From the NCBI GenBank assembly GCA_964439805.1, contig CAYTOI010000002.1, forward strand, positions 47,489 to 111,488: a stretch of 64,000 bases of DNA. Direction: 5' to 3'. The number at the start of each line of letters is the position of its first letter. The first letter of the stretch is position 1. This document shows, piece after piece, positions 1-64,000 of this stretch. A model generated the notes under the pieces. The model was given only the letters and a program-made list of their open reading frames with translations, did not search any database and was not told the origin of the DNA. This DNA is from an uncultured Pseudomonadales bacterium (GTDB taxonomy: Bacteria > Patescibacteriota > Microgenomatia > UBA1400 > MFAQ01). The position numbers were made by a program, and so were the translations under genes.

Positions 1-735
1 ACCATCTACCCAAAGACCCTGAAGTTTTTCTTTGGCACTTGGTTCCTCTACATTCATTGCGCTTCTTGAATTGTAATCGTCACTAGCTCCGCCAATTAGC
101 TTTGGTAAAAACGAAACAATATCATTATTTTTCTGCGACAAGAAAGTATTTTTCCAAACTAGGTTGTCCCAAGGCTTCGACACAGAGTTAGCGATCAAAA
201 AGTTCTCTGTAGGCATCAAGTCTTTTACAGATGGGGCAATTCTCCTTACTGCTTCAATTTTTGTTTCACCAATTTTTCTATTTACTTCCGACGCTATTTC
301 TAGCAGAGTTTTTTGCCACCAGACACTTTCGCCAGCTGAGGCGCCTTCCCAAATATTGTAGGCGTCTACGATACCTTTGTTTGGCGAACCAGCCATAATA
401 ACCTTCGATACATTTTGGTTATTGAATTTTTGCAAATAAGTTCTGGCTACAAGTCCGCCCATGCTATGACCAACTAAATTTATTTTCTTGTCTGCTAAGT
501 TATTTGCGACAATAAAACCATTTAAGTCACTAGCTAAGTCGTCTAAACTTTTCCTCCAGTCATAAGGGAAAACATAAAAATCTTTATTCACCTCGTAGTT
601 CGCTGCCTTGAGAGAATTAATAACTCCGTCATATTCTTTTACAAACAATGGTACTTGCCAGTTGCTGCCACTGGTACCACCCAAAACTGCTTCTACATTC
701 CAGCTCCCCCCAAGGAGGTGTACATTGTTACAACA
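1..735 (-). CDS. LCAT-like alpha/beta-hydrolase lipase, 3'-truncated at window edge (putative C-terminal body of a split gene)
   Basis: Minus-strand frame open from stop (736-738) to window start; absent from the ORF track because it runs off the edge. Translation contains FPYDWRKS, nucleophile elbow NLVGHSMGG (~455-480) and VIMAGSPNKG: LCAT/PF02450-type lipase signatures. No in-frame ATG at the 5' end (possible TTG at 684). Confidence 0.6.
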
Positions 736-821
736 TTAAATATATTGTTAGAGTTGTGGTGAGTCGGGTAGAGTATCAACGAGTAAGAATGGAGGGGTCG
801 AGGTACTTCCACCGATAAGGG

Positions 822-1295
822 TTATTTTGAGTTTTTCCCGTTTAGAATATCATCAATTATCTTGTTTCCAGTGTTGCTTACTTGACCAGGTCTTGAACTA
901 AATATTTTTGTAAAGTCTATTGGTTTACTTGGAGGAGTCTGTAGATATGGTAAGAGTCTGTTGATTGGAGTCATTGTAATTGGTGGCAAAGTTCCTGGCT
1001 TGATTTTTAGTGTTAAACTCCCCTTGATTTTTTTATTTATCCACTCCCAAGCATCTTTATTCAATACTCCATTGAAATCATTCATATCGACCTTCATTAT
1101 TAAAAACGATAGTCCTTTGCACCGAGCAATAATGGTATCTGCAAGATACTTCGAAGAGGCGTTGGTTTGGACAATATAAGTATTGGGGAGATAGTGCCAC
1201 CAGTCATCTATTGTGGCCGTTGTTGTAATGGCGCTATGAAATACTGACGGTTCAATACCTTGGGTGTCGTTGTAGGTAATTAAATAAAACTTCAT
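822..1295 (-). CDS. hypothetical protein (157 aa)
   Basis: ORF; 4-nt overlap (ATGA) with upstream gene, part of minus-strand operon. No recognisable motifs. Confidence 0.45.
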   Translation of the reverse strand: MKFYLITYNDTQGIEPSVFHSAITTTATIDDWWHYLPNTYIVQTNASSKYLADTIIARCKGLSFLIMKVDMNDFNGVLNKDAWEWINKKIKGSLTLKIKPGTLPPITMTPINRLLPYLQTPPSKPIDFTKIFSSRPGQVSNTGNKIIDDILNGKNSK

Positions 1296-1711
1296 ATTTT
1301 TACCTCCTTTCCTGATACTGGCTCAACTTCATAGGTTAGCGACTTTGGAATATTCTTTATAGTCGGTTGGTAAAATTCTGTTTGGGTAGGCAATTCCATT
1401 AAACCAGAAGTTTTATTCCCAAGCTGGATTTTTTGAAGTTGAATCCAATACTTATCTTCTCTGAACATATCTTTGTGATAAATTGCCAAATAACCCATGA
1501 ACCCTGAAATTCCAGCACAAAAAACCAGAAAGGAACAAAAAGCGTATAGCGGATAACCGAAGAAGGCAAAAAGTACAAGAAAAAACCCGATTATCTGTAG
1601 CAAATAAAGAAAATGTTTTGCGCCACTACTTTGTGAGACAAATTGTAAAATTTGTCCTGCCACTCGCATTATGGTCGAATCTCTATTGTCTGGCATATTA
1701 TCTATGCCCAT
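1292..1711 (-). CDS. hypothetical membrane protein (139 aa, 2-3 TM helices)
   Basis: ORF with hydrophobic segments (LYLLQIIGFFLVLFAFFGYPLYAFCSFLVFCAGISGF); operon context. Confidence 0.45.
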   Translation of the reverse strand: MGIDNMPDNRDSTIMRVAGQILQFVSQSSGAKHFLYLLQIIGFFLVLFAFFGYPLYAFCSFLVFCAGISGFMGYLAIYHKDMFREDKYWIQLQKIQLGNKTSGLMELPTQTEFYQPTIKNIPKSLTYEVEPVSGKEVKI

Positions 1712-1721
1712 ATTTTACACC

Positions 1722-2135
1722 CTACCTCACCGCATTATATTCAACCGCGCATTTCCAAGAACAACAAGCTTCTCCTGCTGGACATGGCTTGCCACATACT
1801 CTACATTTTCCAGGTACAAACTTTTTAACCATCTTTCTATTCGATTCTCTACACACTACACTGCAATATCTAGTTTTTGGATAACCCAAGAAATTTCCGC
1901 CACAAGCCTTACATGTTAACCGCGAAGCATGTTCTCCCAAGCTCTCCAACTTACAACTATTTGAGCAATAACTTTTTTGGTCTTCCTTTAATTTCTTACC
2001 GCAAAACTTACAAACCTTTTCTATTTCTTTTGGTTTGGGCGCTGGGGGATTTAAAAAATCATGTTCGCATTTTGGGCTACAGAATCGCCCCGAACCATAG
2101 AAAAAACTAGAACAATAAGTGCAACTGCCCCACAT
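1722..2135 (-). CDS. Cys-rich protein with four tandem zinc-ribbon-like repeats (137 aa)
   Basis: Repeated C-x2-C...C-x3/4-C units (CxxCxxK...YCSxxC) four times; no family assignment. Confidence 0.45.
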   Translation of the reverse strand: MWGSCTYCSSFFYGSGRFCSPKCEHDFLNPPAPKPKEIEKVCKFCGKKLKEDQKSYCSNSCKLESLGEHASRLTCKACGGNFLGYPKTRYCSVVCRESNRKMVKKFVPGKCRVCGKPCPAGEACCSWKCAVEYNAVR

Positions 2136-2320
2136 AGTTATTTATTGGACTGTTTCTTTATCGCTGGTCGGTTCTTACTGTATCCAAGATTAAAAGCTGG
2201 TTTGTCTTTATCTTGCAACATTGGAATAGGAGCTTTGTTTATTGAGCCTTGTGGTGGCAAGCTTCCCATTTGGTAACCTTGATTTTTTTTGGTTTCAAAA
2301 GTCATTTTGTATTTAAATAA

Positions 2321-2740
2321 TTAGTAAAGTAGGTCATCTTCGAGTTGACCTTGTAGTTTTTCTAAGCGTTCCTCTTTGGTTTGCCAACCACGAACTCTAC
2401 TTTTTTCCAAAGCTTCCTCTGTCTTTTTTTGAGCCTCAACTACTCCAGCCCAATACTTTCCTTTTTCGTCGAATGTCATTGCTGGCATTTCAGAAGCGGC
2501 ACTCACGCGCTCAATTAATTCTGAGTGTGCTTGGGTGTACCCTTTCACCTTCATTTCTTGAAGCGTTTTTTGTTGGTTCGCCTCAAGAACTGGCTTCCAG
2601 TTATCGAAAGCGGGTCCAATTCCAACTTCTAAATCCTTTTGAGCTTTGTCCATAGCAATGGCATTGTTTAAGCGCTCTATAAAAGAGGGGTTGGTAGATG
2701 ATGTTTTGTATGCGACATCGCGCATTATTGGTCTGTTCAT
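2321..2740 (-). CDS. hypothetical protein (139 aa)
   Basis: ORF in minus-strand operon; start codon directly abuts stop of the 47-aa ORF upstream (TAAATG). Confidence 0.45.
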   Translation of the reverse strand: MNRPIMRDVAYKTSSTNPSFIERLNNAIAMDKAQKDLEVGIGPAFDNWKPVLEANQQKTLQEMKVKGYTQAHSELIERVSAASEMPAMTFDEKGKYWAGVVEAQKKTEEALEKSRVRGWQTKEERLEKLQGQLEDDLLY

Positions 2741-2884
2741 TTATTTAACTTTCTTGTTGTTATTAACTCCACTCGCTATTCTTCTAGCTCTTACAGGGTT
2801 AAATCCGCGAGCTAATAATTCAGCAAGTTTCTTAATAAACTTTTCCCCTTTACCCTGGGGACCAGGAATGTCGTTGTATGCCAT
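2741..2884 (-). CDS. small basic protein (47 aa), unlisted ORF
   Basis: ATG at 2884 two nt after the stop of the 1049-aa gene; stop TAA (2741-2743) immediately followed by the ATG of the next gene. MAYNDIPGPQGKGEKFIKKLAELLARGFNPVRARRIASGVNNNKKVK. Fills an otherwise empty gap in a tightly coupled operon. Confidence 0.35.
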   Translation of the reverse strand: MAYNDIPGPQGKGEKFIKKLAELLARGFNPVRARRIASGVNNNKKVK

Positions 2885-2886
2885 AG

Positions 2887-5800
2887 TTATAATTTTGTTT
2901 TAAATCCTTTTAGAAAATCGCTGGAGTCGTATTCCTCAAGAAGGGACTTGGGAAGTTTGCCTACTTTGGGAGCAATTATTTTTCTAGGAGCGGAAGCCTT
3001 AATGGGTGAGACTGAGATTTTTCTTATTGCGGGTGACTTGGTTCCAGAACTAACCTTCTTGCCTTTGGTTGCTGATATGACCTTGTTAAATGCTTTCTGT
3101 TGGTTCTCAGTGATAAAACCATCATCTAGCCACTTAGCTGTAACTCCTGTGGTTAAAACCTCGGACTCAGCAAGTTTATAAACTGTCTGGGCGTATTGTT
3201 GTTCTGTCATTCCTGAAAGGAAGTTCACCAAGTAGTTTCCACGACTGCCACTATCGACAGGAAGTGTCTTCATCATTTTCAAAGAACTTTCTTCGTAATT
3301 TGGCAAGCCTCTTTTTTGTAGAACTAACTCAATTTTGTCTTTAGATAGTCCAGACTGAAAAATTTGCTTTATTTCGTTAACTTGGTCTGAGACCTGTGTT
3401 TGTTTGTCCAAAGTGTCCAACAGTAAATCACCTCTTGAGGTACTAGTTTTTTTAGTTGTACCAAAAACTTTCTCCTTTAATAAATCGAAGAGGTTAAAAC
3501 TTTGCTGGCCAGAAATATCTTTTTTCAATGACTCCGCTTGTGTTCTGCCTTGTGTTGCTGTGGCATACGCGTCTTCTGGTTTTATTCCAGCGGAAACAAG
3601 TGACCTGTAAATGTCGGATTGGTTAACACCTAATGGATTTGGTTTATCAAAATACTTTTTGGCATTTTCTCCAACTGTAGGACCAAACATAATATCTTGC
3701 ACAGCGTTACCGCTCGGATACTTAAGGTTTCCTGTGGTTGGTGAGTACACTCCGCCTTGGAGCTGGCTTTGTAGGCCATTGTAGGACTTCAATATTTGGC
3801 CTCCTGCGGGGATGTATGACATTCCGCCTTTGAGAATGTCTTTTGGTCCATTTTCGTTACCTGTTGCTGTTTCAATAATTCCCTTTGGAAGTTGTAGGGT
3901 TGGTGGCGTTGTAGATATTCCAGAATTAAAAGGAATCATATTGTCCCACTCCATTCCTACAGCTTTTCCAATTGTTGAGGTGAACAATAAGGAAGCACCT
4001 ATATAGCGAAGTAGACCAGCAAAATCTTTTTGTACTACTTTGTTTCCTAAAAACTCCACTTGTTTGACCCCGAAAGACTGGAATTGTAAAAGTGTTTTTG
4101 CAATATCGCTTTGTAAAGCTACAGGTGTGTCTATGGCTCCAAAATTAAACTGTGTCTTGCGGACAATAGACTTGGCGAATTCAATAGCTTTTTCCTCACT
4201 TATTCCTTTATCTATCGCTTGAGCTTTCGCGCCCCAATAAGCGGCGCCTCTATTTACTTTCTCAGCTAGGTTAAACATGTAAAACAATCCGTCGTCCAGT
4301 TTTTGTAAAGTTTTACGAGTGGCGTTTAGGGTTCTATCTTCAATAAAAGAATTTTTAAGAACTCCAACTTTTTCCAGCTCACTATCGGCACCCGTGACAA
4401 AGTTCTTTAAGTTCTTGGCGACCTGGGTATAACCTTTGAGAGTGTATTTTTCTCCTAGTTCTGCGTAGGTATTGGCTCCTTGAGACAGGTTACGAAGGGC
4501 ACTCGCTGGATTCAAGCCAATTAAACCCTTGTAGACGGCTTGTCTAGCTTTTTGGGTAATAGCAGTCGTTGGTCTTTGACCAAATTTATAGCCAATAGGA
4601 CTACTTTTTATCGTGTTGTCCAAGAGGTTATCAATATCGGTAGGACGCATTTGGACACGGTCAATAAAATTCTTTACATAATTAAACTGTGAAGTTTCTA
4701 GGTCGTCGGCTACAGTTTTAACTTTCTCAAGTGCAGGGTCCATCCAATACTTACGGACTGCTCTTTTTGTATAAGCGTCCAAAGCCTGCCAAGTGTCTTG
4801 TATGTAACCTTCAGCGTCACCGCGTTTTTGGAGGAAAGGGTCATAAGTAGAGCCCGCAACCTTGTCACGAATTAACTTCGCAAATTCTGGGTCAAACTCT
4901 TGCTCTACTTCACCTCTCTTAAAAATATGGGTAATGTAGTTTGAGAGTCTTTTGTCTTTTGGAAGTTTTAACTTCTCAGCCCAATCGGAAAGATAACCCT
5001 TGATTTCAGTAGCCACTTTCAACTCTGTCTTATCCAAAAACTTCTCAGGCGCTTTACCGTCTAGGTACTGGAAAATAAGTTTATTGCTTTCTGGTGAGAC
5101 TTGTTTACTCCACTCTGTAATTTTGCTAATTTCCTTTGGAAGTTCATCCAAATATGTATCGTGTGCCAAGCGAATACTTTGAAACTCTGGCTTAAGTCCC
5201 ATTTTGCTAAACACAGTTGAGGGAGTGCGAAGGTAGTCCAATAAATTTACTTTTGACTTAACACTAAGTCCTGCCTCATCCGCAAACTTTGTCGCCATGT
5301 TCTCAATTGTTTTACCTTCTATTTTCGCCCAAGCTTTACTTGCTGGCATTTCTATCATTTCTTTTTCTGAAAATTTACCAGCTAAATAACTCAATCTCTT
5401 TTGAGGGTCTAAGCTTCTAAATGCTTTTTGTAACTTTGTAAATGGTCCAGCTTCACCCTCCAATTTACTTGCAAGTACTTGGGCGCCTTTCTTGATTAAG
5501 GGACTGGCTTTTGCACCAATATCCTCAATAGGGGCAGTCATACCCATAATCATTCCCGACATTCTGTTAAAGTCTTCTTTTTGTAAACTCTTTATATCTT
5601 GAGGTGTAGCTTTGTCATTGTAAAAATTTTCTGTAGCGGTTCTTGTCTCATCTGAAGGGCTCAACATGGTTTTAAATAGACCGCCAAAAACTGGTGTTTT
5701 GAAAATTGTGTTTTTTTTAAAATTCTCAATTGCTGGTGAGGCTTTAACTGGTGCACCATATAAACCAACCTTTCTAGCTTTTTCGGAATCTGAAATATAT

Positions 5801-6036
5801 TGGTCAAATTGTTGCTGTAAACCTTGGAAGGCTTTTGACAAATCGACTTTAAAAGTAGGCTTTTGGACTGTGTCCAAGTTTTTGACTATTTCACGAGTTG
5901 ATAAATTGCTTGGTCTGTAAGTAGATAACTCAGCGTTTAACTGGGCGTTTCTGTATGGGTCAATTGTTTTTTGTGGAGTGGGAGCGGGGTTTACGAACTC
6001 TTTGACCTTCTGGACGATGGCCTTAAAAATATTCAT
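2887..6036 (-). CDS. large hypothetical protein (1049 aa), element-encoded; possible virion/structural or DNA-delivery protein
   Basis: Uninterrupted 3.15-kb ORF, mostly soluble, Lys-rich C-terminal tail; start overlaps stop of upstream 405-aa gene (TAATG). No catalytic motif recognised by eye. Confidence 0.6.
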   Translation of the reverse strand: MNIFKAIVQKVKEFVNPAPTPQKTIDPYRNAQLNAELSTYRPSNLSTREIVKNLDTVQKPTFKVDLSKAFQGLQQQFDQYISDSEKARKVGLYGAPVKASPAIENFKKNTIFKTPVFGGLFKTMLSPSDETRTATENFYNDKATPQDIKSLQKEDFNRMSGMIMGMTAPIEDIGAKASPLIKKGAQVLASKLEGEAGPFTKLQKAFRSLDPQKRLSYLAGKFSEKEMIEMPASKAWAKIEGKTIENMATKFADEAGLSVKSKVNLLDYLRTPSTVFSKMGLKPEFQSIRLAHDTYLDELPKEISKITEWSKQVSPESNKLIFQYLDGKAPEKFLDKTELKVATEIKGYLSDWAEKLKLPKDKRLSNYITHIFKRGEVEQEFDPEFAKLIRDKVAGSTYDPFLQKRGDAEGYIQDTWQALDAYTKRAVRKYWMDPALEKVKTVADDLETSQFNYVKNFIDRVQMRPTDIDNLLDNTIKSSPIGYKFGQRPTTAITQKARQAVYKGLIGLNPASALRNLSQGANTYAELGEKYTLKGYTQVAKNLKNFVTGADSELEKVGVLKNSFIEDRTLNATRKTLQKLDDGLFYMFNLAEKVNRGAAYWGAKAQAIDKGISEEKAIEFAKSIVRKTQFNFGAIDTPVALQSDIAKTLLQFQSFGVKQVEFLGNKVVQKDFAGLLRYIGASLLFTSTIGKAVGMEWDNMIPFNSGISTTPPTLQLPKGIIETATGNENGPKDILKGGMSYIPAGGQILKSYNGLQSQLQGGVYSPTTGNLKYPSGNAVQDIMFGPTVGENAKKYFDKPNPLGVNQSDIYRSLVSAGIKPEDAYATATQGRTQAESLKKDISGQQSFNLFDLLKEKVFGTTKKTSTSRGDLLLDTLDKQTQVSDQVNEIKQIFQSGLSKDKIELVLQKRGLPNYEESSLKMMKTLPVDSGSRGNYLVNFLSGMTEQQYAQTVYKLAESEVLTTGVTAKWLDDGFITENQQKAFNKVISATKGKKVSSGTKSPAIRKISVSPIKASAPRKIIAPKVGKLPKSLLEEYDSSDFLKGFKTKL

Positions 6037-7253
6037 TATGCGAATATGTCAAATAATTCGGTGAAGGTGTTTCCTTGTAACTCACTGTCACTTAGTAGAG
6101 TGCTCTTGCTGTCATAAGTTGTTCTTGTTGGAACTTGTGAGCTTTGGGAAGGTGCTTGGTTGTCGTATCCTGAAAACTGGACGTTGTTTATTTTTGGAAC
6201 TGAGAGAACAGTTTCAGCATTTTTTGCTAGATTGTTTTGTAGTTGAGTCTTTACTTGCTCGCGCCACATGTTTAGTTCTAGTTCTGCGGCGTATTTTTGA
6301 TTTGCTAAAGCTTGACTGTCGGCAAGCTGTTGTCTAAGAACGTCTACTTTGGCCGCTTGTCTTGCTGACTCAGTTTCAAACTTCCTTGCTTGTATTTCTG
6401 CTCTTTTTTGGTCGTATAAAGAATTTATTTTTTTAAGTTCTGTGGCTTGTGCCTTTTGTAGCTCAAATTTTTTATCGTTTACAAATTTGTTTGCATTATC
6501 GAAGTATTGGAACGCTTGAGTTATTCCCTCCATCATTGTTTTACGAAGTCCACCAGTACCGCGAAGCGTCTCTTGTCCAAGTAAATCACTAACCGCGGCT
6601 CCTGTTGAGCTTCCACCTCCGAAGCGGTTCATTGCTCCTTGTTTTAAGGTGTTGTACTCGCGAATGGCGTTACTGTAAGCTGAAGAGTATTGGTCTTGTA
6701 GAGTTTGCTGTGCGTTGTCTCTATTTTGGGCGTACTGTCCCAAACTTCTATCAAGTTCGTTTTGCGCTGATATTGAAGCGTTGTTTGCTTCCTCAATTGC
6801 AATAGGGCGTTGCTTTTCTAGTTCACCAAGATAGTTATCGTATGTTTGATTTAAGGGAGCATAAATGGAATCAATTTCACCGTTTAAGTTATTACCAGAT
6901 GAATTGCCAAGTTCTGCTTCGTATCTAGCTCTTTGGCTTGGGTCGTTAAGAATATTGTTGATGGTGTTCTGGTCATTAAAACCAAACTTACTTCTTAACA
7001 AATCAGCAGTTAACCCTCCCGAAGATTGTTGGGGTTGTGGTGTTGGAGTTGAGCTATAAGTTTTTTGTACAGAATTAACAAGAGGTTTAATTGTTGTATT
7101 GTTTGGTTGAGTTATGGGAAGAGTGCTGTAGTCTGGTGGATTGTTAGTCACTGTTCTAGCGAATTCCGCTTGTCGAACCGTCGAAGAATTCATAATGGAA
7201 TCCCAAGTCTTTTGGAAAATGTTTCTTGTATCGGGCAGGATTGAATCTGGCAT
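6036..7253 (-). CDS. Q/N-rich coiled-coil protein (405 aa); scaffold/tape-measure-like
   Basis: Long predicted coiled-coil segments, low-complexity S/T/Q/N N-terminus; first gene of the operon. Confidence 0.55.
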   Translation of the reverse strand: MPDSILPDTRNIFQKTWDSIMNSSTVRQAEFARTVTNNPPDYSTLPITQPNNTTIKPLVNSVQKTYSSTPTPQPQQSSGGLTADLLRSKFGFNDQNTINNILNDPSQRARYEAELGNSSGNNLNGEIDSIYAPLNQTYDNYLGELEKQRPIAIEEANNASISAQNELDRSLGQYAQNRDNAQQTLQDQYSSAYSNAIREYNTLKQGAMNRFGGGSSTGAAVSDLLGQETLRGTGGLRKTMMEGITQAFQYFDNANKFVNDKKFELQKAQATELKKINSLYDQKRAEIQARKFETESARQAAKVDVLRQQLADSQALANQKYAAELELNMWREQVKTQLQNNLAKNAETVLSVPKINNVQFSGYDNQAPSQSSQVPTRTTYDSKSTLLSDSELQGNTFTELFDIFA

Positions 7254-7292
7254 GTATGTTTTTTGTTTTTTTTAAATAATTAGTTAGTTGCA

Positions 7293-7308
7293 TGACCTCC
7301 GAAGAGGT
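7293..7308. promoter_or_regulatory. perfect palindrome GACCTCCGAAGAGGTC ~40 nt upstream of the operon start (candidate operator)
   Basis: 6-bp arms, 4-bp spacer, read directly; location between operon start (7253) and a hairpin at 7426-7448. Confidence 0.25.
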
Positions 7309-7421
7309 CGAAAATGTTTGAGCACTGCGCATAATCGAGGTGAAAAGTAAGAAAATCCTTGATTTACCGTTTAGAAGCTCGGTCAACTCCTTTCCAAAGT
7401 TGACCCAACCTCCAAATACAC

Positions 7422-7450
7422 AAAAAGACCCACTGTTTAAATGGGTCTTT
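7422..7450 (-). terminator. hairpin + U-run oriented for the minus strand (terminator/insulator or leader hairpin)
   Basis: AGACCCA-loop-TGGGTCT preceded on plus strand by AAAAA (U-run on minus transcript). Confidence 0.3.
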
Positions 7451-7610
7451 GAGTCGAAGAACAGTTGCAACTGTTTCTCAAACAATATCCTTATATCAAC
7501 AAACTACAGGATAAAAGTCAATAGGTAAATAGTCATAAATAAATTTAAATGACATCCTAGAGCATTGTAGTGGGTCAAAAATGAGTGATAATTTGGTGAA
7601 GGGGTAAAAT

Positions 7611-8162
7611 ATGGGTATGGAAGAAAACAAAACAATTCTTCACTTGTCAAAAACAGAAGTTGTAAGAAGAGAAATTGAAACAGCTATCGCAATGTTTTTT
7701 ACAGGTGGAGAACCTGTAGCTATACATTTAATTGCTCAATCTGCAAACGATATATTGACTAAGTTAGGAGGTAAGTCTTTTTATTCAGATATATCAAGTT
7801 ACATAAAGCCAGAACATCAAAAATGGTTTACAGATATAATCAGGAAACCAAACAATTTTTTTAAACACGTGTTGAGAGACGAAAACGAAGTATTAACCTT
7901 CAACCCCGAAGCAACAACCTTTATACTTTGGGACTGCGTTGAGATGTATAAAAAGTCTACTGGCGAAGTTACTGGAAAAATGACGGCATACCTCCTTTAC
8001 TTCTGGGCAAACAATCCTCAAATTATTGTAGAAAAAGAGCACCGAGACGAGTTTCAAAAGGCCATGGCTAATGGCCCAATATCAAAAGCAGAATTTCTTA
8101 AATTTGCCGATAACATGGAAAACTCGAGAATTACAGGAAGACTTATGCCCACAGGTATATAA
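7611..8162 (+). CDS. hypothetical protein (183 aa)
   Basis: ORF with GAAGGGG RBS 7 nt upstream. Confidence 0.5.
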   Translation: MGMEENKTILHLSKTEVVRREIETAIAMFFTGGEPVAIHLIAQSANDILTKLGGKSFYSDISSYIKPEHQKWFTDIIRKPNNFFKHVLRDENEVLTFNPEATTFILWDCVEMYKKSTGEVTGKMTAYLLYFWANNPQIIVEKEHRDEFQKAMANGPISKAEFLKFADNMENSRITGRLMPTGI

Positions 8163-8173
8163 TCCACCTCATA

Positions 8174-8632
8174 ATGAAGAAAATACTGCTTTCCTTGGTT
8201 TTTCTGCTCGTAAGTGCTTCGCCTGTATTCGCTCATCCTGGACGTACGGACTCAAGCGGTTGCCATGTTTGCAGAACAAACTGTGATAAATGGGGCGTTT
8301 CTTGGAATGTAAAACACTGTCATGGTGGCTCAGTTGCTCCAGTAGTAACAGCAAAACCTACTGTTAAGGCGACACCACTACCAACAAGAATCTACACACC
8401 AGCTCCTACAAAAATAGCTACTCCAACACTAACTAAATTGGTAACCCCTACACCTACACCAACCGCTACACCCACTCCTACAGTTGAGCCCACTGTAACA
8501 ACTACACTGACTCCAACAATTGAGGTTACAGCTATACCTACAAACACTCCAACACCCACCGTCTTGGGCACTAAGACGACTCAAGGGAGAGGCTTTTGGG
8601 GATGGTTATCAAGAATGTTTGGTGGTAAATGA
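8174..8632 (+). CDS. secreted Cys/His-rich protein with Thr/Pro-rich linker (152 aa)
   Basis: Signal peptide MKKILLSLVFLLVSASPVFA; HPGRTDSSGCHVCRTNCDKWGVSWNVKHCHGG module; (TPTPTPTATPTPT) linker. Confidence 0.55.
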   Translation: MKKILLSLVFLLVSASPVFAHPGRTDSSGCHVCRTNCDKWGVSWNVKHCHGGSVAPVVTAKPTVKATPLPTRIYTPAPTKIATPTLTKLVTPTPTPTATPTPTVEPTVTTTLTPTIEVTAIPTNTPTPTVLGTKTTQGRGFWGWLSRMFGGK

Positions 8633-8961
8633 AAAACATAATAGTTGTTTTGGGTATGTTAATGGTTGGGTTTGGATTTTATTGGACTCAGGTGAGACCA
8701 TCGCAAATAAAACATGACTGTTCTTGGAAAAAAGTTGTTGTTCCATACCAACCAGCAAAACCACCAATGACAGATGAAGAGTTGGTTAAACAAGGAATAA
8801 CCATAAACTGTACAGATGAAGGCAGTTCAATGGAAGACTTATTTTGTAAAAGTAGGTTAGAAATGTTTAGAAAAGGTTCTCCAGAAATACCTGCTTCTGA
8901 AAATTGGAAAAAGACCAACGACGTCGAGTATAAATTTTGTTTGAGAGATAAAGGGTTATAA
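8629..8961 (+). CDS. membrane-anchored small protein (110 aa)
   Basis: ATGA overlap with previous gene; N-terminal TM anchor, 4 Cys in ectodomain. Confidence 0.45.
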   Translation: MKNIIVVLGMLMVGFGFYWTQVRPSQIKHDCSWKKVVVPYQPAKPPMTDEELVKQGITINCTDEGSSMEDLFCKSRLEMFRKGSPEIPASENWKKTNDVEYKFCLRDKGL

Positions 8962-9059
8962 AAAACACACCCATTACACATTGATGAAAATATAAGTTTG
9001 TGCGAGAATAGTTCTCTCGACCTTTCGGTTGGGGTACCCTTAATTTAAGGAGATTCAAA

Positions 9060-9278
9060 ATGGCAGACGGCGATGAAGATGAGGCAGACAACACGCAAGT
9101 AACTTGGAACACGAACACAGAACAGGGCACAGGAAATGGGACTAACCAGACCACGACCTATGAACGCTCACTACCACAGGAAAACAGCAAGAACACTCAA
9201 ACGGGTGACCACAAGTTCTATGACCCCCGCAACCAGCGTTCTGGTGTAGCAGGCGGAAGCCGCAACGACGAAAATTAA
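9060..9278 (+). CDS. small acidic, low-complexity protein (72 aa)
   Basis: Strong SD (AAGGAG, 8 nt spacing), followed by intrinsic terminator; D/E/N/T/Q-rich (MADGDEDEADNTQVTWNTNTEQGTGNGTNQTTT...); locally GC-rich relative to surroundings. Confidence 0.5.
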   Translation: MADGDEDEADNTQVTWNTNTEQGTGNGTNQTTTYERSLPQENSKNTQTGDHKFYDPRNQRSGVAGGSRNDEN

Positions 9279-9286
9279 TTTGGTTT

Positions 9287-9313
9287 GGTGGGGTTTTATA
9301 CCCCACCTTTTTT
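9287..9313 (+). terminator. rho-independent terminator
   Basis: GGTGGGG-ttttata-CCCCACC followed by TTTTTT. Confidence 0.65.
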
Positions 9314-9547
9314 GTGGTCTATAATCTAGCTATGTCAGAAAAAATAGAAATTGATAAAACACTCACGCCAGAGAATGCAGTGGATAGAGGTCTAATGTGG
9401 GTCAAGGATGTAATTGTAGACAACGAAGCACCAGACGAAGCTATGCAGGATATTTTGGAGCTAATAAAAAATGGTGACGTTATTGGGCTACCGGCTGGAG
9501 AAAATGTAGAGAATAATTTATGTGGACTTTATAGAAAAATTTCCTAG
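9314..9547 (+). CDS. hypothetical protein (77 aa; alternative start 9332)
   Basis: ORF; TATAAT at 9321-9326 suggests short/leaderless transcript. Confidence 0.3.
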   Translation: MVYNLAMSEKIEIDKTLTPENAVDRGLMWVKDVIVDNEAPDEAMQDILELIKNGDVIGLPAGENVENNLCGLYRKIS

Positions 9548-9957
9548 AAAAATTTATCAACTTTTTATATTCCGCGTTTTTTGTGTATGGGGGTGTTGGG
9601 TATGGGTAAATGTAAATTGTAAAAAAATATTGATAGACCGCTTTTATTCCGTACTAGATATTATCCTCTTTACTGCCTTTTCCCCCAGCGAGGTATCGGT
9701 TATAAATAGACCCCTATATATGGGGATGTAAGGAATTATGTATATGTATGATTTATATCCTTGATATGTTGTATCTGTGGCTAGGTGGGGGGGTGGGGAG
9801 GAGATTGGGGAATGGGGATATTTATAATAAATAAACTACTCTCGCGCATATCGTACAGGCACGACCAACCATAAATATTATATTTTTATATATTTCCGCA
9901 CAAAACCCGAAAGGTAATACAATCAATATAAAGTGTATTCACAAACAAAACACGAAC
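9548..9957. other. 410-bp non-coding region with G-tract clusters (G4 motif 9787-9817) and AT-rich repeats; candidate origin/packaging/regulatory region of the element
   Basis: GGGGGGG-t-GGGG-aggagatt-GGGG-aat-GGGG at 9787-9817; second G-rich patch 9589-9606; TATGTATATGTATGATTTATATCC AT-rich block; lies between convergent gene blocks. Confidence 0.3.
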
Positions 9958-10197
9958 CTAACGACCAACATTTAAAATAGTCGTGATTAAACAACCACGA
10001 GCCAGCGAATACTTTGAGCCTTTTGTTTTTCCAGTCTTACGAACAATATTTCTATTTATTAAATCTTTAATATCTCGAAGCAATGTATCGTCCGAAACAC
10101 TTTGACCAAAGCTATTTAGCTTTAAATTACCACCTTCTAGCAATGTCTCAACAATTAGGCATTGCCTATCTGTTAACGATGTTAGTTTAATCTCCAT
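9958..10197 (-). CDS. winged-helix DNA-binding protein (79 aa; DeoR/Fic-C-terminal-like HTH)
   Basis: DRQCLIVETLLEGG...VSDDTLLRDIKDLINRNIVRKTG resembles DeoR-type HTH. Confidence 0.4.
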   Translation of the reverse strand: MEIKLTSLTDRQCLIVETLLEGGNLKLNSFGQSVSDDTLLRDIKDLINRNIVRKTGKTKGSKYSLARGCLITTILNVGR

Positions 10198-10457
10198 TTA
10201 CTTCTATTCCTTTCTTGTTCTTGTTTCTCGAGTCTGGCAAGTGACTCTGTTCTCTTTAAGACCTCAAGTCCTTCATTGAGGGCACTAACCAAGTTATTTT
10301 CACTCATCTGTGTGTGGTTTGGGTCAATACCTTTGACAGACAAAATTAAAGTATCTATACCGTGCAATATTGGCTCAACTGAGCGGGCACCAATACGGCG
10401 AACTTGAGTAAGCGATTGTTCTACCTCGTTTAATTTATTCTGTAGGGTTTGTGTCAT
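10182..10457 (-). CDS. hypothetical protein (91 aa)
   Basis: ORF, coiled-coil-prone; overlaps neighbours by a few codons. Confidence 0.4.
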   Translation of the reverse strand: MTQTLQNKLNEVEQSLTQVRRIGARSVEPILHGIDTLILSVKGIDPNHTQMSENNLVSALNEGLEVLKRTESLARLEKQEQERNRSKWRLN

Positions 10458-10629
10458 AGCCTGCTAATTTAGAAGTAAATTTTGAGTATCGTTCTGTAAT
10501 ATCTTGTAAATAGTCACTTGTTCTCATCAAGCCTCGGGTAAGCCACCATGTGAACATTGCAAACAAAAAACTTGTCTTTAATAGAAACATAGCTGTTTTG
10601 TAGGAAGGCGCGTCGATGGTAACTATCAT
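10435..10629 (-). CDS. small membrane protein (64 aa)
   Basis: ORF with one TM segment. Confidence 0.3.
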   Translation of the reverse strand: MIVTIDAPSYKTAMFLLKTSFLFAMFTWWLTRGLMRTSDYLQDITERYSKFTSKLAGYDTNPTE

Positions 10630-10805
10630 TTGCCAATTTTGTTAGTTAAAGTTAGTTGAATTTTGTCCAACTCCAAAATTATTTTGTCTGCTGAAAAATT
10701 GACCTCACCAATTGCCTTGGTTAACATTAGTAACTCGTTAAAGGTATCTATAATCTTTTTCTCTTTTTTGGAGGGCACGGCTTTTTGTTTAATTTCTTCT
10801 ATCAT
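10626..10805 (-). CDS. hypothetical protein (59 aa; ORF track extends it to 10910)
   Basis: Internal ATG at 10805 lies 4 nt (AAAA) after the stop of the upstream gene; the 5' extension to 10910 overlaps the upstream gene by 100 nt and is probably not translated. Confidence 0.3.
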   Translation of the reverse strand: MIEEIKQKAVPSKKEKKIIDTFNELLMLTKAIGEVNFSADKIILELDKIQLTLTNKIGK

Positions 10806-10809
10806 TTTT

Positions 10810-11241
10810 TTAAAATATTTCTGTTGGTCTTGGTGTTCTACCACCTGGTTTATTATTTGGGTTATTTGGTGACCAAAATGGTCCTGTTCTTGTTGTTCTA
10901 CTATTAGCAATCTTCACAGCGTCACCAGGCAGGATTTTGGTACTCTTAGTCATTCCAAGACGGCGCTCGACATCTGGGCGGGCTTTCTCGCACTTATCGC
11001 ATAAGGGCACACTCTTGGAACGAGTATCTTTAATGAATGCAGGGCCACCACACCAAAGACAAACTTTGACACTTATTCCGCGGGTCTTGGCGTACTCTTT
11101 AGCTTTCTCAAATTCGTATTGTAGATTTTCGGACAGGTGCGAGTGACCTACTTTGGTCTCTTCAATTTCTTGTCTCTTCTCATCTGAAAATTGAGATTGG
11201 GCTTCGTTGTGTAAATATTGGTCTAGTTTATTCATAAACAA
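10810..11241 (-). CDS. zinc-ribbon protein (143 aa)
   Basis: CLWCGG...CDKC zinc ribbon; low-complexity C-terminal tail. Confidence 0.45.
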   Translation of the reverse strand: MFMNKLDQYLHNEAQSQFSDEKRQEIEETKVGHSHLSENLQYEFEKAKEYAKTRGISVKVCLWCGGPAFIKDTRSKSVPLCDKCEKARPDVERRLGMTKSTKILPGDAVKIANSRTTRTGPFWSPNNPNNKPGGRTPRPTEIF

Positions 11242-11245
11242 TCGC

Positions 11246-11452
11246 TTATTTGAGGTTTTTAATAAAAGAAATAATTTCGGAGCCTAAAAAACTATATGAC
11301 CCTTGACCATCAAAACCACCCTTACCAATACGACTGGGTTTTAACTTTCCTTCTCTAACAAATCTTTCAGCCCTAACTCTACCAATCCCAAGAGTTTTCT
11401 GGGTCTCTTTGTAGTTATAAATTGCGTCTCTTTTTATTGTTGTCTTCTCCAT
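11246..11452 (-). CDS. excisionase/HTH_17-like DNA-binding protein (68 aa)
   Basis: YNYKETQKTLGIGRVRAERFVREGKLKPSRIGKG matches the Xis/MerR-type helix-turn-helix pattern (...iGr.rr.....). Confidence 0.5.
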   Translation of the reverse strand: MEKTTIKRDAIYNYKETQKTLGIGRVRAERFVREGKLKPSRIGKGGFDGQGSYSFLGSEIISFIKNLK

Positions 11453-11544
11453 GTTTTAAAGATGTATCGCTAAAACAAATAAATCAATCATCAAGTGTTC
11501 GCCATTTCCAAACAAATGACACAAGATTGAAGCTAAATTCATGC

Positions 11545-11573
11545 TTGACAGAATGCCTATAGTTTGATTATAT
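11545..11573 (+). promoter_or_regulatory. sigma70-like promoter TTGACA-17-TTATAT
   Basis: Consensus -35 at 11545-11550, 17-nt spacer, -10 TTATAT at 11568-11573; in divergent intergenic region. Confidence 0.45.
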
Positions 11574-11751
11574 GAGTACAGAGTTGCAGTAGAGAAAAAA
11601 TCTCAGGCGACCACAAACAATCAATAAATACATGACTCGTATTTTTTGGTGTAAGTGGCCGCTTTTTTGTTGGTTGGGATAAGGAAAAAACTTTATCCGA
11701 GCTAATAAGCTCGAAAGACAAAATTCTTGATATGGATTGTGTCGCAGAAGC

Positions 11752-11783
11752 GTAGGTGGTGGTCTGCCCTGGCTACCACCTAC
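11752..11783. promoter_or_regulatory. 9-bp perfect inverted repeat GTAGGTGGT-N14-ACCACCTAC in leader of HTH/rep operon
   Basis: Read directly; not followed by a U-run, so more likely operator/attenuator than terminator. Confidence 0.3.
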
Positions 11784-11815
11784 AAACAAAAAATTATTTA
11801 TTAAATCGAAAAATT

Positions 11816-12082
11816 ATGACAAATCTCGATATTTATTTAAGTTACTCCTTGGGAGCGAACGATATTCGTTTCCTTGAGTTACTACAAACTTTACCAAACT
11901 GTGAGTGGAGGGACAAGCAGACGGCATTAGCCATTGACCTACGCCTTCACAAAACCACAGTTAACGAAATGATTAAACGACTCAAGAAAAAGAAGTTGGT
12001 TCGAGTTAGAAAAACAAAAAAAAGTGTGCCCCTAGTTATCAAGCTTGGTTTGGAGCTAAGAAAGGAGAAAACAAATGGCTAA
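11816..12082 (+). CDS. small HTH transcriptional regulator (88 aa; MarR/wHTH-like)
   Basis: ...KQTALAIDLRLHKTTVNEMIKRLKKKKLV; ATG at 11816 preferred over GTG 11756, which lies in the hairpin. Confidence 0.45.
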   Translation: MTNLDIYLSYSLGANDIRFLELLQTLPNCEWRDKQTALAIDLRLHKTTVNEMIKRLKKKKLVRVRKTKKSVPLVIKLGLELRKEKTNG

Positions 12083-13016
12083 CAGAAAAAAGGTAATAGA
12101 TAACGATTCTGCTTGTGCTCTTGGTTTAACCGAGTCTGTAGTTTTTAATCAAATTAACTATTGGTCAAAAAAATCAAAACACACAGTCAACGGAGTATCT
12201 GGTTGGTTCTACAAAACTTTTGACAAATTCCAAAAAGAGGACTTCCCTTTTTTGTCAGTACGATGGATAAAAACTACCATAAAAAAACTTAACGAGCTGA
12301 AACTAATTGAGGTAGGAGAATTTAATACTTGGAGAGCTGACCGCACAAAGTGGTACAAAGTTGCCGACGACGCTGAGGCCAAAATCAAAGCTATTTTAGA
12401 AAAAAAGCATAGTGAACAAAATGCACTATGCTCTGACACAAAGTGCACTATGCCAAAGTGCACAAAGTGCACGAGCAATAACCATAGAGTAACTAAACCA
12501 AAGAGTACAGACATAAATTTAGAATTACATTCTAATGGCGGTGCCATTTTAAAGGACTCAGTAAGTAATAAAGTTAGACTATCTATTGAGACAAATAGTT
12601 ACAACAAGACCGAGCCAATAAGCGCTTACTCCAATAATCGCCTAGCAGAAATCACCACCACCCTTCTAGCTAAACGCCACCTGACCAAGTTAACTTTCGA
12701 GCTAGACAAACCTTTACCGCCAAATGAAAAAGGTGAGTATCCAGCAGAGGCGTATCAACTTATCCGCGATTATGGCTGTTCTTACTCACCAGACAGTTTT
12801 CTGTATAACGAAGGCGACGATAAAAATTGGGGATACTTTGGCCGAAGAATAAAAGAAGCATTTCAAGAAGGAGCGACCGTTGAAGGACTGTGCGGCGCAA
12901 TTTACAGAATTGCAGAAGGTGAGGACATAAACAACCTTGGCTCTTTCAGAGATGAGCCCATTCAGGTTGATAGTGTTTATTCCGAATGGTCTGCTTGGAC
13001 AAATAAAGTTGAATAA
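12075..13016 (+). CDS. replication-initiator-like protein (313 aa) containing internal iterons
   Basis: Good SD (AAAGGAG); N-terminal wHTH-like segment; internal tandem repeats AAAGTGCAC x3; position after regulator gene. Confidence 0.4.
   Translation: MANRKKVIDNDSACALGLTESVVFNQINYWSKKSKHTVNGVSGWFYKTFDKFQKEDFPFLSVRWIKTTIKKLNELKLIEVGEFNTWRADRTKWYKVADDAEAKIKAILEKKHSEQNALCSDTKCTMPKCTKCTSNNHRVTKPKSTDINLELHSNGGAILKDSVSNKVRLSIETNSYNKTEPISAYSNNRLAEITTTLLAKRHLTKLTFELDKPLPPNEKGEYPAEAYQLIRDYGCSYSPDSFLYNEGDDKNWGYFGRRIKEAFQEGATVEGLCGAIYRIAEGEDINNLGSFRDEPIQVDSVYSEWSAWTNKVE
12422..12472. repeat. iteron-like direct repeats (AAAGTGCAC x3 at 12440, 12455, 12464; TGCACTATGC x2) with palindromic GTGCAC cores
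   Basis: Seen directly within the rep-like ORF. Confidence 0.5.
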
Positions 13017-13018
13017 AT

Positions 13019-13363
13019 ATGAAATTACAAAAAATTATTAAAACCATGGAAAAAACCTGTAACCGCTGTCACCAGCAAAAACCACAAAATGAATTTAGTA
13101 ACAAATACCGCTGTAGAGAATGCAGTAGAGAACTTTTTAGAGACTACTACCGCAGACATGCAGAAGAACTAAATGAGAAGGGAAGAATTTGGCGCATGAA
13201 TAACCAAGAAAAAGTAAAAGCAAACGCTAAGGAATATTTTAAAAATCATAAACAAGAAATTAATTCTTATTTAAAAAAGAGAAGAGACCAAAAGAAACTT
13301 AACAACCCCATAGCAAATGCATTTGTAAGACCTCAGGATGCCTCTAAATCGTTTGCAAAATAA
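13019..13363 (+). CDS. basic zinc-finger protein (114 aa)
   Basis: CNRCHQQK...RCRECSRE two CxxC pairs; K/R-rich remainder. Confidence 0.4.
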   Translation: MKLQKIIKTMEKTCNRCHQQKPQNEFSNKYRCRECSRELFRDYYRRHAEELNEKGRIWRMNNQEKVKANAKEYFKNHKQEINSYLKKRRDQKKLNNPIANAFVRPQDASKSFAK

Positions 13364-13407
13364 CTTTACGACTACTATTACAAAAGACCTATAAAAAAAC
13401 AAATATT

Positions 13408-13782
13408 ATGAAAAATAAAACAACAAAAAAAGAAAACTACTTCTTAGGAGTTTTCGGACAAGAATTAATAAAAAACTTGTTTCCATTAACAACACCAGGC
13501 AAAAGAAGTTTTGACCTTCGGGTATTAACTGAGGAAAAACCAAAAGTCGGAACTCGTATAGAAGTAAAAACGAGAAAGCCAAGAAGAGGAGGAACTTTCC
13601 AAATAAACTTTACAAGACATGAAAGGACTCACAGCGACACAACGGCAATTTTACTGCTGGCTGATGATTTTGAGATATTAAGGCTTTACTGGATACCTAC
13701 CGCATTTTTACCTCGAGATAAGGGGTTTTTATATTTTGGGAAAAAAGTAAACCCAAAGTATGAGAGTTTTAGGCTTATTTAG
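13408..13782 (+). CDS. hypothetical protein, possible PD-(D/E)xK nuclease fold (124 aa)
   Basis: FDLRVL...RIEVKTRK resembles D...(E)xK core; weak. Confidence 0.3.
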   Translation: MKNKTTKKENYFLGVFGQELIKNLFPLTTPGKRSFDLRVLTEEKPKVGTRIEVKTRKPRRGGTFQINFTRHERTHSDTTAILLLADDFEILRLYWIPTAFLPRDKGFLYFGKKVNPKYESFRLI

Positions 13783-14098
13783 ATTTCTCTGGAAACAGAA
13801 AATCGTACAACTTAGTACCGCCAAAAAATAGTACAAGCAAACTAAAACCAATACCAAAGCCGTACCATATTATGCTGGAAACTTGAGCAAGGTCCTTATA
13901 GTACCATCCGCACACCCCTGGTGAATTTACTCCACTAAACCTTGATTGACATTCTAATGTATTTAAATACGCATTGTGAGCTATCTTGTCGTAATTCAAT
14001 AAGTAAAGTGAGGCCACTCCGATAGACAAAACAGACACAAGAACAACTAAAAAACGAACCACGATATATAGACGCTTTTTATCAAGTTTTCTACTCAT
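13775..14098 (-). CDS. membrane protein (107 aa, 2 TM)
   Basis: Two hydrophobic helices flanking Cys-containing loop. Confidence 0.4.
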   Translation of the reverse strand: MSRKLDKKRLYIVVRFLVVLVSVLSIGVASLYLLNYDKIAHNAYLNTLECQSRFSGVNSPGVCGWYYKDLAQVSSIIWYGFGIGFSLLVLFFGGTKLYDFLFPEKSK

Positions 14099-14165
14099 AA
14101 TTAAATTATACTCTTGAGCAAATTATATCCTTTATGAGCAAGAGATGAGCTAAAATATTTTCCAA

Positions 14166-14339
14166 ATGCAACTCTCACAACAGGCCATAGAGGAGTACAA
14201 AGATATTATCCTGAAGGATTATGGAATAAAGTTGACTGACTTAGAGGCAACAGAGCAAGCAACAAAACTTATAAACCTGTTTAAGGTTTTGGCTAAGCCA
14301 GTTCCAGAAAGTAAAACCGAACCTACAAAAAATCTATAG
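14166..14339 (+). CDS. possible small protein (57 aa), unlisted
   Basis: MQLSQQAIEEYKDIILKDYGIKLTDLEATEQATKLINLFKVLAKPVPESKTEPTKNL; no clear SD; low confidence. Confidence 0.2.
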   Translation: MQLSQQAIEEYKDIILKDYGIKLTDLEATEQATKLINLFKVLAKPVPESKTEPTKNL

Positions 14340-14378
14340 GTTTTGTCGAAGTACTAAAATTATAGTAGCATATATTTA

Positions 14379-14621
14379 TTGATATATCAACAAATAATTG
14401 ACAATAAAATATATAAAGTGTATATTGACGGCATGGACATATTTAATACACCAGAAGGAAAAAAGTTTTTAGAAGCATACAAGGTAACCCGCCAAACTAT
14501 TCCCAACGAAAAAAGGTGGAAACTAGCTGAAGAACGACTAAATGGCTTACCGCTATCCGTAAAAAAAGAAGAGAAAGCTCAAGGCATACCCCTTAGTGTG
14601 GTGACTTTAAACAAAAAATAA
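14379..14621 (+). CDS. hypothetical protein (80 aa), upstream of integrase (possible directionality factor)
   Basis: ORF only. Confidence 0.3.
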   Translation: MIYQQIIDNKIYKVYIDGMDIFNTPEGKKFLEAYKVTRQTIPNEKRWKLAEERLNGLPLSVKKEEKAQGIPLSVVTLNKK

Positions 14622-14662
14622 TAACCCAAGGACATCATCTTTGAACTATAATAAATTTAAAG

Positions 14663-16333
14663 ATGAAAAAAGCAGTAGCATACCTTCGTGTTAGTACTGA
14701 TAGCCAAAGCACTAGTTCTCAAAGGGACAAAATACAAGAATATGCCGTAGCAAATGGCTATGAAGTTGAGAAATGGTTTGAGGACTCTGCTCTTTCTGGA
14801 ACTCTAGACGATAGACCTCAACTCTTAGCTCTAAAAGAATGGGTACCAAACAATGAGGGCAAAAGTATTTTAATGGTTGGCCTCGATAGACTTGCGAGAG
14901 ACTTTGCAATATTTATCGACATGTCAACGCTTTTCAATAATTACAATGTAACCCCTGTTTACATAAATTGTCCAAGTAGTGGTGACGCAGTCATGGACAC
15001 TTTTCTCCAAAATATTCTAGCCTCTTTTGCTTCACTAGAAAAAGAACTCATTTCTCAAAGATTTAATAGAGGAAAACGATTTAAATTAAAAAATGGAATT
15101 ATTGCCGCTGGTGGTCCGCCATTGTTTGGGTATAAGTATCGGGTCGACTATTATCCTAGTGGTAAAAAAGATAAGTATTACGAAATAAACGAGGAGGAGG
15201 CGGAGACTGTTCGCCTCATGTTTAGAATGCTGTTATCTGAAAAGTACAAAGTTCAAGGAATTGGTAGAGAGTTAACTAGATTAAAAATCAGAACCCGCTC
15301 AGGGACTACCAGATGGGCGCCAAGCAGTACTCGAAGTCTGCTTTGTAACACAACATATATGGGTGATTACAGATACGGCAAAACTAAAATGCAAGGAGTT
15401 GGAAAAAATAGACACGAAGTCCCTCGAGCCATTGAAGAACAAATGGTTATTCCTGTACCTCCAATAATTACAAGAGAAGAATTTGCAAGAGCACAAGAAA
15501 TACTTGAGAGATTGGCGAGAGGTGCGGGTGGTCGCAAGCGACACAATGACACAGTTTTACTTTCAGGACTAATGATTTGCGGAAACTGTAACTATAGGTA
15601 TTCAGCAGGTGGACGAAGTACAGGGAAAAGGCTACATAGTTATTACAGGTGTAATTCTATAAACCGCTATAACGCAGACGGTGAACACCACTCCTGTGGT
15701 AACGCTACTTTGAAAACGGCCGAGGCGGATAGTGCAGTTTGGAACGCACTCGCGGATATACTTATAAACCCCGATAAGGTTAAAAACACCACAGACTCAA
15801 AAAGAAGAAAAGAGGAAATAGAGGGAATGTATGACGATATGATAAGTTTGGTTAAAAGACAGGAAAAAATTGCCGATGAGGAAAAAAGAATAATTGATGG
15901 TTATGCCAAGGGTTTGTTTGGAGATAGTCAAGTTAGGGAATACAGACAAGACTTAGCTGAGAAAAATAAAGAAATTGGCGATAAGTTACACGAAATAAAT
16001 TTACAAGTAAGCAACGCGTTGTGGGAGGATGGGGAGATAGATTTTGGCAAACCAAAAACTAGGAAGCAGGTCGACAAGTACACTTTTGATAAAAAGAGGG
16101 AGCTTATAAAAACCTACATTACAGAAGTTAGAGTTTTACCAACCGAACCAACCAAGTTAGAGATAGTTTTTAGGTTACCAATTGAGCCTAACAAGTCAGT
16201 TGTAACAATCAACGGCTCCCCGCGGGAAGTAGTACCTAGTTACAAAAATAATGGAAAAGTTGTAACAACTAATAACTCCCTCCAAATCCAGGCAAGATCA
16301 CTACCTTCTCCTTCTCGGGAGCAGGGCTTGTAA
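14663..16333 (+). CDS. large serine recombinase (phage-type integrase, 556 aa)
   Basis: N-terminal resolvase catalytic domain (AVAYLRVSTDSQ, ...GLDRLARD), recombinase domain, zinc-ribbon (CGNCNYRYSAGG...YYRCNS), coiled-coil region. Confidence 0.9.
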   Translation: MKKAVAYLRVSTDSQSTSSQRDKIQEYAVANGYEVEKWFEDSALSGTLDDRPQLLALKEWVPNNEGKSILMVGLDRLARDFAIFIDMSTLFNNYNVTPVYINCPSSGDAVMDTFLQNILASFASLEKELISQRFNRGKRFKLKNGIIAAGGPPLFGYKYRVDYYPSGKKDKYYEINEEEAETVRLMFRMLLSEKYKVQGIGRELTRLKIRTRSGTTRWAPSSTRSLLCNTTYMGDYRYGKTKMQGVGKNRHEVPRAIEEQMVIPVPPIITREEFARAQEILERLARGAGGRKRHNDTVLLSGLMICGNCNYRYSAGGRSTGKRLHSYYRCNSINRYNADGEHHSCGNATLKTAEADSAVWNALADILINPDKVKNTTDSKRRKEEIEGMYDDMISLVKRQEKIADEEKRIIDGYAKGLFGDSQVREYRQDLAEKNKEIGDKLHEINLQVSNALWEDGEIDFGKPKTRKQVDKYTFDKKRELIKTYITEVRVLPTEPTKLEIVFRLPIEPNKSVVTINGSPREVVPSYKNNGKVVTTNNSLQIQARSLPSPSREQGL

Positions 16334-17000
16334 TACTTAAAAAATCAACCAATATTGATGCTCTAGAAGTTACTGTAATTGTCTCCTGGGGGCTACCAAA
16401 TAATGCATACTTTAGATTTCTACTAGCTATATAGCTTTTTATGCTATTTGAATCAATTGATACATCATATAATCCATTTTTATAATTAACTTTAAAATCG
16501 TGATAAATATTGAGATTAAAAGTGCTAATTTTTCTAAATTGATTTTGGTTGCACCCAGGTTCGGTTGTTGGGCATAAACTAGTCCAAAGATTTGCCGTAG
16601 TATTACTTTCAGGCCATATTAGAAAAATAATATCGCTAGGCAGAATATCTCTCTTGTCTAGATTTGGAAAAATTTTGTCAGATAGTATTATTCCAGATCC
16701 AAAATTTAATGGACCTTCTATTTTAAATTTTGTTAAGAGTTTATATTCAAGAAGCGGAAATATATCAGGCTTGGAAACTAGATATGGAAAAAAATTACCC
16801 GATGGGGTACTCAACTTAATAGATCCATCTATTATAGAAACGCTTCCGTAGTTTTGATAAACCGTCCATTTAGATTCATCTACCGTATCAAAATTATCGA
16901 TATAGATTTTATCTGCCGAAAAAATATGGCTGGGGAAGATAATTAAAAAAACAAACAGCAAGCAAGAACAAGAAAAAAATACTTTGATAATGTGTCTCAT
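16269..17000 (-). CDS. secreted N-terminal portion of the split LCAT-like lipase gene (243 aa: signal peptide + beta-rich domain, ends ...KVVILPGFGGSY*)
   Basis: Signal peptide; C-terminus PGFGGS = LCAT oxyanion motif immediately followed by a stop; overlaps integrase 3' end. Confidence 0.5.
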   Translation of the reverse strand: MRHIIKVFFSCSCLLFVFLIIFPSHIFSADKIYIDNFDTVDESKWTVYQNYGSVSIIDGSIKLSTPSGNFFPYLVSKPDIFPLLEYKLLTKFKIEGPLNFGSGIILSDKIFPNLDKRDILPSDIIFLIWPESNTTANLWTSLCPTTEPGCNQNQFRKISTFNLNIYHDFKVNYKNGLYDVSIDSNSIKSYIASRNLKYALFGSPQETITVTSRASILVDFLSITSPAPEKEKVVILPGFGGSY

Positions 17001-17030
17001 GTTTTATCTAGTAAAATTATTAATTGAACT

Positions 17031-17903
17031 ATGCAGGAAAACAGAAGCTTATCAATAATCATTGTAACTTATAACTCAGAAAAGTACATATCTAATTGTT
17101 TGATAAGTCTAATAACTTCGACAGAATATTTATCTAAAGTAAAATTTATAATTATTGATAATTGCTCGGTCGACAAAACATTGATAGCGATTGATAAATT
17201 AAAGAAAAAGTATAACAAAGTAGATATTGATTTAATCAAAAACGAAAGTAACCTTGGCTTTTCAAAGGCAGTAAATAATGGGATTAAAACTGTAGACAGC
17301 GATTTATATTTACTAGTTAATCCTGATATACAAGTTAGTAAAGAAACTATCAAAAATATACTTAAATGCCAAAATAACTGTAATTCAGATATTGTTGGCG
17401 TAAAAACTGTTGATTTTAATGGTAAACCAAACAGCAGTTACTTTAGAAAACCAACTTTAGGGGTAGGAATTTTTGACTTTACAAACCTTAGAAAGCTAGA
17501 TTTTACAGATTATTGGCACAGATATTTTTATTACAAGGATAAGGAAGGAATTAAAGGTAATTTTAATGTTGATATTGTCACAGGTGGGTTTATGCTGATC
17601 AGAAAAGAATTAATTAAAAAAATTGGGTTATTTGATGAAGATTTTTTCATGTATTTGGAGGACGTTGATTTTTGTGTTAGAGCGCTAGAAAGCGGCAGCA
17701 GCGTTTGCTTATGTGATGAGATAGTTAGGCATTATGGAGGTGGCAGTAGCAACAATAAAGAGCGCTCAAATCAAATAGCTTGGATCAAGTCTCGTTCAAA
17801 ATATTTCTATAAGCATTTTAATAATTTAGTAAATATATTTATTCAACCAATATTTATCTTAGATAGTATATTAATAATGTTTCTGAAAAAAACAAAAAGA
17901 TGA
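17031..17903 (+). CDS. glycosyltransferase family 2
   Basis: LSIIIVTYNSEKYI, DNCSVDKT, DxD region, typical GT2-A fold motifs. Confidence 0.8.
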   Translation: MQENRSLSIIIVTYNSEKYISNCLISLITSTEYLSKVKFIIIDNCSVDKTLIAIDKLKKKYNKVDIDLIKNESNLGFSKAVNNGIKTVDSDLYLLVNPDIQVSKETIKNILKCQNNCNSDIVGVKTVDFNGKPNSSYFRKPTLGVGIFDFTNLRKLDFTDYWHRYFYYKDKEGIKGNFNVDIVTGGFMLIRKELIKKIGLFDEDFFMYLEDVDFCVRALESGSSVCLCDEIVRHYGGGSSNNKERSNQIAWIKSRSKYFYKHFNNLVNIFIQPIFILDSILIMFLKKTKR

Positions 17904-18988
17904 TCCTAAAAATTATCAGGGGGGCGTTTTTGAACCCATTTGAACTGCAAAATTTTTATGGACTGGAGGAGGGGAACGATGTGCAGGTGATCTCGTCCAA
18001 GCGGCCATTAAACTCAAAAATAAACTTACCTCTCAAAAAACTTTGGTCACCAGCCGATCTCCCAAACTTCCCATTCAAATACCCAATTTTAAACAGACTC
18101 TTTGTCGACGCCCAAATACTTTTTGGTCTAGAAAAAGTCATTAAAGGAGCTGACATTGTCCATGTAGCCGAAACATATTTTGGTTATACCTACCAAGCGA
18201 TTATGGCAAAGCGGAAAGGCTTGGTCAAAAAAGTAATCACCACAGTCTGGGAAACCATTCCTTTCAACAACCAGTCCCTACGCGGCCGAAAAATGGCAAA
18301 GATTTACGCAAGAGAAAATATAGATCACTTCATTGCTGTTACCGAAAAGGCAAAAAAAACTCTCATCAAAGAGGGGATTAAAGAAGAAAAAATAACCGTA
18401 ATCCCTATGGGAGTAGATCTCAATAGATTTAAACCCAGACCAAATCTCAAAAACAAAAGAACTATAAACATCCTCTGTGTGGCCAGATTGGTCCCCGAAA
18501 AAGGAGTCCTGACTCTTCTCAAAGCTTTTTTGCATATTCGCAAAAGAAACAATAACGTCACTCTTACTTTTGTGGGTGATGGACCCTTAAAGCCAGAGCT
18601 TAAGGGCTACAAAGGAGTTTTTGTAAAAAGCGTACCCTACAACAAAATGCCGGAAGAATACTCTAGCGCTGACATCCTTTGTCTTCCTAGCCATACCACT
18701 GCTACCTGGGAAGAACAGTTTGGTATGTGCCTTGTAGAAGCCATGGCCACAGGACTACCTATAGTTTCTACCAAAACTGGAGCTATCCCAGAAGTCTGTG
18801 GGACTGTGGCCAGCCTTGTAACCGCTAGCAACGCCCATAGCTTGGCAGTCAGCCTGGAGAAATTAATTTATAATAAGGACTTGAGAACAAAAATTGGTAT
18901 AAACGCCAAAAAGAGAGCTGAAGAGCTTTACGATAGAGAAAAAATAACCAAAAAAATCAAAGAGATCTACAAACTTGTATGTCGATAA
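17900..18988 (+). CDS. glycosyltransferase family 1/4
   Basis: C-terminal EQFGMCLVEAMATGLPIVSTKTGAIPEV (EX7E-type GT4 motif). Confidence 0.8.
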   Translation: MILKIIRGAFLNPFELQNFYGLEEGNDVQVISSKRPLNSKINLPLKKLWSPADLPNFPFKYPILNRLFVDAQILFGLEKVIKGADIVHVAETYFGYTYQAIMAKRKGLVKKVITTVWETIPFNNQSLRGRKMAKIYARENIDHFIAVTEKAKKTLIKEGIKEEKITVIPMGVDLNRFKPRPNLKNKRTINILCVARLVPEKGVLTLLKAFLHIRKRNNNVTLTFVGDGPLKPELKGYKGVFVKSVPYNKMPEEYSSADILCLPSHTTATWEEQFGMCLVEAMATGLPIVSTKTGAIPEVCGTVASLVTASNAHSLAVSLEKLIYNKDLRTKIGINAKKRAEELYDREKITKKIKEIYKLVCR

Positions 18989-20277
18989 AAAGCTTACTAA
19001 TCAAAAATTCTTTCTTTAACCTTCTGGGTTATTTTTATCTTTTGATAGTCAGTTTTGTTTCTGTTTCCATATTTTTAGGAAGTTTTGGCCGCGACGTCTT
19101 TGGAGTTTATTTGTTTTTGGCATCTTTTGTCCCCATGGCTTCTGTTTTTGACTTTGGTGTTTCTATTGCCGTAATCAGAGAGCTTTCGCTCCCAAGTGCC
19201 ACAAAAGAATCAAAAATAAAAGTCTGGAGAACTGCCTTAGCCATTTTTATCGCCGAAGCCTTACTTCTTGTGGCCGTGTTTTCTGGACTTTTGCTTTATC
19301 TCTCCTCTCACATGCCCTTGCTACAAATAGTGAGTAAAAACATTGTGTTGCCTAGTATTTTTGTCTTAACCTTTACGATTTTTGTAAACCACCTAAATAA
19401 CTTGATGCTTAGTGTCCCTCAGGCCAATCAACGTTTTGATATCTTTAATTCAAAAACTTTTATTGTTGGAACAGCTAACACTCTTTTGTCAGCTTTTTTG
19501 AGCACTTACACCCACAACATTCTGCATCTGTTTATTTTGCAGCTAGTCTTTAATCTCGTCACTTTTGTTTATATTTCTATTTATGTCAAAAACGTGTTTG
19601 GTTCAAAAAACTTATTACCTGAGTACAACAGGGAACAGGCCAAGTCATTGCTTGGTTACGGCCTTAAGAATTTTGTTGGTACCCTCGCTAGTCAAATGGA
19701 GTCTCAAGTTTCCAAGTTTTTTCTGGGGTTCCTCTCTTCTGCCCAATCTATAACTGCATTTAGCATTCCCCAAAATATTGTTAGTAAAGCAGCCGGAATA
19801 GTTTCCCAGCTTGCTCAAGCCTTTTTTCCACTTTCAGCTTCTCTCCTGGAAAAAGATAGAATCCACAAACTCAAGAAACTATTTTTTGGTTTGCAATTTA
19901 TTATTTTATTGGGTGGAATTCTATCTGTAGTAGTCACTAATAATTTTGGTGTTCCTTTTCTCACTTGGTGGCTCAAAGACTCTGTAGTTGTAGATCTAGC
20001 TTATCCAGTTTTACAGGTAATGTGCTGGTACTTTGTATTAGTTTCTCTTACCCCACTTCCAACCGCCTTGGTCCAAAGCTTGGGCAAGCCACAAGTGTCC
20101 AGTTTCTTTGCCGTTCTTAGTATTACGTGCGAAATAATTGGTATGGCTTATTATATTCCTAGGTACGCTTCCCTTGGAGCAGCCTTTTCCTTTTTCTTCG
20201 GTGCCGTTGTCTCCATTCCTCCCTTTCTAATCTATACCGTCTATTTGCTTAATCAGAAAATAAATGAGTACCAATAG
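18979..20277 (+). CDS. polysaccharide flippase-like membrane protein (Wzx/MOP superfamily, ~12 TM)
   Basis: 432 aa, highly hydrophobic, glycan-cluster context. Confidence 0.55.
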   Translation: MSIKSLLIKNSFFNLLGYFYLLIVSFVSVSIFLGSFGRDVFGVYLFLASFVPMASVFDFGVSIAVIRELSLPSATKESKIKVWRTALAIFIAEALLLVAVFSGLLLYLSSHMPLLQIVSKNIVLPSIFVLTFTIFVNHLNNLMLSVPQANQRFDIFNSKTFIVGTANTLLSAFLSTYTHNILHLFILQLVFNLVTFVYISIYVKNVFGSKNLLPEYNREQAKSLLGYGLKNFVGTLASQMESQVSKFFLGFLSSAQSITAFSIPQNIVSKAAGIVSQLAQAFFPLSASLLEKDRIHKLKKLFFGLQFIILLGGILSVVVTNNFGVPFLTWWLKDSVVVDLAYPVLQVMCWYFVLVSLTPLPTALVQSLGKPQVSSFFAVLSITCEIIGMAYYIPRYASLGAAFSFFFGAVVSIPPFLIYTVYLLNQKINEYQ

Positions 20278-20950
20278 CTACCTCATAAATAGTAAAAAAT
20301 TTAAGTGGGGACCAGGAAGTATCAGTCTAAACCCAGATAAGGTGCTGCTCCTAAAAAAGTTTGCCGTGGGCAGCTGCTTGGATGTGGGTACTGGAAGTGG
20401 AATATACGCTAACTACTTGTACTCCGAGAGCCACTACACAGTAGGAGTGGATAACGAAATCCAGTTTGTCAAAAAAGCGCAAAAAAACTACAAAAGTATT
20501 ACTTTCAAAAAAGCAGACGCCTGCAACCTTCCTTTCAAAGACAATCAGTTTGACACTCTTGTAGCTTTTGACATCTTGGAACACCTAGACGACGAGAAGG
20601 CTCTAGAAGAATTTTTTCGAGTCGCCAAGAGAGTGGTCTTTTCTGTTCCCCACAAAAATCAAAAGATACTAGAAGAATATGGGCTCTCTCACTCGCATTA
20701 CCTAGACAATACTCACAAAAGAGTCTACGACAAAAAGGCTATTACAATCATTGCCAAAAAAAATAAACTTCAAGTTGTCTTGTTAAAAAATTCATTGCCC
20801 ATCAGTGTCTCTGGGTTATTAATTGAAAGACTCTCCAAAGGAAATCTTCTTAAAAAATATCTTCTCAAAGTAATTCTTAAACCTTTCTTGCCAGAGCCAC
20901 CCATCTACTCCACTGTTTTTGGAGTTTTAGAAAAAGCCAAAAGCAAATGA
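20264..20950 (+). CDS. class I SAM-dependent methyltransferase
   Basis: VLDVGTGSGIYANYL motif I; acidic motif II (VAFDILEHLDDE). Confidence 0.7.
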   Translation: MSTNSYLINSKKFKWGPGSISLNPDKVLLLKKFAVGSCLDVGTGSGIYANYLYSESHYTVGVDNEIQFVKKAQKNYKSITFKKADACNLPFKDNQFDTLVAFDILEHLDDEKALEEFFRVAKRVVFSVPHKNQKILEEYGLSHSHYLDNTHKRVYDKKAITIIAKKNKLQVVLLKNSLPISVSGLLIERLSKGNLLKKYLLKVILKPFLPEPPIYSTVFGVLEKAKSK

Positions 20951-22041
20951 AAGTAGCCGTGTATTACGATCTGCCTTTTGGTGGAGCAAGTGTCGCTATG
21001 ACAGAAATAATTTCCGAATTAAGGAAAAGACATGAAATTGTTGAGTATCGTAATTTAGAAAACAATAAAATTAGCTTACCTCCAGCCAGGCTTTGGAAAG
21101 ACATTGAATCAATTGTTCTTCAATATTTTAAACAGCAAAAACAAGCAGAAATTATAAATAGTCAATACTTTGACCTTGTCTTTGTTTGCCACGACCGCCA
21201 CTTTCAATCCCCATGGATTTTAAGATTTCTAAGTAAGCCTACAGTATTTCTTTGTCAGGAACCTACCAGAGCTTTTTTTGAAAAGTTTTTGGATATCGAT
21301 CCAACCTTGCCGTTACTGAACAGACTTTACGAAAGACTAAATAGAATAATTAGAAAAGGAATAGAAATAAAAAACGCTTCTTTTGCTACAAAAATAATTG
21401 CCAACTCCAACTTTTCCAGAGAGTCCATCAAAAACGCCTATGGCATAGACTCCACTCCAATTTACATGGGGGTAAACACCGCCAAATTCTTTCCTCAAAA
21501 ACTAAAAATAAAAAATCAAGTAGTGGTGGTAGGGAACAACGAACCTCAAAAAAACCTCTCACTTGCCATTTTGTCCGTCGCTGCCATAGAGAAAAAAATA
21601 AGACCAAATTTGGTAATAATCTCACCCAGAGCACGAATTAATTCCGACCTAAAAAGCTTAGCCAAAAAGAGTAAAGTAGTTTTGGACATTCAAACCAGTA
21701 TCGAAACCAAAGATGTCCAAAAAATTTATGGAGAATCCAATTGCTTACTTGCAGTTGCCAAGTTTGAACCCTTTGGGCTTTCGGTAATAGAAAGCTTGGC
21801 TTGTGGCACTCCAGTAGTGGCAATAAACGAAGGAGGTTTTAAAGAAACTGTAGTTAATAACTCTACCGGATTTCTGGTAGCTCCTGATAAAAAAGAAATT
21901 GGTAATGCCATAACCAAGCTAATAAAGAACTCCAATTTAAGAGAAAAAATGGGCAAGCAGGGGATAGAGGATATAAATAAGAGATTTTTATGGCCAAGTT
22001 TAGTTAAAAAAATAGAGAAGTTATTTTATGAAATTGCCTAA
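20947..22041 (+). CDS. glycosyltransferase family 1/4
   Basis: EPFGLSVIESLACGTPVVAINEGGFKETV. Confidence 0.75.
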   Translation: MKVAVYYDLPFGGASVAMTEIISELRKRHEIVEYRNLENNKISLPPARLWKDIESIVLQYFKQQKQAEIINSQYFDLVFVCHDRHFQSPWILRFLSKPTVFLCQEPTRAFFEKFLDIDPTLPLLNRLYERLNRIIRKGIEIKNASFATKIIANSNFSRESIKNAYGIDSTPIYMGVNTAKFFPQKLKIKNQVVVVGNNEPQKNLSLAILSVAAIEKKIRPNLVIISPRARINSDLKSLAKKSKVVLDIQTSIETKDVQKIYGESNCLLAVAKFEPFGLSVIESLACGTPVVAINEGGFKETVVNNSTGFLVAPDKKEIGNAITKLIKNSNLREKMGKQGIEDINKRFLWPSLVKKIEKLFYEIA

Positions 22042-23494
22042 GATTGGAGCGGTAGTCGTTAACTACAACAATCCAGAATCAACCAGAGAAACTTTAAGTT
22101 CTTTGTTGCAGCAAAGTAACAAGAAAGAGTTTGAACTAAAAATTTATTTGATAAACAATGGCTGCACTGATACGGATTCAGCAAATTTAGCTGAAGAGTT
22201 CGAGTCAGTAATCTTGCTAGAATCAAAAACAAATTTAGGTTTTGCTGGGGGAAATAACCTGGGGATCAAAAAGGCTTTGGTAAATAGGTGCGATTATTTA
22301 TTGATAGTCAATAACGACGTTACCATTCTTTCTGATAATTTTTTTGAAACTTTGCTAAAGTCTACCTCCGACATTACCGCTCCCCTAATAGAATACAAGC
22401 GAGAAGGAAAAACTATTTATGACTTTGGTGGGAAGGTGGATTTACTCTTCGGGCGCAATACTCATCTGACCAAGGCAGGCAAGCCAGATTATTTTTCTGG
22501 GGCGTGTCTCTTTGTAAAAAGTCAGGTTTTCAAAAAACTAATAGGATTCGATGAGAAATTCTTTCTCTACTACGAAGACGTCGATTTTTGCTTAAGGGCC
22601 AAATGCGCTGGGTTTACCCTAGGGCAAGCTGTTAACGCCAAAGTTTTTCACTTGCTCTCCGACTCTACTAACAAACTTGGTGTCAAGAAAATAAAAATTC
22701 TGGCTGCTAGCCACCTCAGGTTTTGCCTGAAGCATTTAAGTATTTTTTCCTTTCCACTGTATTATTTCTTTAATCTTTATTTAAATTCCAAGCGAATAGC
22801 GCCTTATGTCTCTTGGAAATCCTACGAAATGTATAAGTCAGCTTATCCATTCTTAAACAGAGTCTATTGTTTTTTAAACAACACTCCTCAAATCCATCTA
22901 ATAGGGGATAGTCACACCTGGTCCTACTACTATCATCACCCCTTTCTGGTTCATCATCTTGGTGCAGCCACAGCCTACAATCTAGGGAATCCGAATTCCT
23001 CCACAAATTCTTATCAAGAATTAATGAACCTTCTTCCAAAAATCAATAAGAGTAAAGACCTTCTGTTATTTGAGTTGGGAGAAATAGATTGCCGTGTTCA
23101 CATCTACAACCAATACTGCAAAGGGAATAAAAAGCAAAAAATAAGCACCATTATTGCGCTTACGGTAGAAAAGTATCTTGCTGTTTTGGATAAACTTATC
23201 TCACAGGGTTACAAAGTATCTGTCCTCAGCCCCACACCCACAGGCACCGAAAAAAATATTTACCACAAGCCTTTTTTTGCCGATTTTAAACTCAGAGCAG
23301 AAATAACCAGAGACTTTCACCAAAAACTAAAGCTAGAGGCGAAAAAAAGAAATATTCCTTACATAAACCTTTTTGAAAAAGTGGTGAGTAAAGATGGGGG
23401 GATAAAGAAAGTTTACAGAGCCGACGAAGTCCATTTAAATTCCAAGGTGGTTCCCTTTACCTTGAGTATAATAAAAACTAATGCAACCAAATAA
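22028..23494 (+). CDS. GT2 glycosyltransferase fused to C-terminal SGNH/GDSL-like hydrolase domain (488 aa)
   Basis: N-term KIGAVVVNYNNPEST...DVDFCLRA (GT2); C-term ...IHLIGDSHTW... and GEIDCRVHIY (GDS(H) block). Confidence 0.6.
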   Translation: MKLPKIGAVVVNYNNPESTRETLSSLLQQSNKKEFELKIYLINNGCTDTDSANLAEEFESVILLESKTNLGFAGGNNLGIKKALVNRCDYLLIVNNDVTILSDNFFETLLKSTSDITAPLIEYKREGKTIYDFGGKVDLLFGRNTHLTKAGKPDYFSGACLFVKSQVFKKLIGFDEKFFLYYEDVDFCLRAKCAGFTLGQAVNAKVFHLLSDSTNKLGVKKIKILAASHLRFCLKHLSIFSFPLYYFFNLYLNSKRIAPYVSWKSYEMYKSAYPFLNRVYCFLNNTPQIHLIGDSHTWSYYYHHPFLVHHLGAATAYNLGNPNSSTNSYQELMNLLPKINKSKDLLLFELGEIDCRVHIYNQYCKGNKKQKISTIIALTVEKYLAVLDKLISQGYKVSVLSPTPTGTEKNIYHKPFFADFKLRAEITRDFHQKLKLEAKKRNIPYINLFEKVVSKDGGIKKVYRADEVHLNSKVVPFTLSIIKTNATK

Positions 23495-24614
23495 AGAAAG
23501 GTTTACCAAGTTAGACGGACTAAGGGGCTTACTCTCTCTGGTCGTAGCTCTCAATCACTCTTTTTTAATTCTTTTAATTCCTGCCTTTGCCAATGTCTGG
23601 GAACAAAACATTTTTGCCTTTAACGATTTCCAGTCTAAGATTCAGCAAATATTTATGCTTCTTGGTAATGGTGGAGTAGCTGTTACCATGTTTTTTGTTT
23701 TGTCTGGTCTGGTTATGGGTCAGTCTCTCAAAAAAATAGAGCCAAGCCTCTCTGGAGTTCTCGGGTTCTATGTAAAACGCATGACTCGCTTGTATCCTGC
23801 TTACTTCTTCTTAATAGTCTTCTCAGCCCTCTACATGCGTCTAGGCTTTGTCTATCGCACTTATCCGGTAGCTTCTTCCTGGTTTCACTGGTGGATGAAC
23901 TTTGAAATGACTCTGTCCGAGTTTTTCCGCAACGCCTACTTTGCCAGTATTTCTCTAGGCGGCATTACCTGGACGCTAAGAGTTATTGTTATCGCTTCAT
24001 TTATTTTTCCAGTTTTTTACTTTTTGACAAAAAATACTTCAAAGTATATTGACCTTGCCCTTACGGCACTTCTTATCTATTTGAGTTTCACTCTCTTAAA
24101 TATTGCAGGCTTTAGAGATCTTCGATATCTATATATGTTTTTTGCTGGGCTTATCTTACCCAAATTCAGGTCTCTGTTTGAAAATTTCCCTAAGTGGTTA
24201 TTTTTTGTCACCCTTCCAATTTGTCTTTATGTGATGTTGGATCTTAGGTATATGAGTGATGAGTACATAGGTGGACTTGGTGAAGCTGTAGTCGCTTGGT
24301 TTTACCTAGGACTAATGGCCTACAACCACAAAGAGACAATCTTTAACTTTTTGGACTCCAAGTTTTTACAATTTTTTGGCAAAATCTCTTACAGCCTTTA
24401 TCTTATTCACTTTTCTGTGCTTTATATCTTTGCTAAGATCGTCTTGGACTACCTCCCAAATCTTCCCTATGCCCACAACTATGTGGCCATCCACTTAATG
24501 TTCTTTGTCTTCTCTACCATTCTTGCTACCTACCTATCAATATTTATGAATAAGTTCGTAGAAGAGCCGTCGGTGAAGCTGGCTAGTTTCATTAGTGAAA
24601 AGTTCAAAAGATGA
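23481..24614 (+). CDS. acyltransferase family 3 (membrane O-acyltransferase)
   Basis: LDGLRGLLSLVVALNH N-terminal hallmark; ~10 TM. Confidence 0.8.
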   Translation: MQPNKERFTKLDGLRGLLSLVVALNHSFLILLIPAFANVWEQNIFAFNDFQSKIQQIFMLLGNGGVAVTMFFVLSGLVMGQSLKKIEPSLSGVLGFYVKRMTRLYPAYFFLIVFSALYMRLGFVYRTYPVASSWFHWWMNFEMTLSEFFRNAYFASISLGGITWTLRVIVIASFIFPVFYFLTKNTSKYIDLALTALLIYLSFTLLNIAGFRDLRYLYMFFAGLILPKFRSLFENFPKWLFFVTLPICLYVMLDLRYMSDEYIGGLGEAVVAWFYLGLMAYNHKETIFNFLDSKFLQFFGKISYSLYLIHFSVLYIFAKIVLDYLPNLPYAHNYVAIHLMFFVFSTILATYLSIFMNKFVEEPSVKLASFISEKFKR

Positions 24615-25291
24615 AGCTCTCCATTGTTGTTATTACTAATAAAGAAAAGTTAAACGATCATTTTTTGGAGCTCCTAAAATTTGGAGATGAACTGATTGTT
24701 GAGTATAGTAAAACCTTAGAAAGTTTTGCGGAAAAAAGAAACAAGGCGTTAGCCAAAGCAAAAGGGGACTGGGTACTATTTGTGGATGATGATGAAATAG
24801 TAAGCCGTGAGCTTGCTGAGGAAATTTTGCTGGCTATCAATTCTCCCATATTTTCAGGTTTTAACTTAAAGAGGGTTGACACAGTATTTAACGAAGAGCA
24901 GAAACACGGAGAAGTCGGTAATATAAAAATTTTAAGACTAGCAAAGAAAAAGTCCGGTGAATTTAAACGTAGTGTCCACGAAGTTTGGAAAATCCAAGGC
25001 AAAATAAAAACTCTAAAAAACCCTCTTTACCATATTAAAGATAGTTTTGTTTCTGAGTTTATCAGTAGAATGAGCTTTTACGGTCCGCTAGACGCTGCCA
25101 GCCTCAAATCAGAAAACAAAAACTTTTCGTACTTTAAACTTTTGTTTTTGCCTGTAGCCAAGTTTGTAAATAACTATATTGTCAAAGAAGGCTACAGGGA
25201 TGGTTACCCAGGACTTTTTCTTTCTTACCTTATGAGTATTCAGTCACTATCCGTCAGAATTTTTCAAAAAGAACTAAATGAAGCAAAATAA
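24611..25291 (+). CDS. glycosyltransferase family 2-like (short, 226 aa)
   Basis: MKLSIVVITNKE..., DDDE motif. Confidence 0.55.
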   Translation: MKLSIVVITNKEKLNDHFLELLKFGDELIVEYSKTLESFAEKRNKALAKAKGDWVLFVDDDEIVSRELAEEILLAINSPIFSGFNLKRVDTVFNEEQKHGEVGNIKILRLAKKKSGEFKRSVHEVWKIQGKIKTLKNPLYHIKDSFVSEFISRMSFYGPLDAASLKSENKNFSYFKLLFLPVAKFVNNYIVKEGYRDGYPGLFLSYLMSIQSLSVRIFQKELNEAK

Positions 25292-26345
25292 ATATCTGCT
25301 TTATCTTATTATCCTAGTTTGGCCCTTTGGCTTGCTACTAAGAGGGGAGTTTGGATTTTTAGCTAAACCAGTTTATTTGCTCGATATTCTAGTGGGCTTG
25401 GTTTTTGTAGTTTCAAATTTTGACAAAAAATTTAGAATAGAGGCTAAAAAAGACTCTCTGTTTAAACCCCTCTCAATTTTTATTCTTGCCCTAACAGTTT
25501 CACTTCTTGCCAATTTAAATAGATTATCTTCTTTGGAGCTAACGGTTTCGCTTCAATACTTGTTAAGAGTTATTGTCTATCCAGTTCTGTACTTTGTAGC
25601 CAAAAACAATAAGAGTAGGGATTTGCAGTTATTGTCTTTTATCTCAGCACTGTTATTTATTGCCTTTGGACTTCTGCAATATTTTTTACTTCCCGACCTA
25701 AGATTCCTAAAAAATCTGGGTTTTGACGATCACTTGTATCGGCTAGCGGGAACCTTTGCTGACCCCAATTTTGCTGGGGCAATACTGGCCAGTCTCTCTC
25801 TTGTATTTCTATCCCTCAATCAGTACTTATTGCTCTTGGTAAGCTTATTATCTCTCGCCCTTACTTTTTCCCGAGCCTCTTATCTTGCCTTTGTTGTTGG
25901 GCTGATTCTATATGTAATTTTAAATAAAAAATATAAGGCGCTAGCCATAATGGGTTTTTTGTCAGTTGCTATTTTTCTTTCGCCTAAGCCTTTTGGAGAA
26001 GGGGTAAATTTGCTACGTACTGTGTCCATTTTTTCTAGACTAGAAAACGTTAAAGAAGGAATCATCTTGTTTCAACAAAAGCCAGTTTTTGGCTGGGGTT
26101 ATAACACTTTAAATGCAAGCCTTAGTAATAGTTTTGTGTTTATCCTTGCTACCTCTGGAGTAGTGGGCTTTGTTGCCTTCTTAAACTTACTCAAATCTGT
26201 TTACCTCAATAGTTCTAACACTTCCAAAGTAATATTGGTGGCTTTACTGACACACTCACTGTTTAACAATACCTTTTTCTTTATCTACGCCCTATCTTTT
26301 TTCTGGATAACTCTGGCTCTTATGGAGTATAAGAAACCTTTATAG
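25278..26345 (+). CDS. O-antigen ligase/polymerase-like (Wzy_C) membrane protein
   Basis: 10-12 TM; LTFSRASYLAFVVGLILYV resembles Wzy_C loop motif. Confidence 0.55.
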   Translation: MKQNKYLLYLIILVWPFGLLLRGEFGFLAKPVYLLDILVGLVFVVSNFDKKFRIEAKKDSLFKPLSIFILALTVSLLANLNRLSSLELTVSLQYLLRVIVYPVLYFVAKNNKSRDLQLLSFISALLFIAFGLLQYFLLPDLRFLKNLGFDDHLYRLAGTFADPNFAGAILASLSLVFLSLNQYLLLLVSLLSLALTFSRASYLAFVVGLILYVILNKKYKALAIMGFLSVAIFLSPKPFGEGVNLLRTVSIFSRLENVKEGIILFQQKPVFGWGYNTLNASLSNSFVFILATSGVVGFVAFLNLLKSVYLNSSNTSKVILVALLTHSLFNNTFFFIYALSFFWITLALMEYKKPL

Positions 26346-27027
26346 TTTGCTCATCCACATTTCCAGCTTTGTCCGAAGCTACAATCTTCAATATATTTTC
26401 TCCGTCCTTTAGCTGAATTCTTTGGACAAAGCTTCCGTCTTTATTGACATCCACAAAAGAATTGTTAGCCATTACCTGGGCGTTACTCTTGCTTGTCTTC
26501 CCTGTAATCTCTATTGATTGGCTGCTCTTTCCGATGTACTCAGTACCTTCTTTGGGAGAGGTAACTGTGAGGACTATTGGCTCTTTGTCGACGTTAATTA
26601 TTTTTATCTCAGATAGACTAGAGTTGTTGGCAGCGTCTACTGCTCGGATCTGAACTCTATTGGCTCCTGCACTAAGGTCAGCATTAAAAGAAAAAGATCC
26701 ATCTTCTTTGGACTTGTCTGCTTTGTTTAGAGTATCGTTTACCATCAGCTCTAGGTCAGCTCCTGCTTCTGTATAGCCTTCTATGGTAACCATGGCGGTA
26801 TTTGTCGCTTCTGGGACAGCTGAGAGTATGGGGGGTTGTGGGGGAATAATGTCAGTTTCGGTTTTGTTTACCGTTACTCCGTTTCCGGCAATAACTTTTA
26901 TAAACAGCGGGAATCCCCACTTTATCATTACAAAAATAAAAACAATTGAAAGGAGAAAATAAAAGCGAGACTTGTTTCCTTCTTGCGATTTTCTGTATCT
27001 GCCTATCATGCCTCTAGTATAAGGCAT
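26320..27027 (-). CDS. membrane-anchored protein with Ig-like (Big) domains (235 aa)
   Basis: N-terminal TM anchor, beta-rich repeats (ANRVQIRAVDAANNSS). Confidence 0.45.
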   Translation of the reverse strand: MPYTRGMIGRYRKSQEGNKSRFYFLLSIVFIFVMIKWGFPLFIKVIAGNGVTVNKTETDIIPPQPPILSAVPEATNTAMVTIEGYTEAGADLELMVNDTLNKADKSKEDGSFSFNADLSAGANRVQIRAVDAANNSSLSEIKIINVDKEPIVLTVTSPKEGTEYIGKSSQSIEITGKTSKSNAQVMANNSFVDVNKDGSFVQRIQLKDGENILKIVASDKAGNVDEQTIKVSYTP

Positions 27028-27046
27028 AAAGTATAATTGTTCCTGT

Positions 27047-27117
27047 GCGGGTATAGTTCACCGGTAGAATGCTTCCTTCCCAAGGAAGAGAAGTGGGTCC
27101 GATTCCCATTACCCGCT
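27047..27117 (+). tRNA. tRNA-Gly (anticodon CCC)
   Basis: Hand-folded cloverleaf: acceptor GCGGGTA/TACCCGC, D-stem GTTC/GAAT, anticodon stem CTTCC/GGAAG, loop TTCCCAA, T-stem GTGGG/CCCAT; no encoded CCA. Confidence 0.75.
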
Positions 27118-27127
27118 CACAAAAAAG

Positions 27128-27152
27128 TCAGACCCTTGTGGTCTGATTTTTT
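27128..27152 (+). terminator. rho-independent terminator after tRNA-Gly
   Basis: TCAGACC-cttgt-GGTCTGA + TTTTTT. Confidence 0.65.
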
Positions 27153-27157
27153 GGTAA

Positions 27158-27213
27158 GTGAGCAAAGAATCGGACCTGACGGAAGCAAGCTCTTACTCCG
27201 GTATCCCGCTCAC
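27158..27213. repeat. scrambled tRNA-Gly fragments (inverted T-arm GAATCGGACC; direct repeat of acceptor 3' end TCCCGCTCAC)
   Basis: Compared by eye with the tRNA-Gly at 27047-27117. Confidence 0.4.
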
Positions 27214-27219
27214 TAATAC

Positions 27220-27705
27220 TTACTCTGTTACCTTACAGATTTCGAAAGCGTGAACAAATACTAATTCATCCATATATTTAATTGTTTCGAGAGCTCTTGT
27301 AAGATTGAATGAAGGAAAAGAATCGGTTATTTGGTAGGAATATCGCCACTCCCCATCCGGGCTTGGAAGGCACTCGTCAAACAGTCTTGTATTTCCCCCT
27401 AATTCACCAACCTTATTTATTAAGTACTTTATTACATCCTTTTCAGATATGCCTAGCTTAGATAAAATTTCATCTTTAGCAACCCCACCTGCATATAATC
27501 GTGTAATTGTTTCATCACCAGTAGTTGCAAGTTCCTGTCCGCCACCAGTTTTTGTTGGAAGCCACTCATCGTGATAGCTTCCTTCTGGTCCTTTGTAGTC
27601 ACTTACTTTTAAGGTAAAATCCCCTCTGGTTGTGGTTGTAACATCAGTATGTCCAGCATATCCTTCACCTAAACCCTTAGTTAAAATTTCTTTTCCACTT
27701 GTCAT
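27220..27705 (-). CDS. hypothetical protein (161 aa)
   Basis: ORF only. Confidence 0.45.
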   Translation of the reverse strand: MTSGKEILTKGLGEGYAGHTDVTTTTRGDFTLKVSDYKGPEGSYHDEWLPTKTGGGQELATTGDETITRLYAGGVAKDEILSKLGISEKDVIKYLINKVGELGGNTRLFDECLPSPDGEWRYSYQITDSFPSFNLTRALETIKYMDELVFVHAFEICKVTE

Positions 27706-27821
27706 TTCTGTATCTTATCAAATTTGCCATATCTCAATGAATAGTCAAATTTGGTTTGATCGCGTTCATGCCTCAGAAGACTAGATATGGCCAATAATCA
27801 TTTCGAGCCAATTACCCAGTA

Positions 27822-27852
27822 GTCCACAAAAAACCGCCCCTTTTGAGGCGGT
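27822..27852 (-). terminator. terminator for minus-strand lipoprotein gene
   Basis: CCGCC-loop-GGCGG hairpin preceded on plus by AAAAAA. Confidence 0.5.
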
Positions 27853-27870
27853 TTTAATTTCGAAAATAAA

Positions 27871-28548
27871 TCACTTTGTTACTGTGTAAATTTCTCCTGC
27901 TTCTGTACTTTGCAAAAACTCCGGAGAAGGTGGTACAAAGCCTAGGATTGTTAAAGATGTATTCATCGGGCCTTCAAATGACAGATCCCAATCACCCGAG
28001 TGTTGATATGTGAATCTGTCTTGTTTGGCATTCAATGTGTACTGCAAAATTTCAAATTGACCATTAAACGTACAGGTCAGGTTCAGAAAAATATCCCGAT
28101 CGCAGTTTGGAAGGCGGAAGGTTGCAAACACTGTTTCTTCAGAACTTGGCACTCTGCATAGTGGCTTTGCTGATACAGTAGTATCGTTATTGTCCATTGG
28201 AATTTGGTACGAGTTAATTTCACAATTTCCAATCTTGTTTTCATAACCATCGAACTCAATAGGAAAAAGTGGTCCATGATAGACAAAAACAGGAGAAAGC
28301 TCGCTAGTGCCCCATTCGTCGCCCCGGGGGTAAAAAGAGATCGTTTCGCTTTCTTTGTAATTTTGGACCCAGTTCTTGGGAACAAAATTGTACACGAAGA
28401 TGAAATTGATTCTGGTCACTTCCGGAAGTGACTCATGCGTTGCGGCCGGCACATCGGTAGCAGGAATTTCGGGTTGAGCTGGAGCTTGAGCTGGTGCTCC
28501 ACAGGCAAACATAAGCAGTGCAATTAATACAAAAACAATATTTTTCAA
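27871..28548 (-). CDS. putative lipoprotein (225 aa)
   Basis: Signal peptide with lipobox-like LMFACG; A/P-rich linker. Confidence 0.5.
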   Translation of the reverse strand: MKNIVFVLIALLMFACGAPAQAPAQPEIPATDVPAATHESLPEVTRINFIFVYNFVPKNWVQNYKESETISFYPRGDEWGTSELSPVFVYHGPLFPIEFDGYENKIGNCEINSYQIPMDNNDTTVSAKPLCRVPSSEETVFATFRLPNCDRDIFLNLTCTFNGQFEILQYTLNAKQDRFTYQHSGDWDLSFEGPMNTSLTILGFVPPSPEFLQSTEAGEIYTVTK

Positions 28549-28621
28549 GGTATCACTCCTAAGTTTAGATTTGCTGTATTTTACCTCAAAACCCTTAATT
28601 GCACAACTATAGGGTTATAGT

Positions 28622-29182
28622 TTACGCACTTATGAGGACGGGCTTGGTGAACCTGCGCTCCTCTAGCTGCTCCAAAAACAATCTTATCGTCTCATCTATA
28701 TCAATTCTCTCGGGGACTTCATCCAGCAGGTGGACATCTTCTCTGGTCAGAGCCTCCAAATAATCTAGGGTAGTGGTCTCAGCCATGTGGTTTGGTAAAG
28801 AAATTCTCCCAGCATCTTCGATCAAACCATCATTATCGGAGTGAAAACTATAGTTTTCCATATATCCAAACTCTCTACCAAAACGAAACACATCAATAAA
28901 AACAGTATTTACAATTTCATCTCTATCAGGTCTCTTTACACTCTGAACTCTCATCATTTCTCCACCAACCAGTTTATCCGTGCAAATCAATATGACATCT
29001 TTGAGCCAAGTTCCTTCCCACTCTTTTCCTCCCATTACTGTCACAATAACTTTATGCTTACCATCCTGGCTTAGCCATTCCTCAATTCTTTCCCCATGAC
29101 TCACAACATCTTCCATACTCAGCTCAATTGAGGGGTATTTATTTTGGCTATGAACAGAATGTTCTTTTGTTACCACAAGCAA
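28622..29182 (-). CDS. hypothetical protein (186 aa)
   Basis: ORF only. Confidence 0.45.
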   Translation of the reverse strand: MLVVTKEHSVHSQNKYPSIELSMEDVVSHGERIEEWLSQDGKHKVIVTVMGGKEWEGTWLKDVILICTDKLVGGEMMRVQSVKRPDRDEIVNTVFIDVFRFGREFGYMENYSFHSDNDGLIEDAGRISLPNHMAETTTLDYLEALTREDVHLLDEVPERIDIDETIRLFLEQLEERRFTKPVLISA

Positions 29183-29207
29183 ATTATACTACCACTCAAA
29201 AATCGCA

Positions 29208-29921
29208 GTGTACAATAACTCTGTGCCCAAAATTGAATATAAATTAGTTAGAACCAGGAGATTGTCGGGCAGTATAAGTATCCGAATCAAAAATGGAGAG
29301 GTAATTGCTAGTGCCCCTTTTTGGGTCCCCAAAATCGCTATCGATAGTTTTGTAAAAGAAAAAGCCGACTGGATAGAAAAATCTTTAAAGTCTCAAAAGC
29401 CAGTAGAGGCGGGCAAAAAATATATTACCGGAGAGACTCACTTACTTTTTGGCAAAGAGTATCTACTAGAAGTTGTCACTTCTGTCTCACCAATTAGAAC
29501 TAGTGTCAAAGAGTCGGGGAGCAAACTTGTTGTAGATGTTTATGTAGGATTTGATAAAGATAAGCTAGCCAAAGAAATTCAAGATGCCATGCTCAGATTT
29601 TACTTGGAGAAGGGGATTGGCTACTTAACTGAAAAAGTAAATTACTACACATCTCTATTGGGTGTAGACTATTCTAAGATCGAAATAAAAAAAGTTTCTA
29701 GTATCTGGGGAAGTTGTTCTGCAAAGAATGTCTTAAGTTTTAATCGAAAACTCGTAATGGCTCCGGAAGAAATTATTGATTATGTCATAATTCATGAAGT
29801 CTGTCATCTAAGGGAAAGAAATCACTCTAGTAGATTTTGGGGATTGGTTTTTCGCTTTGATCGAAAGTACAAAGAACATCGCCGTTGGCTCCATATTAAT
29901 CATGCTATCCTAAGTTTATAA
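29208..29921 (+). CDS. M48/YgjP-like (DUF45, WLM) zinc metallopeptidase
   Basis: C-terminal YVIIHEVCHLRERNHSSRFW (HExxH + ...NHsxxFW) typical of YgjP family. Confidence 0.7.
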   Translation: MYNNSVPKIEYKLVRTRRLSGSISIRIKNGEVIASAPFWVPKIAIDSFVKEKADWIEKSLKSQKPVEAGKKYITGETHLLFGKEYLLEVVTSVSPIRTSVKESGSKLVVDVYVGFDKDKLAKEIQDAMLRFYLEKGIGYLTEKVNYYTSLLGVDYSKIEIKKVSSIWGSCSAKNVLSFNRKLVMAPEEIIDYVIIHEVCHLRERNHSSRFWGLVFRFDRKYKEHRRWLHINHAILSL

Positions 29922-31220
29922 ATGTCAAAAAACACCGACCCAGATTTTGAAAAAGCTCTAAATATTTTGCTGCATAGTGAAGAACACGTTTTTCTCACAG
30001 GGAACGCCGGTACTGGTAAAACGACCCTCATCAACAAGTTCCAGTCAGAAACAGAAAAGGATCTGGCCATAGTCGCCCCTACCGGAGTAGCAGCCGTCAA
30101 TGTCGGGGGAGAAACCATTCATTCATTTTTTGGATTTCCCCCTAATGTAAATATCGATAGGGCCATTTTTGAAGCCAAAAAAACCAAAAAAGCCAAAATC
30201 TACCAAGCTCTCGAAGTTTTGGTTATCGATGAAATCTCTATGGTCAGAGCGGATCTGCTGGACTGCATCGATATCTTTTTGCAAACAGTTCGCAAAATGA
30301 GAGTTTCTTTTGGGGGAGTTCGCGTCATTATGGTGGGAGACTTACACCAGCTTCCACCAGTAGTTACTCCCACAGAAAGAGAAGCTCTTCTCAGTATGTA
30401 TAGTAGCCCCTACTTTTTCAGCTCTCACGTCTTTCAAAAATTAATGTCTGGTCTTTATACACAAATAATTTTTCTTGAGCTTCAAAAAATCTATCGTCAG
30501 ACTGATCTCAAATTTATCGATATTCTCAATCGCATTCGGACCAAAACTATTTTGCCAGAAGACTTAGACGTGCTAAATCGCTGCGTACTAGACTCTGAAA
30601 GTATCGACGAACATATTCTTTTGACCACCATCAACGACACTGCCGACAAGGTAAATGACATGCGACTAGCACAGATAGAAGGACCGCTGCATGTCTTTCA
30701 CGCCACTGTTACTGGTGACTTCTCTGAGAAGCAAAGCCCTGCCTCACAATCTCTATCTCTAAAAACAGGAGCCAAAGTAATGCTGCTGAATAATGACCCA
30801 GATGATAGATGGATCAATGGCACTATAGGAACCTTGTTCCGAGTATCCGGTGAAGAAGTCTATGTAAAACTAGAAAATGGAGAAATAGAAAAAGTTGAGC
30901 CGGTTACTTGGAACGCGTACAAAACTAGATTTAATGAAGAAGAAAACAAACTTGAATCATTTGATGTTGGTAGCTTTAAGCAGCTCCCTCTCAGGCTAGC
31001 TTGGGCAATAACTATTCACAAAAGCCAGGGAAAAACTTTTCAAAAAGTCGCCATCGACTTTGGCAGAGGCTCTTTTGCTCACGGGCAAACATATGTCGCT
31101 CTAAGTAGAGCCACAAGCTTAAGCGGATTAAAACTTTTAAGACCACTGACAGAATCCGGAATTATCGTCGACGAAACAGTTCTGCAATTTTTGGAAAATA
31201 TCAAGAAGCTATCCGCTTAA
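29922..31220 (+). CDS. PIF1-family (RecD-like) ATP-dependent DNA helicase
   Basis: Walker A LTGNAGTGKTT, VIDEISMV, GDLHQLPPV, ...ITIHKSQGKTF; start abuts stop of peptidase gene. Confidence 0.8.
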   Translation: MSKNTDPDFEKALNILLHSEEHVFLTGNAGTGKTTLINKFQSETEKDLAIVAPTGVAAVNVGGETIHSFFGFPPNVNIDRAIFEAKKTKKAKIYQALEVLVIDEISMVRADLLDCIDIFLQTVRKMRVSFGGVRVIMVGDLHQLPPVVTPTEREALLSMYSSPYFFSSHVFQKLMSGLYTQIIFLELQKIYRQTDLKFIDILNRIRTKTILPEDLDVLNRCVLDSESIDEHILLTTINDTADKVNDMRLAQIEGPLHVFHATVTGDFSEKQSPASQSLSLKTGAKVMLLNNDPDDRWINGTIGTLFRVSGEEVYVKLENGEIEKVEPVTWNAYKTRFNEEENKLESFDVGSFKQLPLRLAWAITIHKSQGKTFQKVAIDFGRGSFAHGQTYVALSRATSLSGLKLLRPLTESGIIVDETVLQFLENIKKLSA

Positions 31221-32397
31221 GATTATTTTGTTTGGTTAAAACCAAAAATAAGAAGGCTGCAAGTAAAGCAAGCGCTGAGCCAAAATAAAAGGGAGATCTG
31301 GGTCCTGAGTATGTCCATAGGTAGCCAGCAATTATCGATGCTAGCAGAGTGGCCACGCCAAGAAGGGTGTGATAAATCCCAAATGCCGACGCCACAATTT
31401 CGTGAGGAACTAGCCGAGAGATATAAGACTTTGCCACTCCATCCGTAAGAGCCAAAAACACTCCATAGGCAGGGAACAGGAACCAAACAATTTTAGATGT
31501 TTCAGCAAAACCAAAAAGAAAATAAACTACGGCAAAAATTAAGTACCCCACAAACAATACTTTTCTTGAGCCGATTTTGTCAGCAACAAGTCCTGCCGGT
31601 AGCGAGGCAATGGAATTTGTAATATTAAATAGGACATAAGTAAGAATGGTTAAACTCACAGACAAACCTAGGTTTTGAGATCGCAGAATCATAAAAGCCT
31701 CTGAGCTGTTTCCGATAGCAAAAATAATACTTATAAGTAAAAATATTTTGTAGGAAGCATTTGTCTTTATCCATTCGAACTTAATTTTTTTGCCTGCATA
31801 CTTTTCGCCTTCAGTTTCCTTGATAAAAATTGAAATCAAAATTACACCGATAAGGGTAGGAACAAAAGCAATCAAAAATAAGGTTCTGTACTCATTTTTT
31901 AGCAAAGCCAAAATGCCAATGGCAAGCAATGGTCCCACTACTCCACCAAAGTCATCCATCATACGGTGAATTCCAAAAGACATACCCCGAGACTCTTTTT
32001 CTGAGCTTTCAGTGATTATTGCGTCGCGAGCAGCAGTTCGTATTCCCTTTCCTGCCCTGTTGGTAATTCTAGAGATTAAAACTGTGGGCCAGGCAAAAGC
32101 CATAGACATTAACAAGTGAGAAGCAGCCGAAAACCCGTAACCAAGACCTACAAATACTTTTCTTCTATGAATTTTGTCAGAAACCACTCCACTTATCGCC
32201 ATCAAAATATTTGCGGTAGCGTCCGAGAGACCTTCAATAAGACCCAAAATAGTAGCCGGCACTCCCAAAACAGTAGACAAAAAGATGGGCACTACCGGGT
32301 AAATCATTTCTGAAGAGATATCGTTAAGAAAACTTACTAGTCCTAGGATCAGAATATTTTTGGGGACTTTTTTAATCTTCGTCTTTAAATCGTTCAT
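31201..32397 (-). CDS. MFS transporter
   Basis: 12 TM; typical MFS loop motifs (GxxSDKxGRRK-like at loop 2-3). Confidence 0.7.
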   Translation of the reverse strand: MNDLKTKIKKVPKNILILGLVSFLNDISSEMIYPVVPIFLSTVLGVPATILGLIEGLSDATANILMAISGVVSDKIHRRKVFVGLGYGFSAASHLLMSMAFAWPTVLISRITNRAGKGIRTAARDAIITESSEKESRGMSFGIHRMMDDFGGVVGPLLAIGILALLKNEYRTLFLIAFVPTLIGVILISIFIKETEGEKYAGKKIKFEWIKTNASYKIFLLISIIFAIGNSSEAFMILRSQNLGLSVSLTILTYVLFNITNSIASLPAGLVADKIGSRKVLFVGYLIFAVVYFLFGFAETSKIVWFLFPAYGVFLALTDGVAKSYISRLVPHEIVASAFGIYHTLLGVATLLASIIAGYLWTYSGPRSPFYFGSALALLAAFLFLVLTKQNNLKRIAS

Positions 32398-32689
32398 ATG
32401 GATAGTCCTCTACATTTAATTCTTCTGCTTGGATTACAAACAGTTTTCCGTCTTCAGTACGAAACAATCTATATCTGTATGTTTCGTAAAGTTCATTATC
32501 ATCCGAACAAATAAAACTAATAATACTATTTGCTTCAGTCAGCAGTTCGGTGATTTCCTCCAAGGTACCTACACGCGACAGAGTCGCTATTTCAATCTGT
32601 ATATCTTTCAGCTGACGATTTAAAGTATTTTCTACTTTACTTTCACAAGCCTCAATTATTTTTCGCTTTTCTGTCATGTCCAGTATCAT
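32372..32689 (-). CDS. hypothetical protein (105 aa)
   Basis: ORF only. Confidence 0.4.
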   Translation of the reverse strand: MILDMTEKRKIIEACESKVENTLNRQLKDIQIEIATLSRVGTLEEITELLTEANSIISFICSDDNELYETYRYRLFRTEDGKLFVIQAEELNVEDYPYERFKDED

Positions 32690-32698
32690 TAGTATACA

Positions 32699-33001
32699 GT
32701 GAAAATTAATGCCACAATTGCCTTAAGTTTTTTTGATCGACTACTAGGTTTAATAGTAAAAACCAATAAGCCGCCTATGCTTTTCCATACCCACTTTGGA
32801 ATCCACACGTTATTTATGAATTATCCGATCGACGTTCTGGTTCTGGATGAAAACAAAAAAATTGTAAAGGCAAAAAACTCACTCATGCCTAATAAACTAT
32901 TTTTTTATAATCCCAAATACTCAGTTGTATTGGAGCTAGAAAGTGGGTTTATCAAAAAAAACAAGTTACAACTAGGTGATAAAATTGAACTTAACTCATG
33001 A
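32699..33001 (+). CDS. DUF192 family protein
   Basis: ...PIDVLVLDENKKIV...YVLELESGF...GDKIEL matches DUF192 pattern. Confidence 0.55.
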   Translation: MKINATIALSFFDRLLGLIVKTNKPPMLFHTHFGIHTLFMNYPIDVLVLDENKKIVKAKNSLMPNKLFFYNPKYSVVLELESGFIKKNKLQLGDKIELNS

Positions 33002-33540
33002 ATATTTTTGCCATAGATCTTTCAGTATCTCACTTAGTTCAAAGCTTTAACTCGACTTTAATTTACTCATTCTTATACTCAGTTTCTTACATAGGCAACG
33101 TAGTACCCATGTTCTTTATACTTTGCATCAGCCTAATTTATTTTTATTTTACTAAACACCGAAAGGCAGCTCTCTACTTATTTTTTTCTACCGGTATCGG
33201 AGTAGGCATAAGTACATTATTAAAAATAATAGTTGCCAGGCCTCGCCCCAGCTCTGAACTGGTTAATGTTTTTGTGAGACACAATGATTTTAGCTTTCCC
33301 AGTACTCACACCACCACCTTTGCCATTGTCTTTGGTTTTCTCTACTACTACTTAACAATTCACAACAAGAACAGCCATTACAACAAGCTTATTAGGTTAT
33401 TACTTTCAATTTTAATAATTTCCGTCGGTATTTCTAGAATCTATTTGGGAGCTCACTGGTTGAGTGATGTTCTGGCAGGCTACGCATTAGGCTTTTTTGT
33501 ATTATTTATTTCCCTCAAACAATTTAAAAATGAAAGATAA
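32998..33540 (+). CDS. PAP2-family phosphatase (undecaprenyl-diphosphatase/PgpB-like)
   Basis: KxxxxxxRP, SFPSTHT, SRxxxxxHxxxD (GISRIYLGAHWLSDVLAG). Confidence 0.8.
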   Translation: MNIFAIDLSVSHLVQSFNSTLIYSFLYSVSYIGNVVPMFFILCISLIYFYFTKHRKAALYLFFSTGIGVGISTLLKIIVARPRPSSELVNVFVRHNDFSFPSTHTTTFAIVFGFLYYYLTIHNKNSHYNKLIRLLLSILIISVGISRIYLGAHWLSDVLAGYALGFFVLFISLKQFKNER

Positions 33541-34399
33541 ATTTGCCGCCACTTGGATATCCCACACCTCAATTAGTGATTACTTGCTTTGCCCTAGGGG
33601 GTATTACCTAAAAAATGTTTACAAGGATCGCAGCACAGGGCACAAACTCCAGATCGTCAGTCCCGCTCTAGCATTGGGGTCGGCAGTTCATGGCGTGCTT
33701 GAAGGTCTGTCTCAAAAGCCAACCGAAACACGTTTGAAAGATTCGCTCGTTTTGGAGTTTGACAAAGTCTGGGAAAAATTTCAAGGCAAACTTGGTGGAT
33801 TCAAAAACAAAGAAGAGGAATATCAATACAAAGAAAGAGGCAAAGCCATGCTCAGGAGAGTCATGGAAAACCCAGGTCCAATAGGCAAGTTGTCTCTAAA
33901 ACTAAAACAAGACTTTCTCTATTACTGGCTAAACGAAGAGGACAATATTATTTTGTGTGGCAAAATTGACTGGCTAGAATATTTACCAGAAACAAATTCA
34001 GTGCATATTATCGACTTCAAAACAAGCAAAAAAGAAGAAAAGGCAAACTCTCTTCAGCTTCCAATCTATTTGTTACTTGCCCAAAACTGCCAAAACCGCA
34101 AAGTAGACAAGATGAGCTATTGGTATCTCGAATTTGATAACTTGCCTACTAGAGTAGAACTACCAAAGTTAGAAGAAGCTACTCAGACATTACTAGATAT
34201 TGGTCGAAAAATAAAACTAGCAAGAAAGTTAGATAACATGAAATGCCCTAACGGAGACGATGGCTGCTTCTCTTGCAGGCCACTAGAGATGGTCTTAAGA
34301 GGTGAAGGGGAAAAGGTAGGAGAGACAGACAGACATGATCTTTACTTCATCGAAAAAGCCCCAGTCGTTGAAGAAGAAATCGAAGAACTAATCCACTAG
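33530..34399 (+). CDS. PD-(D/E)xK nuclease, Cas4/RecB-like
   Basis: N-terminal Cys, IIDFKTSKK core, C-terminal CPNGDDGCFSC cluster; ATG 33530 preferred to 33497. Confidence 0.6.
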   Translation: MKDKFAATWISHTSISDYLLCPRGYYLKNVYKDRSTGHKLQIVSPALALGSAVHGVLEGLSQKPTETRLKDSLVLEFDKVWEKFQGKLGGFKNKEEEYQYKERGKAMLRRVMENPGPIGKLSLKLKQDFLYYWLNEEDNIILCGKIDWLEYLPETNSVHIIDFKTSKKEEKANSLQLPIYLLLAQNCQNRKVDKMSYWYLEFDNLPTRVELPKLEEATQTLLDIGRKIKLARKLDNMKCPNGDDGCFSCRPLEMVLRGEGEKVGETDRHDLYFIEKAPVVEEEIEELIH

Positions 34400-35319
34400 T
34401 ACGCCGCTATCGCCACTGCAAAGTTATTTTGAGCGTACACGCAGCCCCAAACATACTCACCACCAGAGAGTAAGCTTTTGTGTCCCAAAGTATTTTCCCA
34501 GCCTTTGACTGTTTCTGTTGGTGTAGCAAAGCCAGATGCCAAGTACTCACTAATATTATATTTTTCGCTTATCCATTTCAGGTCTGACCTGTCTAGCACT
34601 GGTTGAAAACCTGCATGCCCATCTAGTTTTTTTAGTTCCAATAATTGATTTAGACGAATTGAAGCAATGGTACACAGCTCATCTTTTTTACTTAACTTTC
34701 CGACTCCAAACTCAACTCTTTTGTTGTTCACCGCTTCCCATAAGTCAGGCCCACCCCAAGCAGTTTTTTTAATAGGCTGAACAGTAGGAGCTGCTACGGC
34801 TGACACTTTTACTTGCTCATTACTGAATATTAGATAAAAAAAGTTTTTACCTTTTGATCTGTACTCCGCAATTCCTACCTCTGAAAATTTTGGATGAAGT
34901 ATGGTTTCTTTTTCTATATTGTCAGAAAGCAAATTGGTCATAAAATCATCTTCTGCGCTTTTGAGACTTATAAACGCATCTCCGACAATCGTAGAGTGAT
35001 AGCCTACCATTTCCAACGCCTTTTCTCTTGTCAAAGCTGATGAAGTTCCCAAATAGTCATCGTAGGCAACTATTACGCCCATTCTTGCTCTTGTTGCTTT
35101 GTTTAAATTCTCATTCAGTTTAAGTTCTGTAAGCTTATCTTCTACTCTCTTTTTGTTTATTGCCTCTACAATTTTTGCTCCAAAATTATCAGGAAAACTA
35201 GACTCCTGAGTAGGTGAAACCAAAAAAGATGGTGCCTGAACCTCATTTTTGGCCAAAAATATTCCAACTGAAATCGAAAGAGCTAGGACAATGCTAAGAA
35301 TCAAAATTTTTCTAACCAT
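34396..35319 (-). CDS. secreted protein with two CAP/SCP-like domains
   Basis: Signal peptide; duplicated ~120-aa modules with HYTQVVW-like degenerate motifs (GYHSTIVG..., GHKSLLSGGEYVWGCVYAQN). Confidence 0.45.
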   Translation of the reverse strand: MVRKILILSIVLALSISVGIFLAKNEVQAPSFLVSPTQESSFPDNFGAKIVEAINKKRVEDKLTELKLNENLNKATRARMGVIVAYDDYLGTSSALTREKALEMVGYHSTIVGDAFISLKSAEDDFMTNLLSDNIEKETILHPKFSEVGIAEYRSKGKNFFYLIFSNEQVKVSAVAAPTVQPIKKTAWGGPDLWEAVNNKRVEFGVGKLSKKDELCTIASIRLNQLLELKKLDGHAGFQPVLDRSDLKWISEKYNISEYLASGFATPTETVKGWENTLGHKSLLSGGEYVWGCVYAQNNFAVAIAAY

Positions 35320-35343
35320 TTACATATAGTATAGAATATATCT

Positions 35344-35649
35344 ATGCAAATAATTTTCAATACACAGAAGATTAGCATCAGCGACAGGTTCAAACAGAGG
35401 ATAGAGACAAAATTCGAACAAGGCTTGGGTAAACTGCTTCAGCACTACAAAGAAGAGATGAAGGTGGGCTTGCTGTCTATCAAAAAGGTTTCAAAGTCAG
35501 GATACGAAATTAAGTTTGACATGAACTTGCCAGCCTGCCCCATAAACATCAAAGATACTCACAAAGTTTTACTTGATGGGGTAATGAGAGTCAGAGACCA
35601 GGCAAAACGACAAGTAAAAAAACATCTCGAAAAACTTCGAAATTATTGA
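35344..35649 (+). CDS. hpf: ribosome hibernation promoting factor (HPF/RaiA family)
   Basis: MQIIFNT..ISISDRFKQRIETKFEQGLGKL...EIKFDMNL...KDTHKVLLDGVMRVRDQAKRQVKKH follows HPF beta-alpha-beta pattern. Confidence 0.55.
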   Translation: MQIIFNTQKISISDRFKQRIETKFEQGLGKLLQHYKEEMKVGLLSIKKVSKSGYEIKFDMNLPACPINIKDTHKVLLDGVMRVRDQAKRQVKKHLEKLRNY

Positions 35650-35664
35650 GGCTATAATGGTTAA

Positions 35665-36738
35665 ATGCAAAATACCATTAACTGTCCCAAATGTAATACC
35701 GAAATAGAAATCACCGAAGCTCTTCGTAAAACAATATCACCTCAGTTTGAAAAAGATATAGAACAAAAGGCACGCGCTTCATTTCAAAAAGAACAAGAAA
35801 CCCTTCTGGAAGAACTAAAGTTCAAAACTAAAAAACTAGATGAAGCCAGAGAAGAATCCCTGAAACTTCACCAAGAGAAATTAAAGCTAGAAGACGAAAG
35901 AAAAAGTTTTGAGCTAGAAAAACAAAGACAGTTAGATATTGAAAGAGATCAGATAAGGCAAAAAACTTTGCTAGAGTTTTCAGATCAGCATCGCATGAAA
36001 GATGCCGAAAAGGACAAAATGATAAACGATTTAAAAAAGTCTCTAGAGGATGCTCAGATTAGAGCCTCGCAAAGCTCTCAACAACTTCAGGGTGAAGTTC
36101 AAGAGCTAGACCTGGAAAACTTTTTGGCTCAAGCCTTTCCCTTTGACGATATAAAGCCAGTAGAAAAAGGAGTAAGGGGTGCAGACATTAGCCAGGTGGT
36201 CAAAACTAATATGGGAACCGTTTGTGGAATAATTCTTTGGGAATCAAAAAGAACAAAAACTTGGGCAGGGGACTGGACTCAAAAATTAAAGGACGACCTT
36301 CGTCAGTCCAAAGCCAACATTCCGGTAATTATTAGTACAGCGTTACCAAAAGAAATTGTCTCTGGTTTTGGATCCTTGGATGGAGTTTGGGTCTGTGAAC
36401 CGAAGTTTATTAAACCGTTAGCAGAAGTTCTGCGCCAAGGATTGATAAATGTGGCTAGAGAAAAACACACTGGCAAAGATAGGGGGACCAAGGCTGATGC
36501 GGTTTATGATTACCTAACCAGTAATGAGTTCAGACAACAGGTGGAGAGCATTATAGAAGCCCACACCGGTCTCATTATGCAAATTCAAAAGGAAAAGGTT
36601 GCTTTTGAAAAAATCTGGAAAGAACGAGAAGCTCAAGCTCAAAGAATTATTGGCAGCACCGCAAGGATATATGGAAGCATCTCAGGTCTTGCGGGACAAT
36701 CTCTTCCCATGCTTCCCTCCCTCTCTCTCCCAGAATAA
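35665..36738 (+). CDS. DUF2130-like protein (zinc ribbon + coiled coil + PD-(D/E)xK-like C-terminal domain)
   Basis: CPKCNTEIEI; long E/K/Q coiled coil; GADISQVV...ILWESKRTK core. Confidence 0.5.
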   Translation: MQNTINCPKCNTEIEITEALRKTISPQFEKDIEQKARASFQKEQETLLEELKFKTKKLDEAREESLKLHQEKLKLEDERKSFELEKQRQLDIERDQIRQKTLLEFSDQHRMKDAEKDKMINDLKKSLEDAQIRASQSSQQLQGEVQELDLENFLAQAFPFDDIKPVEKGVRGADISQVVKTNMGTVCGIILWESKRTKTWAGDWTQKLKDDLRQSKANIPVIISTALPKEIVSGFGSLDGVWVCEPKFIKPLAEVLRQGLINVAREKHTGKDRGTKADAVYDYLTSNEFRQQVESIIEAHTGLIMQIQKEKVAFEKIWKEREAQAQRIIGSTARIYGSISGLAGQSLPMLPSLSLPE

Positions 36739-36781
36739 CTTGATATAATAGTCCAAAATCCATTTACAAAGGAAGGTTTCC

Positions 36782-37189
36782 TTGAAAAAACTAAAATCTG
36801 TTTTGCGGGTCTTGATCTGGTTTCTTATAATTGCAATAGTAGGTACTATCGAGATTGGACTGATCGCTTGGTATAAGTCAGCCGAAATCATTAGTCTTGA
36901 AAGTATATTAATTAAGAACTTGCCTAACTTCTTCTTCTTTACCATTTCCTGGATATTGGCAATCTTAAGCATAGTTGCCGTTTACAAAAGATATCTATCA
37001 AATAAGCGCGAAGATGCACTAGACCTTTTGTTTGTTACAAGCGTGGCTGGCTTTGCGGGCCAATCACTATATCTCTTTTTGGGTGATATTACAGGTACTG
37101 GTCATTCAACAGGTTTTTTGGGAAATCTGATATTGAGTCAGCTAAATATCTATTTACTGATCTTTTTGTTTCCTAATGAATTTAAGTAA
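36782..37189 (+). CDS. membrane protein (135 aa, 4 TM)
   Basis: Hydrophobicity. Confidence 0.45.
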   Translation: MKKLKSVLRVLIWFLIIAIVGTIEIGLIAWYKSAEIISLESILIKNLPNFFFFTISWILAILSIVAVYKRYLSNKREDALDLLFVTSVAGFAGQSLYLFLGDITGTGHSTGFLGNLILSQLNIYLLIFLFPNEFK

Positions 37190-37191
37190 CA

Positions 37192-37216
37192 CCGCCCCCC
37201 CAAGGGGGGCTTTTTT
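37192..37216 (+). terminator. rho-independent terminator
   Basis: GCCCCCC-caa-GGGGGGC + TTTTTT. Confidence 0.7.
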
Positions 37217-38615
37217 ATGCTTTGTATATTGCCACTGAGTTAGTTGAGCCCTCATCGTAATAGTGTTGACCATGAACAACTAGAATTGACTCACCAATAT
37301 TTAATCTCCCTGCTTCTATGAGTTGGTCTATTGTTTTGTTTGGTAAAGAAAACACTCCATCATTCAATTTTGATTTATGCGCCTCAACTCCGTAAGAAAT
37401 TGTCAGTTCTTCAACTGTTTTCTGATCCTTGGTAATTGCCAGTATCGGCATTTTTGGTCTTAATCTCGAAATTGATCTGGCTGTTTTTCCTGAATTTGTA
37501 AAAACCAAAATAAATTTAAAATTTATTACTTTTTGATTTAGCATTCCCAAAACACTATTTACTACCAAATCAGTCTCGCTATTAATTTCAATTCTTAACT
37601 TTGTAATAGATCTAATCTCTTCGTTGTATTTGGTTATCTTGGCCATTGCCTGAACTGCTTTTACTGGATACTTTCCTTGAGCCGTTTCTCCCGAAAGCAT
37701 TACCGCGTCCGTTCCATCCAAAACTGCATTGGCAACGTCTGTCGCTTCTGCTCTGGTAGGCGTAGGATTATTAGTCATCGACTCGAGCATTTGTGTAGCG
37801 GTTATCACTGGTTTATTTGCTAGTCGACACTTTCGGATCATCTGCTTTTGAATATTGGCAAGTCTCTCAATTGGTACTTCTGTTCCCAAGTCACCTCTGG
37901 CTACCATTATTACATCTGCCGTTTCAATTATTTCTGTTAAGTTGTCCAAAGCTTTCTGACTCTCAATTTTGGCTACTATTTTTGCCACAATTCCTCTTTT
38001 TTCCATTTGCTCTCTGAGAATATCGATATCATTTTTGGATCGGCAAAAAGAAAGTGCCACAAAGTCGATTTTATTTGTTGCCGCCATGTCCAGCTTGATT
38101 AAGTCATCTTCAATAAGAGAAGGAAGGTCAATATCAACCCCTGGTAAATTAACTCCCTTACGGTGACCAATTTCATTGTCTTCAGTAGCTCTGGCCATAA
38201 TAAAGTCACTATTAACTTCTTCGGCAATAAGCTCTATTGCTCCATCATCGATGAGAATCTGATCTCCAGACTTTAATGTATCAAAGACCAGCTGATGAGG
38301 AATACAAACCAAATCGTCTTCATTTACAAAAGATGGAACTATGCGAACAAGTTGGTCTTGTTTCACCGAAATTTTTTCTTTATTTTTTGTTTCCAAGCGA
38401 ATTTCTGGCCCCTGAAGATCCAAGAGAATTCCAATATCCATCCTTAGTTCGTTAGCTATCTTTTGTACTCTTTTTATTCTTTCTTCATGCCAGGCGACCA
38501 CTCCATGTTTGGTGTTAAAGCGGAACACATTGACTCCAGACTCTATTAATTTCTTTATTGTTTCTTCTGTGTCACTAGCAGGTCCTAATGTTGCAACGAT
38601 TTTTGTAAGTTTCAT
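37215..38615 (-). CDS. pyk: pyruvate kinase
   Basis: MKLTKIVATLGPASDTEETIKKLIESGVNVFRFN, ...MVARGDLG, full-length 466 aa. Confidence 0.9.
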   Translation of the reverse strand: MKLTKIVATLGPASDTEETIKKLIESGVNVFRFNTKHGVVAWHEERIKRVQKIANELRMDIGILLDLQGPEIRLETKNKEKISVKQDQLVRIVPSFVNEDDLVCIPHQLVFDTLKSGDQILIDDGAIELIAEEVNSDFIMARATEDNEIGHRKGVNLPGVDIDLPSLIEDDLIKLDMAATNKIDFVALSFCRSKNDIDILREQMEKRGIVAKIVAKIESQKALDNLTEIIETADVIMVARGDLGTEVPIERLANIQKQMIRKCRLANKPVITATQMLESMTNNPTPTRAEATDVANAVLDGTDAVMLSGETAQGKYPVKAVQAMAKITKYNEEIRSITKLRIEINSETDLVVNSVLGMLNQKVINFKFILVFTNSGKTARSISRLRPKMPILAITKDQKTVEELTISYGVEAHKSKLNDGVFSLPNKTIDQLIEAGRLNIGESILVVHGQHYYDEGSTNSVAIYKA

Positions 38616-38645
38616 AAGACACTAGTATAGTGTTAACATTAGCCA

Positions 38646-39413
38646 ATGTACACTCGAAAGACTTGGGGAACCTACACGCCAAACTCAAAAACTCCCTACA
38701 AAATTAGCAGATCCAAAATAGAACTCTTCCTAAACTGTCCTCGATGTTTCTACATGGATTGTAGATTAGGTTTGTCTCGACCCTCAACTCCTCCGTATAC
38801 GTTGAACAATGCAGTCGACAACTTGTTAAAAAACGAGTTTGACATTTTGAGAGAAAAAGGTGAAAAGCACGCGCTTGTAGAGAAATATGGCATAGACGCT
38901 GTTCCATTTAAACATTCAGAGTTAAAGCAATGGAGGGGAGAGGTAAAAGCATATGAGGGCGCACTAGTAGTGGACGAAAAATCAAATCTATTGATAAATG
39001 GCTTGGTCGACGATATCTGGCAAAATAAAGAAGGAGAATTAGTCATTGTCGATTACAAAGCCACCAGTACCACCAAGGCAATTTCTTTGGACGACGAATA
39101 CAAACAGAGCTACAAGAGACAGATGGAAATCTATCAATGGATCTTCCGAAAACTAGATTTTAAGGTTAGCAATATCGGCTATTTTGTTTTTGCCAATGCC
39201 ATAAAAGATAGAGAAAAGTTTGATGGAAAACTAGAGTTTGAAATGACCATAGTAGAGCACACAGGGAATTCAAGCTGGGTAGAGCTAACTCTTTTGGAAA
39301 TTGCCGAGTGTCTCAAAAACCCTAGAGTTCCAGCTCCCGCCCCAGACTGCGAGTATTGTACCTACAAACAATTCTCTGTCCAGGCAATGAGGGAAATTTC
39401 GGAAAAAAGTTAA
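38646..39413 (+). CDS. PD-(D/E)xK nuclease, Cas4/RecB-like (paralog of 33530-34399)
   Basis: LNCPRCFY N-terminal Cys pair, IVDYKATS core, C-terminal CEYC. Confidence 0.55.
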   Translation: MYTRKTWGTYTPNSKTPYKISRSKIELFLNCPRCFYMDCRLGLSRPSTPPYTLNNAVDNLLKNEFDILREKGEKHALVEKYGIDAVPFKHSELKQWRGEVKAYEGALVVDEKSNLLINGLVDDIWQNKEGELVIVDYKATSTTKAISLDDEYKQSYKRQMEIYQWIFRKLDFKVSNIGYFVFANAIKDREKFDGKLEFEMTIVEHTGNSSWVELTLLEIAECLKNPRVPAPAPDCEYCTYKQFSVQAMREISEKS

Positions 39414-39784
39414 GCTATAGCTCTTTCGAGCTTTATTATTCTTTTCTCGTGATCAGTAACTCGTACAGCTAACATGTCAGTAACCACATCTAGTTTTCTT
39501 TCGATTCCGTCCATCTTGTCGTCTACTTTGCCGATCACTTCTTTTAATGAAATCTCAAGATTGTGAACCATTGGTGCAGTAACTTTTTCATGAAAATCAA
39601 TCATTTTACCGTCAATCCTTTTGTCTAGAACATCTCCAACTTTTTCTAAGTTATTTCCAAACTTATCGTCAATTCTCTTATCTACAACCTCACTAACCTT
39701 CTCCAAATTTTTCCCAAGCCTGCGTTCAAGACTATCTTCAATTAAGTTTCCTAGAGCATTTAAATCATCTTTGTCTAGAGTCAT
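39410..39784 (-). CDS. hypothetical protein with internal 18-aa repeats (GxNLEKVxxVxDKRIDxK)
   Basis: Repeat seen in translation. Confidence 0.4.
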   Translation of the reverse strand: MTLDKDDLNALGNLIEDSLERRLGKNLEKVSEVVDKRIDDKFGNNLEKVGDVLDKRIDGKMIDFHEKVTAPMVHNLEISLKEVIGKVDDKMDGIERKLDVVTDMLAVRVTDHEKRIIKLERAIA

Positions 39785-39811
39785 AGTTCCAGTATAACAA
39801 AAATGAGATAA

Positions 39812-40870
39812 TTGCTTATGAACTTGTCAGATTTTAGCTACCATTTACCCCCAGAACTCATAGGCCAAAAAGCCATTGAGCCAAGAGATTCTTGCAAATT
39901 GATGGTGGTAAACAGAGAAAAAAACCAAATTTCTCATCACATTTTTCGAGATTTGATTAATATCTTGGACTCCAATACGGTTTTGGTTCTAAATGATACA
40001 AAAGTCTTTCCGGCAAGACTCTTTGGCAGCAAAAACACTGGCGGAAAAATTGAAGTATTGCTACTTAAGCAGCTCTCACCAAATAGTTTTTCTTGTCTGG
40101 TGCGAGGAAAAAGCAAAGAAAGTCAAAAAATAATTTTTAGTTCAACTCTAAACGCCACAATTACCAAGGGCGTGGAGTTTATCATCACCTTCAATCTCTC
40201 TGGTCCTGATTTACTCGCACAACTAGATAATCTTGGAAAAACTCCTTTACCTCCATATATTCACTCAGAAGAATCAGAGCAGGCCTTGCGACAGCAGTAC
40301 CAAACTGTTTACGCAAAAGAAAAGGGGAGTGCCGCAGCTCCCACAGCCGGACTTCACTTCACTGAAGAGTTACTCGAAAGTCTCCAAAGCAAAGGAGTAC
40401 AAATAGAAAAAATAACCCTTCATGTAGGACTGGGAACTTTTAAGCCAGTTACTCAGGACCAAATAGAATCAAAAACATTGCATAGTGAGCAATTTGAAAT
40501 TAGCGAGAAAACTGCAGATAGAATAAATGAATCCAAAAAGCAGGGTAAAAAAATAATTGCTGTGGGCACAACATCTTGCAGAGTTTTGGAGTCTCAAACA
40601 GACGAACAAGGTTTTTTGAAATCTGGTAGGGGAGAGACCAATATCTTCATACAGCCACCTTACCAATTTAAATTATTAAACGGATTAATCACCAACTTCC
40701 ACTTCCCCGAAACCAGTTTATTAATGCTTGTTTCAGCCTTGGTTTCTTTCCCCAACTCCCCTATTCATTTTGAAAATTTTTCCAAGTTCTTAGTAGGGGA
40801 GGCATACTCAGAAGCAGTCAAAAACGAATACAAATTCTTCTCCTTCGGCGACGCGATGCTCATAAATTAA
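39812..40870 (+). CDS. queA: S-adenosylmethionine:tRNA ribosyltransferase-isomerase
   Basis: FSYHLPPELIGQ, ...LHVGLGTFKPV, AVGTTSCRVLES. Confidence 0.9.
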   Translation: MLMNLSDFSYHLPPELIGQKAIEPRDSCKLMVVNREKNQISHHIFRDLINILDSNTVLVLNDTKVFPARLFGSKNTGGKIEVLLLKQLSPNSFSCLVRGKSKESQKIIFSSTLNATITKGVEFIITFNLSGPDLLAQLDNLGKTPLPPYIHSEESEQALRQQYQTVYAKEKGSAAAPTAGLHFTEELLESLQSKGVQIEKITLHVGLGTFKPVTQDQIESKTLHSEQFEISEKTADRINESKKQGKKIIAVGTTSCRVLESQTDEQGFLKSGRGETNIFIQPPYQFKLLNGLITNFHFPETSLLMLVSALVSFPNSPIHFENFSKFLVGEAYSEAVKNEYKFFSFGDAMLIN

Positions 40871-40900
40871 AAATGTAACCTCACCTTGAGTTCTTGATTT

Positions 40901-42034
40901 CTAGATTTCTTGAGTTCTTCTTTCTCGTATCTCCTCCGCCAACCTGACCATAAACCTCACATTGTGTATCGAGGCCAATCGATAATAACTAAGTTCCTTA
41001 GCTCTGTACAAGTGCCTCAAATAGCTCCTAGAATATCCAGATGTACAGGTATAACAATCACACCCTTCCATAATCACCGATTTATCATTCTCATAAATTT
41101 TATTATCAATATTAAGTCGGCCGTTTTTGAACTCACTTTCAAACTTACCTCCTCTTATCTCTCCATAATAAAGAGCCCCATTGCGAGCTAATCTGGTGGG
41201 AGCAACACAGTCACACATATCTACTCCCGCCGCAAAGATATCAACCAAGTTTTGAGGGTCTCTCCCCAGTCCCATGGCATAAAGTGGTTTGTCTGCTGGT
41301 AGCAAATCCTTTATCCACTCAATCATTTCTAGTGTTCCTTCCATGTTGTACCCTACTGTCTCTCCTCCTAAGGCAATTCCCGAAAAGGGGAGGGAACAAA
41401 TAAATTTTGCCGACTCTCTACGCAACTCTTTATCCATAGCGCCTTGGATAATTCCAAACAGAGCTTGGTTTTTCCCTTGTGCACTTAGTTTATTGTTTTC
41501 TTCCCAGCGTTTTACTGATTGTTCTGCCCATCTATGAGTTCTGCCTAGTGCTTCTTTGGCATATGCACTTGTCGCTTCGTCTGGAGTGCATTCATCAAAA
41601 GCCATAATTATGTCCGCTCCCAAGTCTCTTTGAATATCTATAGAAATTTCTGGAGTAAATCTGTGCATTTTGCCATCCAAATGAGATTTAAAGGTGACAC
41701 CCTCTTCATCAATTTTGGCTAGTGGCTTGCCATTAGCTCCTTTACCAAGTGAAAAAACCTGAAATCCACCACTGTCGGTAAGCATGGGTTTATTCCAATT
41801 CATAAACTCAGTTACTCCACCCATTTCGCTCACTAATTTTTCTCCAGGGCGTAAAAAAAGATGATAAGTATTGGCTAAAATTATTTCTGCCTTTGTATTT
41901 TCAATATCGGCTACATCTAGAGCCTTGACTGTAGCTGCAGTACCCACTGGCATAAAAACAGGTGTGTTTATCTCTCCTCTGTCTGTGGTTATTACTCCAG
42001 TACCATCAATGTTTTTCTTAAAGCTAAAACTCAT
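40901..42034 (-). CDS. tgt: queuine tRNA-ribosyltransferase
   Basis: PVFMPVGTAATVKAL, zinc site CDCYTCTSGYSRSYLRHL; ATG 42034 chosen (ORF-track extension to 42064 runs into the tRNA). Confidence 0.9.
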   Translation of the reverse strand: MSFSFKKNIDGTGVITTDRGEINTPVFMPVGTAATVKALDVADIENTKAEIILANTYHLFLRPGEKLVSEMGGVTEFMNWNKPMLTDSGGFQVFSLGKGANGKPLAKIDEEGVTFKSHLDGKMHRFTPEISIDIQRDLGADIIMAFDECTPDEATSAYAKEALGRTHRWAEQSVKRWEENNKLSAQGKNQALFGIIQGAMDKELRRESAKFICSLPFSGIALGGETVGYNMEGTLEMIEWIKDLLPADKPLYAMGLGRDPQNLVDIFAAGVDMCDCVAPTRLARNGALYYGEIRGGKFESEFKNGRLNIDNKIYENDKSVIMEGCDCYTCTSGYSRSYLRHLYRAKELSYYRLASIHNVRFMVRLAEEIRERRTQEI

Positions 42035-42036
42035 GG

Positions 42037-42110
42037 AGCCGAAGGTCGGACTCGAACCGACCACCTGCTGTTTACGATACAGCTGCTCTACCAGATGAGC
42101 TACTTCGGCT
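42037..42110 (-). tRNA. tRNA-Thr (anticodon CGT), CCA encoded (42034-42036)
   Basis: Hand-folded: acceptor GCCGAAG/CTTCGGC, D GCTC/GAGC, anticodon stem GCTGT/ACAGC loop ATCGTAA, T GTCGG/CCGAC loop TTCGAGT. Confidence 0.8.
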
Positions 42111-42178
42111 TAAGGGTATTTTAACTGAAACTAGAGCCAAAGTGCTAAAATAGCGCATACTTTAAATTTGGAGGCTAG

Positions 42179-42475
42179 ATGAGTTATCAAAAAGTACTTT
42201 TTGGCACAGCTTTGGACCGCAATCAGTTGTTAGATTTATTTTTAGGTAGGGGTGACATCCAAGTTGCTCACGAAGGACAATTGATCACAGTTTACGGAAT
42301 TAATGATAGACATGTTCTTCGCGAGGTTGAAGATGGAGAACTTCATACTGTTAATATCATCGGTATGTCAGCTAGCGATAAGGTAGGCTTGGTGGACGGT
42401 CAAGGTACCTTAAAGCTAAACAATTCCAACAAAGACTTGTTTATACTTAATTTAGAAATAAATCTGCACGACTAG
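42179..42475 (+). CDS. hypothetical protein (98 aa)
   Basis: ORF only. Confidence 0.4.
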   Translation: MSYQKVLFGTALDRNQLLDLFLGRGDIQVAHEGQLITVYGINDRHVLREVEDGELHTVNIIGMSASDKVGLVDGQGTLKLNNSNKDLFILNLEINLHD

Positions 42476-42510
42476 TAGGATTAATTAATTGCCTAATCAA
42501 ATAAACATCT

Positions 42511-42535
42511 ACCTCTGGAAGCCCAGAGGTTTTTT
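42511..42535 (+). terminator. rho-independent terminator
   Basis: CCTCTGG-aagc-CCAGAGG + TTTTTT. Confidence 0.65.
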
Positions 42536-42537
42536 AT

Positions 42538-43200
42538 TTAAATTTTTGGCAAACTGAGCTTCAATCCACTAAATAGAATATTTGGATTCTTTCCAATCAC
42601 TGTTCTGTTTGCCCAGTATATCTTGGTCCACTTAAAACCATCTCCATAAGCGCGCACAGATATTGTCCAGAGAGAGTCACCCTTCAGTGTGGTGTAAGTA
42701 TCTACATCAATTGTTCCAGACTCTTTTGTTTTTGTCTCAACAGCAACCTCATTTTTTGGAGCAACTGCCTTAGCCTCTTCTTTTTCCATTACAGTAATCT
42801 TCTTTGCTTCTACTTTTGGCATCTTTAGTTCTTGCCCAACTTCTATATTTCCTTTGGCAGAAAGTTTGTTTTCCTTGATGATATCAACATAATTGTATCC
42901 AGACTTGTAGTATTTTTCTGAGATGTGCCAAAGATCATCCCCCTTAACTACTTTATAGGTATCTCCGCCCGGTAAATAGGCCTTTTTACTATCTTCAAGA
43001 GAAATTGTGGCTGGTTCAGTCTCAGAAAGTAGACTACCTTTCCAGATTTTTAAATTCGCTGTTTTGAAGTAATTTATCATCATTCCAGCCACCAAAAAAA
43101 CCACTACTATGCCCAGTAGCGTGCTAAAACGATCTTCGTTTACTTTGAAAAATTTTAGGATATCTTTTATCCTTGTATCTGAACTCTGTCCTTTATTCAT
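42538..43200 (-). CDS. membrane-anchored protein with two LysM domains
   Basis: YKVVKGDDLWHISEKYY... and YTTLKGDSLWTISVRAYGDGFKW...; N-terminal TM. Confidence 0.75.
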   Translation of the reverse strand: MNKGQSSDTRIKDILKFFKVNEDRFSTLLGIVVVFLVAGMMINYFKTANLKIWKGSLLSETEPATISLEDSKKAYLPGGDTYKVVKGDDLWHISEKYYKSGYNYVDIIKENKLSAKGNIEVGQELKMPKVEAKKITVMEKEEAKAVAPKNEVAVETKTKESGTIDVDTYTTLKGDSLWTISVRAYGDGFKWTKIYWANRTVIGKNPNILFSGLKLSLPKI

Positions 43201-43304
43201 AACTCCATCTTATATAGAAATATATAAATGTCAACAACTAGCCATGGAAGCAGGAAAATCCTATAGAATGGTGTAAAATATGCTATAGAAGAAATCCTTA
43301 ATAT

Positions 43305-43691
43305 TTGGAGGTAATTGTGGCAAATGAAGTTGATTTGACTATTGATGAGAAGAATGAAGCTTTGGACAAAATTTTAAGATATTTAAAACAGAATGCTCTT
43401 GAGAACATTAGTAGTAAGGTTGAAGATGGGATCGAGCATTATAGTGCTAGTTTTGTAGACCAAAAAAGTATAGGTTTTAGTTTTGTGTGTAGTGCATACA
43501 AAGACAACGGTCCAGAACACGGCCGGTTTGGTATTCGCATGGTTGATATAGCCATCAGCTGGGAAAGTTACTACACAGTTATCGAGTCTGGCGGCGGCGA
43601 GATATATAACAAAATCAGAGAACTTGTAGGCAGCTTGGCAACATATTGTCGCACCCACAACTTAGAAGCAAGAAGTCATCTCCTAGGCTAG
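43305..43691 (+). CDS. hypothetical protein (128 aa)
   Basis: ORF only. Confidence 0.45.
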   Translation: MEVIVANEVDLTIDEKNEALDKILRYLKQNALENISSKVEDGIEHYSASFVDQKSIGFSFVCSAYKDNGPEHGRFGIRMVDIAISWESYYTVIESGGGEIYNKIRELVGSLATYCRTHNLEARSHLLG

Positions 43692-43715
43692 TTTTAGTCA
43701 GTAGATAAATAAAGT

Positions 43716-43740
43716 CCCCCTCATTTGAGGGGGATTTTTC
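43716..43740 (+). terminator. rho-independent terminator
   Basis: CCCCCTCA-tt-TGAGGGGG + ATTTTT. Confidence 0.6.
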
Positions 43741-43743
43741 ATA

Positions 43744-43773
43744 GCCAGCCTGCTGGGACGATTTTTGAACCTA
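43744..43773. repeat. tRNA-Asp 3'-end-derived repeat, copy 1 (AGCCAGCCTGCTGGGACGATTTTTGAACCT)
   Basis: Alignment by eye with reverse complement of tRNA-Asp 3' end GCGAGGCTGATGGGATTCGAACCC and with copies 3-5. Confidence 0.5.
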
Positions 43774-43932
43774 CTTAAACTCAATTAAACCTACTCTAAA
43801 TCTCTCTATCTAGGCACAAATAGCCCTATAGCATAGACTTTTGAACAAATTCTTGGTATAATTAAGCACAATTGATATTGATTTTATCAATCGACGTGCA
43901 CCTTAAATTTATTCCAGACTCAGGAGAAACCC

Positions 43933-44553
43933 ATGAAATACAGACCATTTAAACCGTTTTTTAGTTGGCTTTACGAGTTGTACATTATGATCAGTTTGAA
44001 AAATCAAGGTTACGGTGAAGAGCTGGCAAGATCCGTGATCGGCTATAGTCCAAAAGATGTCCCCTATGTATACAGCACGGATCCAAGCTATCCAAATAAC
44101 GGCACGCTTAAGTCCGAACTTTGGATGGGATCAGTAGTCAGTAAGGAAGAGCTGGTAGGAGTATGGTCCGATCAAATTCCTGAGGTTATTGTCCAATGGC
44201 GAGGTCACACTCCCATCAAAGGCAGTGTTTGTGGCAAGAGAGAGGTCAACAGACTAGAAGTTCACCACTTAGGTGACGGTTCATTTGTTCAGCTTGAATT
44301 TCGGAATGTATCTGATACGGGAGCTTTTGACGGCAAGCTTAAATATTTGGACCTGTACAAGCTTAAAGAGGAAACTAATTATTCTGGAAAGCTGTGCAAA
44401 GAATACTCTATTCACAAAATTCACCGAGTTGGTGTAAGGTGGGTGGTTGACTTGGGATTTTCCAGCTTCTCAGGCACGACCATGCTCAATGCATGGCAGG
44501 AAATTCTGCAATTTCGGGTGAACACATACATGATCAAGCCAGACATCAAATAA
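43933..44553 (+). CDS. hypothetical protein (206 aa), cassette gene
   Basis: AGGAGAAACCC-ATG RBS. Confidence 0.5.
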   Translation: MKYRPFKPFFSWLYELYIMISLKNQGYGEELARSVIGYSPKDVPYVYSTDPSYPNNGTLKSELWMGSVVSKEELVGVWSDQIPEVIVQWRGHTPIKGSVCGKREVNRLEVHHLGDGSFVQLEFRNVSDTGAFDGKLKYLDLYKLKEETNYSGKLCKEYSIHKIHRVGVRWVVDLGFSSFSGTTMLNAWQEILQFRVNTYMIKPDIK

Positions 44554-44556
44554 TTT

Positions 44557-44778
44557 ATGGACGAAAAAAGGAGACTAATGTCAGCAACAGAAGAGTTCAT
44601 TCGTGTTATGGGATTTATATTGGGGCCGATTTTAACTCCAATTGTGTTTGTAGGCTCTGGGGTTGCGTTTACGGCCGATCAACCAAATTACACCCACACA
44701 GTTGTATTGTTTCTGATGGGTGTAGCAATGCTGGTAATTACAATTATCAGCCATTATGATTTTTGGAAGAAAAAGTAA
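44557..44778 (+). CDS. small membrane protein (73 aa, 2 TM)
   Basis: Hydrophobicity; starts 3 nt after previous stop. Confidence 0.4.
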   Translation: MDEKRRLMSATEEFIRVMGFILGPILTPIVFVGSGVAFTADQPNYTHTVVLFLMGVAMLVITIISHYDFWKKK

Positions 44779-44950
44779 AAAGTAGTAATGTAAAGACCTC
44801 ATCTCTAAAGATGGGGTCTTTTTTTAGACCAAAAAGTACATATCTAGCCACAAACACCCCATAACTAGACAATATGCAGGTCTATAGGTATAATACGCAC
44901 ATAGGATTAGTTTCTACTATTACATTCACAAAATATTGGAAGGAGTAAAA

Positions 44951-45307
44951 ATGGATTTAGCATCCGTAAGTGTCATATTGAATATTGTTATGGCGGTGGT
45001 TTCTCTCTATTATCGGAACATAAGAAGTTTGGAAGTAAATATAGTAAAATTTTTACTGGCAACAGGTCTATTTTTTGTTGCAGCTTTTAGAGGAGAGATA
45101 TTTTTTGAGATTTTTTGGGGAATACTAATGATTGGATTTCTTTTTGTTATCACTGGTTATCCAGGTGAGTCGAGTACGGTGACAAAAATTGAAGTTCAGG
45201 ATCAGATTCAAAATTCCAATGAGCAAAGCACCTATCAGTGCACACACTGCCAAACTTTCTCGAAAGAAAGGATTGGTACTTGTAAGTCATGCGGTGCTCC
45301 TCTTTAA
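44951..45307 (+). CDS. membrane protein with C-terminal zinc ribbon (118 aa)
   Basis: AAGGAG 6 nt before ATG 44951; 3 TM; CTHC...CKSC. Confidence 0.5.
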   Translation: MDLASVSVILNIVMAVVSLYYRNIRSLEVNIVKFLLATGLFFVAAFRGEIFFEIFWGILMIGFLFVITGYPGESSTVTKIEVQDQIQNSNEQSTYQCTHCQTFSKERIGTCKSCGAPL

Positions 45308-45322
45308 AAAGAATTAAACTTG

Positions 45323-45349
45323 CCCTCTTAATAAAAAGAGGGTATTTTT
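45323..45349 (+). terminator. rho-independent terminator
   Basis: CCCTCTT-aataaa-AAGAGGG + TATTTTT. Confidence 0.6.
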
Positions 45350-45429
45350 GTGCCAAAAATGCATGTTTTCACCACCAGTACACATACGCTAGGGGTATAC
45401 TTAGGAATAAAAATTAAGACGAGTCTTAG

Positions 45430-45449
45430 TGGACGATATTCGAACCCAA
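45430..45449. repeat. tRNA-Asp T-arm-derived fragment, copy 2 (TGGACGATATTCGAACCCAA)
   Basis: Shares TTCGAACCCA with tRNA-Asp (reverse-complement sense). Confidence 0.35.
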
Positions 45450-45540
45450 ATATACTCAAAATAGGCACAAAATAAAGCCTATAGGTTGAAAAAACTTGAG
45501 AAAGATGATAAGATACTCAATCTCAAACTAAGGAGTTATC

Positions 45541-45840
45541 ATGCAAACATTTAAATATCCGTGGGAAGACTGGCTTACTGCATTGATGCTCAGTCTGCGT
45601 CCTCGCCTTTATATCTACCGCAAGGGTGAGTACAAGAAAGTGGTCGGTCCTGCTCCGTTACTCAACAGTCTCAAAGGAGTTGGCGGTTACTTGGTTATCG
45701 GTGACCAAATTCAGATCGTCTCAGGTCTATACTTCTCAGGAACAAACGCTCTAGGTTCCAACGCTGTGAACGGCTGGACAATCAACGAGATGGAGACGGA
45801 TGCACTTGACGATTCTGACAAAAAGAAATTAGGGCTCTAG
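45541..45840 (+). CDS. hypothetical protein (99 aa), cassette gene
   Basis: AAGGAG RBS. Confidence 0.5.
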   Translation: MQTFKYPWEDWLTALMLSLRPRLYIYRKGEYKKVVGPAPLLNSLKGVGGYLVIGDQIQIVSGLYFSGTNALGSNAVNGWTINEMETDALDDSDKKKLGL

Positions 45841-45953
45841 CCCCCAAACACAAAGAGAAAATCTCCAAGTGCGAGGGGGATTTTCTTTGCCAAAAAAGTT
45901 TGTATCCCATATTTGGCCACAAAAAATCCCTCCACAAGGGAAGGATTTTTCAT

Positions 45954-45987
45954 GGCGAGCCTACTGGGACGATTTTAGAACTTTTAA
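45954..45987. repeat. tRNA-Asp 3'-end-derived repeat, copy 3 (GGCGAGCCTACTGGGACGATTTTAGAACTTTT)
   Basis: Preceded by hairpin + GATTTTTCAT exactly as copy 1. Confidence 0.55.
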
Positions 45988-46045
45988 ACTGCGCAAATGA
46001 GTTATATCTATTTACCTAATATGGCTCTGCTGATACATTTAAGTC

Positions 46046-47959
46046 ATGGCAGAAGTTCAAATAAACCACGAGGTTGAAACAGTAGAGTCGAGGCTAACTA
46101 GCAAATGCATTGACAAATATCTTGATTTTGCGATGGACAATGAGGTCAAATTTCAACACAACAAGGAAGAAATTAAAACACAAGTTCAGGAAATAATAAC
46201 AAAATTTCAAGTTGAACCAGCATTTTTTCGCTCTGTTTTTGGACTTGCAAGACCCATGCTTCTTTTGGGGGTTGCTGATAGATGGATCTCAGCCAAGAAT
46301 TTAGATGAAAAGAAGTATTTGGTTGATTATATGAAGGTTCTTTTTTCAAATGACTTTATCCAAAATACTGATATTGGTCTTGAATTTGGAAAAACTTTCT
46401 CTATAAAAGAAGAAGAAAAAGCGATAATGGGTTATTCTGGTTCCTACGAGTTTGCTTCTGGCTTGTCGACAATAGAATCTGTAAATAGAGAGGGCTGGAG
46501 GAAAAAAAGAGATTTTGCAAACGACGACAACAATACTGACCTAGAAAAAACCGCCTCGCTGATTAACGGGATTAGTATTGATAACCCAGATTCCCAATTA
46601 AGCATTATTCGTAATGAACTCGGTATAACAAAAGAAAACGAACAAGAGTTTAAAGTTAAAGTTTCAAAACTTACAAAGTCAGAAATGGCAAAAAAATTTA
46701 ACGGAACAATTGCTTTCCAAGTTGGTAGCTTGGTATACCTTCCAAATAATTTCAATCAAAGCCTGTTGGAGCATGAATATACTCACTCTCAACAGCTAAA
46801 ATTTAGCTTCGGAGGTGGTCGAGTACTTGGCTCAGCTTTAGGGGAAGCTTTAACAGAATACCAAGTTCAGAAGCCAAAGTATTATGGTGAAGTTAGAAAG
46901 GTTCTTAAAGAGATCGAAAAGGTAATACCAGGATTTATAAATGAACTTAAAGAGTATGGGGTGGTAAAAATAATCTCAAAAGGTGACAAGGTAGTTATGA
47001 AAATGATGCAAGGGTTAGGTGCCTCAACAGCAATTGATGCACTAGCCCTGGCACCAGTTAGCTCAAAGTCTAATATGGCGCAAAACTACTTCCATGGTGG
47101 TAGTTTTTTTAGGAGACCGTATGATGTTTACAAGTCAGTCCACGCATTAGTAGGGAAACAAACTATTGAACAGAAAGATGTAGATTTTAAGGTATTTTCT
47201 TCTCTAGATGCTGAAATATCAAAAGAGACAGAAAGCAAAAGGTTGCAGGCTCATGAAATAGTTGAAAAGTTAAGCGAAATAACTGAATTTGATAAAGTTA
47301 GTATTCAACTTGAAAAGATTATCAGGTTATGGCGAGCAAATAGAGAGGTAACCTCATACGAGTTAAGGAGTTTTATAGAGCAAGTCAGTAAAAAATTCCC
47401 GAACGACTATGAGCAGGTCAGTGAGGTAATATCAAAAACCCTTCTAAGTGATGCTTCGGGCAATAAATACTACTTTGAATCATTTGTAAAAGATCCAAAT
47501 TTAAACCTTATGCTAATTTTGTTAAATAATGATGATCAAAAAAGTAACGAATTTGTTCGCAACTTATATACTGATTTATTAAGAAAATCTTCAACTAGTA
47601 ATAACAGCCAAATTATTGACTATGTCTCGTCACTCAGTAGTTTTTCCACTCCTGAATTTTTCGCAATACATGGTACTGAAGCAATTAATATGGCTTTAGA
47701 GACATCCAAATCAAATCCTGAAGATCGGTATGTGTATTTATCCTTCATTGAAGAAGTCCTAAAAAAGAATCTATTGGATAGTTTGAAAACAGAGGATAGG
47801 TCGGTGGCAATAGAAAAGCTGCAGTCCATATATAACAACATTGTAAAAACGCCAAGTGACATGTTCAAGAAATACACCAAGCCAGAAGAACTAGAAAAAA
47901 TACTCGTTTCAATAAAACAAAAAAAGAAAGAAGTATTACATCAAATGCTCAGTGAGTAG
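46046..47959 (+). CDS. large hypothetical protein (637 aa) with zincin-like HExxH..QQ motif (DUF4157-like)
   Basis: LEHEYTHSQQ at ~aa 250; otherwise no similarity recognised; sole gene of its cassette. Confidence 0.5.
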   Translation: MAEVQINHEVETVESRLTSKCIDKYLDFAMDNEVKFQHNKEEIKTQVQEIITKFQVEPAFFRSVFGLARPMLLLGVADRWISAKNLDEKKYLVDYMKVLFSNDFIQNTDIGLEFGKTFSIKEEEKAIMGYSGSYEFASGLSTIESVNREGWRKKRDFANDDNNTDLEKTASLINGISIDNPDSQLSIIRNELGITKENEQEFKVKVSKLTKSEMAKKFNGTIAFQVGSLVYLPNNFNQSLLEHEYTHSQQLKFSFGGGRVLGSALGEALTEYQVQKPKYYGEVRKVLKEIEKVIPGFINELKEYGVVKIISKGDKVVMKMMQGLGASTAIDALALAPVSSKSNMAQNYFHGGSFFRRPYDVYKSVHALVGKQTIEQKDVDFKVFSSLDAEISKETESKRLQAHEIVEKLSEITEFDKVSIQLEKIIRLWRANREVTSYELRSFIEQVSKKFPNDYEQVSEVISKTLLSDASGNKYYFESFVKDPNLNLMLILLNNDDQKSNEFVRNLYTDLLRKSSTSNNSQIIDYVSSLSSFSTPEFFAIHGTEAINMALETSKSNPEDRYVYLSFIEEVLKKNLLDSLKTEDRSVAIEKLQSIYNNIVKTPSDMFKKYTKPEELEKILVSIKQKKKEVLHQMLSE

Positions 47960-47991
47960 TCCCATTTTTACATATCTGGACATGACTCACC

Positions 47992-48090
47992 AGGCTCGTT
48001 ACGAGACTAGTTCCGGCAGTTCGAATCCCATACCAACAAACTAAAAATCTCGGCACAAGGCCGAGACTTTTACTTGCGAGCCTGATGGGA
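47992..48090. repeat. ~100-bp repeat X (inverted T-arm fragment GTTCGAATCCCATACCA + hairpin/terminator module + att copy); paralog of 49781-49880
   Basis: Direct comparison: ...GTTCGTTACGA(G/A)ACT...GTTCGAATCC(C/T)ATACCAA(C/T)AAACTAAAAATCTCGGCACAAGGCCGAGACTTTTACTTGCGAG(C/G)CTGATGGGA. Confidence 0.6.
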
Positions 48091-48108
48091 CAATTTTAGA
48101 ACTTTTCC
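48076..48108. repeat. tRNA-Asp 3'-end-derived repeat, copy 4 (GCGAGCCTGATGGGACAATTTTAGAACTTTTCC)
   Basis: 15/16 identity with tRNA-Asp acceptor/T-stem segment. Confidence 0.6.
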
Positions 48109-48173
48109 AGCGCAAAACTAACAATTTCGCCAACAAAAAAACTCGCCCATTGCTGAACGAGTCTGTGACACCA

Positions 48174-48485
48174 TTATTTCGTTTCAGTTACTTCTTTCGA
48201 AACCTGGATTTGATTTGAGTACACACGCCAAAGCGTGTATTTCTTCCCTTTGTACTCAACTGTTGATCCATAGTCAGAGTTCTTTACTGGTAATTCATCG
48301 TAGTTTTTGTATTCAAGGTTCCATGTCGTTCGGGTCCCACCAACAAAAACATCCCACGAATTGTCACCTTCGACAAGGACAATATTCTTTGGCGATTCCT
48401 GGTCGTTGCTATGCATAAAGAATGGAACCAGCAATAAAGCTACCAAAATAGTCCCGACACACAATTCGAAAAGTCCAATTTTCAT
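48174..48485 (-). CDS. hypothetical secreted/membrane-anchored protein (103 aa)
   Basis: AGGAGAG RBS before ATG 48485; N-terminal TM. Confidence 0.45.
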   Translation of the reverse strand: MKIGLFELCVGTILVALLLVPFFMHSNDQESPKNIVLVEGDNSWDVFVGGTRTTWNLEYKNYDELPVKNSDYGSTVEYKGKKYTLWRVYSNQIQVSKEVTETK

Positions 48486-48505
48486 AATCTCTCCTGTCAG
48501 TATTT

Positions 48506-48796
48506 TTACCAAAACTTGATGTGAAGTGAGACAATGAGCGCCCACAACCCAAGATTGATGATAGCGGGTCCAAATGGCTCAAAATATGCATCTACAAAGC
48601 CAACCCACTCGCCGAATGCCAGCTTGTTTGCCAGGGAAAACATTCCCCAGTTTACGGAAAACAAAAGGATTAGTACACATAGCAGTGATTTCAAAGTGTT
48701 TGGCATCGGTATCGGTGTAATCATTCCAACCGCCAAGCCGACAATTATGTCAAGTAAAGCCAGTACTATAAAGAACTTTTTCAAGGTAGCCTCCAA
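48506..48796 (-). CDS. membrane protein (96 aa, 3 TM), TTG start within repeat
   Basis: GGAGGCTACC-TTG shared with gene at 49615. Confidence 0.45.
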   Translation of the reverse strand: MEATLKKFFIVLALLDIIVGLAVGMITPIPMPNTLKSLLCVLILLFSVNWGMFSLANKLAFGEWVGFVDAYFEPFGPAIINLGLWALIVSLHIKFW

Positions 48797-48880
48797 GCTA
48801 ACGAAATTAGATTTGAATAGGGAATTCTAGCACAAAACCACCCAAAAATCAACTACTATAGGATCAATGCGAGCCTAATG
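48781..48880. repeat. ~100-bp promoter/RBS-bearing repeat, copy a (includes att copy 5 and minus-strand promoter TTGATT-17-TAGAAT)
   Basis: ~85% identical to 49611-49710. Confidence 0.6.
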
Positions 48881-48900
48881 GGACGGTTTTAGTACTTTCT
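48869..48900. repeat. tRNA-Asp 3'-end-derived repeat, copy 5 (GCGAGCCTAATGGGACGGTTTTAGTACTTTCT)
   Basis: As above. Confidence 0.55.
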
Positions 48901-48967
48901 CAGCACGAAATCTTAAAATTTAGCCAATAAAAAGCCCTGAACCAATTATGGTCCAGGGCTTGTTTTC

Positions 48968-49615
48968 CTACTTGTAATTTTCTTCGCTTTCCTGTGTCAA
49001 TAGTTCCGAGAACAACAGCATCTCAATCATTTCTGGATCAGGATCTACACGACACCAACGATCTAAGGTATAACGAACCACCTTTTTTGATACAACGGGC
49101 TTTCCAACCATTTCTGGGGAGCTACCAATTTCCCTGAAAACAAAAGTGGCGTTATCTCTCCACTCAGGATGAGGTTCATGTGCCCACTCAGGATGATCTA
49201 CAAACGGTTGAAGTGCTGGGTAATAAGGGGGAGAGGTCAACGCACGAGCCCTAGCTATTCCAATCACGAATACATCCCTGGAGATGTACAACCCATCTCT
49301 TACCTTTCGGCAGTTGTGGATGTTCATAAGGCGCTGTTCTTCAGAATCAAATACATACTCTACAGCAAATTTCTTTGATAGAAATGCCTTTGCAGAGTCC
49401 ATATTAAAGGGGATCGGGTAGAAGGAAATCAATAATTCCTGAGACAAATGGCGCCGAATTTTTGTCGTATCCATAAGAACCTCAGAATCATTTGTTAATG
49501 AGTATGCAACGGTAATTCCTCCAGACTTATCAGATAAAACGATGTCGGCCTCAAACATGCGGGCTAGATCAATATCTTCTCTGAGATCATTCGAACTTGC
49601 AATAAATATTTTCAA
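48968..49615 (-). CDS. hypothetical protein (215 aa), TTG start within repeat
   Basis: GGAGGCTACC-TTG; ORF only. Confidence 0.45.
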   Translation of the reverse strand: MKIFIASSNDLREDIDLARMFEADIVLSDKSGGITVAYSLTNDSEVLMDTTKIRRHLSQELLISFYPIPFNMDSAKAFLSKKFAVEYVFDSEEQRLMNIHNCRKVRDGLYISRDVFVIGIARARALTSPPYYPALQPFVDHPEWAHEPHPEWRDNATFVFREIGSSPEMVGKPVVSKKVVRYTLDRWCRVDPDPEMIEMLLFSELLTQESEENYK

Positions 49616-49710
49616 GGTAGCCTCCTAGCTAATGAATTTAGATTTGAATGTCCAATTTTAGCACAAAACCATCCAAAAATCAACTACTATAGGATCAATG
49701 CGAGGCTGAT
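49611..49710. repeat. ~100-bp promoter/RBS-bearing repeat, copy b (includes att copy 6 GCGAGGCTGATG and promoter TTGATT-17-TAAAAT)
   Basis: See copy a. Confidence 0.6.
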
Positions 49711-49780
49711 GCTTGTCCACCTGTGGCGGAGGAGGATTCACCTTCGGTCGAACTACGTTCGCCTCAGGACCGGTCTCAGC

Positions 49781-49880
49781 AGGTTCGTTACGAAACTGCT
49801 TCCGACTGTTCGAATCCTATACCAATAAACTAAAAATCTCGGCACAAGGCCGAGACTTTTACTTGCGAGGCTGATGGGAT
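49781..49880. repeat. ~100-bp repeat Y (paralog of 47992-48090) including minus-strand terminator hairpin 49836-49862 downstream of tRNA-Asp
   Basis: See X. Confidence 0.6.
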
Positions 49881-49939
49881 TCGAACCCACGACCTTCTCC
49901 GTGACAGGGAGACGCGCTAACCAACTGCGCTACAGCCCC
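49866..49939 (-). tRNA. tRNA-Asp (anticodon GTC)
   Basis: Hand-folded: acceptor GGGGCTG/CAGCCTC, D GCGC/GCGC loop AGTTGGTTA, anticodon stem TCTCC/GGAGA loop CTGTCAC, T GTGGG/CCCAT loop TTCGAAT. Confidence 0.85.
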
Positions 49940-50095
49940 AACAAGCTATATTCTAAGGCCAAAAGACCATATTTGCCATACTAAAATGCGTATTGGCACA
50001 ATTTCTGTTAAAATACCCTTAGTTAAATCATCTTAACTTTTTAATTTGGTTCCCTGGTGATGATGGCCATGGGGTAAGCAAGAAAGGAGCCAGAA

Positions 50096-50377
50096 ATGGC
50101 TGTTCGTTTATACGTAGGGAATCTACCCTACAATATTACTCAATCTAGACTACAGGAGGTATTTTCACCTTTTGGAGCCCTTGGTGAAGTAACTGTTATT
50201 TCAGACAAGTTCTCAGGCAGAAGTAAAGGCTTTGGATTCGTAGAATTCGAAGACGCAGAAGCTGCTAAAAGTGCTATTGAAAAAATGAATGGTGCCGACC
50301 TCGATGGCCGCAACATCATCGTTAATGAAGCTCGACCAAAAGAAGAGCGCCCAGACCGATCATTCGGTGGACGCTAG
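50096..50377 (+). CDS. RNA-binding protein (single RRM domain)
   Basis: RNP2 LYVGNL, RNP1 KGFGFVEF; AAGGAG RBS. Confidence 0.85.
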   Translation: MAVRLYVGNLPYNITQSRLQEVFSPFGALGEVTVISDKFSGRSKGFGFVEFEDAEAAKSAIEKMNGADLDGRNIIVNEARPKEERPDRSFGGR

Positions 50378-50405
50378 TCTCCAATCGATTTAATTATCAC
50401 AAAAA

Positions 50406-50427
50406 ACCCGCTTAGGCGGGTTTTTTG
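50406..50427 (+). terminator. rho-independent terminator
   Basis: ACCCGC-ttag-GCGGGT + TTTTTT. Confidence 0.7.
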
Positions 50428-50453
50428 GTGCTAAAATTTATCCAATACGCTCA

Positions 50454-50732
50454 ATGAACACCTTTTTTAGCCTTTTAATTATTTTTTCTTTAACCTTCTC
50501 CTATTTGATTATTGTATTTAATAGGCTTCAACAAACACTTAATAATCTTAGCCATACCAAAGTAGACATAAAAACTTTCCAAAACAAAACAGATTCTATT
50601 TCTCAAGAAAAATTCATTTATTCCACCAGGGTACAAAAAAACTTAGAACTTGAATTAAGCACTATGCTCAAAAGATCTGACTATCAGCTGATGCTTCACT
50701 TTTTGAAGTCGCACCCAGAAATAAAAAGATAA
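50454..50732 (+). CDS. small membrane protein (92 aa)
   Basis: N-terminal TM. Confidence 0.4.
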   Translation: MNTFFSLLIIFSLTFSYLIIVFNRLQQTLNNLSHTKVDIKTFQNKTDSISQEKFIYSTRVQKNLELELSTMLKRSDYQLMLHFLKSHPEIKR

Positions 50733-50740
50733 GAAAACAA

Positions 50741-52090
50741 ATGATCAGTTTAAAAATTAGTAAGCTCCAAAAAAGCTACAACCAACCACTTTTGGACGAT
50801 ATTACCTTTAACCACGTAGGAGAAGGTGTGGTGGCACTAATTGGTGATAACGGCTGCGGCAAATCAACTTTGTTAAAGATTTTAGCTGGGTTAGATCAGC
50901 AAGATGGGGGAAAGTTTGAGTGGGGAGGAACCCTAAGAATTGGTTACTTGACACAAGAGATTGAAAGTTTACCTACTCTTTCTGGAGGCCAAAAGAAAAT
51001 TAGTTTGCTTGCCGATCTCTTTTATTCTGGCGAATACGACGTGTTACTTCTCGATGAACCAGACAATCATCTGGATATCCAAAACAAACAGTGGCTCGCC
51101 TCAGCTATTAAGGATTTTGGTGGTCTGGTAATAATGATTTCGCACGACCGACATTTGTTGAAACAAATTTCAAACTATACCTGGCTAGTAGAGGATAGAG
51201 AAGTTCGCACCTATCCCTTTGGCTACGGCAAGTTTGTAGTTGAATATCAAAAAGAAACCGAGAGCATGGAAAAGCTTTTTAGTGTTCAAGAAAAAGAACA
51301 CAAGAGACTGGCGGCTCTTGTAGATGTTTTTCGCCAAAGAGCAGCCAGTGGTCCCAAGGCTGCCAGATACTTTCACGCTCTGGAAAAGCGCTTGGCCAGA
51401 TTTGAAGCCGAAATGGTGAACGACCCCAAGAAGAAAGATGTCAAAATTCTTCTCAATACCAAAACTTCTAGCAAGCAAATAAAAAACAAGCTTTCTGTGT
51501 TGGTCAGAAACTTAAGCTTTTCTTATGGAGAAACAGAAATCTTCAAAGACGCCGACTTTTTTATGGAAGTAGGGGATAAGGTAGCACTTGTTTCACCCAA
51601 TGGCACTGGAAAATCTACTTTAATAAAACTAATTTTAGGATTTCTCAGCCCTGATCAGGGTACAGCAAGAGTCGGCGAAAATCTTAAAGTTGGTTATTAC
51701 TCTCAAGAACACTTGGAAACACTTCCTGCAGAAGGCACTCCAATATCTGTCTTTACTAGCCGCTTCCCCATAGCCGACTACGATGCTGCTGCAGTTTTGA
51801 AAAAGTTTTATTTCAGCAAGCAAACAATAAAGTCAAAAATTTGGACGCTCTCTGGTGGCCAAAAAGCAAGATTGCAATTGGCTCTTTTTCTCTATACCAA
51901 CCCCGACGTTTTAATTTTGGACGAGCCAACTAACCATTTGGACATTCGTTCCGTTACTGCCCTGGAGGAATTTTTGGTGGACTACGCGGGCTCCATTTTG
52001 CTCATTTCTCACGACCACGATCTCCTAAACACTGTTTGCGACGTGGCCTACGCTGTAAAAAATCAAAAAATCACCCTAACTGAAATTTAG
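50741..52090 (+). CDS. ABC-F-type ATPase (two tandem nucleotide-binding domains, no membrane domain); first NBD shortened
   Basis: Walker A GDNGCGKST and SPNGTGKST, signatures LSGGQKKI and LSGGQKARL, Walker B LLLDEP and LILDEP. Confidence 0.75.
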   Translation: MISLKISKLQKSYNQPLLDDITFNHVGEGVVALIGDNGCGKSTLLKILAGLDQQDGGKFEWGGTLRIGYLTQEIESLPTLSGGQKKISLLADLFYSGEYDVLLLDEPDNHLDIQNKQWLASAIKDFGGLVIMISHDRHLLKQISNYTWLVEDREVRTYPFGYGKFVVEYQKETESMEKLFSVQEKEHKRLAALVDVFRQRAASGPKAARYFHALEKRLARFEAEMVNDPKKKDVKILLNTKTSSKQIKNKLSVLVRNLSFSYGETEIFKDADFFMEVGDKVALVSPNGTGKSTLIKLILGFLSPDQGTARVGENLKVGYYSQEHLETLPAEGTPISVFTSRFPIADYDAAAVLKKFYFSKQTIKSKIWTLSGGQKARLQLALFLYTNPDVLILDEPTNHLDIRSVTALEEFLVDYAGSILLISHDHDLLNTVCDVAYAVKNQKITLTEI

Positions 52091-52107
52091 TCTGATAAAA
52101 TTGGTCT

Positions 52108-52416
52108 GTGTCCAAAGTAATCGTCACTGCAGATGAGGTCAAAAAAATAGCCAAGCTGGCTAGCCTTACCCTGCAAAACAACCAAGAGGATCTCTTTGCT
52201 GAGCAGTTCACCGACACCCTCGAAGTAGTCAAAAAACTAGATCAGCTCGACACTACAGTAGTTACCGGCACTTACCAAGTAAACTCCTTGCAAAACGTTA
52301 CCCGAGAAGATGTTGTCGACTCAGAAAGAATTCTTCCCCAATCAGTAGCCATAAGAGAGGCAAAAATTACCTACAATGGTTATTTTGTCGTTCCTCGCCT
52401 TATCGATAACTCATGA
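52108..52416 (+). CDS. gatC: Asp/Glu-tRNA amidotransferase subunit C (GTG start)
   Basis: Position before gatA/gatB, size, ...VKKIAKLASL...; GTG at 52108. Confidence 0.75.
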   Translation: MSKVIVTADEVKKIAKLASLTLQNNQEDLFAEQFTDTLEVVKKLDQLDTTVVTGTYQVNSLQNVTREDVVDSERILPQSVAIREAKITYNGYFVVPRLIDNS

Positions 52417-53837
52417 AAGAACTTCACCAACTAACAATCAAAGAAATCCACAAAGGGTACTCCGAAGGAAATTTTACTTGCGAACAACTTGTTCGCCATT
52501 TTCTTGCCCGGATAGAAAAATATAATTCCAAACTGAATATTTATTTGAGCCTAAACAAAAATGCTTTAAACGAAGCCGTAAAAGTTGACTTGGAAATAAA
52601 AGAAAACGGAATCACCAAACCTCTTCAAGGAATTCCCTTTGCTGTCAAAGATAACTTTTTGACGGTAGGAATGGAAACAACTGCTAGTAGTAATGTTCTT
52701 AAAGGCTACTTCCCCCAATACGAGTCTACGGTAACAAAAAAAATTCTCGATGCCGGTGCCATTATCTTGGGCAAAACCAATATGGACTCTTTTGCCCATG
52801 GAAGTAGTACCGAAACTTCTGACTTCGGACCAACTCTTAACCCTTGGAACCCTGAACACCTTCCTGGTGGCTCTTCCGGTGGATCGACAGCTGCAATTTC
52901 TGCAGAGCTGGCTATAGCAGCCCTAGGATCCGAAACAGCCGGCTCTATTCGCCAACCCTCCGCTTGGGTAGGAGTTACCGGCTTCAAACCCACCTACGGC
53001 CGTTCTAGCCGCTACGGTGTTATCTCTATGGCTAGCTCTACAGACACTCCTGGCCCCATAGCCAAAAACGTCGAAGACTGCGCTATTGTCACCGAAGTTA
53101 TAGCCGGGAAGGACAACAAAGACGCCACCAGCTCACCCAAAGAAGTATTGGACTATTCCAAGTTGCTAAACAAAAAAGATCTTAAAGGTGTAAGAGTAGG
53201 GCTTATTTCTGAATACTTATTAAATGACATGTCCGAAGAGGTAAAAACTTTAATAAAAAATGCAGCAGAAAAATTTAAATCCCTTGGCGCTACCGTAGAA
53301 AATGTTTCCTTAATGGACCCCCAATACTCAATTGGAGTTTATACCGTACTTCAGCGATCTGAAGTGAGTTCTAACCTTGCCCGTTTCGACGGCATTCGTT
53401 TTGGTCACCCCAGAACTGTCTTTAATGAAGAAAACAAACGAAGAATAATGCTCGGAACATATACTCTTTCAGCAGGTTACTACGATGCCTTTTACAAAAA
53501 GTCACTTGCGGTAAGAACTCAAATAATCGAAGATTTTGCCAAAGCATTTGAATCATTTGATGTTTTGATTGGTGCTGTTTCCCCGGGGCCAGCTCTCAAA
53601 ATTGGCGCCAGTAAAAACCAACCCATGTTTGGAGAGATGGAAGATGTCCTGGTAGAGGCCAGCTCAATTGCCGGACTAACTAGTATTTCTGTCCCTTGTG
53701 GTTTTGTAGACGATCTTCCCATTGGTCTGCAGATTACCGGTAATCATTTTGAGGAAGAAAAAGTATTGTCTATAGCCAAAGTATTTCAAGATTCTACTGA
53801 TTTTGTTAAGTTCCCAGATTTAGAAAAAACCTTATGA
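52413..53837 (+). CDS. gatA: Asp/Glu-tRNA amidotransferase subunit A (amidase signature)
   Basis: GGSSGGS, amidase Ser-cisSer-Lys region, ATGA overlap with gatC. Confidence 0.9.
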   Translation: MKELHQLTIKEIHKGYSEGNFTCEQLVRHFLARIEKYNSKLNIYLSLNKNALNEAVKVDLEIKENGITKPLQGIPFAVKDNFLTVGMETTASSNVLKGYFPQYESTVTKKILDAGAIILGKTNMDSFAHGSSTETSDFGPTLNPWNPEHLPGGSSGGSTAAISAELAIAALGSETAGSIRQPSAWVGVTGFKPTYGRSSRYGVISMASSTDTPGPIAKNVEDCAIVTEVIAGKDNKDATSSPKEVLDYSKLLNKKDLKGVRVGLISEYLLNDMSEEVKTLIKNAAEKFKSLGATVENVSLMDPQYSIGVYTVLQRSEVSSNLARFDGIRFGHPRTVFNEENKRRIMLGTYTLSAGYYDAFYKKSLAVRTQIIEDFAKAFESFDVLIGAVSPGPALKIGASKNQPMFGEMEDVLVEASSIAGLTSISVPCGFVDDLPIGLQITGNHFEEEKVLSIAKVFQDSTDFVKFPDLEKTL

Positions 53838-55150
53838 CCATCACACCTTTAATCGGCCTCGAAGTCCATGTAGAGCTAGAAACAAAATCCAAAATGTTTT
53901 GTGGTTGTCCTGCAGATCATTTTGGCAAAGAACCAAATACTCAAACCTGTCCAGTGTGTCTTGGCCTTCCTGGTGCTCTGCCAGTACCAAACAAAAAAGC
54001 CATTGAAAGTTGTATTCAAATTGGCTTGGCTCTAAACTGTGAAATAAACAAAAACAGTAAGTTCGATAGAAAACAATATTTTTACCCAGACCTTTCCAAA
54101 GGGTATCAAATAAGTCAGTACGATGAACCATTTTGCTCCGAAGGCTTTATTCATTTGGATTCCGGTAAAAAAATTGGCATCGAAAGAGTCCATCAAGAAG
54201 AAGATACCGGCAAACTTCAGCACACTATCTTAGAAGGAGAAAAAGTCAGTCTTGTAGACTTCAACAGATCCGGTGTTCCACTAGTAGAAATTGTTTCCAA
54301 GCCAGACATGAGCTCTAGTGAAGAAGCAAAAGAGTACCTCAAAAAAATTCACGAAATAATCAGAGCCTTGGGTGTTTCTAGCGCCGATATGGACAAGGGT
54401 CAAATGAGACTAGAACCAACAGTAAACGCCAAAATTGAAAAAGATGGTGAGACTTTCTACACTCCACTGGCAGAAATAAAAAACATCAACTCCTTTAACT
54501 TTGTTGCCTCAGCAATTGAGTTTGAGGTTAAACGCCAAGTGAAAGAATGGGAAGAAACAGGAGTGGTAAAAACAGCAACCAACAAAACTACCAGGGGCTA
54601 CGACTCGGTCAAAAAAGTAACCTTTTTGCAAAGAACCAAAGAAGAGGCCAAGGACTATAGATACTTCCCGGAGCCAGACATTCCACCCTTTGTCATAGAA
54701 AAAGATTATGTTGAAAAGCTTCGATCTGAACTTCCCAAACTTCCCGCAGAAATTATTTCAGATTTGGAGTCACTTGGTGTAGAAAATAAATACGCCAAAA
54801 TAATTGCCTCAAGCGAAGAATTGCTTTCCATAATTAGCTTGTTTAAAAACGACACTGAGATAGAAACTAGTAAGCTCGCAAGTGCTCTAGTAAATAAAAA
54901 AATCCGCACCGAAGACGACATCAAAGCGCAGTACCTCACAATCACCAAGGTGGGCAACACCAATACAGACGAACTAAAATCAATTGTCATGAAGATTGTA
55001 GAAGCCAACCCTGGCCCAGTGGCGGAATACAAAAAAGGCAAAACCAATATCGCTGGCTTCTTTGTCGGCCAGGCCATGAAAGAATCAAAAGGAACGGCTT
55101 CTCCACAGGTATTAGCCGAAATCGTGGCTAAATTGCTCTCAGAAATTTAA
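53834..55150 (+). CDS. gatB: Asp/Glu-tRNA amidotransferase subunit B
   Basis: IGLEVHVEL...KMFCGCPA..., GatB/YqeY C-terminal domain. Confidence 0.9.
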   Translation: MTITPLIGLEVHVELETKSKMFCGCPADHFGKEPNTQTCPVCLGLPGALPVPNKKAIESCIQIGLALNCEINKNSKFDRKQYFYPDLSKGYQISQYDEPFCSEGFIHLDSGKKIGIERVHQEEDTGKLQHTILEGEKVSLVDFNRSGVPLVEIVSKPDMSSSEEAKEYLKKIHEIIRALGVSSADMDKGQMRLEPTVNAKIEKDGETFYTPLAEIKNINSFNFVASAIEFEVKRQVKEWEETGVVKTATNKTTRGYDSVKKVTFLQRTKEEAKDYRYFPEPDIPPFVIEKDYVEKLRSELPKLPAEIISDLESLGVENKYAKIIASSEELLSIISLFKNDTEIETSKLASALVNKKIRTEDDIKAQYLTITKVGNTNTDELKSIVMKIVEANPGPVAEYKKGKTNIAGFFVGQAMKESKGTASPQVLAEIVAKLLSEI

Positions 55151-55240
55151 CCCATAATAAAGTAAATTGGTTGTTGACAATATCCGATAAAAATTTGCTA
55201 TAATATCTAAGCAAGTTAAAATCTTTTTTAGGAGTGTAGA

Positions 55241-55570
55241 ATGCCAGGAAAAAAGCCAATTCCAATTAAGACAGAAACACTGATCGAGCTTTACCGTGGG
55301 AAAGTAGCACCGTTTAAATCCGATAATGAAATCAACCAGCTCGGAGCTCAGATTACTCAGATCAAAAATTTCTCTCACACAAACACGGCGCATCAGCTGG
55401 CTCTTCAAGCTATTCTTGGGAAGCAGTGCGAATGGCTTATTTGTCTGGGCTTCAATCGTAAAGATTATGATGCCTGGATGGACAATTTGAAGGAGAATCA
55501 CGGCGAAACTCAGCTTATTACCCCCGCTGATCCGCAACCAGAAGAAGAAACTTCGGAAGTTCTTGCTTAA
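55241..55570 (+). CDS. hypothetical protein (109 aa)
   Basis: Upstream TTGACA...TGcTATAAT promoter-like (55176-55209), GGAG RBS. Confidence 0.45.
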   Translation: MPGKKPIPIKTETLIELYRGKVAPFKSDNEINQLGAQITQIKNFSHTNTAHQLALQAILGKQCEWLICLGFNRKDYDAWMDNLKENHGETQLITPADPQPEEETSEVLA

Positions 55571-55602
55571 CTCCTAATCTATAGATATCTTAATAAAACC
55601 GA

Positions 55603-55631
55603 AGGGCTCTCATTGCGAGAGTCCTTTTTTT
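55603..55631. terminator. terminator hairpin (likely bidirectional) between convergent genes
   Basis: GGGCTCTC-attgc-GAGAGTCC + TTTTTTT; A-run upstream. Confidence 0.6.
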
Positions 55632-55932
55632 ATGCCAAAAATTTCTTCAAGTCAATTTTCATGCCCACAATTTCTACACCTTCATTTCTGAGCAATACAA
55701 TTTTTCTGGCCACTTCTTCCCCAGCTTGTTTCCCCATAAACCCTCCCACAGACCCATCACTCTTAACTACTCTATGACATGGTACTTCTGGTGCATAAGG
55801 ATTATTTTTTAGTGCGCTTCCTACTGCTCTATACGCTTTGGTTCCCAGAGATTCTGCTAGTTTTTTGTATGTCGTTACCTTACCCTTTGGCACTTTTCTT
55901 AGCTCTTCATAAACTCTTTCCGTAAAGGTCAT
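55630..55932 (-). CDS. ogt: methylated-DNA-protein-cysteine methyltransferase (Ogt/MGMT DNA-binding domain)
   Basis: VPCHRVVKSDGSVGGF active-site motif. Confidence 0.85.
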   Translation of the reverse strand: MTFTERVYEELRKVPKGKVTTYKKLAESLGTKAYRAVGSALKNNPYAPEVPCHRVVKSDGSVGGFMGKQAGEEVARKIVLLRNEGVEIVGMKIDLKKFLA

Positions 55933-55954
55933 TTTTTTAATATATCATTAAATT

Positions 55955-56728
55955 GTGAACATCCCAAAAATCGGACTTGGAACATGGAATATCAAAACAG
56001 ATGACTTGGTAAATATAATTCCTGAAGCTATAAAACTAGGCTATAGACATTTTGATACCGCCAGAAAATATAGCAACGAAGAGGGAGTCGGAGAGGGGAT
56101 TAGAAAATCAGGAATTGCTAGAAAAGATGTTTTTATTACCACCAAACTTTGGATCACTGATTTTCTAAGAACAAAAAACGCCTTTGAGGCAAGTCTGGAA
56201 AGACTGCAAATGGATTATGTCGATCTTTATATTATTCACTGGCCATTCCCCTTCTGGACCAAAGCTTGGGTAGAGCTAGAAAAAATTTATAAATCTGGCA
56301 AGGCCAAAAATATAGGAGTGAGTAACTTCGGTATCAAAGATCTCGAGTTTATAAAAAATCACTATAAAATTATTCCTGCCGTAAACCAAATAGAGTTCAG
56401 CCCTTTCTTTTACAAAAAAGAGTTAATTGAGTACTGCCAAAAAGAGGGAATTCAGGTGGAGGCATACAGTCCGCTAACTAGGGGATACCGACTAGATGAT
56501 CCCAAAATTCAAGTAATTGCCGATAAGTACCAAAGAACTATTCCTCAAATATTACTTGCTTGGTGTCTGCATCATAATCTTGTCATCCTCCCAAAATCCA
56601 CCACCAAAGAACATCTTAAAGAGAACTTTGAATCTCAAAATATTAAGCTATTAAAGCCTGACATGGAGTACCTAGACTCACTTAACGAAAACTACTCCGC
56701 CCTCAGTACCTTTTGGAGTAAAAAGTAG
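55955..56728 (+). CDS. aldo/keto reductase
   Basis: IGLGTW...GYRHFDTARKY..., IHWP, typical AKR motifs. Confidence 0.85.
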   Translation: MNIPKIGLGTWNIKTDDLVNIIPEAIKLGYRHFDTARKYSNEEGVGEGIRKSGIARKDVFITTKLWITDFLRTKNAFEASLERLQMDYVDLYIIHWPFPFWTKAWVELEKIYKSGKAKNIGVSNFGIKDLEFIKNHYKIIPAVNQIEFSPFFYKKELIEYCQKEGIQVEAYSPLTRGYRLDDPKIQVIADKYQRTIPQILLAWCLHHNLVILPKSTTKEHLKENFESQNIKLLKPDMEYLDSLNENYSALSTFWSKK

Positions 56729-56766
56729 GTGTATTTAGCTGTTTCAATTGGTAAGATAAAACTGCA

Positions 56767-59700
56767 ATGAGCAAGTTTACCCATTTACACGTCCACACAG
56801 AATTTTCCTTGCTCGATGGCATGAGCAAAATTGGTAAGCTGGTCACCAGAACCAAAGAACTAGAACAGACTCACTTAGCCATTACCGACCATGGTTCTAT
56901 GTACGGAGCTATAGAGTTTTACAAAAAAACAACCAAAGAAGGAATAATTCCAATTTTGGGTTGTGAAATATATTTGGCCAAAGGTTCTCGCTTTGATAAA
57001 AATAAGTCCGATGCCAATCACCTGCTACTTCTATCCGAAGACTTTGAGGGATACCAAAACTTAATGAAGATAGTTACCATCGGCCAGACAGAAGGTTTTT
57101 ATTACAAACCCCGTGTAGACAAAGAAACTCTAGAAAAATATTCCAAAGGCTTAATCTGTACCACTGGTTGCCCTGCTGGCAGAGTCCAAAAACTATTTTT
57201 GGAAGAAGGATATGACGCAGCCAAACAAGAAATAAAAGAGTATGAACAAATTTTTGGTAGTAAAAATGTCTTCATAGAACTTCAGCGCCACCACTACAAC
57301 CGTTATGCCGAAAGTTCAAATGTCCCCGCTGATATCAAACCCAAACTGCTTGAGTTTTACGAAAACGAACAAAAATCAGAAGAGGCTTTAATAAAATTAA
57401 GTAGAGATCTAGGGCTTCCCCTAATAGCTACCAACGATGCTCACTACGTCAACGCCGATGACGCTTCTGCTCAAGATGCTCTTGTTTGTGTTCAAACAGG
57501 AAAAACCATCGAAGATACGCATAGAATGCGATACATCGACACCCCAGATTTTTATCTTAAGTCCCCAGACGAAATGGCTGAAGATTTTAAAGATCTTCCG
57601 GAATCGATAGAAAATACCCAAAAACTTGCAGACAGATGCCACGTAGAAATAAAAATTGGTGAATGGTACTTCCCAAAACTAGATTTACCAGAAGGCAAAA
57701 CAGCCGGAGAAGTACTAAGAGAGAGATCATACGATGGCTGCAAAGAAATTTTTGGCGGTGTCAACGAAGTACAATCAACTAGACTTGATTATGAACTAAA
57801 AATTATTGAAGATAAAGGATACTCACCATATTTTTTACTCGAGTCTGGCATCGTGAAGTTTGCCGACAGAGAGGGAATCTATACCAACACTAGAGGATCC
57901 GCTGCAGGTTCTTTTGTTTCCTATTGTATGGGCATTACCACTGTTGACCCGCTGTACTTCCGTTTACCTTTTGAACGATTTCTAAATCCTTTCCGTCCAT
58001 CACCTCCAGATATTGACTTGGACGTTGCTGATATTCATCGCGACGATCTCATAAAATATTTAGCCGACACTTACGGACACGAAAAGGTGGGGCAGATCTG
58101 TACCTTTGGAACCATGAAGGCCAGAGCCGCTGTGCGCGACATCGGCCGCGTTATGGGCATGCCATATTCTCAGGTAGATAAAATCAGTAAAACTATTCCA
58201 GAAGGTAGCCAGGGTTTCCCCATGACTCTCAAAAAAGCACTAGAGACAACTCCGGAGCTTCAAAAGATGAAAGAAGATGATCCAGAAGTAAAAAAACTTC
58301 TCAATCTCGCCCAAAAAATCGAAGGTAATGCGAGACACCTTTCTGTTCATGCTGCTGCTGTTATCGTCGGTCCTGATGATCTTGTTAAGTACACACCTCT
58401 TCAGCTAGAAACTGGCGGCGGCACTAGAGTCATCACTCAGTACGAAATGCATGCTTGTGAAGATGTAGGGCTAATAAAACTAGATATTCTTGGTATCGCC
58501 AACTTAAGTATTTTGGCAAACGCAGTCAAACTTGTCGAAGATATTCACAAAATAAAAATAAATATCAAAAAACTTCCACTAGACGACAGAGAAACTTACG
58601 AAATGCTTTCTCGTGGTGAAACCTTTGGTGTTTTTCAGCTAGCTAGTGGTGGCATGACCAAATACCTAGTCGACCTTCACCCAGAAAGAATCGAAGATGT
58701 TATGGCCATGGTTGCACTTTACCGCCCTGGTCCTATGGGTAGTATTCCAGAATATATTGCCAGAAAAAGAGATCCGTCCAAAATTTCTTACTTTGTTCCT
58801 GGCCTCGAGAAAATTTTGGATATGTCTTACGGCATCATTACCTATCAAGATGACGTTTTGTTTATGGCTATTCAATTGGCAGGATACAACTGGGAAGAAG
58901 CTGATAAATTTCGCAAAGCCATTGGTAAAAAAATTGTTTCCGAAATGGAAGCTCAACATGCCAAGTTTGTCGATGGTTGTGTTAACAATTCTGGAATTGA
59001 TAGAGAAAAAGCCGAAGAATTATTTAAACAAATTGAGACATTTGCGGCATACGGATTCAACAAAGCCCACGCTGCTTCTTACGGCATAGTCGCTTACTGG
59101 ACTGCCTACATCAAAGCCCATTATCCAGTAGAGTACATGACTGCTTTGATGTCTGTAGAGGCTTCTGATACCGATAAAATTGTTCCAGCTATTGCAGAAT
59201 GCGAGAAACTAGGTATTAGAGTTTTGCCTCCTGATGTCAACGAGTCTAACGTCGATTTTACTGTCGTAAATTTACCAGAAGACCAAAGACTAGAAGAAGG
59301 TAGAGCAAAAGACTCTGGTAGAGCTATTCGCTTTGGACTTACTGCTATCAAAAATGTTGGTGGAGCAGCCATTACATCCATATTGGAACAACGCAAAGAC
59401 GGCGACTATTCTTCCTTTAGTGATTTTCTAAAAAGAGTTGACTTACAAAAAGTAAACAAGAGAGTTGCTGAGTCACTTATAAAAGCCGGGGCCATGGATA
59501 GGTTTGGTAATAGAGCTCAGCTTTTGGCTGCCCTACCAATAATCAGAGACAACACTGTAAAATCCCAAAAGTCCAAAAAAGATGGTCAAGAAAGTCTTTT
59601 TTCTACTCATAGTAGCAGTAGTGATACCGACAATCTTCCCAATATTCCCGAGATGCCTTTGGAAGAAAAATTGAAAATGGAAAAAGCTCTTCTGGGGTTC

Positions 59701-60270
59701 TACCTTTCCGATCACCCAGTAAAAAAGATTGTCAGAATTGTTTCCAATATTATTAGTCATAAAATAAATCAGTTAGACCCCACGCTTCACCTAAATCAAT
59801 CTGTTACCTTGGCTGGAATTATTTCTAGAACAAAGCTAGTTTTTACCAAAAAAAGTAACGCCAAAATGGCCTTTGTGACGCTAGAAGATGATACTGGAAC
59901 TATAGACTGCATTGTTTTCCCAAAGCTTTTTGCCGAAAATCCAGATATTTGGGTAGAAGATCAGGCAATTATTGTCAAAGGAAAAATTGACAATAGAGAA
60001 GAAAAGCTTCAGGTAGTTGTTGACTCGGGAATAGAAATTGACACCAAAAGAACGCCAGTCGACATGATTCACGAAGTGTTTATCAAGTCTGGTACTCCTA
60101 GAGAGGTCATGGAAAATGTCTCCAAGCTTCTAAAGGATAACCCAGGGGACCACGAAGTGATCATCGCTATAGAGTCTGGCAACAACCTAAAAAAGATTAC
60201 ATTGCCCTATAAGATTAACTTTACCGACAAGCTGGAGAAAGAGGTGGATAAAACTCTTAGAGGCTGGTAA
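56767..60270 (+). CDS. dnaE: DNA polymerase III alpha subunit
   Basis: PHP domain HLHVHTEFSLLDG, full 1167 aa, OB-fold C-terminus. Confidence 0.95.
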   Translation: MSKFTHLHVHTEFSLLDGMSKIGKLVTRTKELEQTHLAITDHGSMYGAIEFYKKTTKEGIIPILGCEIYLAKGSRFDKNKSDANHLLLLSEDFEGYQNLMKIVTIGQTEGFYYKPRVDKETLEKYSKGLICTTGCPAGRVQKLFLEEGYDAAKQEIKEYEQIFGSKNVFIELQRHHYNRYAESSNVPADIKPKLLEFYENEQKSEEALIKLSRDLGLPLIATNDAHYVNADDASAQDALVCVQTGKTIEDTHRMRYIDTPDFYLKSPDEMAEDFKDLPESIENTQKLADRCHVEIKIGEWYFPKLDLPEGKTAGEVLRERSYDGCKEIFGGVNEVQSTRLDYELKIIEDKGYSPYFLLESGIVKFADREGIYTNTRGSAAGSFVSYCMGITTVDPLYFRLPFERFLNPFRPSPPDIDLDVADIHRDDLIKYLADTYGHEKVGQICTFGTMKARAAVRDIGRVMGMPYSQVDKISKTIPEGSQGFPMTLKKALETTPELQKMKEDDPEVKKLLNLAQKIEGNARHLSVHAAAVIVGPDDLVKYTPLQLETGGGTRVITQYEMHACEDVGLIKLDILGIANLSILANAVKLVEDIHKIKINIKKLPLDDRETYEMLSRGETFGVFQLASGGMTKYLVDLHPERIEDVMAMVALYRPGPMGSIPEYIARKRDPSKISYFVPGLEKILDMSYGIITYQDDVLFMAIQLAGYNWEEADKFRKAIGKKIVSEMEAQHAKFVDGCVNNSGIDREKAEELFKQIETFAAYGFNKAHAASYGIVAYWTAYIKAHYPVEYMTALMSVEASDTDKIVPAIAECEKLGIRVLPPDVNESNVDFTVVNLPEDQRLEEGRAKDSGRAIRFGLTAIKNVGGAAITSILEQRKDGDYSSFSDFLKRVDLQKVNKRVAESLIKAGAMDRFGNRAQLLAALPIIRDNTVKSQKSKKDGQESLFSTHSSSSDTDNLPNIPEMPLEEKLKMEKALLGFYLSDHPVKKIVRIVSNIISHKINQLDPTLHLNQSVTLAGIISRTKLVFTKKSNAKMAFVTLEDDTGTIDCIVFPKLFAENPDIWVEDQAIIVKGKIDNREEKLQVVVDSGIEIDTKRTPVDMIHEVFIKSGTPREVMENVSKLLKDNPGDHEVIIAIESGNNLKKITLPYKINFTDKLEKEVDKTLRGW

Positions 60271-60280
60271 AATAAGCGTC

Positions 60281-60799
60281 ATGGCAAATCACATCAAATG
60301 GCAGGACAAAATTGAATTTGGAGTCGGAGACACCCTAAAAGTATCTCTTACTGTAAAAGAAGGCGAAAAAGTTCGCTCTCAGCTCTTTCAGGGTATCGTT
60401 ATCGCTATCCGAGGCACTGGAGAAGGTAAAAGCTTCATAATTCGTAAAATTGCCGCCGGTGGAGTAGGAGTTGAGCGTATTCTTCCTATAAACTCACCTG
60501 TAATCAACGGAATTGAAATAATCAAAAAAGGTAAGGTCCGCCGAGCTAAGCTTTATTACCTCCGTGATCTCTTGGGTAAAAAGGCTACCAAGGTCAAGGA
60601 CATCTTCGTCAAAAAAGGACTTTCTGCTTTCACTGAAGTTGCTGAAGCAATCTCAGAAGGATCAGAATCCAAAGAAGAAAAGACCAGACCAGAGCCAGTT
60701 AAGGTCAAAAATGCTCCAAAAGCAGACGCTCCAAAAGTCAAAAAAGTCAAAAAAGGACCAAAAAAGATCGTTCGCAAAGAAAAAGTCTTTGTAAGATAA
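60281..60799 (+). CDS. rplS: 50S ribosomal protein L19 with ~55-aa Lys-rich C-terminal extension
   Basis: ...FQGIVIAIRGTGEGKSFIIRKIAAGGVGVERILPINSPVI... Confidence 0.85.
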   Translation: MANHIKWQDKIEFGVGDTLKVSLTVKEGEKVRSQLFQGIVIAIRGTGEGKSFIIRKIAAGGVGVERILPINSPVINGIEIIKKGKVRRAKLYYLRDLLGKKATKVKDIFVKKGLSAFTEVAEAISEGSESKEEKTRPEPVKVKNAPKADAPKVKKVKKGPKKIVRKEKVFVR

Positions 60800-60806
60800 A
60801 AAAATG

Positions 60807-60831
60807 GCCCCGCACAAGCGGGGCTTTTTTT
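60807..60831. terminator. bidirectional rho-independent terminator
   Basis: GCCCCGC-acaa-GCGGGGC flanked by A-run and T-run. Confidence 0.75.
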
Positions 60832-60837
60832 ATACTA

Positions 60838-61554
60838 TCAGCTAACTAAGGTACCTATCTCTTCTCCACAAATGATTTTTTCAATATTATCTAGATTATC
60901 AATGTCAAAGACAATTATCGGTATTCTATTTGTTTGACATAAGGCAAACGCAGTACCATCCATTACCTTTAATCCCTGAACTAAAGCTTCTTGATAGCTT
61001 AAGGTTTTGTAAAGAACGGCATCAGGGTATTTCTTTGGATCTTTGTCAAAAATGCCCTCCACAGTACTTCCCTTTAACAGGATACAGTTAAATTCAGCAG
61101 CAAATTGGGCGGCAGCCAGGTCAGTAGATGAATACGGAATACCCAAGCCGCCAACCAAAATAATCACTTTTCCAGCTTCTAGATGACTGAGTGCAACTCT
61201 GTGAATGTAGGGTTCGTATGCTTGCTTCATTTCCAGGTAGGACATAACTCGAGTTTTAACTTGCATGTCTTCCAAATAAGCTTGAAGTATTAGGCCATTG
61301 GGAATCGTTGCTGTCATTCCAGCATAGTCTGCAGAGGCACGGTTGATTATTGTACCCTCTGTCGATCGACCACGAATAATGTTTCCCCCACCGACAACAA
61401 TTGCAACAGTCAAGTCGTAATTTGTTTTTAATTTTGCTATGGTTTTTGCAACTTTTTCGACAGTTTCCAGATCAATTCCTCGACCGTCCTTACCCAAAGC
61501 TTCTCCTGAAAGCTTCAACAGAACTCTTTTGTATTTTTGCACAATAACCTCCAT
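60838..61554 (-). CDS. pyrH: UMP kinase
   Basis: KRVLLKLSGEALG..., amino-acid kinase fold motifs. Confidence 0.9.
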   Translation of the reverse strand: MEVIVQKYKRVLLKLSGEALGKDGRGIDLETVEKVAKTIAKLKTNYDLTVAIVVGGGNIIRGRSTEGTIINRASADYAGMTATIPNGLILQAYLEDMQVKTRVMSYLEMKQAYEPYIHRVALSHLEAGKVIILVGGLGIPYSSTDLAAAQFAAEFNCILLKGSTVEGIFDKDPKKYPDAVLYKTLSYQEALVQGLKVMDGTAFALCQTNRIPIIVFDIDNLDNIEKIICGEEIGTLVS

Positions 61555-61588
61555 TTATAGAATAAACGTGCGTTTTGAGTATTATACC

Positions 61589-61906
61589 TTAAGCCTTTTT
61601 GTTTTCTTTTTTTATCGTATTCCAGTGGTACAGGTAAAGCGGTGCACCCACTACTAACATGGAAAATGCAGTAATGAACTCTCTCTGTCGCTGTCTTTCT
61701 ATGTCTTTTTTCTGCCTAGCTTGTTGAATTTCTACTGATTCTTGAACCTCTCCAGGAATTTTTGGAGCCGAATATATTTCGTAATTATCTACGTCTTTGA
61801 AGACAGTTAGTTTTAAGGTCAGGTCCACCATCTGAATGCTCCCAATGACCACAATTAATAGTCCTACAAACGAAAACAGGTATAAGTACAAAAGTCTTAA
61901 GTTCAT
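61589..61906 (-). CDS. membrane protein (105 aa, 2 TM)
   Basis: Hydrophobicity. Confidence 0.4.
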   Translation of the reverse strand: MNLRLLYLYLFSFVGLLIVVIGSIQMVDLTLKLTVFKDVDNYEIYSAPKIPGEVQESVEIQQARQKKDIERQRQREFITAFSMLVVGAPLYLYHWNTIKKENKKA

Positions 61907-61907
61907 T

Positions 61908-62576
61908 TTAATCAGTAATTACTAATTTGCGATCCTTAAATTTATAAAATGCTGCAGGCCTGTGAGCCTTACCATCACTTTTGTTGCCAGTGGGTAGAAG
62001 TAAGCCAGTAGAGAGGATTTTTTTGCGAAAGTTTCTCTTGTCCAGTTTTGTTCCCAATATAATCTCGTGCATTTTTTGCAGATCTGACAAGGTAAAGTTA
62101 TCAGGTAGAAGACCAAGAACTATATTTGAGTAACCAATTTTATTTCTCAATCTTTCCAAACCATAATCAATTATTTTTCGGTGGTCAAAAGCAAGTTTGG
62201 GTAGTGACTTAATAGGAAATAGTTTTGCTTCCATGCCGGCTTCTGAAGTTTTAAGTTCCCAGTTTTTTGAGTCAGCCAAAGCTAGATAGGTTACAGTTAT
62301 TACCCAAGATCTAGGATCTCTGTTTGGATCTCCAAATGTAAAAAGCTGCTCCAAATATACATTGTCGACACTGCCTTTGTCTTTGAGCACTCTCATAGCT
62401 GCCTGCTCAAGTGACTCAGCTTGGTGGACAAAGCCGCCTGGAAGTGCCCAGCTGCCCTTAAAAGGCTCAATATTACGCTTAACAAGAAGAATATTAAGCT
62501 CTCCCTCAAGTACTGAAAATAGCAAGACGTCTGTGGTTACGGAAGGGTGTGGGTACTTATCAATAGGTGTGTTCAT
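61908..62576 (-). CDS. NrtR-like Nudix-related transcriptional regulator (degenerate Nudix box + C-terminal winged helix)
   Basis: Nudix-like GGFVHQAESLEQAAMRVLKDKGS (catalytic REuxEE replaced by RVLKDK); C-terminal ...DNFTLSDLQKMHEIILGTKLDKRNFRKKI = NrtR wHTH hallmark. Confidence 0.6.
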   Translation of the reverse strand: MNTPIDKYPHPSVTTDVLLFSVLEGELNILLVKRNIEPFKGSWALPGGFVHQAESLEQAAMRVLKDKGSVDNVYLEQLFTFGDPNRDPRSWVITVTYLALADSKNWELKTSEAGMEAKLFPIKSLPKLAFDHRKIIDYGLERLRNKIGYSNIVLGLLPDNFTLSDLQKMHEIILGTKLDKRNFRKKILSTGLLLPTGNKSDGKAHRPAAFYKFKDRKLVITD

Positions 62577-62647
62577 ATAACTATTCTAAACCAAAATCCA
62601 CATAATGTATAATCAACACATCCCAGAACATTACAAGGAGCGTTTAT

Positions 62648-63322
62648 ATGGCTAAGGTTGCAAGAGAACAAGACCATCATGGTTATTGGAAAGAGCTGGC
62701 AAGTAAGATGGCCCAAGGTACAGCCAAATTAAGCATGAACGACATGGTCGCAATTGCAGAATATTTTGATTTTCGTAAGATGAACCCCGATTATTATCCC
62801 AAAAAAGAGCTTGCCAACTCAATTAAATTACGTGCCGATGAAGTAGACAAGCTGACCTTCAATTTGTGGGGATTGAGCCGAAAGTATTGGCTCGGACGTG
62901 AGCAATGTTGGTTGGAAGAGGCGCGCAAGGTCAGTGGTATTACCGAAGATGATAGTAAAGACAAACCTGGCGATGTTGTCAGTCTAGACATCCTCGTGAG
63001 AATATTCACTTTGGCCTATCTTTTTTACAATACCGAAGAACTTGTTGTGTCAAACCCAGAGTTGGCTCTTACGATCAGAACAAAAGCATTGCGAGTAGTA
63101 AACGACTTCATCGGCGGTGCCGTTCAAAAAGGTCAGTTACGGATAGATCGAGTTCCAAATCCTTCTGGAAACGGAACAATCTCTATGTACACATACCTCA
63201 AAAACGCAGGGCTCCCTGCCGGGCCATCTGGAAAGTATTTACCTTTCCCCGAGCATATGCTTTTTGAGTTATACGCCTGGCTCCACAAAGATAGTCTCAA
63301 CGAAAAAGTCTACATCAAGTAG
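62648..63322 (+). CDS. hypothetical protein (224 aa)
   Basis: ORF only. Confidence 0.45.
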   Translation: MAKVAREQDHHGYWKELASKMAQGTAKLSMNDMVAIAEYFDFRKMNPDYYPKKELANSIKLRADEVDKLTFNLWGLSRKYWLGREQCWLEEARKVSGITEDDSKDKPGDVVSLDILVRIFTLAYLFYNTEELVVSNPELALTIRTKALRVVNDFIGGAVQKGQLRIDRVPNPSGNGTISMYTYLKNAGLPAGPSGKYLPFPEHMLFELYAWLHKDSLNEKVYIK

Positions 63323-63337
63323 AACGAAAGATCCAAA

Positions 63338-63367
63338 GACTCCGTCCAGTACGGGGTCTTTTTTTTG
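63338..63367 (+). terminator. rho-independent terminator
   Basis: GACTCCGT-ccagt-ACGGGGTC + TTTTTTTT. Confidence 0.65.
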
Positions 63368-63396
63368 TGATTTTAAAAAAGATGTAGAATATATTT

Positions 63397-63912
63397 ATGA
63401 AGAAAGTGAAAAAAACCACAAAAATTAACCTTGACCCAAAGATTTCTGACGCAGAAAAGAAAATCGAAGATGTCACAGGCTTAAATCTCAACAATATTGA
63501 GTCCAAGATGCAAGATTTTTTTAACAAAAACATTCCCGCTCTTCCACCAAAAGGAATCGAACTAATTGTCAAGATTGCTCCCTATTTGGCAATTGTAAGT
63601 GTAATTGCTGGAGTTCCTGCAGTATTGGCACTATTACAAGTTGGCAAGTACGCCTCTATCTACAGAATGGCAGGAGTCAGTTTGGGCTGGACATATCAAT
63701 TGACAAATATTTTGTTAGTTATTCAGTTAGTTTTAACTGCTCTATCTATTCAGGGTCTTTTTTCCAAAAAACTTTCAGCTTGGAAACTAATGTACTACTC
63801 TGCTTGGATATCAGCTCTATCTGGACTCTTTTCCGGAGGAGTGATCAGTATGCTTATTGGAGGTTTTATATCCTTCTATCTGCTATTCCAAGTAAAAAGC
63901 TCTTACAAGTAA
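63397..63912 (+). CDS. membrane protein (171 aa, 4 TM)
   Basis: Hydrophobicity. Confidence 0.45.
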   Translation: MKKVKKTTKINLDPKISDAEKKIEDVTGLNLNNIESKMQDFFNKNIPALPPKGIELIVKIAPYLAIVSVIAGVPAVLALLQVGKYASIYRMAGVSLGWTYQLTNILLVIQLVLTALSIQGLFSKKLSAWKLMYYSAWISALSGLFSGGVISMLIGGFISFYLLFQVKSSYK

Positions 63913-64000
63913 GTTCAAAAACCACTTACAGAAATTCGGAACAAACCATTATTAAGGCTTTGGTGAATAGTCAGCCCATGATGATCGGCAACTTCTTTAA

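What the first reader, a model, noticed from the sequence alone, without database searches (positions are those of the whole stretch)
1..17000. A ~15.6-kb serine-integrase element appears to split an LCAT-type secreted lipase gene exactly at its oxyanion (PGFGGS) motif
On the minus strand, the ORF at 16269-17000 encodes a signal peptide plus beta-rich domain and ends ...KVVILPGFGGSY*. PGFG is the LCAT-family oxyanion motif. Its stop lies inside the 3' end of the serine recombinase gene. About 15.5 kb away, a minus-strand frame (stop at 736-738, no ATG) begins ...VHLLGGSWNV... and continues with FPYDWRKS, GHSMGG and downstream lipase blocks. The FPYDWRKS block lies ~50 aa after the GG motif, the same spacing as in LCAT. 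The two junctions share GGAGGGAG (16276-16283) versus GGGGGGAG (704-711), and the G-G-S codons are in matching frames. Excision would therefore recreate a single secreted lipase (...ILPGFGGSWNVEAV...). Everything between carries integrase, Xis-like, rep-like and structural-like genes. If correct, this gives attL/attR, the attB core, and a host gene (a secreted lipase) that is likely inactivated by lysogeny and restored on excision. It is unusual that the integrase's last ~17 codons overlap the junction.
Basis: partly seen in the sequence, partly recalled or inferred. Interest (0 to 1): 0.8.

Follow-up and report, generated by a model that had tools for sequence, protein, structure and literature searches.

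The report
Mobile element splits a lipase gene
A 15.6-kb mobile element, inserted by its own serine integrase, cuts a secreted lipase gene of a candidate-phyla-radiation bacterium in two at a conserved active-site motif; related elements hit the same spot in other genomes, so this is a clear new example of a known kind of event.

Summary
Minus-strand ORF 16269-17000 and the minus-strand frame from 711 down to 1 are two halves of one LCAT-like secreted lipase. About 25 uninterrupted homologues of 685-815 aa read straight across the break (…VILPGFGGSWDV…).

The insert is 15,572 bp (712-16283). It carries a large serine integrase, a DnaD-like replication initiator and a weak excisionase-type HTH protein.

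The reconstructed attP has two 23-bp imperfectly inverted half-sites around a central GG. It matches an unintegrated attP found in a relative.

Five related integrases (53-75% identical) sit at the same lipase codons in hosts that are far more diverged. One carries a covarying CA central dinucleotide. Two carry restriction-modification cargo instead.

Excision would restore the reading frame exactly. No read or assembly shows excision in this strain.

"Prophage" is not shown: no capsid, portal, terminase or tail gene was detected. The 405-aa and 1049-aa gene pair has relatives inside the structural modules of larger predicted phages, so the element is phage-related and possibly a satellite.

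attP lies inside the int gene. Integration therefore replaces a conserved integrase C-terminal tail.

Verdict: a new member of a known kind (gene-splitting serine-integrase elements), with this tail swap as its unusual feature.

The parts
1..711 (-). Lipase C-terminal fragment. It starts at ...GG|SWNVEAV and carries FPYDWRKS and the GHSMGG nucleophile elbow. It continues beyond the window start; the source genome calls a 535-aa product, P0003.
   Evidence: Translation. P0003 is 100% identical. tblastn with P0001 residues 246-483 gives 90% identity. Pfam LCAT, Abhydrolase_1 and Palm_thioest hits.
687..734 (.). Left junction (host B' arm 687-709, central CC 710-711, element P arm 712-734, including the inverted-repeat end TTGTTACAAC at 725-734).
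712..16283 (.). Integrated mobile element, 15,572 bp, counting one copy of the central dinucleotide.
   Evidence: Junction mapping. Its G+C (38.3%) matches the host's (38.7%).
712..818 (+). Coding sequence for the C-terminal tail of the free-form integrase (…GGVHCYNIKYIVRVVVSR…*). It is joined to int only in the excised circle.
   Evidence: Reconstructed circle gives a 575-aa Int. The tail motif is conserved in L006/L023, L024 and L008 with synonymous codon changes.
822..2886 (-). Small genes downstream of the 1049-aa gene (157, 139, 137 Zn-ribbon-rich, 55, 139 and about 48 aa). The 137-, 55-, 139- and 48-aa genes are shared with relatives.
   Evidence: The 137-aa protein has weak treble-clef and HNH hits.
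2887..6036 (-). 1049-aa all-alpha protein with a PLxRFG ('tail-700') type core, like the C-terminal part of phage polyvalent proteins.
   Evidence: NCBIfam NF032893, E 1.6e-15, below the cut-off. PHROG hits to giant DarB-like proteins. AlphaFold2 plus Foldseek against BFVD: 84 hits at E<=1e-3. At least 298 homologues, many in CPR bacteria. 59 IMG/VR contigs.
6036..7253 (-). 405-aa coiled-coil partner of the 1049-aa protein.
   Evidence: 376 homologue clusters. AlphaFold2 single-sequence model shows long helices 123-211 and 234-350. The gene pair is conserved in L023, L024, L025 and L004.
7611..8961 (+). Variable cargo genes: a 183-aa protein, a 152-aa secreted Thr/Pro-rich protein with a YHYH-type motif, and a 110-aa secreted protein.
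   Evidence: No PADLOC hits. Relatives carry SNase, AbiJ-like or DUF4145 genes at this position.
9958..11452 (-). Leftward operon of small genes, including a 68-aa HTH_17 (excisionase-type helix-turn-helix) protein at 11246-11452.
   Evidence: Pfam HTH_17, E 7e-4, below the cut-off. The 68-aa protein is 99% identical to the one in L024.
11756..13363 (+). Replication module: a 108-aa winged-helix protein, a 313-aa DnaD-like replication initiator, and a 114-aa HNH/endonuclease VII-like protein.
   Evidence: PHROG 6493 and 11233, E 3e-20 and 1e-19. Weak MarR-type hits. PHROG 1035, E 1.3e-5.
14166..14621 (+). Two small ORFs (57 and 80 aa) just upstream of int. They are candidate recombination directionality factors by position only.
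   Evidence: Relatives also have a 47-64 aa ORF before int. No family hit.
14663..16333 (+). Large serine integrase, 556 aa in the integrated state. Its last 17 codons are host DNA.
   Evidence: Pfam Resolvase 3.6e-25, Recombinase 5.7e-21, Zn_ribbon_recom 3.2e-11. phrog_95 integrase, 2.3e-89.
16259..16306 (.). Right junction (element P' arm 16259-16281 with inverted-repeat end GTTGTAACAA at 16259-16268, central CC 16282-16283, host B arm 16284-16306).
16269..17000 (-). Lipase N-terminal fragment: signal peptide, beta-rich domain and the first strand with PGFGGS, then Y and a stop supplied by the element.
   Evidence: Alignment to full-length homologues. tblastn.

Best explanation
A 15,572-bp integrative mobile element (712-16283) has inserted into the gene for a secreted LCAT-like lipase of a Microgenomates-group (candidate phyla radiation) bacterium.

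Proposed steps:
1. Its large serine integrase recombined a 48-bp attP with a 48-bp attB. attP has two imperfectly inverted 23-bp half-sites around a central dinucleotide and lies inside the 3' end of int. attB encodes ...VVILPGFGGSWNVEAV....
2. The crossover was most likely at the GG of the Gly codon that follows Phe.
3. Integration leaves a 242-aa N-terminal piece (signal peptide plus beta domain) that stops two codons into element DNA. It also leaves a C-terminal catalytic piece with no promoter and no signal peptide. The lipase should therefore be inactive.
4. Integration replaces the integrase's own conserved C-terminal tail (…HCYNIKYIVRV…, 575 aa in the free form) with 17 host-templated residues (556 aa).
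5. Recombination between the two junctions would rebuild both the intact lipase frame and attP. This probably needs an unidentified directionality factor.

What is shown: the split gene, the junctions, the integrase domains, the clade-wide use of this site, a free attP in a relative, and in-frame restoration in silico.

What is inferred: the exact crossover base pair, present-day activity, loss of lipase function, and any regulatory use of excision.

The element is phage-related but carries no recognisable capsid or packaging genes. I treat it as an integrative element of satellite-like or unknown virion type, not as a proven prophage.
For: - The split gene is one gene. Homologues of 685-815 aa span the break with consensus VIILPGFGGSWDV. 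The nearest relatives (L001, L002) have the intact gene at the same locus, beside the same downstream 108-aa gene and a glycosyltransferase cluster; their polysaccharide-synthesis genes a little further upstream are 88-94% identical to the window's.
- The integrase has all three large-serine-recombinase domains and matches phrog_95 at 2e-89.
- Reconstructed attP, GTTGTAACAACTAATAACTCCCT-CC-AAGGAGGTGTACATTGTTACAAC, has 17/23 half-site symmetry with the dinucleotide exactly central. attB has 5/23, as is usual for this integrase type.
- L008/L009 (integrase 70% identical) carry an uninterrupted attP that is colinear with this reconstruction and continues into ...AAATATATTGT as at window 739-749.
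- Five further elements (L004, L006/L023, L010, L011, L024) have the int 3' end abutting a lipase N-fragment that ends PG[FLH][GQ][GA]S. Where the other end is available, a C-fragment starts there too. All four relatives with both ends available (L006/L023, L010, L011, L024) rebuild an open frame.
- Only two dinucleotide positions are identical at both junctions of every element. One of them is the attP centre, and it changes from GG to CA in L024 together with the host motif PGHQAS.
- Integrases are 54-78% identical, while host N-fragments are 24-38% and the adjacent glycosyltransferases 50-56% identical. This indicates independent horizontal insertions.
- Both lipase fragments are still open and the integrase is intact.
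Against: - There is no direct evidence of excision or of an empty site in this strain. The att pattern has no match in the IMG/VR or JGI metagenome collections. The predicted intact lipase and the free-form integrase are not in the protein collection.
- A Logan contig from the source sample runs straight through the left junction without a break. The integrated form therefore dominates there.
- The second candidate crossover (AG of the Ser codon) is not excluded.
- No directionality factor is identified.
- Whether the N-fragment keeps a function of its own, or whether a paralogue outside the window compensates, is unknown.
Confidence: 0.85

Rival explanations
1. The element is a true temperate phage. 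The split gene then reflects lysogeny, and excision accompanies induction and virion production.
For: - Homologues of the 1049-aa protein occur on 59 IMG/VR viral contigs.
- In L037 the homologous gene pair lies between internal-virion or virion-structural proteins and tail fibres. In L028 it lies right after the terminase subunits.
- Its fold matches phage polyvalent proteins.
- The module order (int, regulators, rep, accessory, late-like genes) is phage-like.
Against: - Pfam, PHROGs and NCBIfam detect no capsid, portal, terminase, tail or lysis gene in 15.6 kb.
- The 405-aa protein is predicted to be coiled coil, not a capsid fold.
- The viral contigs that carry these genes together with packaging or tail genes are mostly 20-47 kb.
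Confidence: 0.25
2. The element is a phage satellite or other non-autonomous integrative element. It keeps an ejection-type protein pair and relies on a helper phage for capsids. The lipase motif is simply a conserved, widely available landing site.
For: - It is 15.6 kb and has an integrase, a replication initiator and regulators but no packaging or capsid genes.
- Many relatives sit on 14-16 kb contigs.
- The same 400-aa and 1050-aa module is combined with a tyrosine integrase and a D5 primase in L025.
- The same att site is used by elements that carry only restriction-modification and ATPase cargo.
Against: - No helper phage is identified.
- No known satellite hallmark, such as a capsid-size redirecting or terminase-small-subunit gene, was found.
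- Proteins of CPR phages are often too diverged to detect, so absence of hits is weak evidence.
Confidence: 0.4
3. The insertion works as a reversible genetic switch (regulated gene integrity, or active lysogeny). The host or the element times excision to turn the secreted lipase on.
For: [quoted passage not shown]
- Both gene halves remain intact in every case examined.
- Restoration is exact.
Against: - Nothing shows conditional excision.
- Intact halves are also expected after recent insertion.
- Targeting of a conserved motif is explained equally well by site availability.
Confidence: 0.2
4. The element is a fixed, no longer mobile insertion, and the lipase is a pseudogene in this lineage.
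For: - The integrated form is assembled without a branch at the left junction in the source sample.
- No attB or attP was found anywhere for this strain.
Against: - int, both att junctions and both lipase halves are intact.
- Close relatives L001 and L002 have empty sites.
- The 68-aa HTH gene is 99% identical to the one in L024, which sits in a different host. This indicates recent exchange.
Confidence: 0.12

Closest known systems
SPbeta prophage in Bacillus subtilis spsM (integrase SprA, directionality factor SprB)
   Same: A large serine integrase element sits inside a protein-coding gene and splits it. Precise excision rebuilds the frame (PMC4191935, PMC5499854; listed).
   Different: SPbeta is a 134-kb tailed phage, and its excision is developmentally timed and shown by experiment. 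Here the element is 15.6 kb with no recognisable virion genes. The target is a secreted lipase, the host is a CPR bacterium, and nothing is known about timing or a directionality factor.
Listeria A118 / phi10403S in comK; skin element in sigK (SpoIVCA); Anabaena fdxN element (XisF)
   Same: These are serine-recombinase elements that interrupt a gene and restore it on excision. XisF is the best NCBIfam match of this integrase (E 2e-30, far below its cut-off).
   Different: The target genes and the biology differ (competence or phagosome escape, sporulation, heterocysts). The integrase is not an equivalog of any of them (scores are far below the cut-offs).
Regulated gene integrity candidates of Mageeney et al. 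2020 (TIGER survey)
   Same: The same operational signature: multiple deduplicated integrative elements from a tight integrase clade disrupt the same protein domain (PMC7192596).
   Different: The word 'lipase' does not occur in that paper's main text. Whether CPR genomes were part of that survey was not checked.
Myxococcus phage Mx8 intP/intX, and integration-dependent immunity of mycobacteriophages BPs and Brujita (recalled from memory, not checked here)
   Same: attP lies inside a phage gene, so integration changes that protein's C-terminus.
   Different: Those systems use tyrosine integrases, and in BPs the truncated gene is the repressor. Here the gene is a large serine integrase. I found no description of such a case in the literature searches run.
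Phage polyvalent proteins / PLxRFG ('tail-700') domain proteins, such as DarB-like proteins
   Same: The 1049-aa protein shares the all-alpha C-terminal scaffold by sequence and by fold. Longer homologues carry lysozyme, VgrG3-C, PBECR5 nuclease and LPD1 domains.
   Different: This copy has no identifiable enzymatic head domain. Its score is below the NCBIfam cut-off, and it sits in a 15.6-kb element.

Membership tests
Large serine recombinase (phage-type serine integrase) | N-terminal resolvase catalytic domain with the nucleophilic serine | tested here: met
   Pfam Resolvase PF00239, E 3.6e-25, residues 4-145. The YLRVSTDSQ motif is invariant across the clade.
Large serine recombinase (phage-type serine integrase) | Recombinase domain followed by a zinc-ribbon domain | tested here: met
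   PF07508, E 5.7e-21; PF13408, E 3.2e-11. The coiled-coil insert was not examined separately.
Large serine recombinase (phage-type serine integrase) | An attP of about 50 bp with imperfect inverted half-sites around a central non-palindromic dinucleotide, and an attB that shares little beyond that dinucleotide | tested here: met
   A 23+2+23 bp attP with 15-17/23 half-site identity in five elements, against 4-6/23 for attB. The central dinucleotide is GG in four elements and covaries to CA in L024. A free attP is present in L008.
Large serine recombinase (phage-type serine integrase) | Catalysis of attP x attB recombination, with excision dependent on a directionality factor | not testable with these tools
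   Needs an in vitro or in vivo assay. No directionality factor was recognised.
LCAT-like alpha/beta hydrolase (PF02450) | Profile match above the curated threshold | tested here: met
   52.3 bits against a 21-bit cut-off, E 6.8e-14, for the joined protein. Homologues carry the same precomputed domain.
LCAT-like alpha/beta hydrolase (PF02450) | GxSxG nucleophile elbow plus acid and histidine residues | tested here: inconclusive
   GHSMGG is invariant in 17 sequences. A near-invariant GDG and a near-invariant His lie downstream. Their roles in the catalytic triad were not confirmed by a structure.
LCAT-like alpha/beta hydrolase (PF02450) | First strand followed by a (H/P)G-x loop that supplies the oxyanion hole | tested here: inconclusive
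   Abhydrolase_6 aligns from residue 233 at profile position 1, which places VVILPGFGGS as the first strand and loop. The oxyanion role of Phe follows from general alpha/beta-hydrolase knowledge, not from a test here. PDB sequence hits cover only the nucleophile region.
Regulated gene integrity / active lysogeny | Integration disrupts the coding sequence without supplying a functional replacement end | tested here: met
   The N-fragments stop 1-10 codons after the motif Ser, in element DNA. The C-fragment has no ATG and no signal peptide.
Regulated gene integrity / active lysogeny | Multiple independent elements of one integrase clade disrupt the same domain | tested here: met
   Six occupied sites in diverged hosts. 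The criterion is as worded in PMC7192596.
Regulated gene integrity / active lysogeny | Conditional excision that restores gene function in living cells | not testable with these tools
   There is no read-level or experimental data. The exact look-up of restored products was negative.
Tailed temperate phage (Caudoviricetes prophage) | Terminase large subunit, portal and HK97-fold major capsid protein | tested here: not met
   None of the 25 element ORFs scanned, of 27 tabulated, gave such a hit in Pfam, PHROGs or NCBIfam. This is sequence-profile sensitivity only.
PLxRFG / polyvalent-protein C-terminal module | Match to NF032893 at the curated cut-off | tested here: inconclusive
   E 1.6e-15, but 56.6 bits against a 100-bit cut-off. 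Fold matches to BFVD polyvalent proteins reach E 3.6e-16.

The most novel reading that the evidence does not exclude
This may be a CPR-specific family of small phage satellites or minimal viruses. Their serine integrase carries attP inside its own coding sequence, so integration converts a 575-aa integrase with a conserved tail (HCYNxKYIVR) into a 556-aa form with a host-templated tail. That isoform switch would help set recombination direction or integrase stability. At the same time the insertion would reversibly switch off a secreted lipase that an episymbiotic, lipid-dependent CPR cell may need to exploit its host.
Probability: 0.15. Interest if true: 0.75.

Novelty: new member of a known kind. 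Interest (0 to 1): 0.5.

Why it matters
- Integrated mobile elements of Microgenomates are barely described. A 2019 study called its phages and prophage the first reported for that superphylum (PMC6509639).
- This locus gives base-pair-resolved attB, attP, attL and attR for one element. It also gives four more natural att pairs from related integrases, including a natural central-dinucleotide variant. These are candidate orthogonal serine integrases and possible landing-pad tools for a group of bacteria with almost no genetic tools.
- It identifies a conserved secreted lipase as a recurrent insertion target. That makes the question of whether CPR cells toggle this enzyme directly testable.
- It links a widespread, unannotated 400-aa and 1050-aa gene pair of CPR genomes to phage structural modules.

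Tried and rejected
1. A degenerate pattern matching attB, attP, attL and attR of this strain found only the two window junctions. It found nothing in IMG/VR or the JGI metagenomes.
2. Single-protein searches for integrase relatives in GTDB genomes and in IMG/VR found nothing. The alignment-based repeats added only L019, a copy truncated at 155 aa, and distant integrases at 24-27% identity.
3. Exact look-ups of the restored 783-aa lipase and of the 575-aa free-form integrase were both negative.
4. L026 and L027, from a close relative of the 1049-aa protein, do not reach an att site.
5. L024 has no terminal overlap. It is an integrated copy, not a circular genome.
6. The inovirus idea, prompted by a literature hit, was dropped. 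No morphogenesis ATPase was found, and the 405-aa protein has no P-loop on inspection.
7. PADLOC found no defence genes in the window's cargo.
8. The PDB holds no fold match for the 1049-aa protein. The plasmid collection holds no homologue.
9. A PDB sequence search of the lipase gave only generic alpha/beta-hydrolase hits around the nucleophile.
10. A literature search for serine integrases with attP inside int was unproductive.
11. Assembly chimera was rejected. The left junction is assembled independently in a Logan contig, and the architecture recurs in other samples.

Full report
**1. Checking the observation**

ORF 16269-17000 on the minus strand encodes 243 aa. It has a signal-peptide-like start and ends ...EKEKVVILPGFGGSY*. 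Its stop codon lies inside the plus-strand integrase gene, 14663-16333.

The minus-strand frame that opens after the stop at 736-738 reads CCNNVHLLGGSWNVEAVLGGTSGSNWQ...FPYDWRKS...GHSMGG and runs off the window start. It has no ATG.

Joined at GGS|W, the protein scores above Pfam's threshold for LCAT (52.3 bits against 21). It also hits Abhydrolase_1, Palm_thioest and PGAP1. Abhydrolase_6 aligns from residue 233, which makes VVILPGFGGS the first strand and loop of the hydrolase fold.

A database search returned 54 homologues. About 25 are uninterrupted proteins of 685-815 aa covering 91-100% of the joined query. The named ones are from Collierbacteria, Shapirobacteria and the Microgenomates group.

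In a 17-sequence alignment the break falls inside ...V(I/V)ILPGFGGSWDV.A(I/V)L.... The best homologue, P0001, reads EKEKVVILPGFGGSWDVEAVL. tblastn with P0001 aligns residues 1-250 to 16976-16272 and residues 246-483 to 714-1. It finds no other copy in the window.

**2. Empty sites**

P0001 and P0002 lie on contigs L001 (a wastewater metagenome) and L002 (a JGI metagenome). Both have the intact gene at the same locus, flanked by the same downstream 108-aa gene and an upstream glycosyltransferase cluster.

Their DNA at the site is GTGATCTTGCCTGGTTTTGGAGGAAGCTGGGACGT. The window's two halves read ...GTGATCTTGCCTGGATTTGGAGGGAG and ...GGGGGGAGCTGGAATGT.

The window's host is a close relative of these two. 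Its GT1 is 88-94% identical, its polysaccharide synthase 89%, and the lipase C-terminal part 88-90%.

**3. The integrase and the att sites**

The 556-aa protein has Resolvase, Recombinase and Zn_ribbon_recom domains and matches the phage integrase family phrog_95 at 2e-89.

On the plus strand the two junctions are:
- Left junction: ...CATTCCAGCTCCCC-CC-AAGGAGGTGTACATTGTTACAAC (687-734).
- Right junction: GTTGTAACAACTAATAACTCCCT-CC-AAATCCAGGCAAGATCACTACCT (16259-16306).

Joining the element-side arms gives a 48-bp attP. Its ends are a perfect 10-bp inverted repeat (GTTGTAACAA / TTGTTACAAC). Its half-sites share 17 of 23 positions, and the CC (GG on the lipase strand) is exactly central. Joining the host-side arms gives an attB with only 5/23 symmetry that encodes KEKVVILPGFGGSWNVEAVL. 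The insert is 15,572 bp.

**4. Relatives**

Seven close integrase homologues exist, at 53-73% identity. Every one on a long enough contig was informative.

- **L004/L005, L006/L007 (other end on L023), L010, L011/L012 and L024.** All have the int 3' end overlapping a 241-257 aa minus-strand ORF. For L006/L007, L011/L012 and the window this ORF is confirmed by tblastn as a lipase N-fragment ending PG[FL]G[GA]S; in L004/L005 it is inferred from position and the same motif, because tblastn with P0001 found no hit there. Glycosyltransferase genes follow.
- **L011, L010, L023 and L024.** These also show the other junction, with the C-fragment starting at the same codon.
- **L008/L009 (integrase 70% identical).** This 7.5-kb contig is not next to a lipase. 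It carries an uninterrupted site, ATTGTAACAATTAATAACTCGCC-CC-AAGTAGTAGAACCTTGTTACAAT, followed by TTCAAATATATTGT. It is colinear base for base with the window's reconstructed attP and with the element's left end. This is comparative proof that the window's two element ends were once joined.

**5. The crossover position**

I required the two-base crossover to be identical at both junctions in the window, L006/L023, L011 and L010. That leaves only two positions: the first two bases of the codon after Phe/Leu (GG), or the AG of the Ser codon.

Three results favour GG:
- It is the exact centre of attP in all five elements and in the free attP of L008.
- The element-side right-junction arms of L010 and L011 are identical from that GG onward.
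- In L024 the host motif is PGHQAS, and this position is CA at both junctions. That covariation is expected only for the dinucleotide that must match.

The AG alternative is not strictly excluded. Either choice restores the same protein.

**6. Independence of the insertions**

Integrases are 54-78% identical to each other. The host N-fragments are 24-38% identical and the adjacent GT2 proteins 50-56%. The closest hosts, L001 and L002, are empty.

L010 and L011 share only the integrase and att design with the window. Their cargo is a Dcm-type methylase, Vsr, an NgoFVII-type restriction enzyme, an AAA_15/21 ATPase and DUF4238.

The 68-aa HTH protein of the window is 99% identical to that of L024, although the rest of the two elements is 60-70% identical and the host motif differs.

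This is a horizontally moving clade of elements with one preferred target. It meets the working criterion for candidate regulated gene integrity in Mageeney et al. 2020 (PMC7192596).

**7. attP lies inside int**

In the integrated state the integrase ends ...VVTTNNSLQ|IQARSLPSPSREQGL*, and its last 17 codons are host DNA. In the reconstructed circle it reads ...VVTTNNSLQ|GGVHCYNIKYIVRVVVSRVEYQRVRMEGSRYFHR* (575 aa).

The free-form tails compare as follows:
- Window: ...HCYNIKYIVRV...
- L006/L023: ...HCYNVKYIVRV...
- L024: ...HCYNLKYIVRT...
- L008, an actual uninterrupted gene: ...PCYNFKYIVRV...

Codon differences in this stretch are synonymous: Asn AAC/AAT, Ile ATT/ATA, Val GTT/GTG/GTC, Arg AGA/CGA/AGG/CGC. 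The opposite strand is not conserved as protein and is closed by stops.

The post-crossover tail is therefore a selected part of the integrase that every integration removes. Its function is unknown. The only analogues I know use tyrosine integrases (Mx8 intP/intX) or truncate a repressor (mycobacteriophage BPs). Both are recalled from memory and were not checked here.

**8. What kind of element is it?**

Recognised genes:
- The integrase.
- A DnaD-like replication initiator (PHROG E 3e-20).
- A small winged-helix protein.
- An HNH/endonuclease VII-like protein.
- A weak HTH_17 protein.

No capsid, portal, terminase, tail, lysis or packaging ATPase was detected in any library. PADLOC found no defence gene.

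The 1049-aa protein:
- It has at least 298 strong homologues. The named ones are mostly CPR bacteria, and many sit on 14-16 kb contigs.
- Longer homologues add lysozyme-like, VgrG3 C-terminal, PBECR5 nuclease or LPD1 domains.
- It matches the PLxRFG 'tail-700' model at E 1.6e-15, below the cut-off.
- Its AlphaFold2 model is all-alpha, with mean pLDDT 67.6.
- The model matches the C-terminal parts of phage polyvalent proteins in BFVD, with 84 hits at E<=1e-3. Nothing in the PDB matches, and the plasmid collection has no homologue.

Its 405-aa partner is predicted to be long coiled coils and has 376 homologue clusters.

IMG/VR holds 59 viral contigs with homologues, mostly 20-47 kb. In L037 the gene pair lies between internal-virion or virion-structural proteins and tail fibres. 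In L028 it follows the terminase subunits. In L025 (Daviesbacteria) the pair is combined with a tyrosine integrase and a D5-type primase.

My reading is that the pair is a virion-associated, probably ejected, module of CPR phages. The window's element is phage-derived but, on present evidence, not self-sufficient. It is either a satellite-like element or a virus whose structural genes are too diverged to recognise. Calling it a prophage is not justified yet.

**9. Mechanism**

Shown:
- The gene is split at a defined codon.
- The att architecture is as described.
- An integrase of the right type is present.
- The site is used repeatedly across the clade.
- The frame is restored exactly in silico.

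Inferred from established knowledge of large serine integrases:
- Integrase dimers bind attP and attB.
- They make staggered cuts at the central dinucleotide, rotate subunits and religate.
- Excision needs a directionality factor. The candidates here, chosen by position only, are ORFs 14166-14339 and 14379-14621 and the HTH_17 protein.

Inferred for the host:
- The lipase is inactive while the site is occupied. The catalytic part lacks a promoter, a start codon, the signal peptide and its first strand.
- The N-terminal domain could still be made and secreted.

**10. Evidence on current activity**

For activity:
- All parts are intact.
- Empty sites exist in close relatives.
- There is near-identical gene exchange with L024.
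- The L024 contig ends 28+2 nt into the host flank on one side. That is what a k=31 assembly-graph branch with an empty site would give. This is suggestive only.

Against activity:
- No attB or attP for this strain appears in any collection.
- The Logan contig from the source sample crosses the left junction without a break.

**11. Novelty and score**

Gene-splitting serine-integrase elements are well known. Examples are SPbeta in spsM, A118 in comK, skin in sigK and XisF with fdxN (papers listed).

What is new here:
- The target, the oxyanion-loop motif of a secreted LCAT-like lipase.
- The host group. Integrated elements of Microgenomates are hardly described (PMC6509639).
- The element family.
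- The int-embedded attP with a conserved tail that integration removes.

I rate it a new member of a known kind, interest 0.5.

Noticed in passing
window 712-818 with 16259-16283; L008 3880-4022; L023 about 15060-15135; L024 about 15300-15375: attP lies inside int. The free-form integrase carries a conserved tail (H/P-C-Y-N-x-K-Y-I-V-R) after the crossover. Codon changes there are synonymous only (Arg AGA/CGA/AGG/CGC). Integration replaces this tail with host-templated residues.
   Followed up: partly
window 16284-17900, compared with L002 4907-6738 and L001: The window's host is about 88-94% identical to the L001/L002 hosts in flanking genes and in the lipase C-terminal part. However, the lipase N-terminal domain plus the adjacent glycosyltransferase gene (16320-17900) are non-homologous to theirs. 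Homology resumes at 16284-16320 (37 nt, 94.6%), just before the crossover. A domain-plus-gene cassette swap therefore abuts attB.
   Followed up: partly
L010 and L011/L012 (whole elements of about 10-11 kb): Elements with a 53-54% identical integrase use the same lipase site but carry a Dcm methylase, Vsr, an NgoFVII-type restriction enzyme, an AAA_15/21 ATPase and DUF4238. They lack the phage-like module. This looks like a defence island riding on the same integrase and att system.
   Followed up: partly
window 11246-11452 and L024 4455-4661: The 68-aa HTH_17 protein is 99% identical between the window and L024, while neighbouring genes are 29-73% identical and the host lipase motif differs. 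This indicates recent modular exchange.
   Followed up: no
L024 ends (1-30 and 15374-15410): This 15,410-bp Logan contig is a whole element bounded by only about 30-39 nt of host lipase at each end. On the N-side the length equals k-1 for k=31. That is as expected if an empty site coexists in sample SRR22388068.
   Followed up: no
window 2887-7253; L025, L028, L037: The 400-aa and 1050-aa gene pair is a widespread unannotated module of CPR genomes and of predicted phages. Some homologues carry lysozyme, VgrG3-C or nuclease domains. In larger viral contigs it sits in the structural gene block.
   Followed up: partly
L017 (= L004) and L018 (= L010) record titles: The source MAGs are labelled 'Spirochaetia bacterium' and 'uncultured Gammaproteobacteria bacterium'. 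The contigs nevertheless carry the Microgenomates-type lipase and glycosyltransferase context. These are probably mis-binned or mislabelled.
   Followed up: no
window 8174-8632: Cargo gene for a secreted 152-aa protein with a YHYH-type motif (NF033223, E 1.8e-5, below the cut-off) and a long Thr/Pro-rich region. Relatives carry SNase, AbiJ-like or DUF4145 genes at this position.
   Followed up: no
window 27047-27118, 42034-42109, 49865-49939: Three tRNA genes (Gly-CCC, Thr-CGT, Asp-GTC) are the only Rfam matches in the window. None is next to the element.
   Followed up: no
L024 host flanks: This is a lipase variant with PGHQAS in place of PGFGGS at the loop thought to form the oxyanion hole. 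It is still used as attB, by an element whose central dinucleotide matches it.
   Followed up: no

Follow-up and report, generated by a model that had tools for sequence, protein, structure and literature searches.

In an integrated element carried by the window (the whole 64-kb stretch of DNA that was analyzed), the 410-nt spacer downstream of a small-gene operon is conserved among related elements, shows a strand-consistent C/G skew, has little RNA structure and no canonical intrinsic terminator, and contains strand-specific T-run motifs. A conserved, C-rich, and unfolded stretch located after the small-gene operon fits a factor-dependent stop better than it fits an origin or a folded RNA. 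Since C-rich unstructured RNA is an established loading substrate for Rho (rut sites, e.g., lambda tR1), we tentatively propose that the spacer is a Rho-dependent-type terminator, i.e., a termination or control region at the end of the small-gene ("early") operon, and we assign this reading a probability of about 0.35.

The initial annotation placed the spacer inside a mobile element, and this was borne out. The integrated element is ~15.6 kb in length (window ~712-16,276), carries a gene for a large serine recombinase at its end (14663-16333), and splits a host lipase-like gene (GHSMGG motif) at the codons for GFGGSW. One half of that gene, ending in ...ILPGFGGSY followed by a stop codon, lies at 16269-17000 (- strand), and the other resumes from ~720 downwards as ...LLGGSWNVEA.... 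The junctions at ~704-712 and ~16276-16283 have inverted arms, GTTGTAACAAT and GTTGTTACAAC, around a G-rich core, as would be expected for the attP site of a serine integrase. The same host lipase-like gene was also found beside a related element in another locus (L009).

Within the element, a replication module encodes a 108-aa winged-helix protein and a 313-aa DnaD-like/lambda O-like initiator (PHROG E = 3e-20), and a divergent switch region lies at about 11453-11755. The small-gene operon consists of six genes that run on the - strand from 11452 down to 9958, and a transcript of its last gene, which encodes a 79-aa protein, would enter the C-rich tract described below. Five cargo genes (7611-9547) and a late operon follow, the latter on the - strand and encoding a 405-aa protein, a 1049-aa protein, and small proteins. 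Flanked by a + strand gene that ends at 9547 and a - strand gene that ends at 9958, the spacer is the largest non-coding region of an otherwise compact element. Because homologues of the 1049-aa protein bear the names Daviesbacteria, Gottesmanbacteria, and Microgenomates, a Microgenomates-type CPR host is suggested. The gene for this protein (2887-6036, - strand) has 298 homologues at E <= 0.001, many of them on contigs of 14-16 kb and some with polyvalent-protein domains, and the central domain of the protein (residues about 257-813) is also found in 53 IMG/VR contigs of 30-45 kb, beside structural-looking genes. The 1049-aa protein had no Pfam or PDB match, and PDB sequence searches with the 313-aa, 405-aa, and 1049-aa proteins returned no matches. 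The elements appear to represent an undescribed group of small (~15-kb) integrative elements of CPR bacteria, for which no described family provides a match.

Relatives of the element were gathered by means of homologues of the 405-aa protein and the contigs that encode them. Four further independent elements (L004/L005, L006, L007, and L008) keep the gene order of the window, that is, recombinase, initiator module, small-gene operon, a gene-free spacer of 390-600 nt, variable cargo (SNase, AbiJ, and others), and late operon. The spacers of the window and of these four elements are homologous, with pairwise nhmmer E values of 5e-13 to 3e-3, and the neighboring 405-aa proteins of elements with a homologous spacer are 35-80% identical. 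A sixth element, L071, has a spacer that matches that of L008 at E = 1.6e-29, and its 91-aa operon protein is 74% identical to that of the window. No spacer homologue was detected with nhmmer in the 53 IMG/VR viral loci that share the 1049-aa central domain or in L068-L070, no relative was found with blastn in phage GenBank records, and a 21-mer of the G tract had no match in IMG/VR. Searches of viral and genome collections with the 405-aa protein gave nothing useful for spacer relatives, and the matching contigs from a metagenome scan all stop short of the spacer. Comparison of 9548-9957 with the homologous spacers revealed no conserved open reading frame. A 20-aa frame within a listed 29-aa frame (ATG at 9812 behind GGAGGAG) was rejected as its reading frame is not conserved, and the small frames of the spacer in general were set aside as their similarity tracks nucleotide blocks and their substitutions show no synonymous bias.

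The most consistent feature of the six spacers is their base composition. The most extreme 80-nt C-G skew of the locus lies within the spacer in all five full loci (C 27-41, G 2-7), and its direction is constant, the C-rich strand being always the sense strand of the operon (the - strand of the window). L071, which was obtained afterwards as a test of this pattern, contains 40 C and 8 G in the 80 nt where its skew is greatest, together with a C8 run. A C-rich, G-depleted tract of 80-190 nt is thus present in six of six elements; in the window it is 126 nt long, contains 41 C and 8 G, and includes the 80-nt segment with the strongest C-G skew anywhere in the window. YC dimers occur in the tracts at 25-33 per 100 nt (25 in the window) versus a background of about 10, and C7-C9 homopolymer runs are present in five of the six elements. 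When all 235 intergenic regions of 150 nt or longer in the loci examined were compared, the six spacers were the most skewed non-coding ones; the rival G-rich or skewed peaks that were inspected (in L030, L032, and L035 and at 55.7 kb in the window) proved to be coding, corresponding to Gly-rich proteins, small genes, and an MGMT-like gene. No general bias of C over G on the sense strand was found in co-directional intergenic regions of related phages and hosts, and therefore the spacer skew is not a generic terminator style of the lineage, which counts against the Rho-type reading.

The G-tracts from which this analysis began are the complement of this composition. Both the motif GGGGGGGTGGGGAGGAGATTGGGGAATGGGG, with tracts of G7, G4, G4, and G4 and loops of 1, 8, and 3 nt, and the second G-rich patch of the initial annotation were confirmed at their positions on the + strand, as was the judgment that such G-tract density is non-random. 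The G4Hunter maximum of the window, at a G+C content of 38.7%, is 2.6 at 9787 (25-nt scoring window), and this exceeds the largest value, 2.48, among 400 order-1 and order-3 Markov simulations, whose maxima averaged 1.75. Two of the five scoring windows in the 64 kb with an absolute G4Hunter value of at least 1.5 fall within the 410-nt spacer. The longest G run of the window is the G7 of this motif, and G or C runs of at least 7 nt are rare (two in 64 kb). The AT-rich repeats that had been reported alongside the G-tracts are represented by TATGTATATGTATGA at 9738-9752, which is present but trivial, with no repeat scored by Tandem Repeats Finder.

The strongest G4Hunter peak of the locus falls within the spacer in all five full loci; the quadruplex itself is less constant. 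The window motif has the canonical features (four G-tracts of at least 3 nt, short loops, and a high G4Hunter score) and is missed by a strict G4 regular expression (loops <= 7) solely through its 8-nt loop; ViennaRNA with G4 energies predicts a four-layer quadruplex in the minimum free energy (MFE) fold of the + strand RNA. Among the window, L004, L006, L007, and L008, however, a quadruplex of at least three layers on the G-rich strand is predicted in the window and L008 only. L004 and L007 give a two-layer quadruplex on that strand, and L006 has none there but a predicted three-layer quadruplex on the other strand, so that neither the strength nor the strand of the quadruplex potential is conserved. 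Since this potential is not uniformly kept and the skew is present in all six elements, the conserved property, as judged from these comparisons, is the C-rich, G-depleted tract of 80-190 nt and not a uniform quadruplex. The quadruplex potential of the + strand G-tracts would then be a by-product of the complementary C-rich tract, and it is doubtful that a G-quadruplex is itself a selected feature of the spacer. The host encodes a PIF1-like helicase at 29922-31220 (Pfam E = 2.8e-30); PIF1-family members unwind G-quadruplexes in other organisms. The possibility that no related element keeps the G-tracts is excluded, as the G/C feature recurs, in kind, in the homologous spacers of five other related elements. 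In this respect, the initial proposal that the G-tracts mark a functional non-coding region is upheld; of its candidate functions, a replication origin is unlikely and a structured RNA is unsupported.

Table. Coordinates of features in and around the spacer (window positions unless a locus is given)
Feature	Position	Strand	Remarks
Whole conserved non-coding spacer	9548-9957		Between last gene of small-gene operon and variable cargo; nhmmer homology
79-aa winged-helix-like protein gene, last of operon	9958-10197	-	Synteny in L004 and L007
Conserved block GGTTGGTCGTGCCTGTACG	9852-9870	-	Between stop codon and C-rich tract; alignments A1 and A4
C-rich, G-poor, poorly structured tract; proposed Rho-loading (rut-like) region	9700-9825	- (operon sense)	Composition, folding, skew
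G-tract cluster G7-T-G4-AGGAGATT-G4-AAT-G4	9787-9817	+	Reads CCCCATTCCCCAATCTCCTCCCCACCCCCCC on - strand
Best-conserved block AAAAAAATATTGATAGACCG...GTACTAGATATTATCC	9621-9672	Read on +	Alignments A8 and A9
T-run-YYAR motif, third, degenerate copy TTTTTTTACAAT	9616-9629	-	
Second G patch GGGGGTGTTGGGTATGGG	9589-9606	+	Reads CCCATACCCAACACCCCC on - strand; distal spacer; G4Hunter 1.64
T-run-YYAR motif, two copies TTTTTCTAGGAAA, TTTTTCTATAAAG	9527-9555	-	Distal end; proposed pause/release sites
Iteron cluster CAAAGTGCAC, 4-5 copies	12343-12472	+	Inside initiator gene 12075-13016; outside spacer
Iteron clusters of relatives	L004 4099-4201; L007 3428-3518; L008 4336-4449; L006 4669-4723		Inside initiator gene
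C run/G run pairs	L071 2313-2320, 2386-2393; L006 7816-7822, 7951-7957; L008 7328-7340, 7391-7404	Same strand	

A structured regulatory RNA, which had been among the candidate functions, was not supported by RNA folding. Neither strand of the spacer folded better than shuffled sequences (z = +0.72 and +0.86), the consensus fold of the conserved distal blocks reached only -1.1 and -1.5 kcal/mol on the two strands, and no convincing covariation was found in the spacer. Rfam gave no match in the window spacer at E <= 10 and none in its homologues at the gathering score. The C-rich strand is particularly poor in structure. The C-strand tract of the window has an MFE of -12.9 kcal/mol with its first ~50 nt unpaired, the cores of L007 (126 and 146 nt) are essentially unpaired at 0 and -1 kcal/mol, and the others range from -10 to -17.5 kcal/mol; the G-strand counterparts range from -11 to -29 kcal/mol.

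A terminator scan of the window, L004, L006, L007, and L008 did not reveal a terminator-like site immediately downstream of the operon's stop codon. The sole site in the window spacer is a weak one of 5 pairs further in, at 9727-9710, and the sites in L007 are confined to the distal end of the spacer. Canonical terminators do occur elsewhere in the element and host (9287-9313 and about 55601). The 3' half of the strong terminator that follows the 72-aa gene (TTTTATACCCCACCTTTTTTGTG, 9294-9316) recurs with 83% identity at 9563-9585, where it follows the 71-aa gene and has no 5' stem arm; this suggests that the 71-aa gene was inserted or duplicated along with a terminator end. The subgroup of L006, L008, and L071 differs in having, immediately ahead of the C tract, a hairpin that shows one compensatory change. 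In L071 this hairpin is AU-rich and passes the terminator scan, and transcripts of the subgroup may already end there. In the same three elements, a C run is followed on the same strand by a G run of similar length 60-130 nt further on, which counts against the Rho-type reading; the two could form a long-range helix or cruciform. RNAalifold predicted the small hairpin together with such a C-run/G-run helix at -28 kcal/mol, with an unfavorable covariation term and from three sequences only; pairing in that form was not seen in the window, L004, or L007.

On the Rho-type reading, the transcript of the operon would be untranslated after the stop codon of the last gene and, ~100-200 nt downstream, would turn C-rich, G-poor, and essentially unfolded for 80-190 nt (from 9825 down to 9700 in the window). 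The Rho helicase would load on this C-rich unfolded RNA and catch RNA polymerase at U-rich T-run-YYAR sites 100-250 nt further on (about 9630 to 9527), and the stop would keep transcription out of the variable cargo genes and of the late operon that follows them. This reading supposes that transcription of the operon extends into the tract, that Rho is present in the host, and that termination takes place there. The C-rich, G-poor composition of rut sites, over about 70-80 nt or more, was found in six of six elements (C 27-41 and G 2-8 in 80-nt windows), as was their low degree of structure (MFE of 0 to -17.5 kcal/mol per 126-146 nt of C-strand core). The candidate release sites are likewise strand specific. 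T4-7-YYAR occurs at 10.75 per kb in the six spacers and at 1.07 per kb elsewhere, a ~10-fold enrichment, and is almost entirely restricted to the sense strand, with three antisense matches, all in L004. Considered as a genome-wide motif, TTTTCCAGAA showed no overall enrichment; the looser T-run-YYAR motif alone was enriched, and locally. No rho gene was found in the 1.1 Mb of DNA examined, and a literature search on Rho in CPR lineages and on Microgenomates prophages returned nothing relevant.

Our confidence in the Rho-type terminator was held at this level because conservation, of six or more sequence blocks as well as of the homopolymer runs, goes beyond what a rut site needs, and because the C tract is preceded by a hairpin in one subgroup. 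For a simple rut site, base composition suffices and no particular sequence is required. Alignments show at least six conserved blocks across the spacer, including a related core, CTCC(T)CCCCAC, that can be read from the sequences of the elements. Given these blocks and the C7-C9 runs in five of six elements, something more specific than rut composition appears to be under selection in the spacer. Direct sequence comparison showed that the core GTGGGGAGGAG(AT) of the window G-tract cluster is common to L007. The GGTTGGTCGTGCCTGTACG block resembles a GTGCGTAAT block of L006, L008, and L071 (alignments A1 and A4 and the L071 sequence), and the best-conserved block has a weak sigma-70-like layout, xxGACC-N17-xATATx, directed towards the G-rich strand and below the threshold of the scanner. 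A scan of the window, L004, L006, L007, L008, and L071 gave no sigma-70 promoter in the spacer above chance or threshold. A DnaA-box-like TAGCCACAG, a Chi-like GCTAGGTGG, and a boxA-like CCTCTTTAC sequence, noted by eye alone, were dropped, not being consistently conserved.

Several blocks conserved beyond the needs of a terminator could instead reflect a regulatory RNA that acts through unpaired sequence, which we regard as unlikely. Such an RNA might be the C-rich 3' untranslated RNA itself, pairing through an anti-Shine-Dalgarno-like core, CUCCUCCCC, with G-rich ribosome-binding sites or leaders, or else a G-rich antisense RNA that starts at the promoter-like block (9630-9665, +) and extends backwards to overlap the operon at its 3' end, by analogy to lambda OOP RNA and cII. 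The core GTGGGGAGGAG(AT)/(AT)CTCCTCCCCAC is near-identical in the window and L007 and has close variants in L004, L006, and L008, and the promoter-like block aligns, with an A-tract ahead of it, in four to five of five elements. However, that block scores below the scanner threshold in every element, no intrinsic terminator delimits a discrete small RNA, no Rfam family matches, and the search for a conserved target yielded none; base pairing between the C tract and a G-rich stretch of the late leader was considered and dropped, that stretch being absent from L006 and L007. It is also conceivable, but improbable, that the spacer is a control module specific to this family, in which the C-rich RNA with its anti-SD-like sequence would serve as a decoy or pairing partner, or its G-rich complement as an R-loop or quadruplex switch, and would control the switch from expression of the small-gene operon to that of the cargo and late genes; slippage at the homopolymer C/G runs might make such a module variable. 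If the sequence acted as DNA, the G/C tracts (as a quadruplex, i-motif, or protein-binding array) might constitute a pac/cos site, as the initial annotation had considered, a recombination hotspot by the cargo, or a roadblock to replication or transcription. The retention of rare G/C runs of 7-9 nt in five of six elements, the stable quadruplex predicted in the window, and the location of the spacer at the border of a region in which gene content differs between elements would agree with such a site. So would the ends of certain contigs: two Logan contigs of SRR12487046 break off at 9865-9888, and another contig, L072, stops 22 nt past its C8 run. These breaks occur in low-coverage assemblies (the contig name of L071 gives cov 3.4) and adjoin a 26-nt pure-AT stretch; they are probably due to low coverage and less likely to a real DNA end or heterogeneity. 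The two SRR12487046 contigs overlap by 24 nt only, and their break is 48-70 nt from the G run. Moreover, quadruplex strength and strand are not conserved, a quadruplex requires neither a skew as long as 80-190 nt nor such strong depletion of the complementary base, no gene for a terminase or capsid was recognized in the element, and the 53 related viral contigs contain no similar sequence, all of which makes a DNA-level site unlikely in our estimation.

An origin of replication had also been suggested for this region and now appears very improbable. It might, for example, be primed by an R-loop from a promoter with G clusters and AT-rich DNA behind it, in the manner of ColE1 or mitochondrial CSBII. 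The spacer is the largest non-coding region of the element, its G clusters are flanked by AT-rich stretches, and the weak promoter-like block lies upstream on the G-rich strand, as such an origin would have it. Nonetheless, in five of five elements, iteron clusters with dyad cores lie inside the gene for the O/DnaD-like initiator, each with a sequence of its own, and none were found in the spacer. In addition, conservation of the spacer contrasts with an identity of only 16-20% among the initiators, so that spacer and initiator do not co-vary. Iterons inside the initiator gene are the classical lambda-type arrangement, and the element probably has a lambda-type origin at its iterons, which in the window encode a KCT-repeat linker of the initiator. 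Finally, the composition could be a relic or a product of drift, with the blocks serving only neighboring promoters or terminators. Identity inside the C-rich tract is low, and its alignment contains many indels, as expected if the spacer had no specific function; yet the same extreme, strand-consistent skew is found in six elements whose neighboring 405-aa proteins fall to 35% identity, homology of the spacers is still detected by nhmmer, and the element is otherwise compact. We therefore consider the absence of a specific function quite unlikely.

The region downstream of the spacer is the variable part of the element. The cargo slot (window 7611-9547; L004 7422-9626; L007 6432-8412; L008 7579-9701) holds genes that are wholly different between related elements and vary in orientation. 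Five small genes, one of which encodes a secreted Thr/Pro-rich protein, occupy it in the window; an SNase-domain nuclease is encoded there in L004 and L008, and AbiJ in L007. The interval from the spacer to the late promoter looks like a slot for the exchange of cargo or defense genes that is bounded by conserved non-coding DNA. The late operon is preceded by a conserved TTGACA-type promoter of the 405-aa gene (TTGACT at 7521-7516, - strand; region 7254-7521) and a structured leader of ~250 nt, which contains an intrinsic-terminator-like hairpin with a T-run (7447-7422) and two more hairpins and is kept in nine loci (alignment A6); the 405-aa gene has no Shine-Dalgarno sequence. By analogy to lambda pR'-tR', the late promoter looks as if it were under antitermination control.

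To our knowledge, almost nothing is known about gene regulation in CPR/Patescibacteria and their mobile elements. If the spacer is a Rho-type terminator, it would provide a computational handle on factor-dependent termination in these bacteria and would show where the early and late regions meet in an undescribed family of small integrative elements. What stands out as a quadruplex motif can also be the complement of a C-rich RNA signal, and comparison among relatives separates the two readings.

Several known systems resemble the spacer in part. Like phage cos/pac sites, it is non-coding and conserved and has GC-rich elements within a mobile element that is AT-rich, but it has no recognized terminase gene nearby or in the element and no similarity to related viral contigs. 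With R-loop/G-quadruplex primed origins (ColE1 RNA II, mitochondrial CSBII, and T4 oriF) it shares G clusters on one strand beside AT-rich DNA and a possible upstream promoter on the G-rich strand; in contrast to them, lambda-type iterons lie within the initiator gene of the element, spacer and initiator do not co-vary, and the promoter is weak and putative. The C-rich small RNAs of the RsaE/RoxS type in Firmicutes, which pair with Shine-Dalgarno sequences, likewise have unpaired C-rich motifs, comparable to the anti-SD-like CUCCUCCCC of the spacer. Each of these, however, is a separate transcript of about 100 nt that has its own promoter and terminator and folds in a conserved manner, whereas the spacer has no defined transcript, fold, or Rfam match. 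Compared with Rho-dependent terminators such as lambda tR1 (between cro and cII) and E. coli trp t', the spacer has several additional conserved flanking blocks, its Rho dependence is predicted from sequence, and its C/G ratios (4-8 over the cores and up to 13 in 80-nt windows) and C7-C9 runs appear more extreme than is typical of characterized rut sites. The resemblance lies in a C-rich, G-poor, unstructured, untranslated RNA of ~80 nt or more past a stop codon, in U-rich candidate pause/release sites further downstream, and in a location where an early or regulatory operon of a temperate element ends; a strong hairpin-plus-U element is absent directly after the stop codon in five of the six elements, the hairpin of L071 passing the terminator scan.

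Follow-up and report, generated by a model that had tools for sequence, protein, structure and literature searches.

A 64,000-nt stretch of DNA from an uncultured bacterium (the window) contains a gene for a 313-aa protein, here called rep, that carries a tight cluster of short repeats within its own reading frame, and the locus raises the question of what purpose these repeats serve. An earlier note on this DNA had read them as a replication origin embedded in the gene of its initiator, and this interpretation is supported both by the homology of the protein to replication initiators and by the conservation of the array. Most probably the repeats make up a replication origin embedded in the coding sequence of the very protein expected to bind it, in the layout known from phage lambda.

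The 9-mer AAAGTGCAC occurs in three exact copies (12440-12448, 12455-12463 and 12464-12472), the latter two adjacent, and TGCACTATGC in two (12422-12431 and 12444-12453), just as the earlier note had described. The 10-mer CAAAGTGCAC is likewise present in three exact copies, starting at 12439, 12454 and 12463. The three GTGCAC cores that the note had counted lie at 12443, 12458 and 12467 and, like the 10-mers, are 15 and 9 bp apart rather than 18 and 9 bp as it had given. Two components are absent from its description: a fourth near-copy, CAAAATGCAC, at 12417, and an inverted partner, GCATAGTG, at 12407-12414. The array is better parsed as three dyad-like units of about 22 bp whose centres are 22 and 24 bp apart, a spacing in the range of 20-24 bp, or about two helical turns. 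The natural unit of the repeats is thus a dyad of ~22 bp.

These units, to which no strand is assigned, differ in their symmetry. Iteron 1 (12407-12431, GCATAGTGAACAAAATGCACTATGC) has the core GTGAACAAAATGCAC at 12412-12426 and arms, GCATAGTG and CACTATGC, that make an 8-bp dyad; iteron 2 (12432-12453, TCTGACACAAAGTGCACTATGC; core TGACACAAAGTGCAC at 12434-12448) is in a different reading frame from iteron 1 and is only roughly half symmetric; and iteron 3 (12454-12472, CAAAGTGCACAAAGTGCAC) contains, in its core GTGCACAAAGTGCAC at 12458-12472, the perfect 6+3+6 dyad GTGCAC-AAA-GTGCAC, the sole clean dyad of the array. The repeats can thus be described as imperfect dyads of ~15-19 bp each, iteron 2 only in part, with an array consensus of approximately GTGnAC-AAAR-TGCAC. 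The array begins at nt 333 of rep, and the three units together (12407-12472) encode aa 112-133.

Nowhere else in the window are three copies of any 9-mer or 10-mer found within a span of 40 nt. When 400 second-order Markov versions of the window were simulated, such a cluster appeared in one of them for 9-mers and in none for 10-mers. The word GTGCAC is not over-represented across the window (8 found versus 7.4 expected), so that the signal is one of local clustering, and no further copies of the motif were found elsewhere in the element.

The rep gene occupies 12075-13016 on the forward strand and is preceded by a Shine-Dalgarno sequence read as AGGAG at 12063-12067 on the same strand, 7 nt before the ATG, in agreement with the earlier note. 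Its product has, at the N-terminus, a winged-helix DNA-binding domain (aa 10-119, 12102-12431) ending in DRTKWY, the motif of the family (aa 89-94); a disordered linker connects this to a C-terminal domain (aa ~186-313, 12630-13013) that is an orphan, common to the homologous proteins P0002 and P0003 only. The winged-helix domain was confidently modelled by AlphaFold over aa 10-119, with pLDDT values of 95-98 over aa 10-110, while confidence is low from about aa 120 and pLDDT falls below 50 over aa 143-206; the origin would therefore lie at the boundary between domain and linker. A Foldseek comparison with the PDB gave generic MarR/PadR-type winged-helix matches only, none at E <= 0.001.

Checking the protein by homology, as the earlier note had advised, gave an informative answer for its N-terminal part. 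Rep aa 5-156 match the replication-initiator PHROGs phrog_6493 (E=3e-20) and phrog_11233 (E=1e-19), with further matches to the 'O-like' PHROGs phrog_678 (7e-8) and phrog_9773 (3e-7), and an exhaustive HMMER search with the N-terminal domain recovered 4506 library relatives. At the invariant or nearly invariant columns of this family, Rep has the residues G17, L18, E20, Y29, W30, W44, Y46, P58, D89, T91, W93 and Y94, and where tblastn matched annotated phages, the gene hit is an initiator gene with helicase-loader and DnaB-helicase genes directly downstream. Comparison of the 313-aa protein with Pfam, NCBIfam and PDB sequences yielded nothing useful, and a word-indexed protein search with it returned the query alone. 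The C-terminal domain has no match in Pfam, NCBIfam or the PDB; a search with an alignment of this domain returned nothing, and scans of genome and metagenome contigs with the three-sequence alignment gave N-domain relatives only. In the literature retrieved we found no experimental evidence for any member of the N-terminal family.

Conservation of the motif, the second check that had been proposed, was examined in 66 non-identical homologous loci. When 22-23-bp periodic repeats were compared over ±2.5 kb, the strongest one fell within the 0-150 nt that follow the DRTKWY codons in 62 of these distant loci. By a stricter test, an exact triple 7-mer is present in this zone in 37/66 loci, against 4 in a total of 306 kb of flanking DNA. 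The unit typical of the family is a small dyad around CAAAATG: conservation covers this core and a CAGAGACTAC-type block downstream of it, whereas the arms are variable and specific to each element. The closest homologues, L002 and L003, have three repeats of 21-22 nt (GTGACAAAATGTCAC and GGTACAAGACAAAT, respectively) at a spacing of 22-24 bp and at the same position in the gene. Between the window and L002 the DNA across the origin is 77% identical and the proteins are 44% identical. Identity at third codon positions is highest over aa 124-144 (0.73-0.79), a stretch with an amino-acid identity of only 0.5. The signature of 22-23-bp CAAAATG dyads followed by a CCAATA..CAGAGA block was defined in the present analysis from the 66 loci and is not a curated one; the window also has it, collinear with that of L002 but irregular, with a fixed-shift score not above the locus background (best self-match 23/44 in the target zone versus 24/44 elsewhere in the locus) and less regularity than in most relatives.

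Directly after the iterons, at 12476-12512 (no strand assigned), is a conserved block, CAATAACCATAGAGTAACTAAACCAAAGAGTACAGAC, in which AGAGTA occurs twice (12486 and 12502). This block is the counterpart of the family-wide CCAATACCAGAGACTACACAGAGACTAC element and may be an unwinding or loading element. The word CAGAGA is found in 26/34 de-duplicated loci, a 25-fold enrichment, and 16 nt of the window block, CAATAACCATAGAGTA, are identical in L026. The flank at 12480-12600, likewise without a strand, is moderately A+T-rich (70-75% in 40-nt windows versus 61% overall) and could conceivably serve as a DNA-unwinding region. It does not belong to the least stable segments of the element; the least stable 40-mers, at 13234, 14377 and 13003, lie outside rep.

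Besides rep, the element that harbours the proposed origin carries genes for a serine integrase, an excisionase-like HTH protein and a small winged-helix protein. The winged-helix gene (11816-12082, forward strand, 88 aa) shares its last 8 nt with the start of rep, and an 88-aa gene occupies the equivalent position in L002. It corresponds to the small HTH regulator that the earlier note had recognised upstream, its resemblance to MarR-like winged-helix proteins resting on sub-threshold Pfam matches to Penicillinase_R, MarR and Fe_dep_repress (E ~3e-4) and on the NCBIfam family Lrs14 (1e-4), and its product probably regulates the replication module. The HTH_17 excisionase-like gene (11246-11452, reverse strand, 68 aa, weak profile matches) is divergent from the rep operon, an order that is the same in L002. 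The large serine recombinase, the integrase of the element, is encoded at 14663-16333 on the forward strand (Resolvase 4e-25, Recombinase 6e-21, Zn_ribbon_recom 3e-11; phrog_95 integrase 2e-89). The ORFs downstream of rep encode a Zn-ribbon/HNH-like protein of 114 aa and small products without matches; the small ORFs nearby gave no hits to PHROG or Pfam, and the proteins of the element are otherwise almost all orphans. No helicase or helicase-loader gene is adjacent to rep, which gives an 'initiator-solo' arrangement. Direct repeats resembling att sites were sought on either side of the element, and only chance-level 10-11-mers were found; the integrated element could be a decaying remnant.

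It is conceivable that the repetition exists for the sake of the protein, either as a metal-binding knuckle rich in Cys (C-x4-C-x4-C-x2-C, from LCSDTKCTMPKCTKC) or as a low-complexity linker that arose when KCT codons were duplicated in frame, the DNA itself having no function. K-C-T is encoded three times by the exact copies, which share a frame, four Cys fall within 14 residues, and P0002 likewise has two KC pairs at the equivalent place. However, the fourth copy and a 16-nt repeat, ACAAARTGCACTATGC, lie 22 nt apart and in different frames (QNALC versus TKCTM), as are iteron 1 and iterons 2 and 3 (QNAL versus TKCT), and P0003 has no Cys in the equivalent stretch; since successive units are in different frames and the encoded Cys are not kept in P0003, the constraint is on the DNA. 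The period of 22-23 nt in nearly all relatives is, moreover, no multiple of 3, and in the AlphaFold model the stretch encoded by the repeats is the end of a helix running into a low-confidence segment, without a compact knuckle. The zinc-knuckle reading was rejected on the frame shifts between units and the non-conservation of Cys, and an explanation at the protein level is very improbable. The two adjacent 9-mers also resemble a product of slippage, and the greater irregularity of the window array relative to those of its relatives would suit a chance or microsatellite-like repeat, now functionless, in a decaying gene of a defective element. Yet the rep ORF is intact, the array is collinear with that of L002 and 77% identical to it although the proteins are only 44% identical, and simulated windows practically never yield such a cluster, making an origin by chance or slippage extremely unlikely.

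The dyads might instead act as nucleic-acid hairpins, whether as mRNA structure tuning rep translation, as an antisense terminator or as a single-strand origin, and not as protein sites in duplex DNA. Segment 12400-12480 does fold well (-16.3 kcal/mol, z = -4.4), and a promoter/terminator scan, which apart from this gave nothing above shuffle expectation, identified on the reverse strand (12463-12443) a hairpin that resembles a terminator, has a T-rich tail and is made by the iterons themselves. Strong folding is nevertheless the expected by-product of any array of dyad sites, an Rfam scan of 9-17 kb gave no matches, and the individual stems of relatives are only ~5 bp while their spacing and register are kept at 22-23 bp, which fits protein dimers on one face of the duplex; a role as hairpins is accordingly highly doubtful. 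An alternative that we consider unlikely is that the repeats are operators for copy-number control, autoregulation or incompatibility, perhaps bound by the 88-aa protein, with the origin elsewhere, for example in the A+T-rich intergenic DNA at ~13000-13400 or 14360-14400. The least stable 40-mers are indeed outside rep, a second winged-helix protein is encoded directly upstream, and the iterons of iteron plasmids commonly combine control and origin functions. Against this, the element has no additional copies of the motif and the array tracks the N-terminal domain of Rep in phages that lack the 88-aa gene. An origin of this same design is proven for lambda (PMC7466680), as are origins formed by in-gene repeats for SPP1, TP901-1 and Tuc2009 (PMC6316719, PMC8965321).

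We therefore favour an origin within the initiator gene, and regard it as quite probable that a small integrated mobile element has its origin of vegetative replication at 12407-12512. By analogy with the O-some of lambda, dimers of the N-terminal winged-helix domain of Rep would bind the three dyad iterons after excision and, with centres 22 and 24 bp or about two helical turns apart, would be placed on one face of the DNA. The resulting nucleoprotein complex may distort the adjoining conserved and A+T-richer block at 12476-12600. Because the element encodes neither a replicative helicase nor a loader, we infer that the element-specific C-terminal domain brings in one or the other from the host. 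Transcription and translation of rep would traverse the origin, as they do in lambda.

If this is correct, the window precisely defines an origin and its initiator in a small mobile element, and the pair could be developed into a minimal replicon or a vector backbone for use in an uncultivated host. The position of CAAAATG dyads of 22-23-bp period, 0-150 nt after the DRTKWY codons, offers a rule for finding origins in thousands of phage and prophage genomes, and the combination of element-specific arms with a conserved core is a natural data set for the DNA specificity of winged-helix proteins. A broader proposal, which we put forward only tentatively, is that DRTKWY winged-helix initiators are a very widespread origin class with a fixed bipartite in-gene grammar, and that in the window such an origin is paired with a new C-terminal domain, one that directly recruits the helicase of the host, in a minimal serine-integrase replicon of ~6.5 kb, maybe a satellite or an integrative plasmid of an uncultivated lineage. 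The first part of this grammar may consist of dyads, three to five in number and of 22-23-bp period, whose CAAAATG core is near-universal and whose arms are element-specific, and the second may be the CAGAGACTAC-type element with a period of 11-12 bp, also in shifting frames.

Among known systems, iteron plasmids (RepA, Pi, TrfA; Rep_3) have the general logic in common with the window, namely a winged-helix initiator acting on tandem iterons about two helical turns apart beside an unwinding element. Their iterons are direct repeats outside rep that are bound by monomers, whereas the window has dyad sites inside the gene, and membership of the Rep_3/RepA family was rejected, as Rep has no Pfam or NCBIfam match and the repeats are within the ORF. 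SPP1 gp38/oriL, TP901-1 ORF13, Tuc2009 Rep2009 and r1t ORF11 are experimentally shown origin-binding proteins with direct repeats, and with them the origin, in their own gene (PMC6316719; PMC8965321). The in-gene repeats of TP901-1 rep, ACAAAAYACT, have a 15-nt period, compared with 22-24 bp in the window, and these SPP1 and lactococcal replisome organizers lack the dyad design. No homology was detected when the N-domain HMM was compared with lambda O, TP901-1 ORF13, Tuc2009 Rep and r1t ORF11, or by BLASTP against TP901-1 ORF13; membership of these families is therefore rejected and the functional analogy kept.

The design of the window array agrees with that of phage lambda, ori-lambda being an origin within gene O that contains dyad iterons (PMC7466680). 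In both cases the origin is in the middle of the initiator gene, just past the N-terminal DNA-binding domain, and in the window three repeats lie within the initiator's own ORF between its N-terminal and C-terminal domains. The lambda iterons, four in number compared with three in the window, start at nt 349 of O (nt 349-433) and the window array at nt 333 of rep; the spacings are 20, 24 and 23 bp versus 22 and 24 bp; and the imperfect dyads of lambda surround the A-rich core CAAAAC (TCCCTCAAAACGAGGGA), which may be compared with GTGCACAAAGTGCAC and GTGAACAAAATGCAC. On the 3' side of its iterons lambda has an A+T-rich tract, to which the much weaker A+T-richer segment of the window may correspond. 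The analogy drawn by the earlier note thus holds for layout, dyads and A-rich core but does not extend to sequence homology (BLASTP E=28, hhalign probability 0.1), and the sole, indirect link is that lambda O and Rep both match phrog_678 'replication initiation O-like' (2e-35 versus 7e-8). With no Pfam match and no detectable direct homology, assignment to the lambda O family (Pfam Phage_rep_O, phrog_277) was rejected; rep is also not followed by a P-like helicase-loader gene, and its C-terminal domain is unrelated to that of O.

Relatives of Rep in phages are the 'DRTKWY' initiators (phrog_6493/phrog_11233), known from phages of Staphylococcus, Bacillus, Geobacillus and Klebsiella in addition to the window's host and exemplified by Staphylococcus phage P954 gp20, Bacillus phage vB_BhaS-171 gp52 and Klebsiella phage SopranoGao gp39, whose N-terminal domain, with its near-invariant residues, is homologous to that of Rep. 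Members have been annotated as DnaD-like helicase loader, replication initiation protein or O-like, and some (P0013, P0014) carry a DnaB_2/DnaD C-terminal domain; Rep has no such domain and no Pfam match, so that the label 'DnaD-like helicase loader' (Pfam DnaB_2, PF07261) is inapplicable and was rejected. The relatives belong to tailed-phage replication modules, while rep is part of a small serine-integrase element without helicase or loader neighbours, and the window array is less regular, with the core CAAAGTG in two of its three units. The in-gene dyads and the block that follows them are nevertheless the same in kind, and the element, very divergent as it is, has a probable origin whose design is conceptually within the paradigm of lambda, SPP1 and TP901-1.

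The 313-aa ORF at 12075-13016 on the forward strand, a putative replication initiator gene (rep) read from the sequence, has an AGGAG 7 nt 5' of its ATG in the window sequence, and its first 8 nt are shared with the end of an 88-aa ORF whose winged-helix matches in Pfam and NCBIfam (MarR, Penicillinase_R and Lrs14) all fall under the curated cut-offs. The rep protein matched nothing in Pfam, NCBIfam or PDB sequence searches, and a word-indexed protein search gave no match beyond the protein itself. Matches to PHROG phage protein family profiles cover residues 5-156 and comprise phrog_6493 (DnaD-like helicase loader, E=3e-20), phrog_11233 and phrog_428 (replication initiation proteins, E=1e-19 and E=3e-8), and phrog_678 and phrog_9773 (replication initiation O-like, E=7e-8 and E=3e-7). 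Exhaustive HMMER searching collected 4506 proteins at E ≤ 1e-3, nearly all aligning to aa 5-100; the closest are P0002 (44% identity) and P0003 (37%), the only two to have the C-terminal domain (aa ~186-313) in common with rep. AlphaFold predicts a winged helix-turn-helix over aa 10-119 (pLDDT 95-98), with low confidence from ~aa 120, values of <50 over aa 143-206 and a poorly defined C-terminal helical domain, and Foldseek with this model returned generic MarR/PadR-type winged-helix proteins only. Among annotated phages, tblastn matched initiator genes of Staphylococcus, Bacillus, Geobacillus and Klebsiella phages, and a helicase-loader or DnaB-helicase gene lies directly downstream in all of the five phage regions examined but that of Klebsiella. 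By sequence comparison, the rep protein is assigned to the phrog_6493/phrog_11233 initiator family, called 'DRTKWY' after the motif that ends its N-terminal domain. It could not be demonstrated to be a DnaD-like protein, the DnaB_2 C-terminal domain present in some relatives being absent from it, nor a Rep_3 plasmid initiator.

Within rep, CAAAGTGCAC occurs in three exact copies at 12439, 12454 and 12463, and the 16-mer ACAAARTGCACTATGC in two, at 12416 and 12438, with a separation of 22 bp; CACTATGC, at 12424 and 12446, has its inverted partner in GCATAGTG at 12407. The earlier note had described these iteron-like GTGCAC repeats accurately in all but their spacing, given as 18 and 9 bp, which measures 15 + 9 bp. 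Nowhere else in the 64-kb window are three copies of one 9-mer or 10-mer packed into 40 nt, and among 400 windows simulated with a second-order Markov model a 9-mer cluster appeared in one and a 10-mer cluster in none; the word GTGCAC is not enriched across the whole window. Unit boundaries were set by alignment with the closest homologous locus, giving three collinear units of ~22 bp each: iteron 1 at 12407-12431 (core GTGAACAAAATGCAC at 12412-12426), iteron 2 at 12432-12453 (core TGACACAAAGTGCAC at 12434-12448) and iteron 3 at 12454-12472 (core GTGCACAAAGTGCAC at 12458-12472). From centre to centre the units are 22 and 24 bp apart; iteron 3 forms a perfect 6+3+6 dyad, and iteron 1 has outer arms of 8 bp.

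The locus encoding P0002 (L002) has the same neighbours, an HTH_17 gene and an 88-aa gene, and contains at the same position in the gene three 21-nt repeats, spaced 23 and 24 bp, with cores GTGACAAAATGTCAC, GTGTCAAAATGTCAC and GGGACAAAATGTCCC. That of P0003 (L003) has three 22-nt repeats of the GGTACAAGACAAAT type, spaced 22 and 23 bp. Like arrays are found in four of the five annotated phage genes (spacing 22-23 bp; cores GGGACAAAATGGCCC, TGGTCAAAATGACCA, CGTATCAAAATGATACG and GGGGCAAAATGCCCC), and the fifth, from a Geobacillus phage, has degenerate versions visible by eye. A further 80 loci were taken from viral contigs, and all non-identical loci (n=66) were scored. The top 20-25-nt periodic self-similarity (±2.5 kb) falls 0-150 nt past the DRTKWY codons in 62 of the 66, with a period in this zone of nearly always 22 or 23 nt, and of 21 in two loci. 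With a stricter criterion, an exact 7-mer ≥3 times at 19-26 bp spacing, the zone holds a cluster in 37/66 loci, as against just 4 clusters in 306 kb of flanking sequence. CAAAAT and CAGAGA are present in 28 and 26 of 34 de-duplicated loci (12-fold and 25-fold enriched, respectively), and the iteron arms vary by element (GTATC, TGTTC, GGTCA, GGCCA, GTGCA and others), the pattern expected of cognate initiator-iteron pairs. In a comparison of the window with L002, identity at third codon positions is highest (0.73-0.79) across aa 124-144, a stretch in which identity of the amino acids is only ~0.5. The window array is irregular, with a fixed-shift score not above the locus background, and its probable assignment draws on the exact repeats, on their collinear arrangement with those of L002 and on what is seen across the family.

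In relatives (L010-L013, L015-L094) the dyads are followed, ~100-170 nt past the DRTKWY codons, by a second conserved DNA element, CCAATACCAGAGACTACACAGAGACTAC, with CAGAGAYTAC copies every 11-12 nt in differing reading frames, which surfaces in the protein as a recurrent 'PETTTE' motif. The window counterpart lies at 12476-12512 and reads CAATAACCATAGAGTAACTAAACCAAAGAGTAC over 12476-12508; the homologous locus L026 matches this sequence exactly over the first 16 nt. The second element may serve in unwinding or in helicase loading, and we found no description of it.

Iteron 1 encodes Q-N-A-L, while iterons 2 and 3 encode T-K-C-T, shifted one frame, and because they are read in different frames the repeats belong to the DNA and not to the protein. 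The array does encode cysteines, but these are not kept in P0003, which, with the frame change, makes a Cys knuckle in the protein unlikely. As a single strand the array folds well (z = -4.4), as is expected of any dyad array, and an RNA or ssDNA hairpin is an improbable explanation. We also regard it as unlikely that the array is slippage junk, or that it serves as a control operator and the origin lies at another place.

The gene cluster around rep includes an HTH_17 excisionase-like gene (11246-11452, reverse strand), the 88-aa winged-helix gene, several orphan small ORFs and a large serine recombinase gene (14663-16333); genes for a helicase, a loader, a primase or structural proteins are all absent from it. 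Directly after rep, a 114-aa Zn-ribbon/HNH-like ORF (13019-13363) has CxxC...CxxC motifs and weak PHROG matches to endonuclease VII and HNH endonucleases (E = 1e-5 to 2e-4), and may serve the replication module as a nuclease or Zn-ribbon accessory. A bidirectional terminator-like hairpin, AAAAAGGCCCCACA...TGTGGGGCTTTTTT, is conserved in the intergenic DNA upstream of the rep operon in L002 (817-867) and L003 (1054-1105); nothing clearly corresponding to it was seen in the window, which has a different hairpin at ~11754-11785. Just left of window position 9865, where an independent Logan contig (L001) starts, is a G-rich tract (9781-9820), CTAGGTGGGGGGGTGGGGAGGAGATTGGGGAATGGGGAT; this point could be a boundary of the element or no more than a break in the assembly. 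The recombinase gene overlaps at its 3' end, by 65 nt (16269-16333), a convergent 243-aa ORF (16269-17000, reverse strand) with no family matches, beyond which come glycosyltransferase genes, presumably of the host. The right attachment site may lie at this overlap; att-like repeats sought around the element were not found, and our guess for its extent is ~6.5 kb.

Elsewhere in the window, a secreted-looking 152-aa protein (8174-8632) without a Pfam match is rich in Cys and His in its N-terminal part (HPGRTDSSGCHVCRTNCDKWG...HCH) and has a long repeat tail rich in Thr and Pro, and two large ORFs of 1049 and 405 aa (2887-7253, reverse strand) lack any Pfam match, the 405-aa ORF lacking a PHROG match as well. 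That many further window proteins are orphans too suggests a poorly sampled host lineage.

The proposal that an origin is embedded in its own initiator gene is supported by the initiator PHROG matches and by the in-gene arrays of homologous loci, and both checks put forward in the earlier note, a homology search with the 313-aa protein and motif conservation across homologous elements, came out in its favour. The mechanism that we consider most likely, and as a whole quite probable, is that initiator dimers would bind the three dyads via the winged-helix domain and so build up a complex like the O-some; this complex would destabilise the adjacent conserved, A+T-richer block, and the orphan C-terminal domain would recruit the host helicase-loading machinery. 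Of the by-products of the analysis, the origin grammar seen across the family lends itself best to reuse.

In lambda, gene O contains four iterons at nt 349-433, each an imperfect dyad of 18-19 bp built around CAAAAC or CAAATTG; their spacing is 20, 24 and 23 bp, and an A+T-rich tract comes after them (PMC7466680). Since the array of rep begins at nt 333 of its gene, the design is the same as that of ori-lambda, and by analogy the window feature probably functions like it. Direct homology between the rep protein and lambda O is not detectable, their sole link being that both match phrog_678, and the rep protein could not be demonstrated to be a lambda O homologue. In-gene origins are also experimentally established for SPP1 (oriL in gene 38; PMC6316719), TP901-1 (ORF13) and Tuc2009 (Rep2009) (PMC8965321), whose proteins have no detectable membership in the rep N-terminal family. 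The origin repeats in rep of the Lactococcus phage TP901-1 (L095 4601-4655) are ACAAAAYACT units with a 15-nt period, and have an ACAAAA core in common with the rep family, despite no detectable homology between the proteins. The probable origin/initiator pair of the window is a very divergent case of an already known in-gene-origin type.
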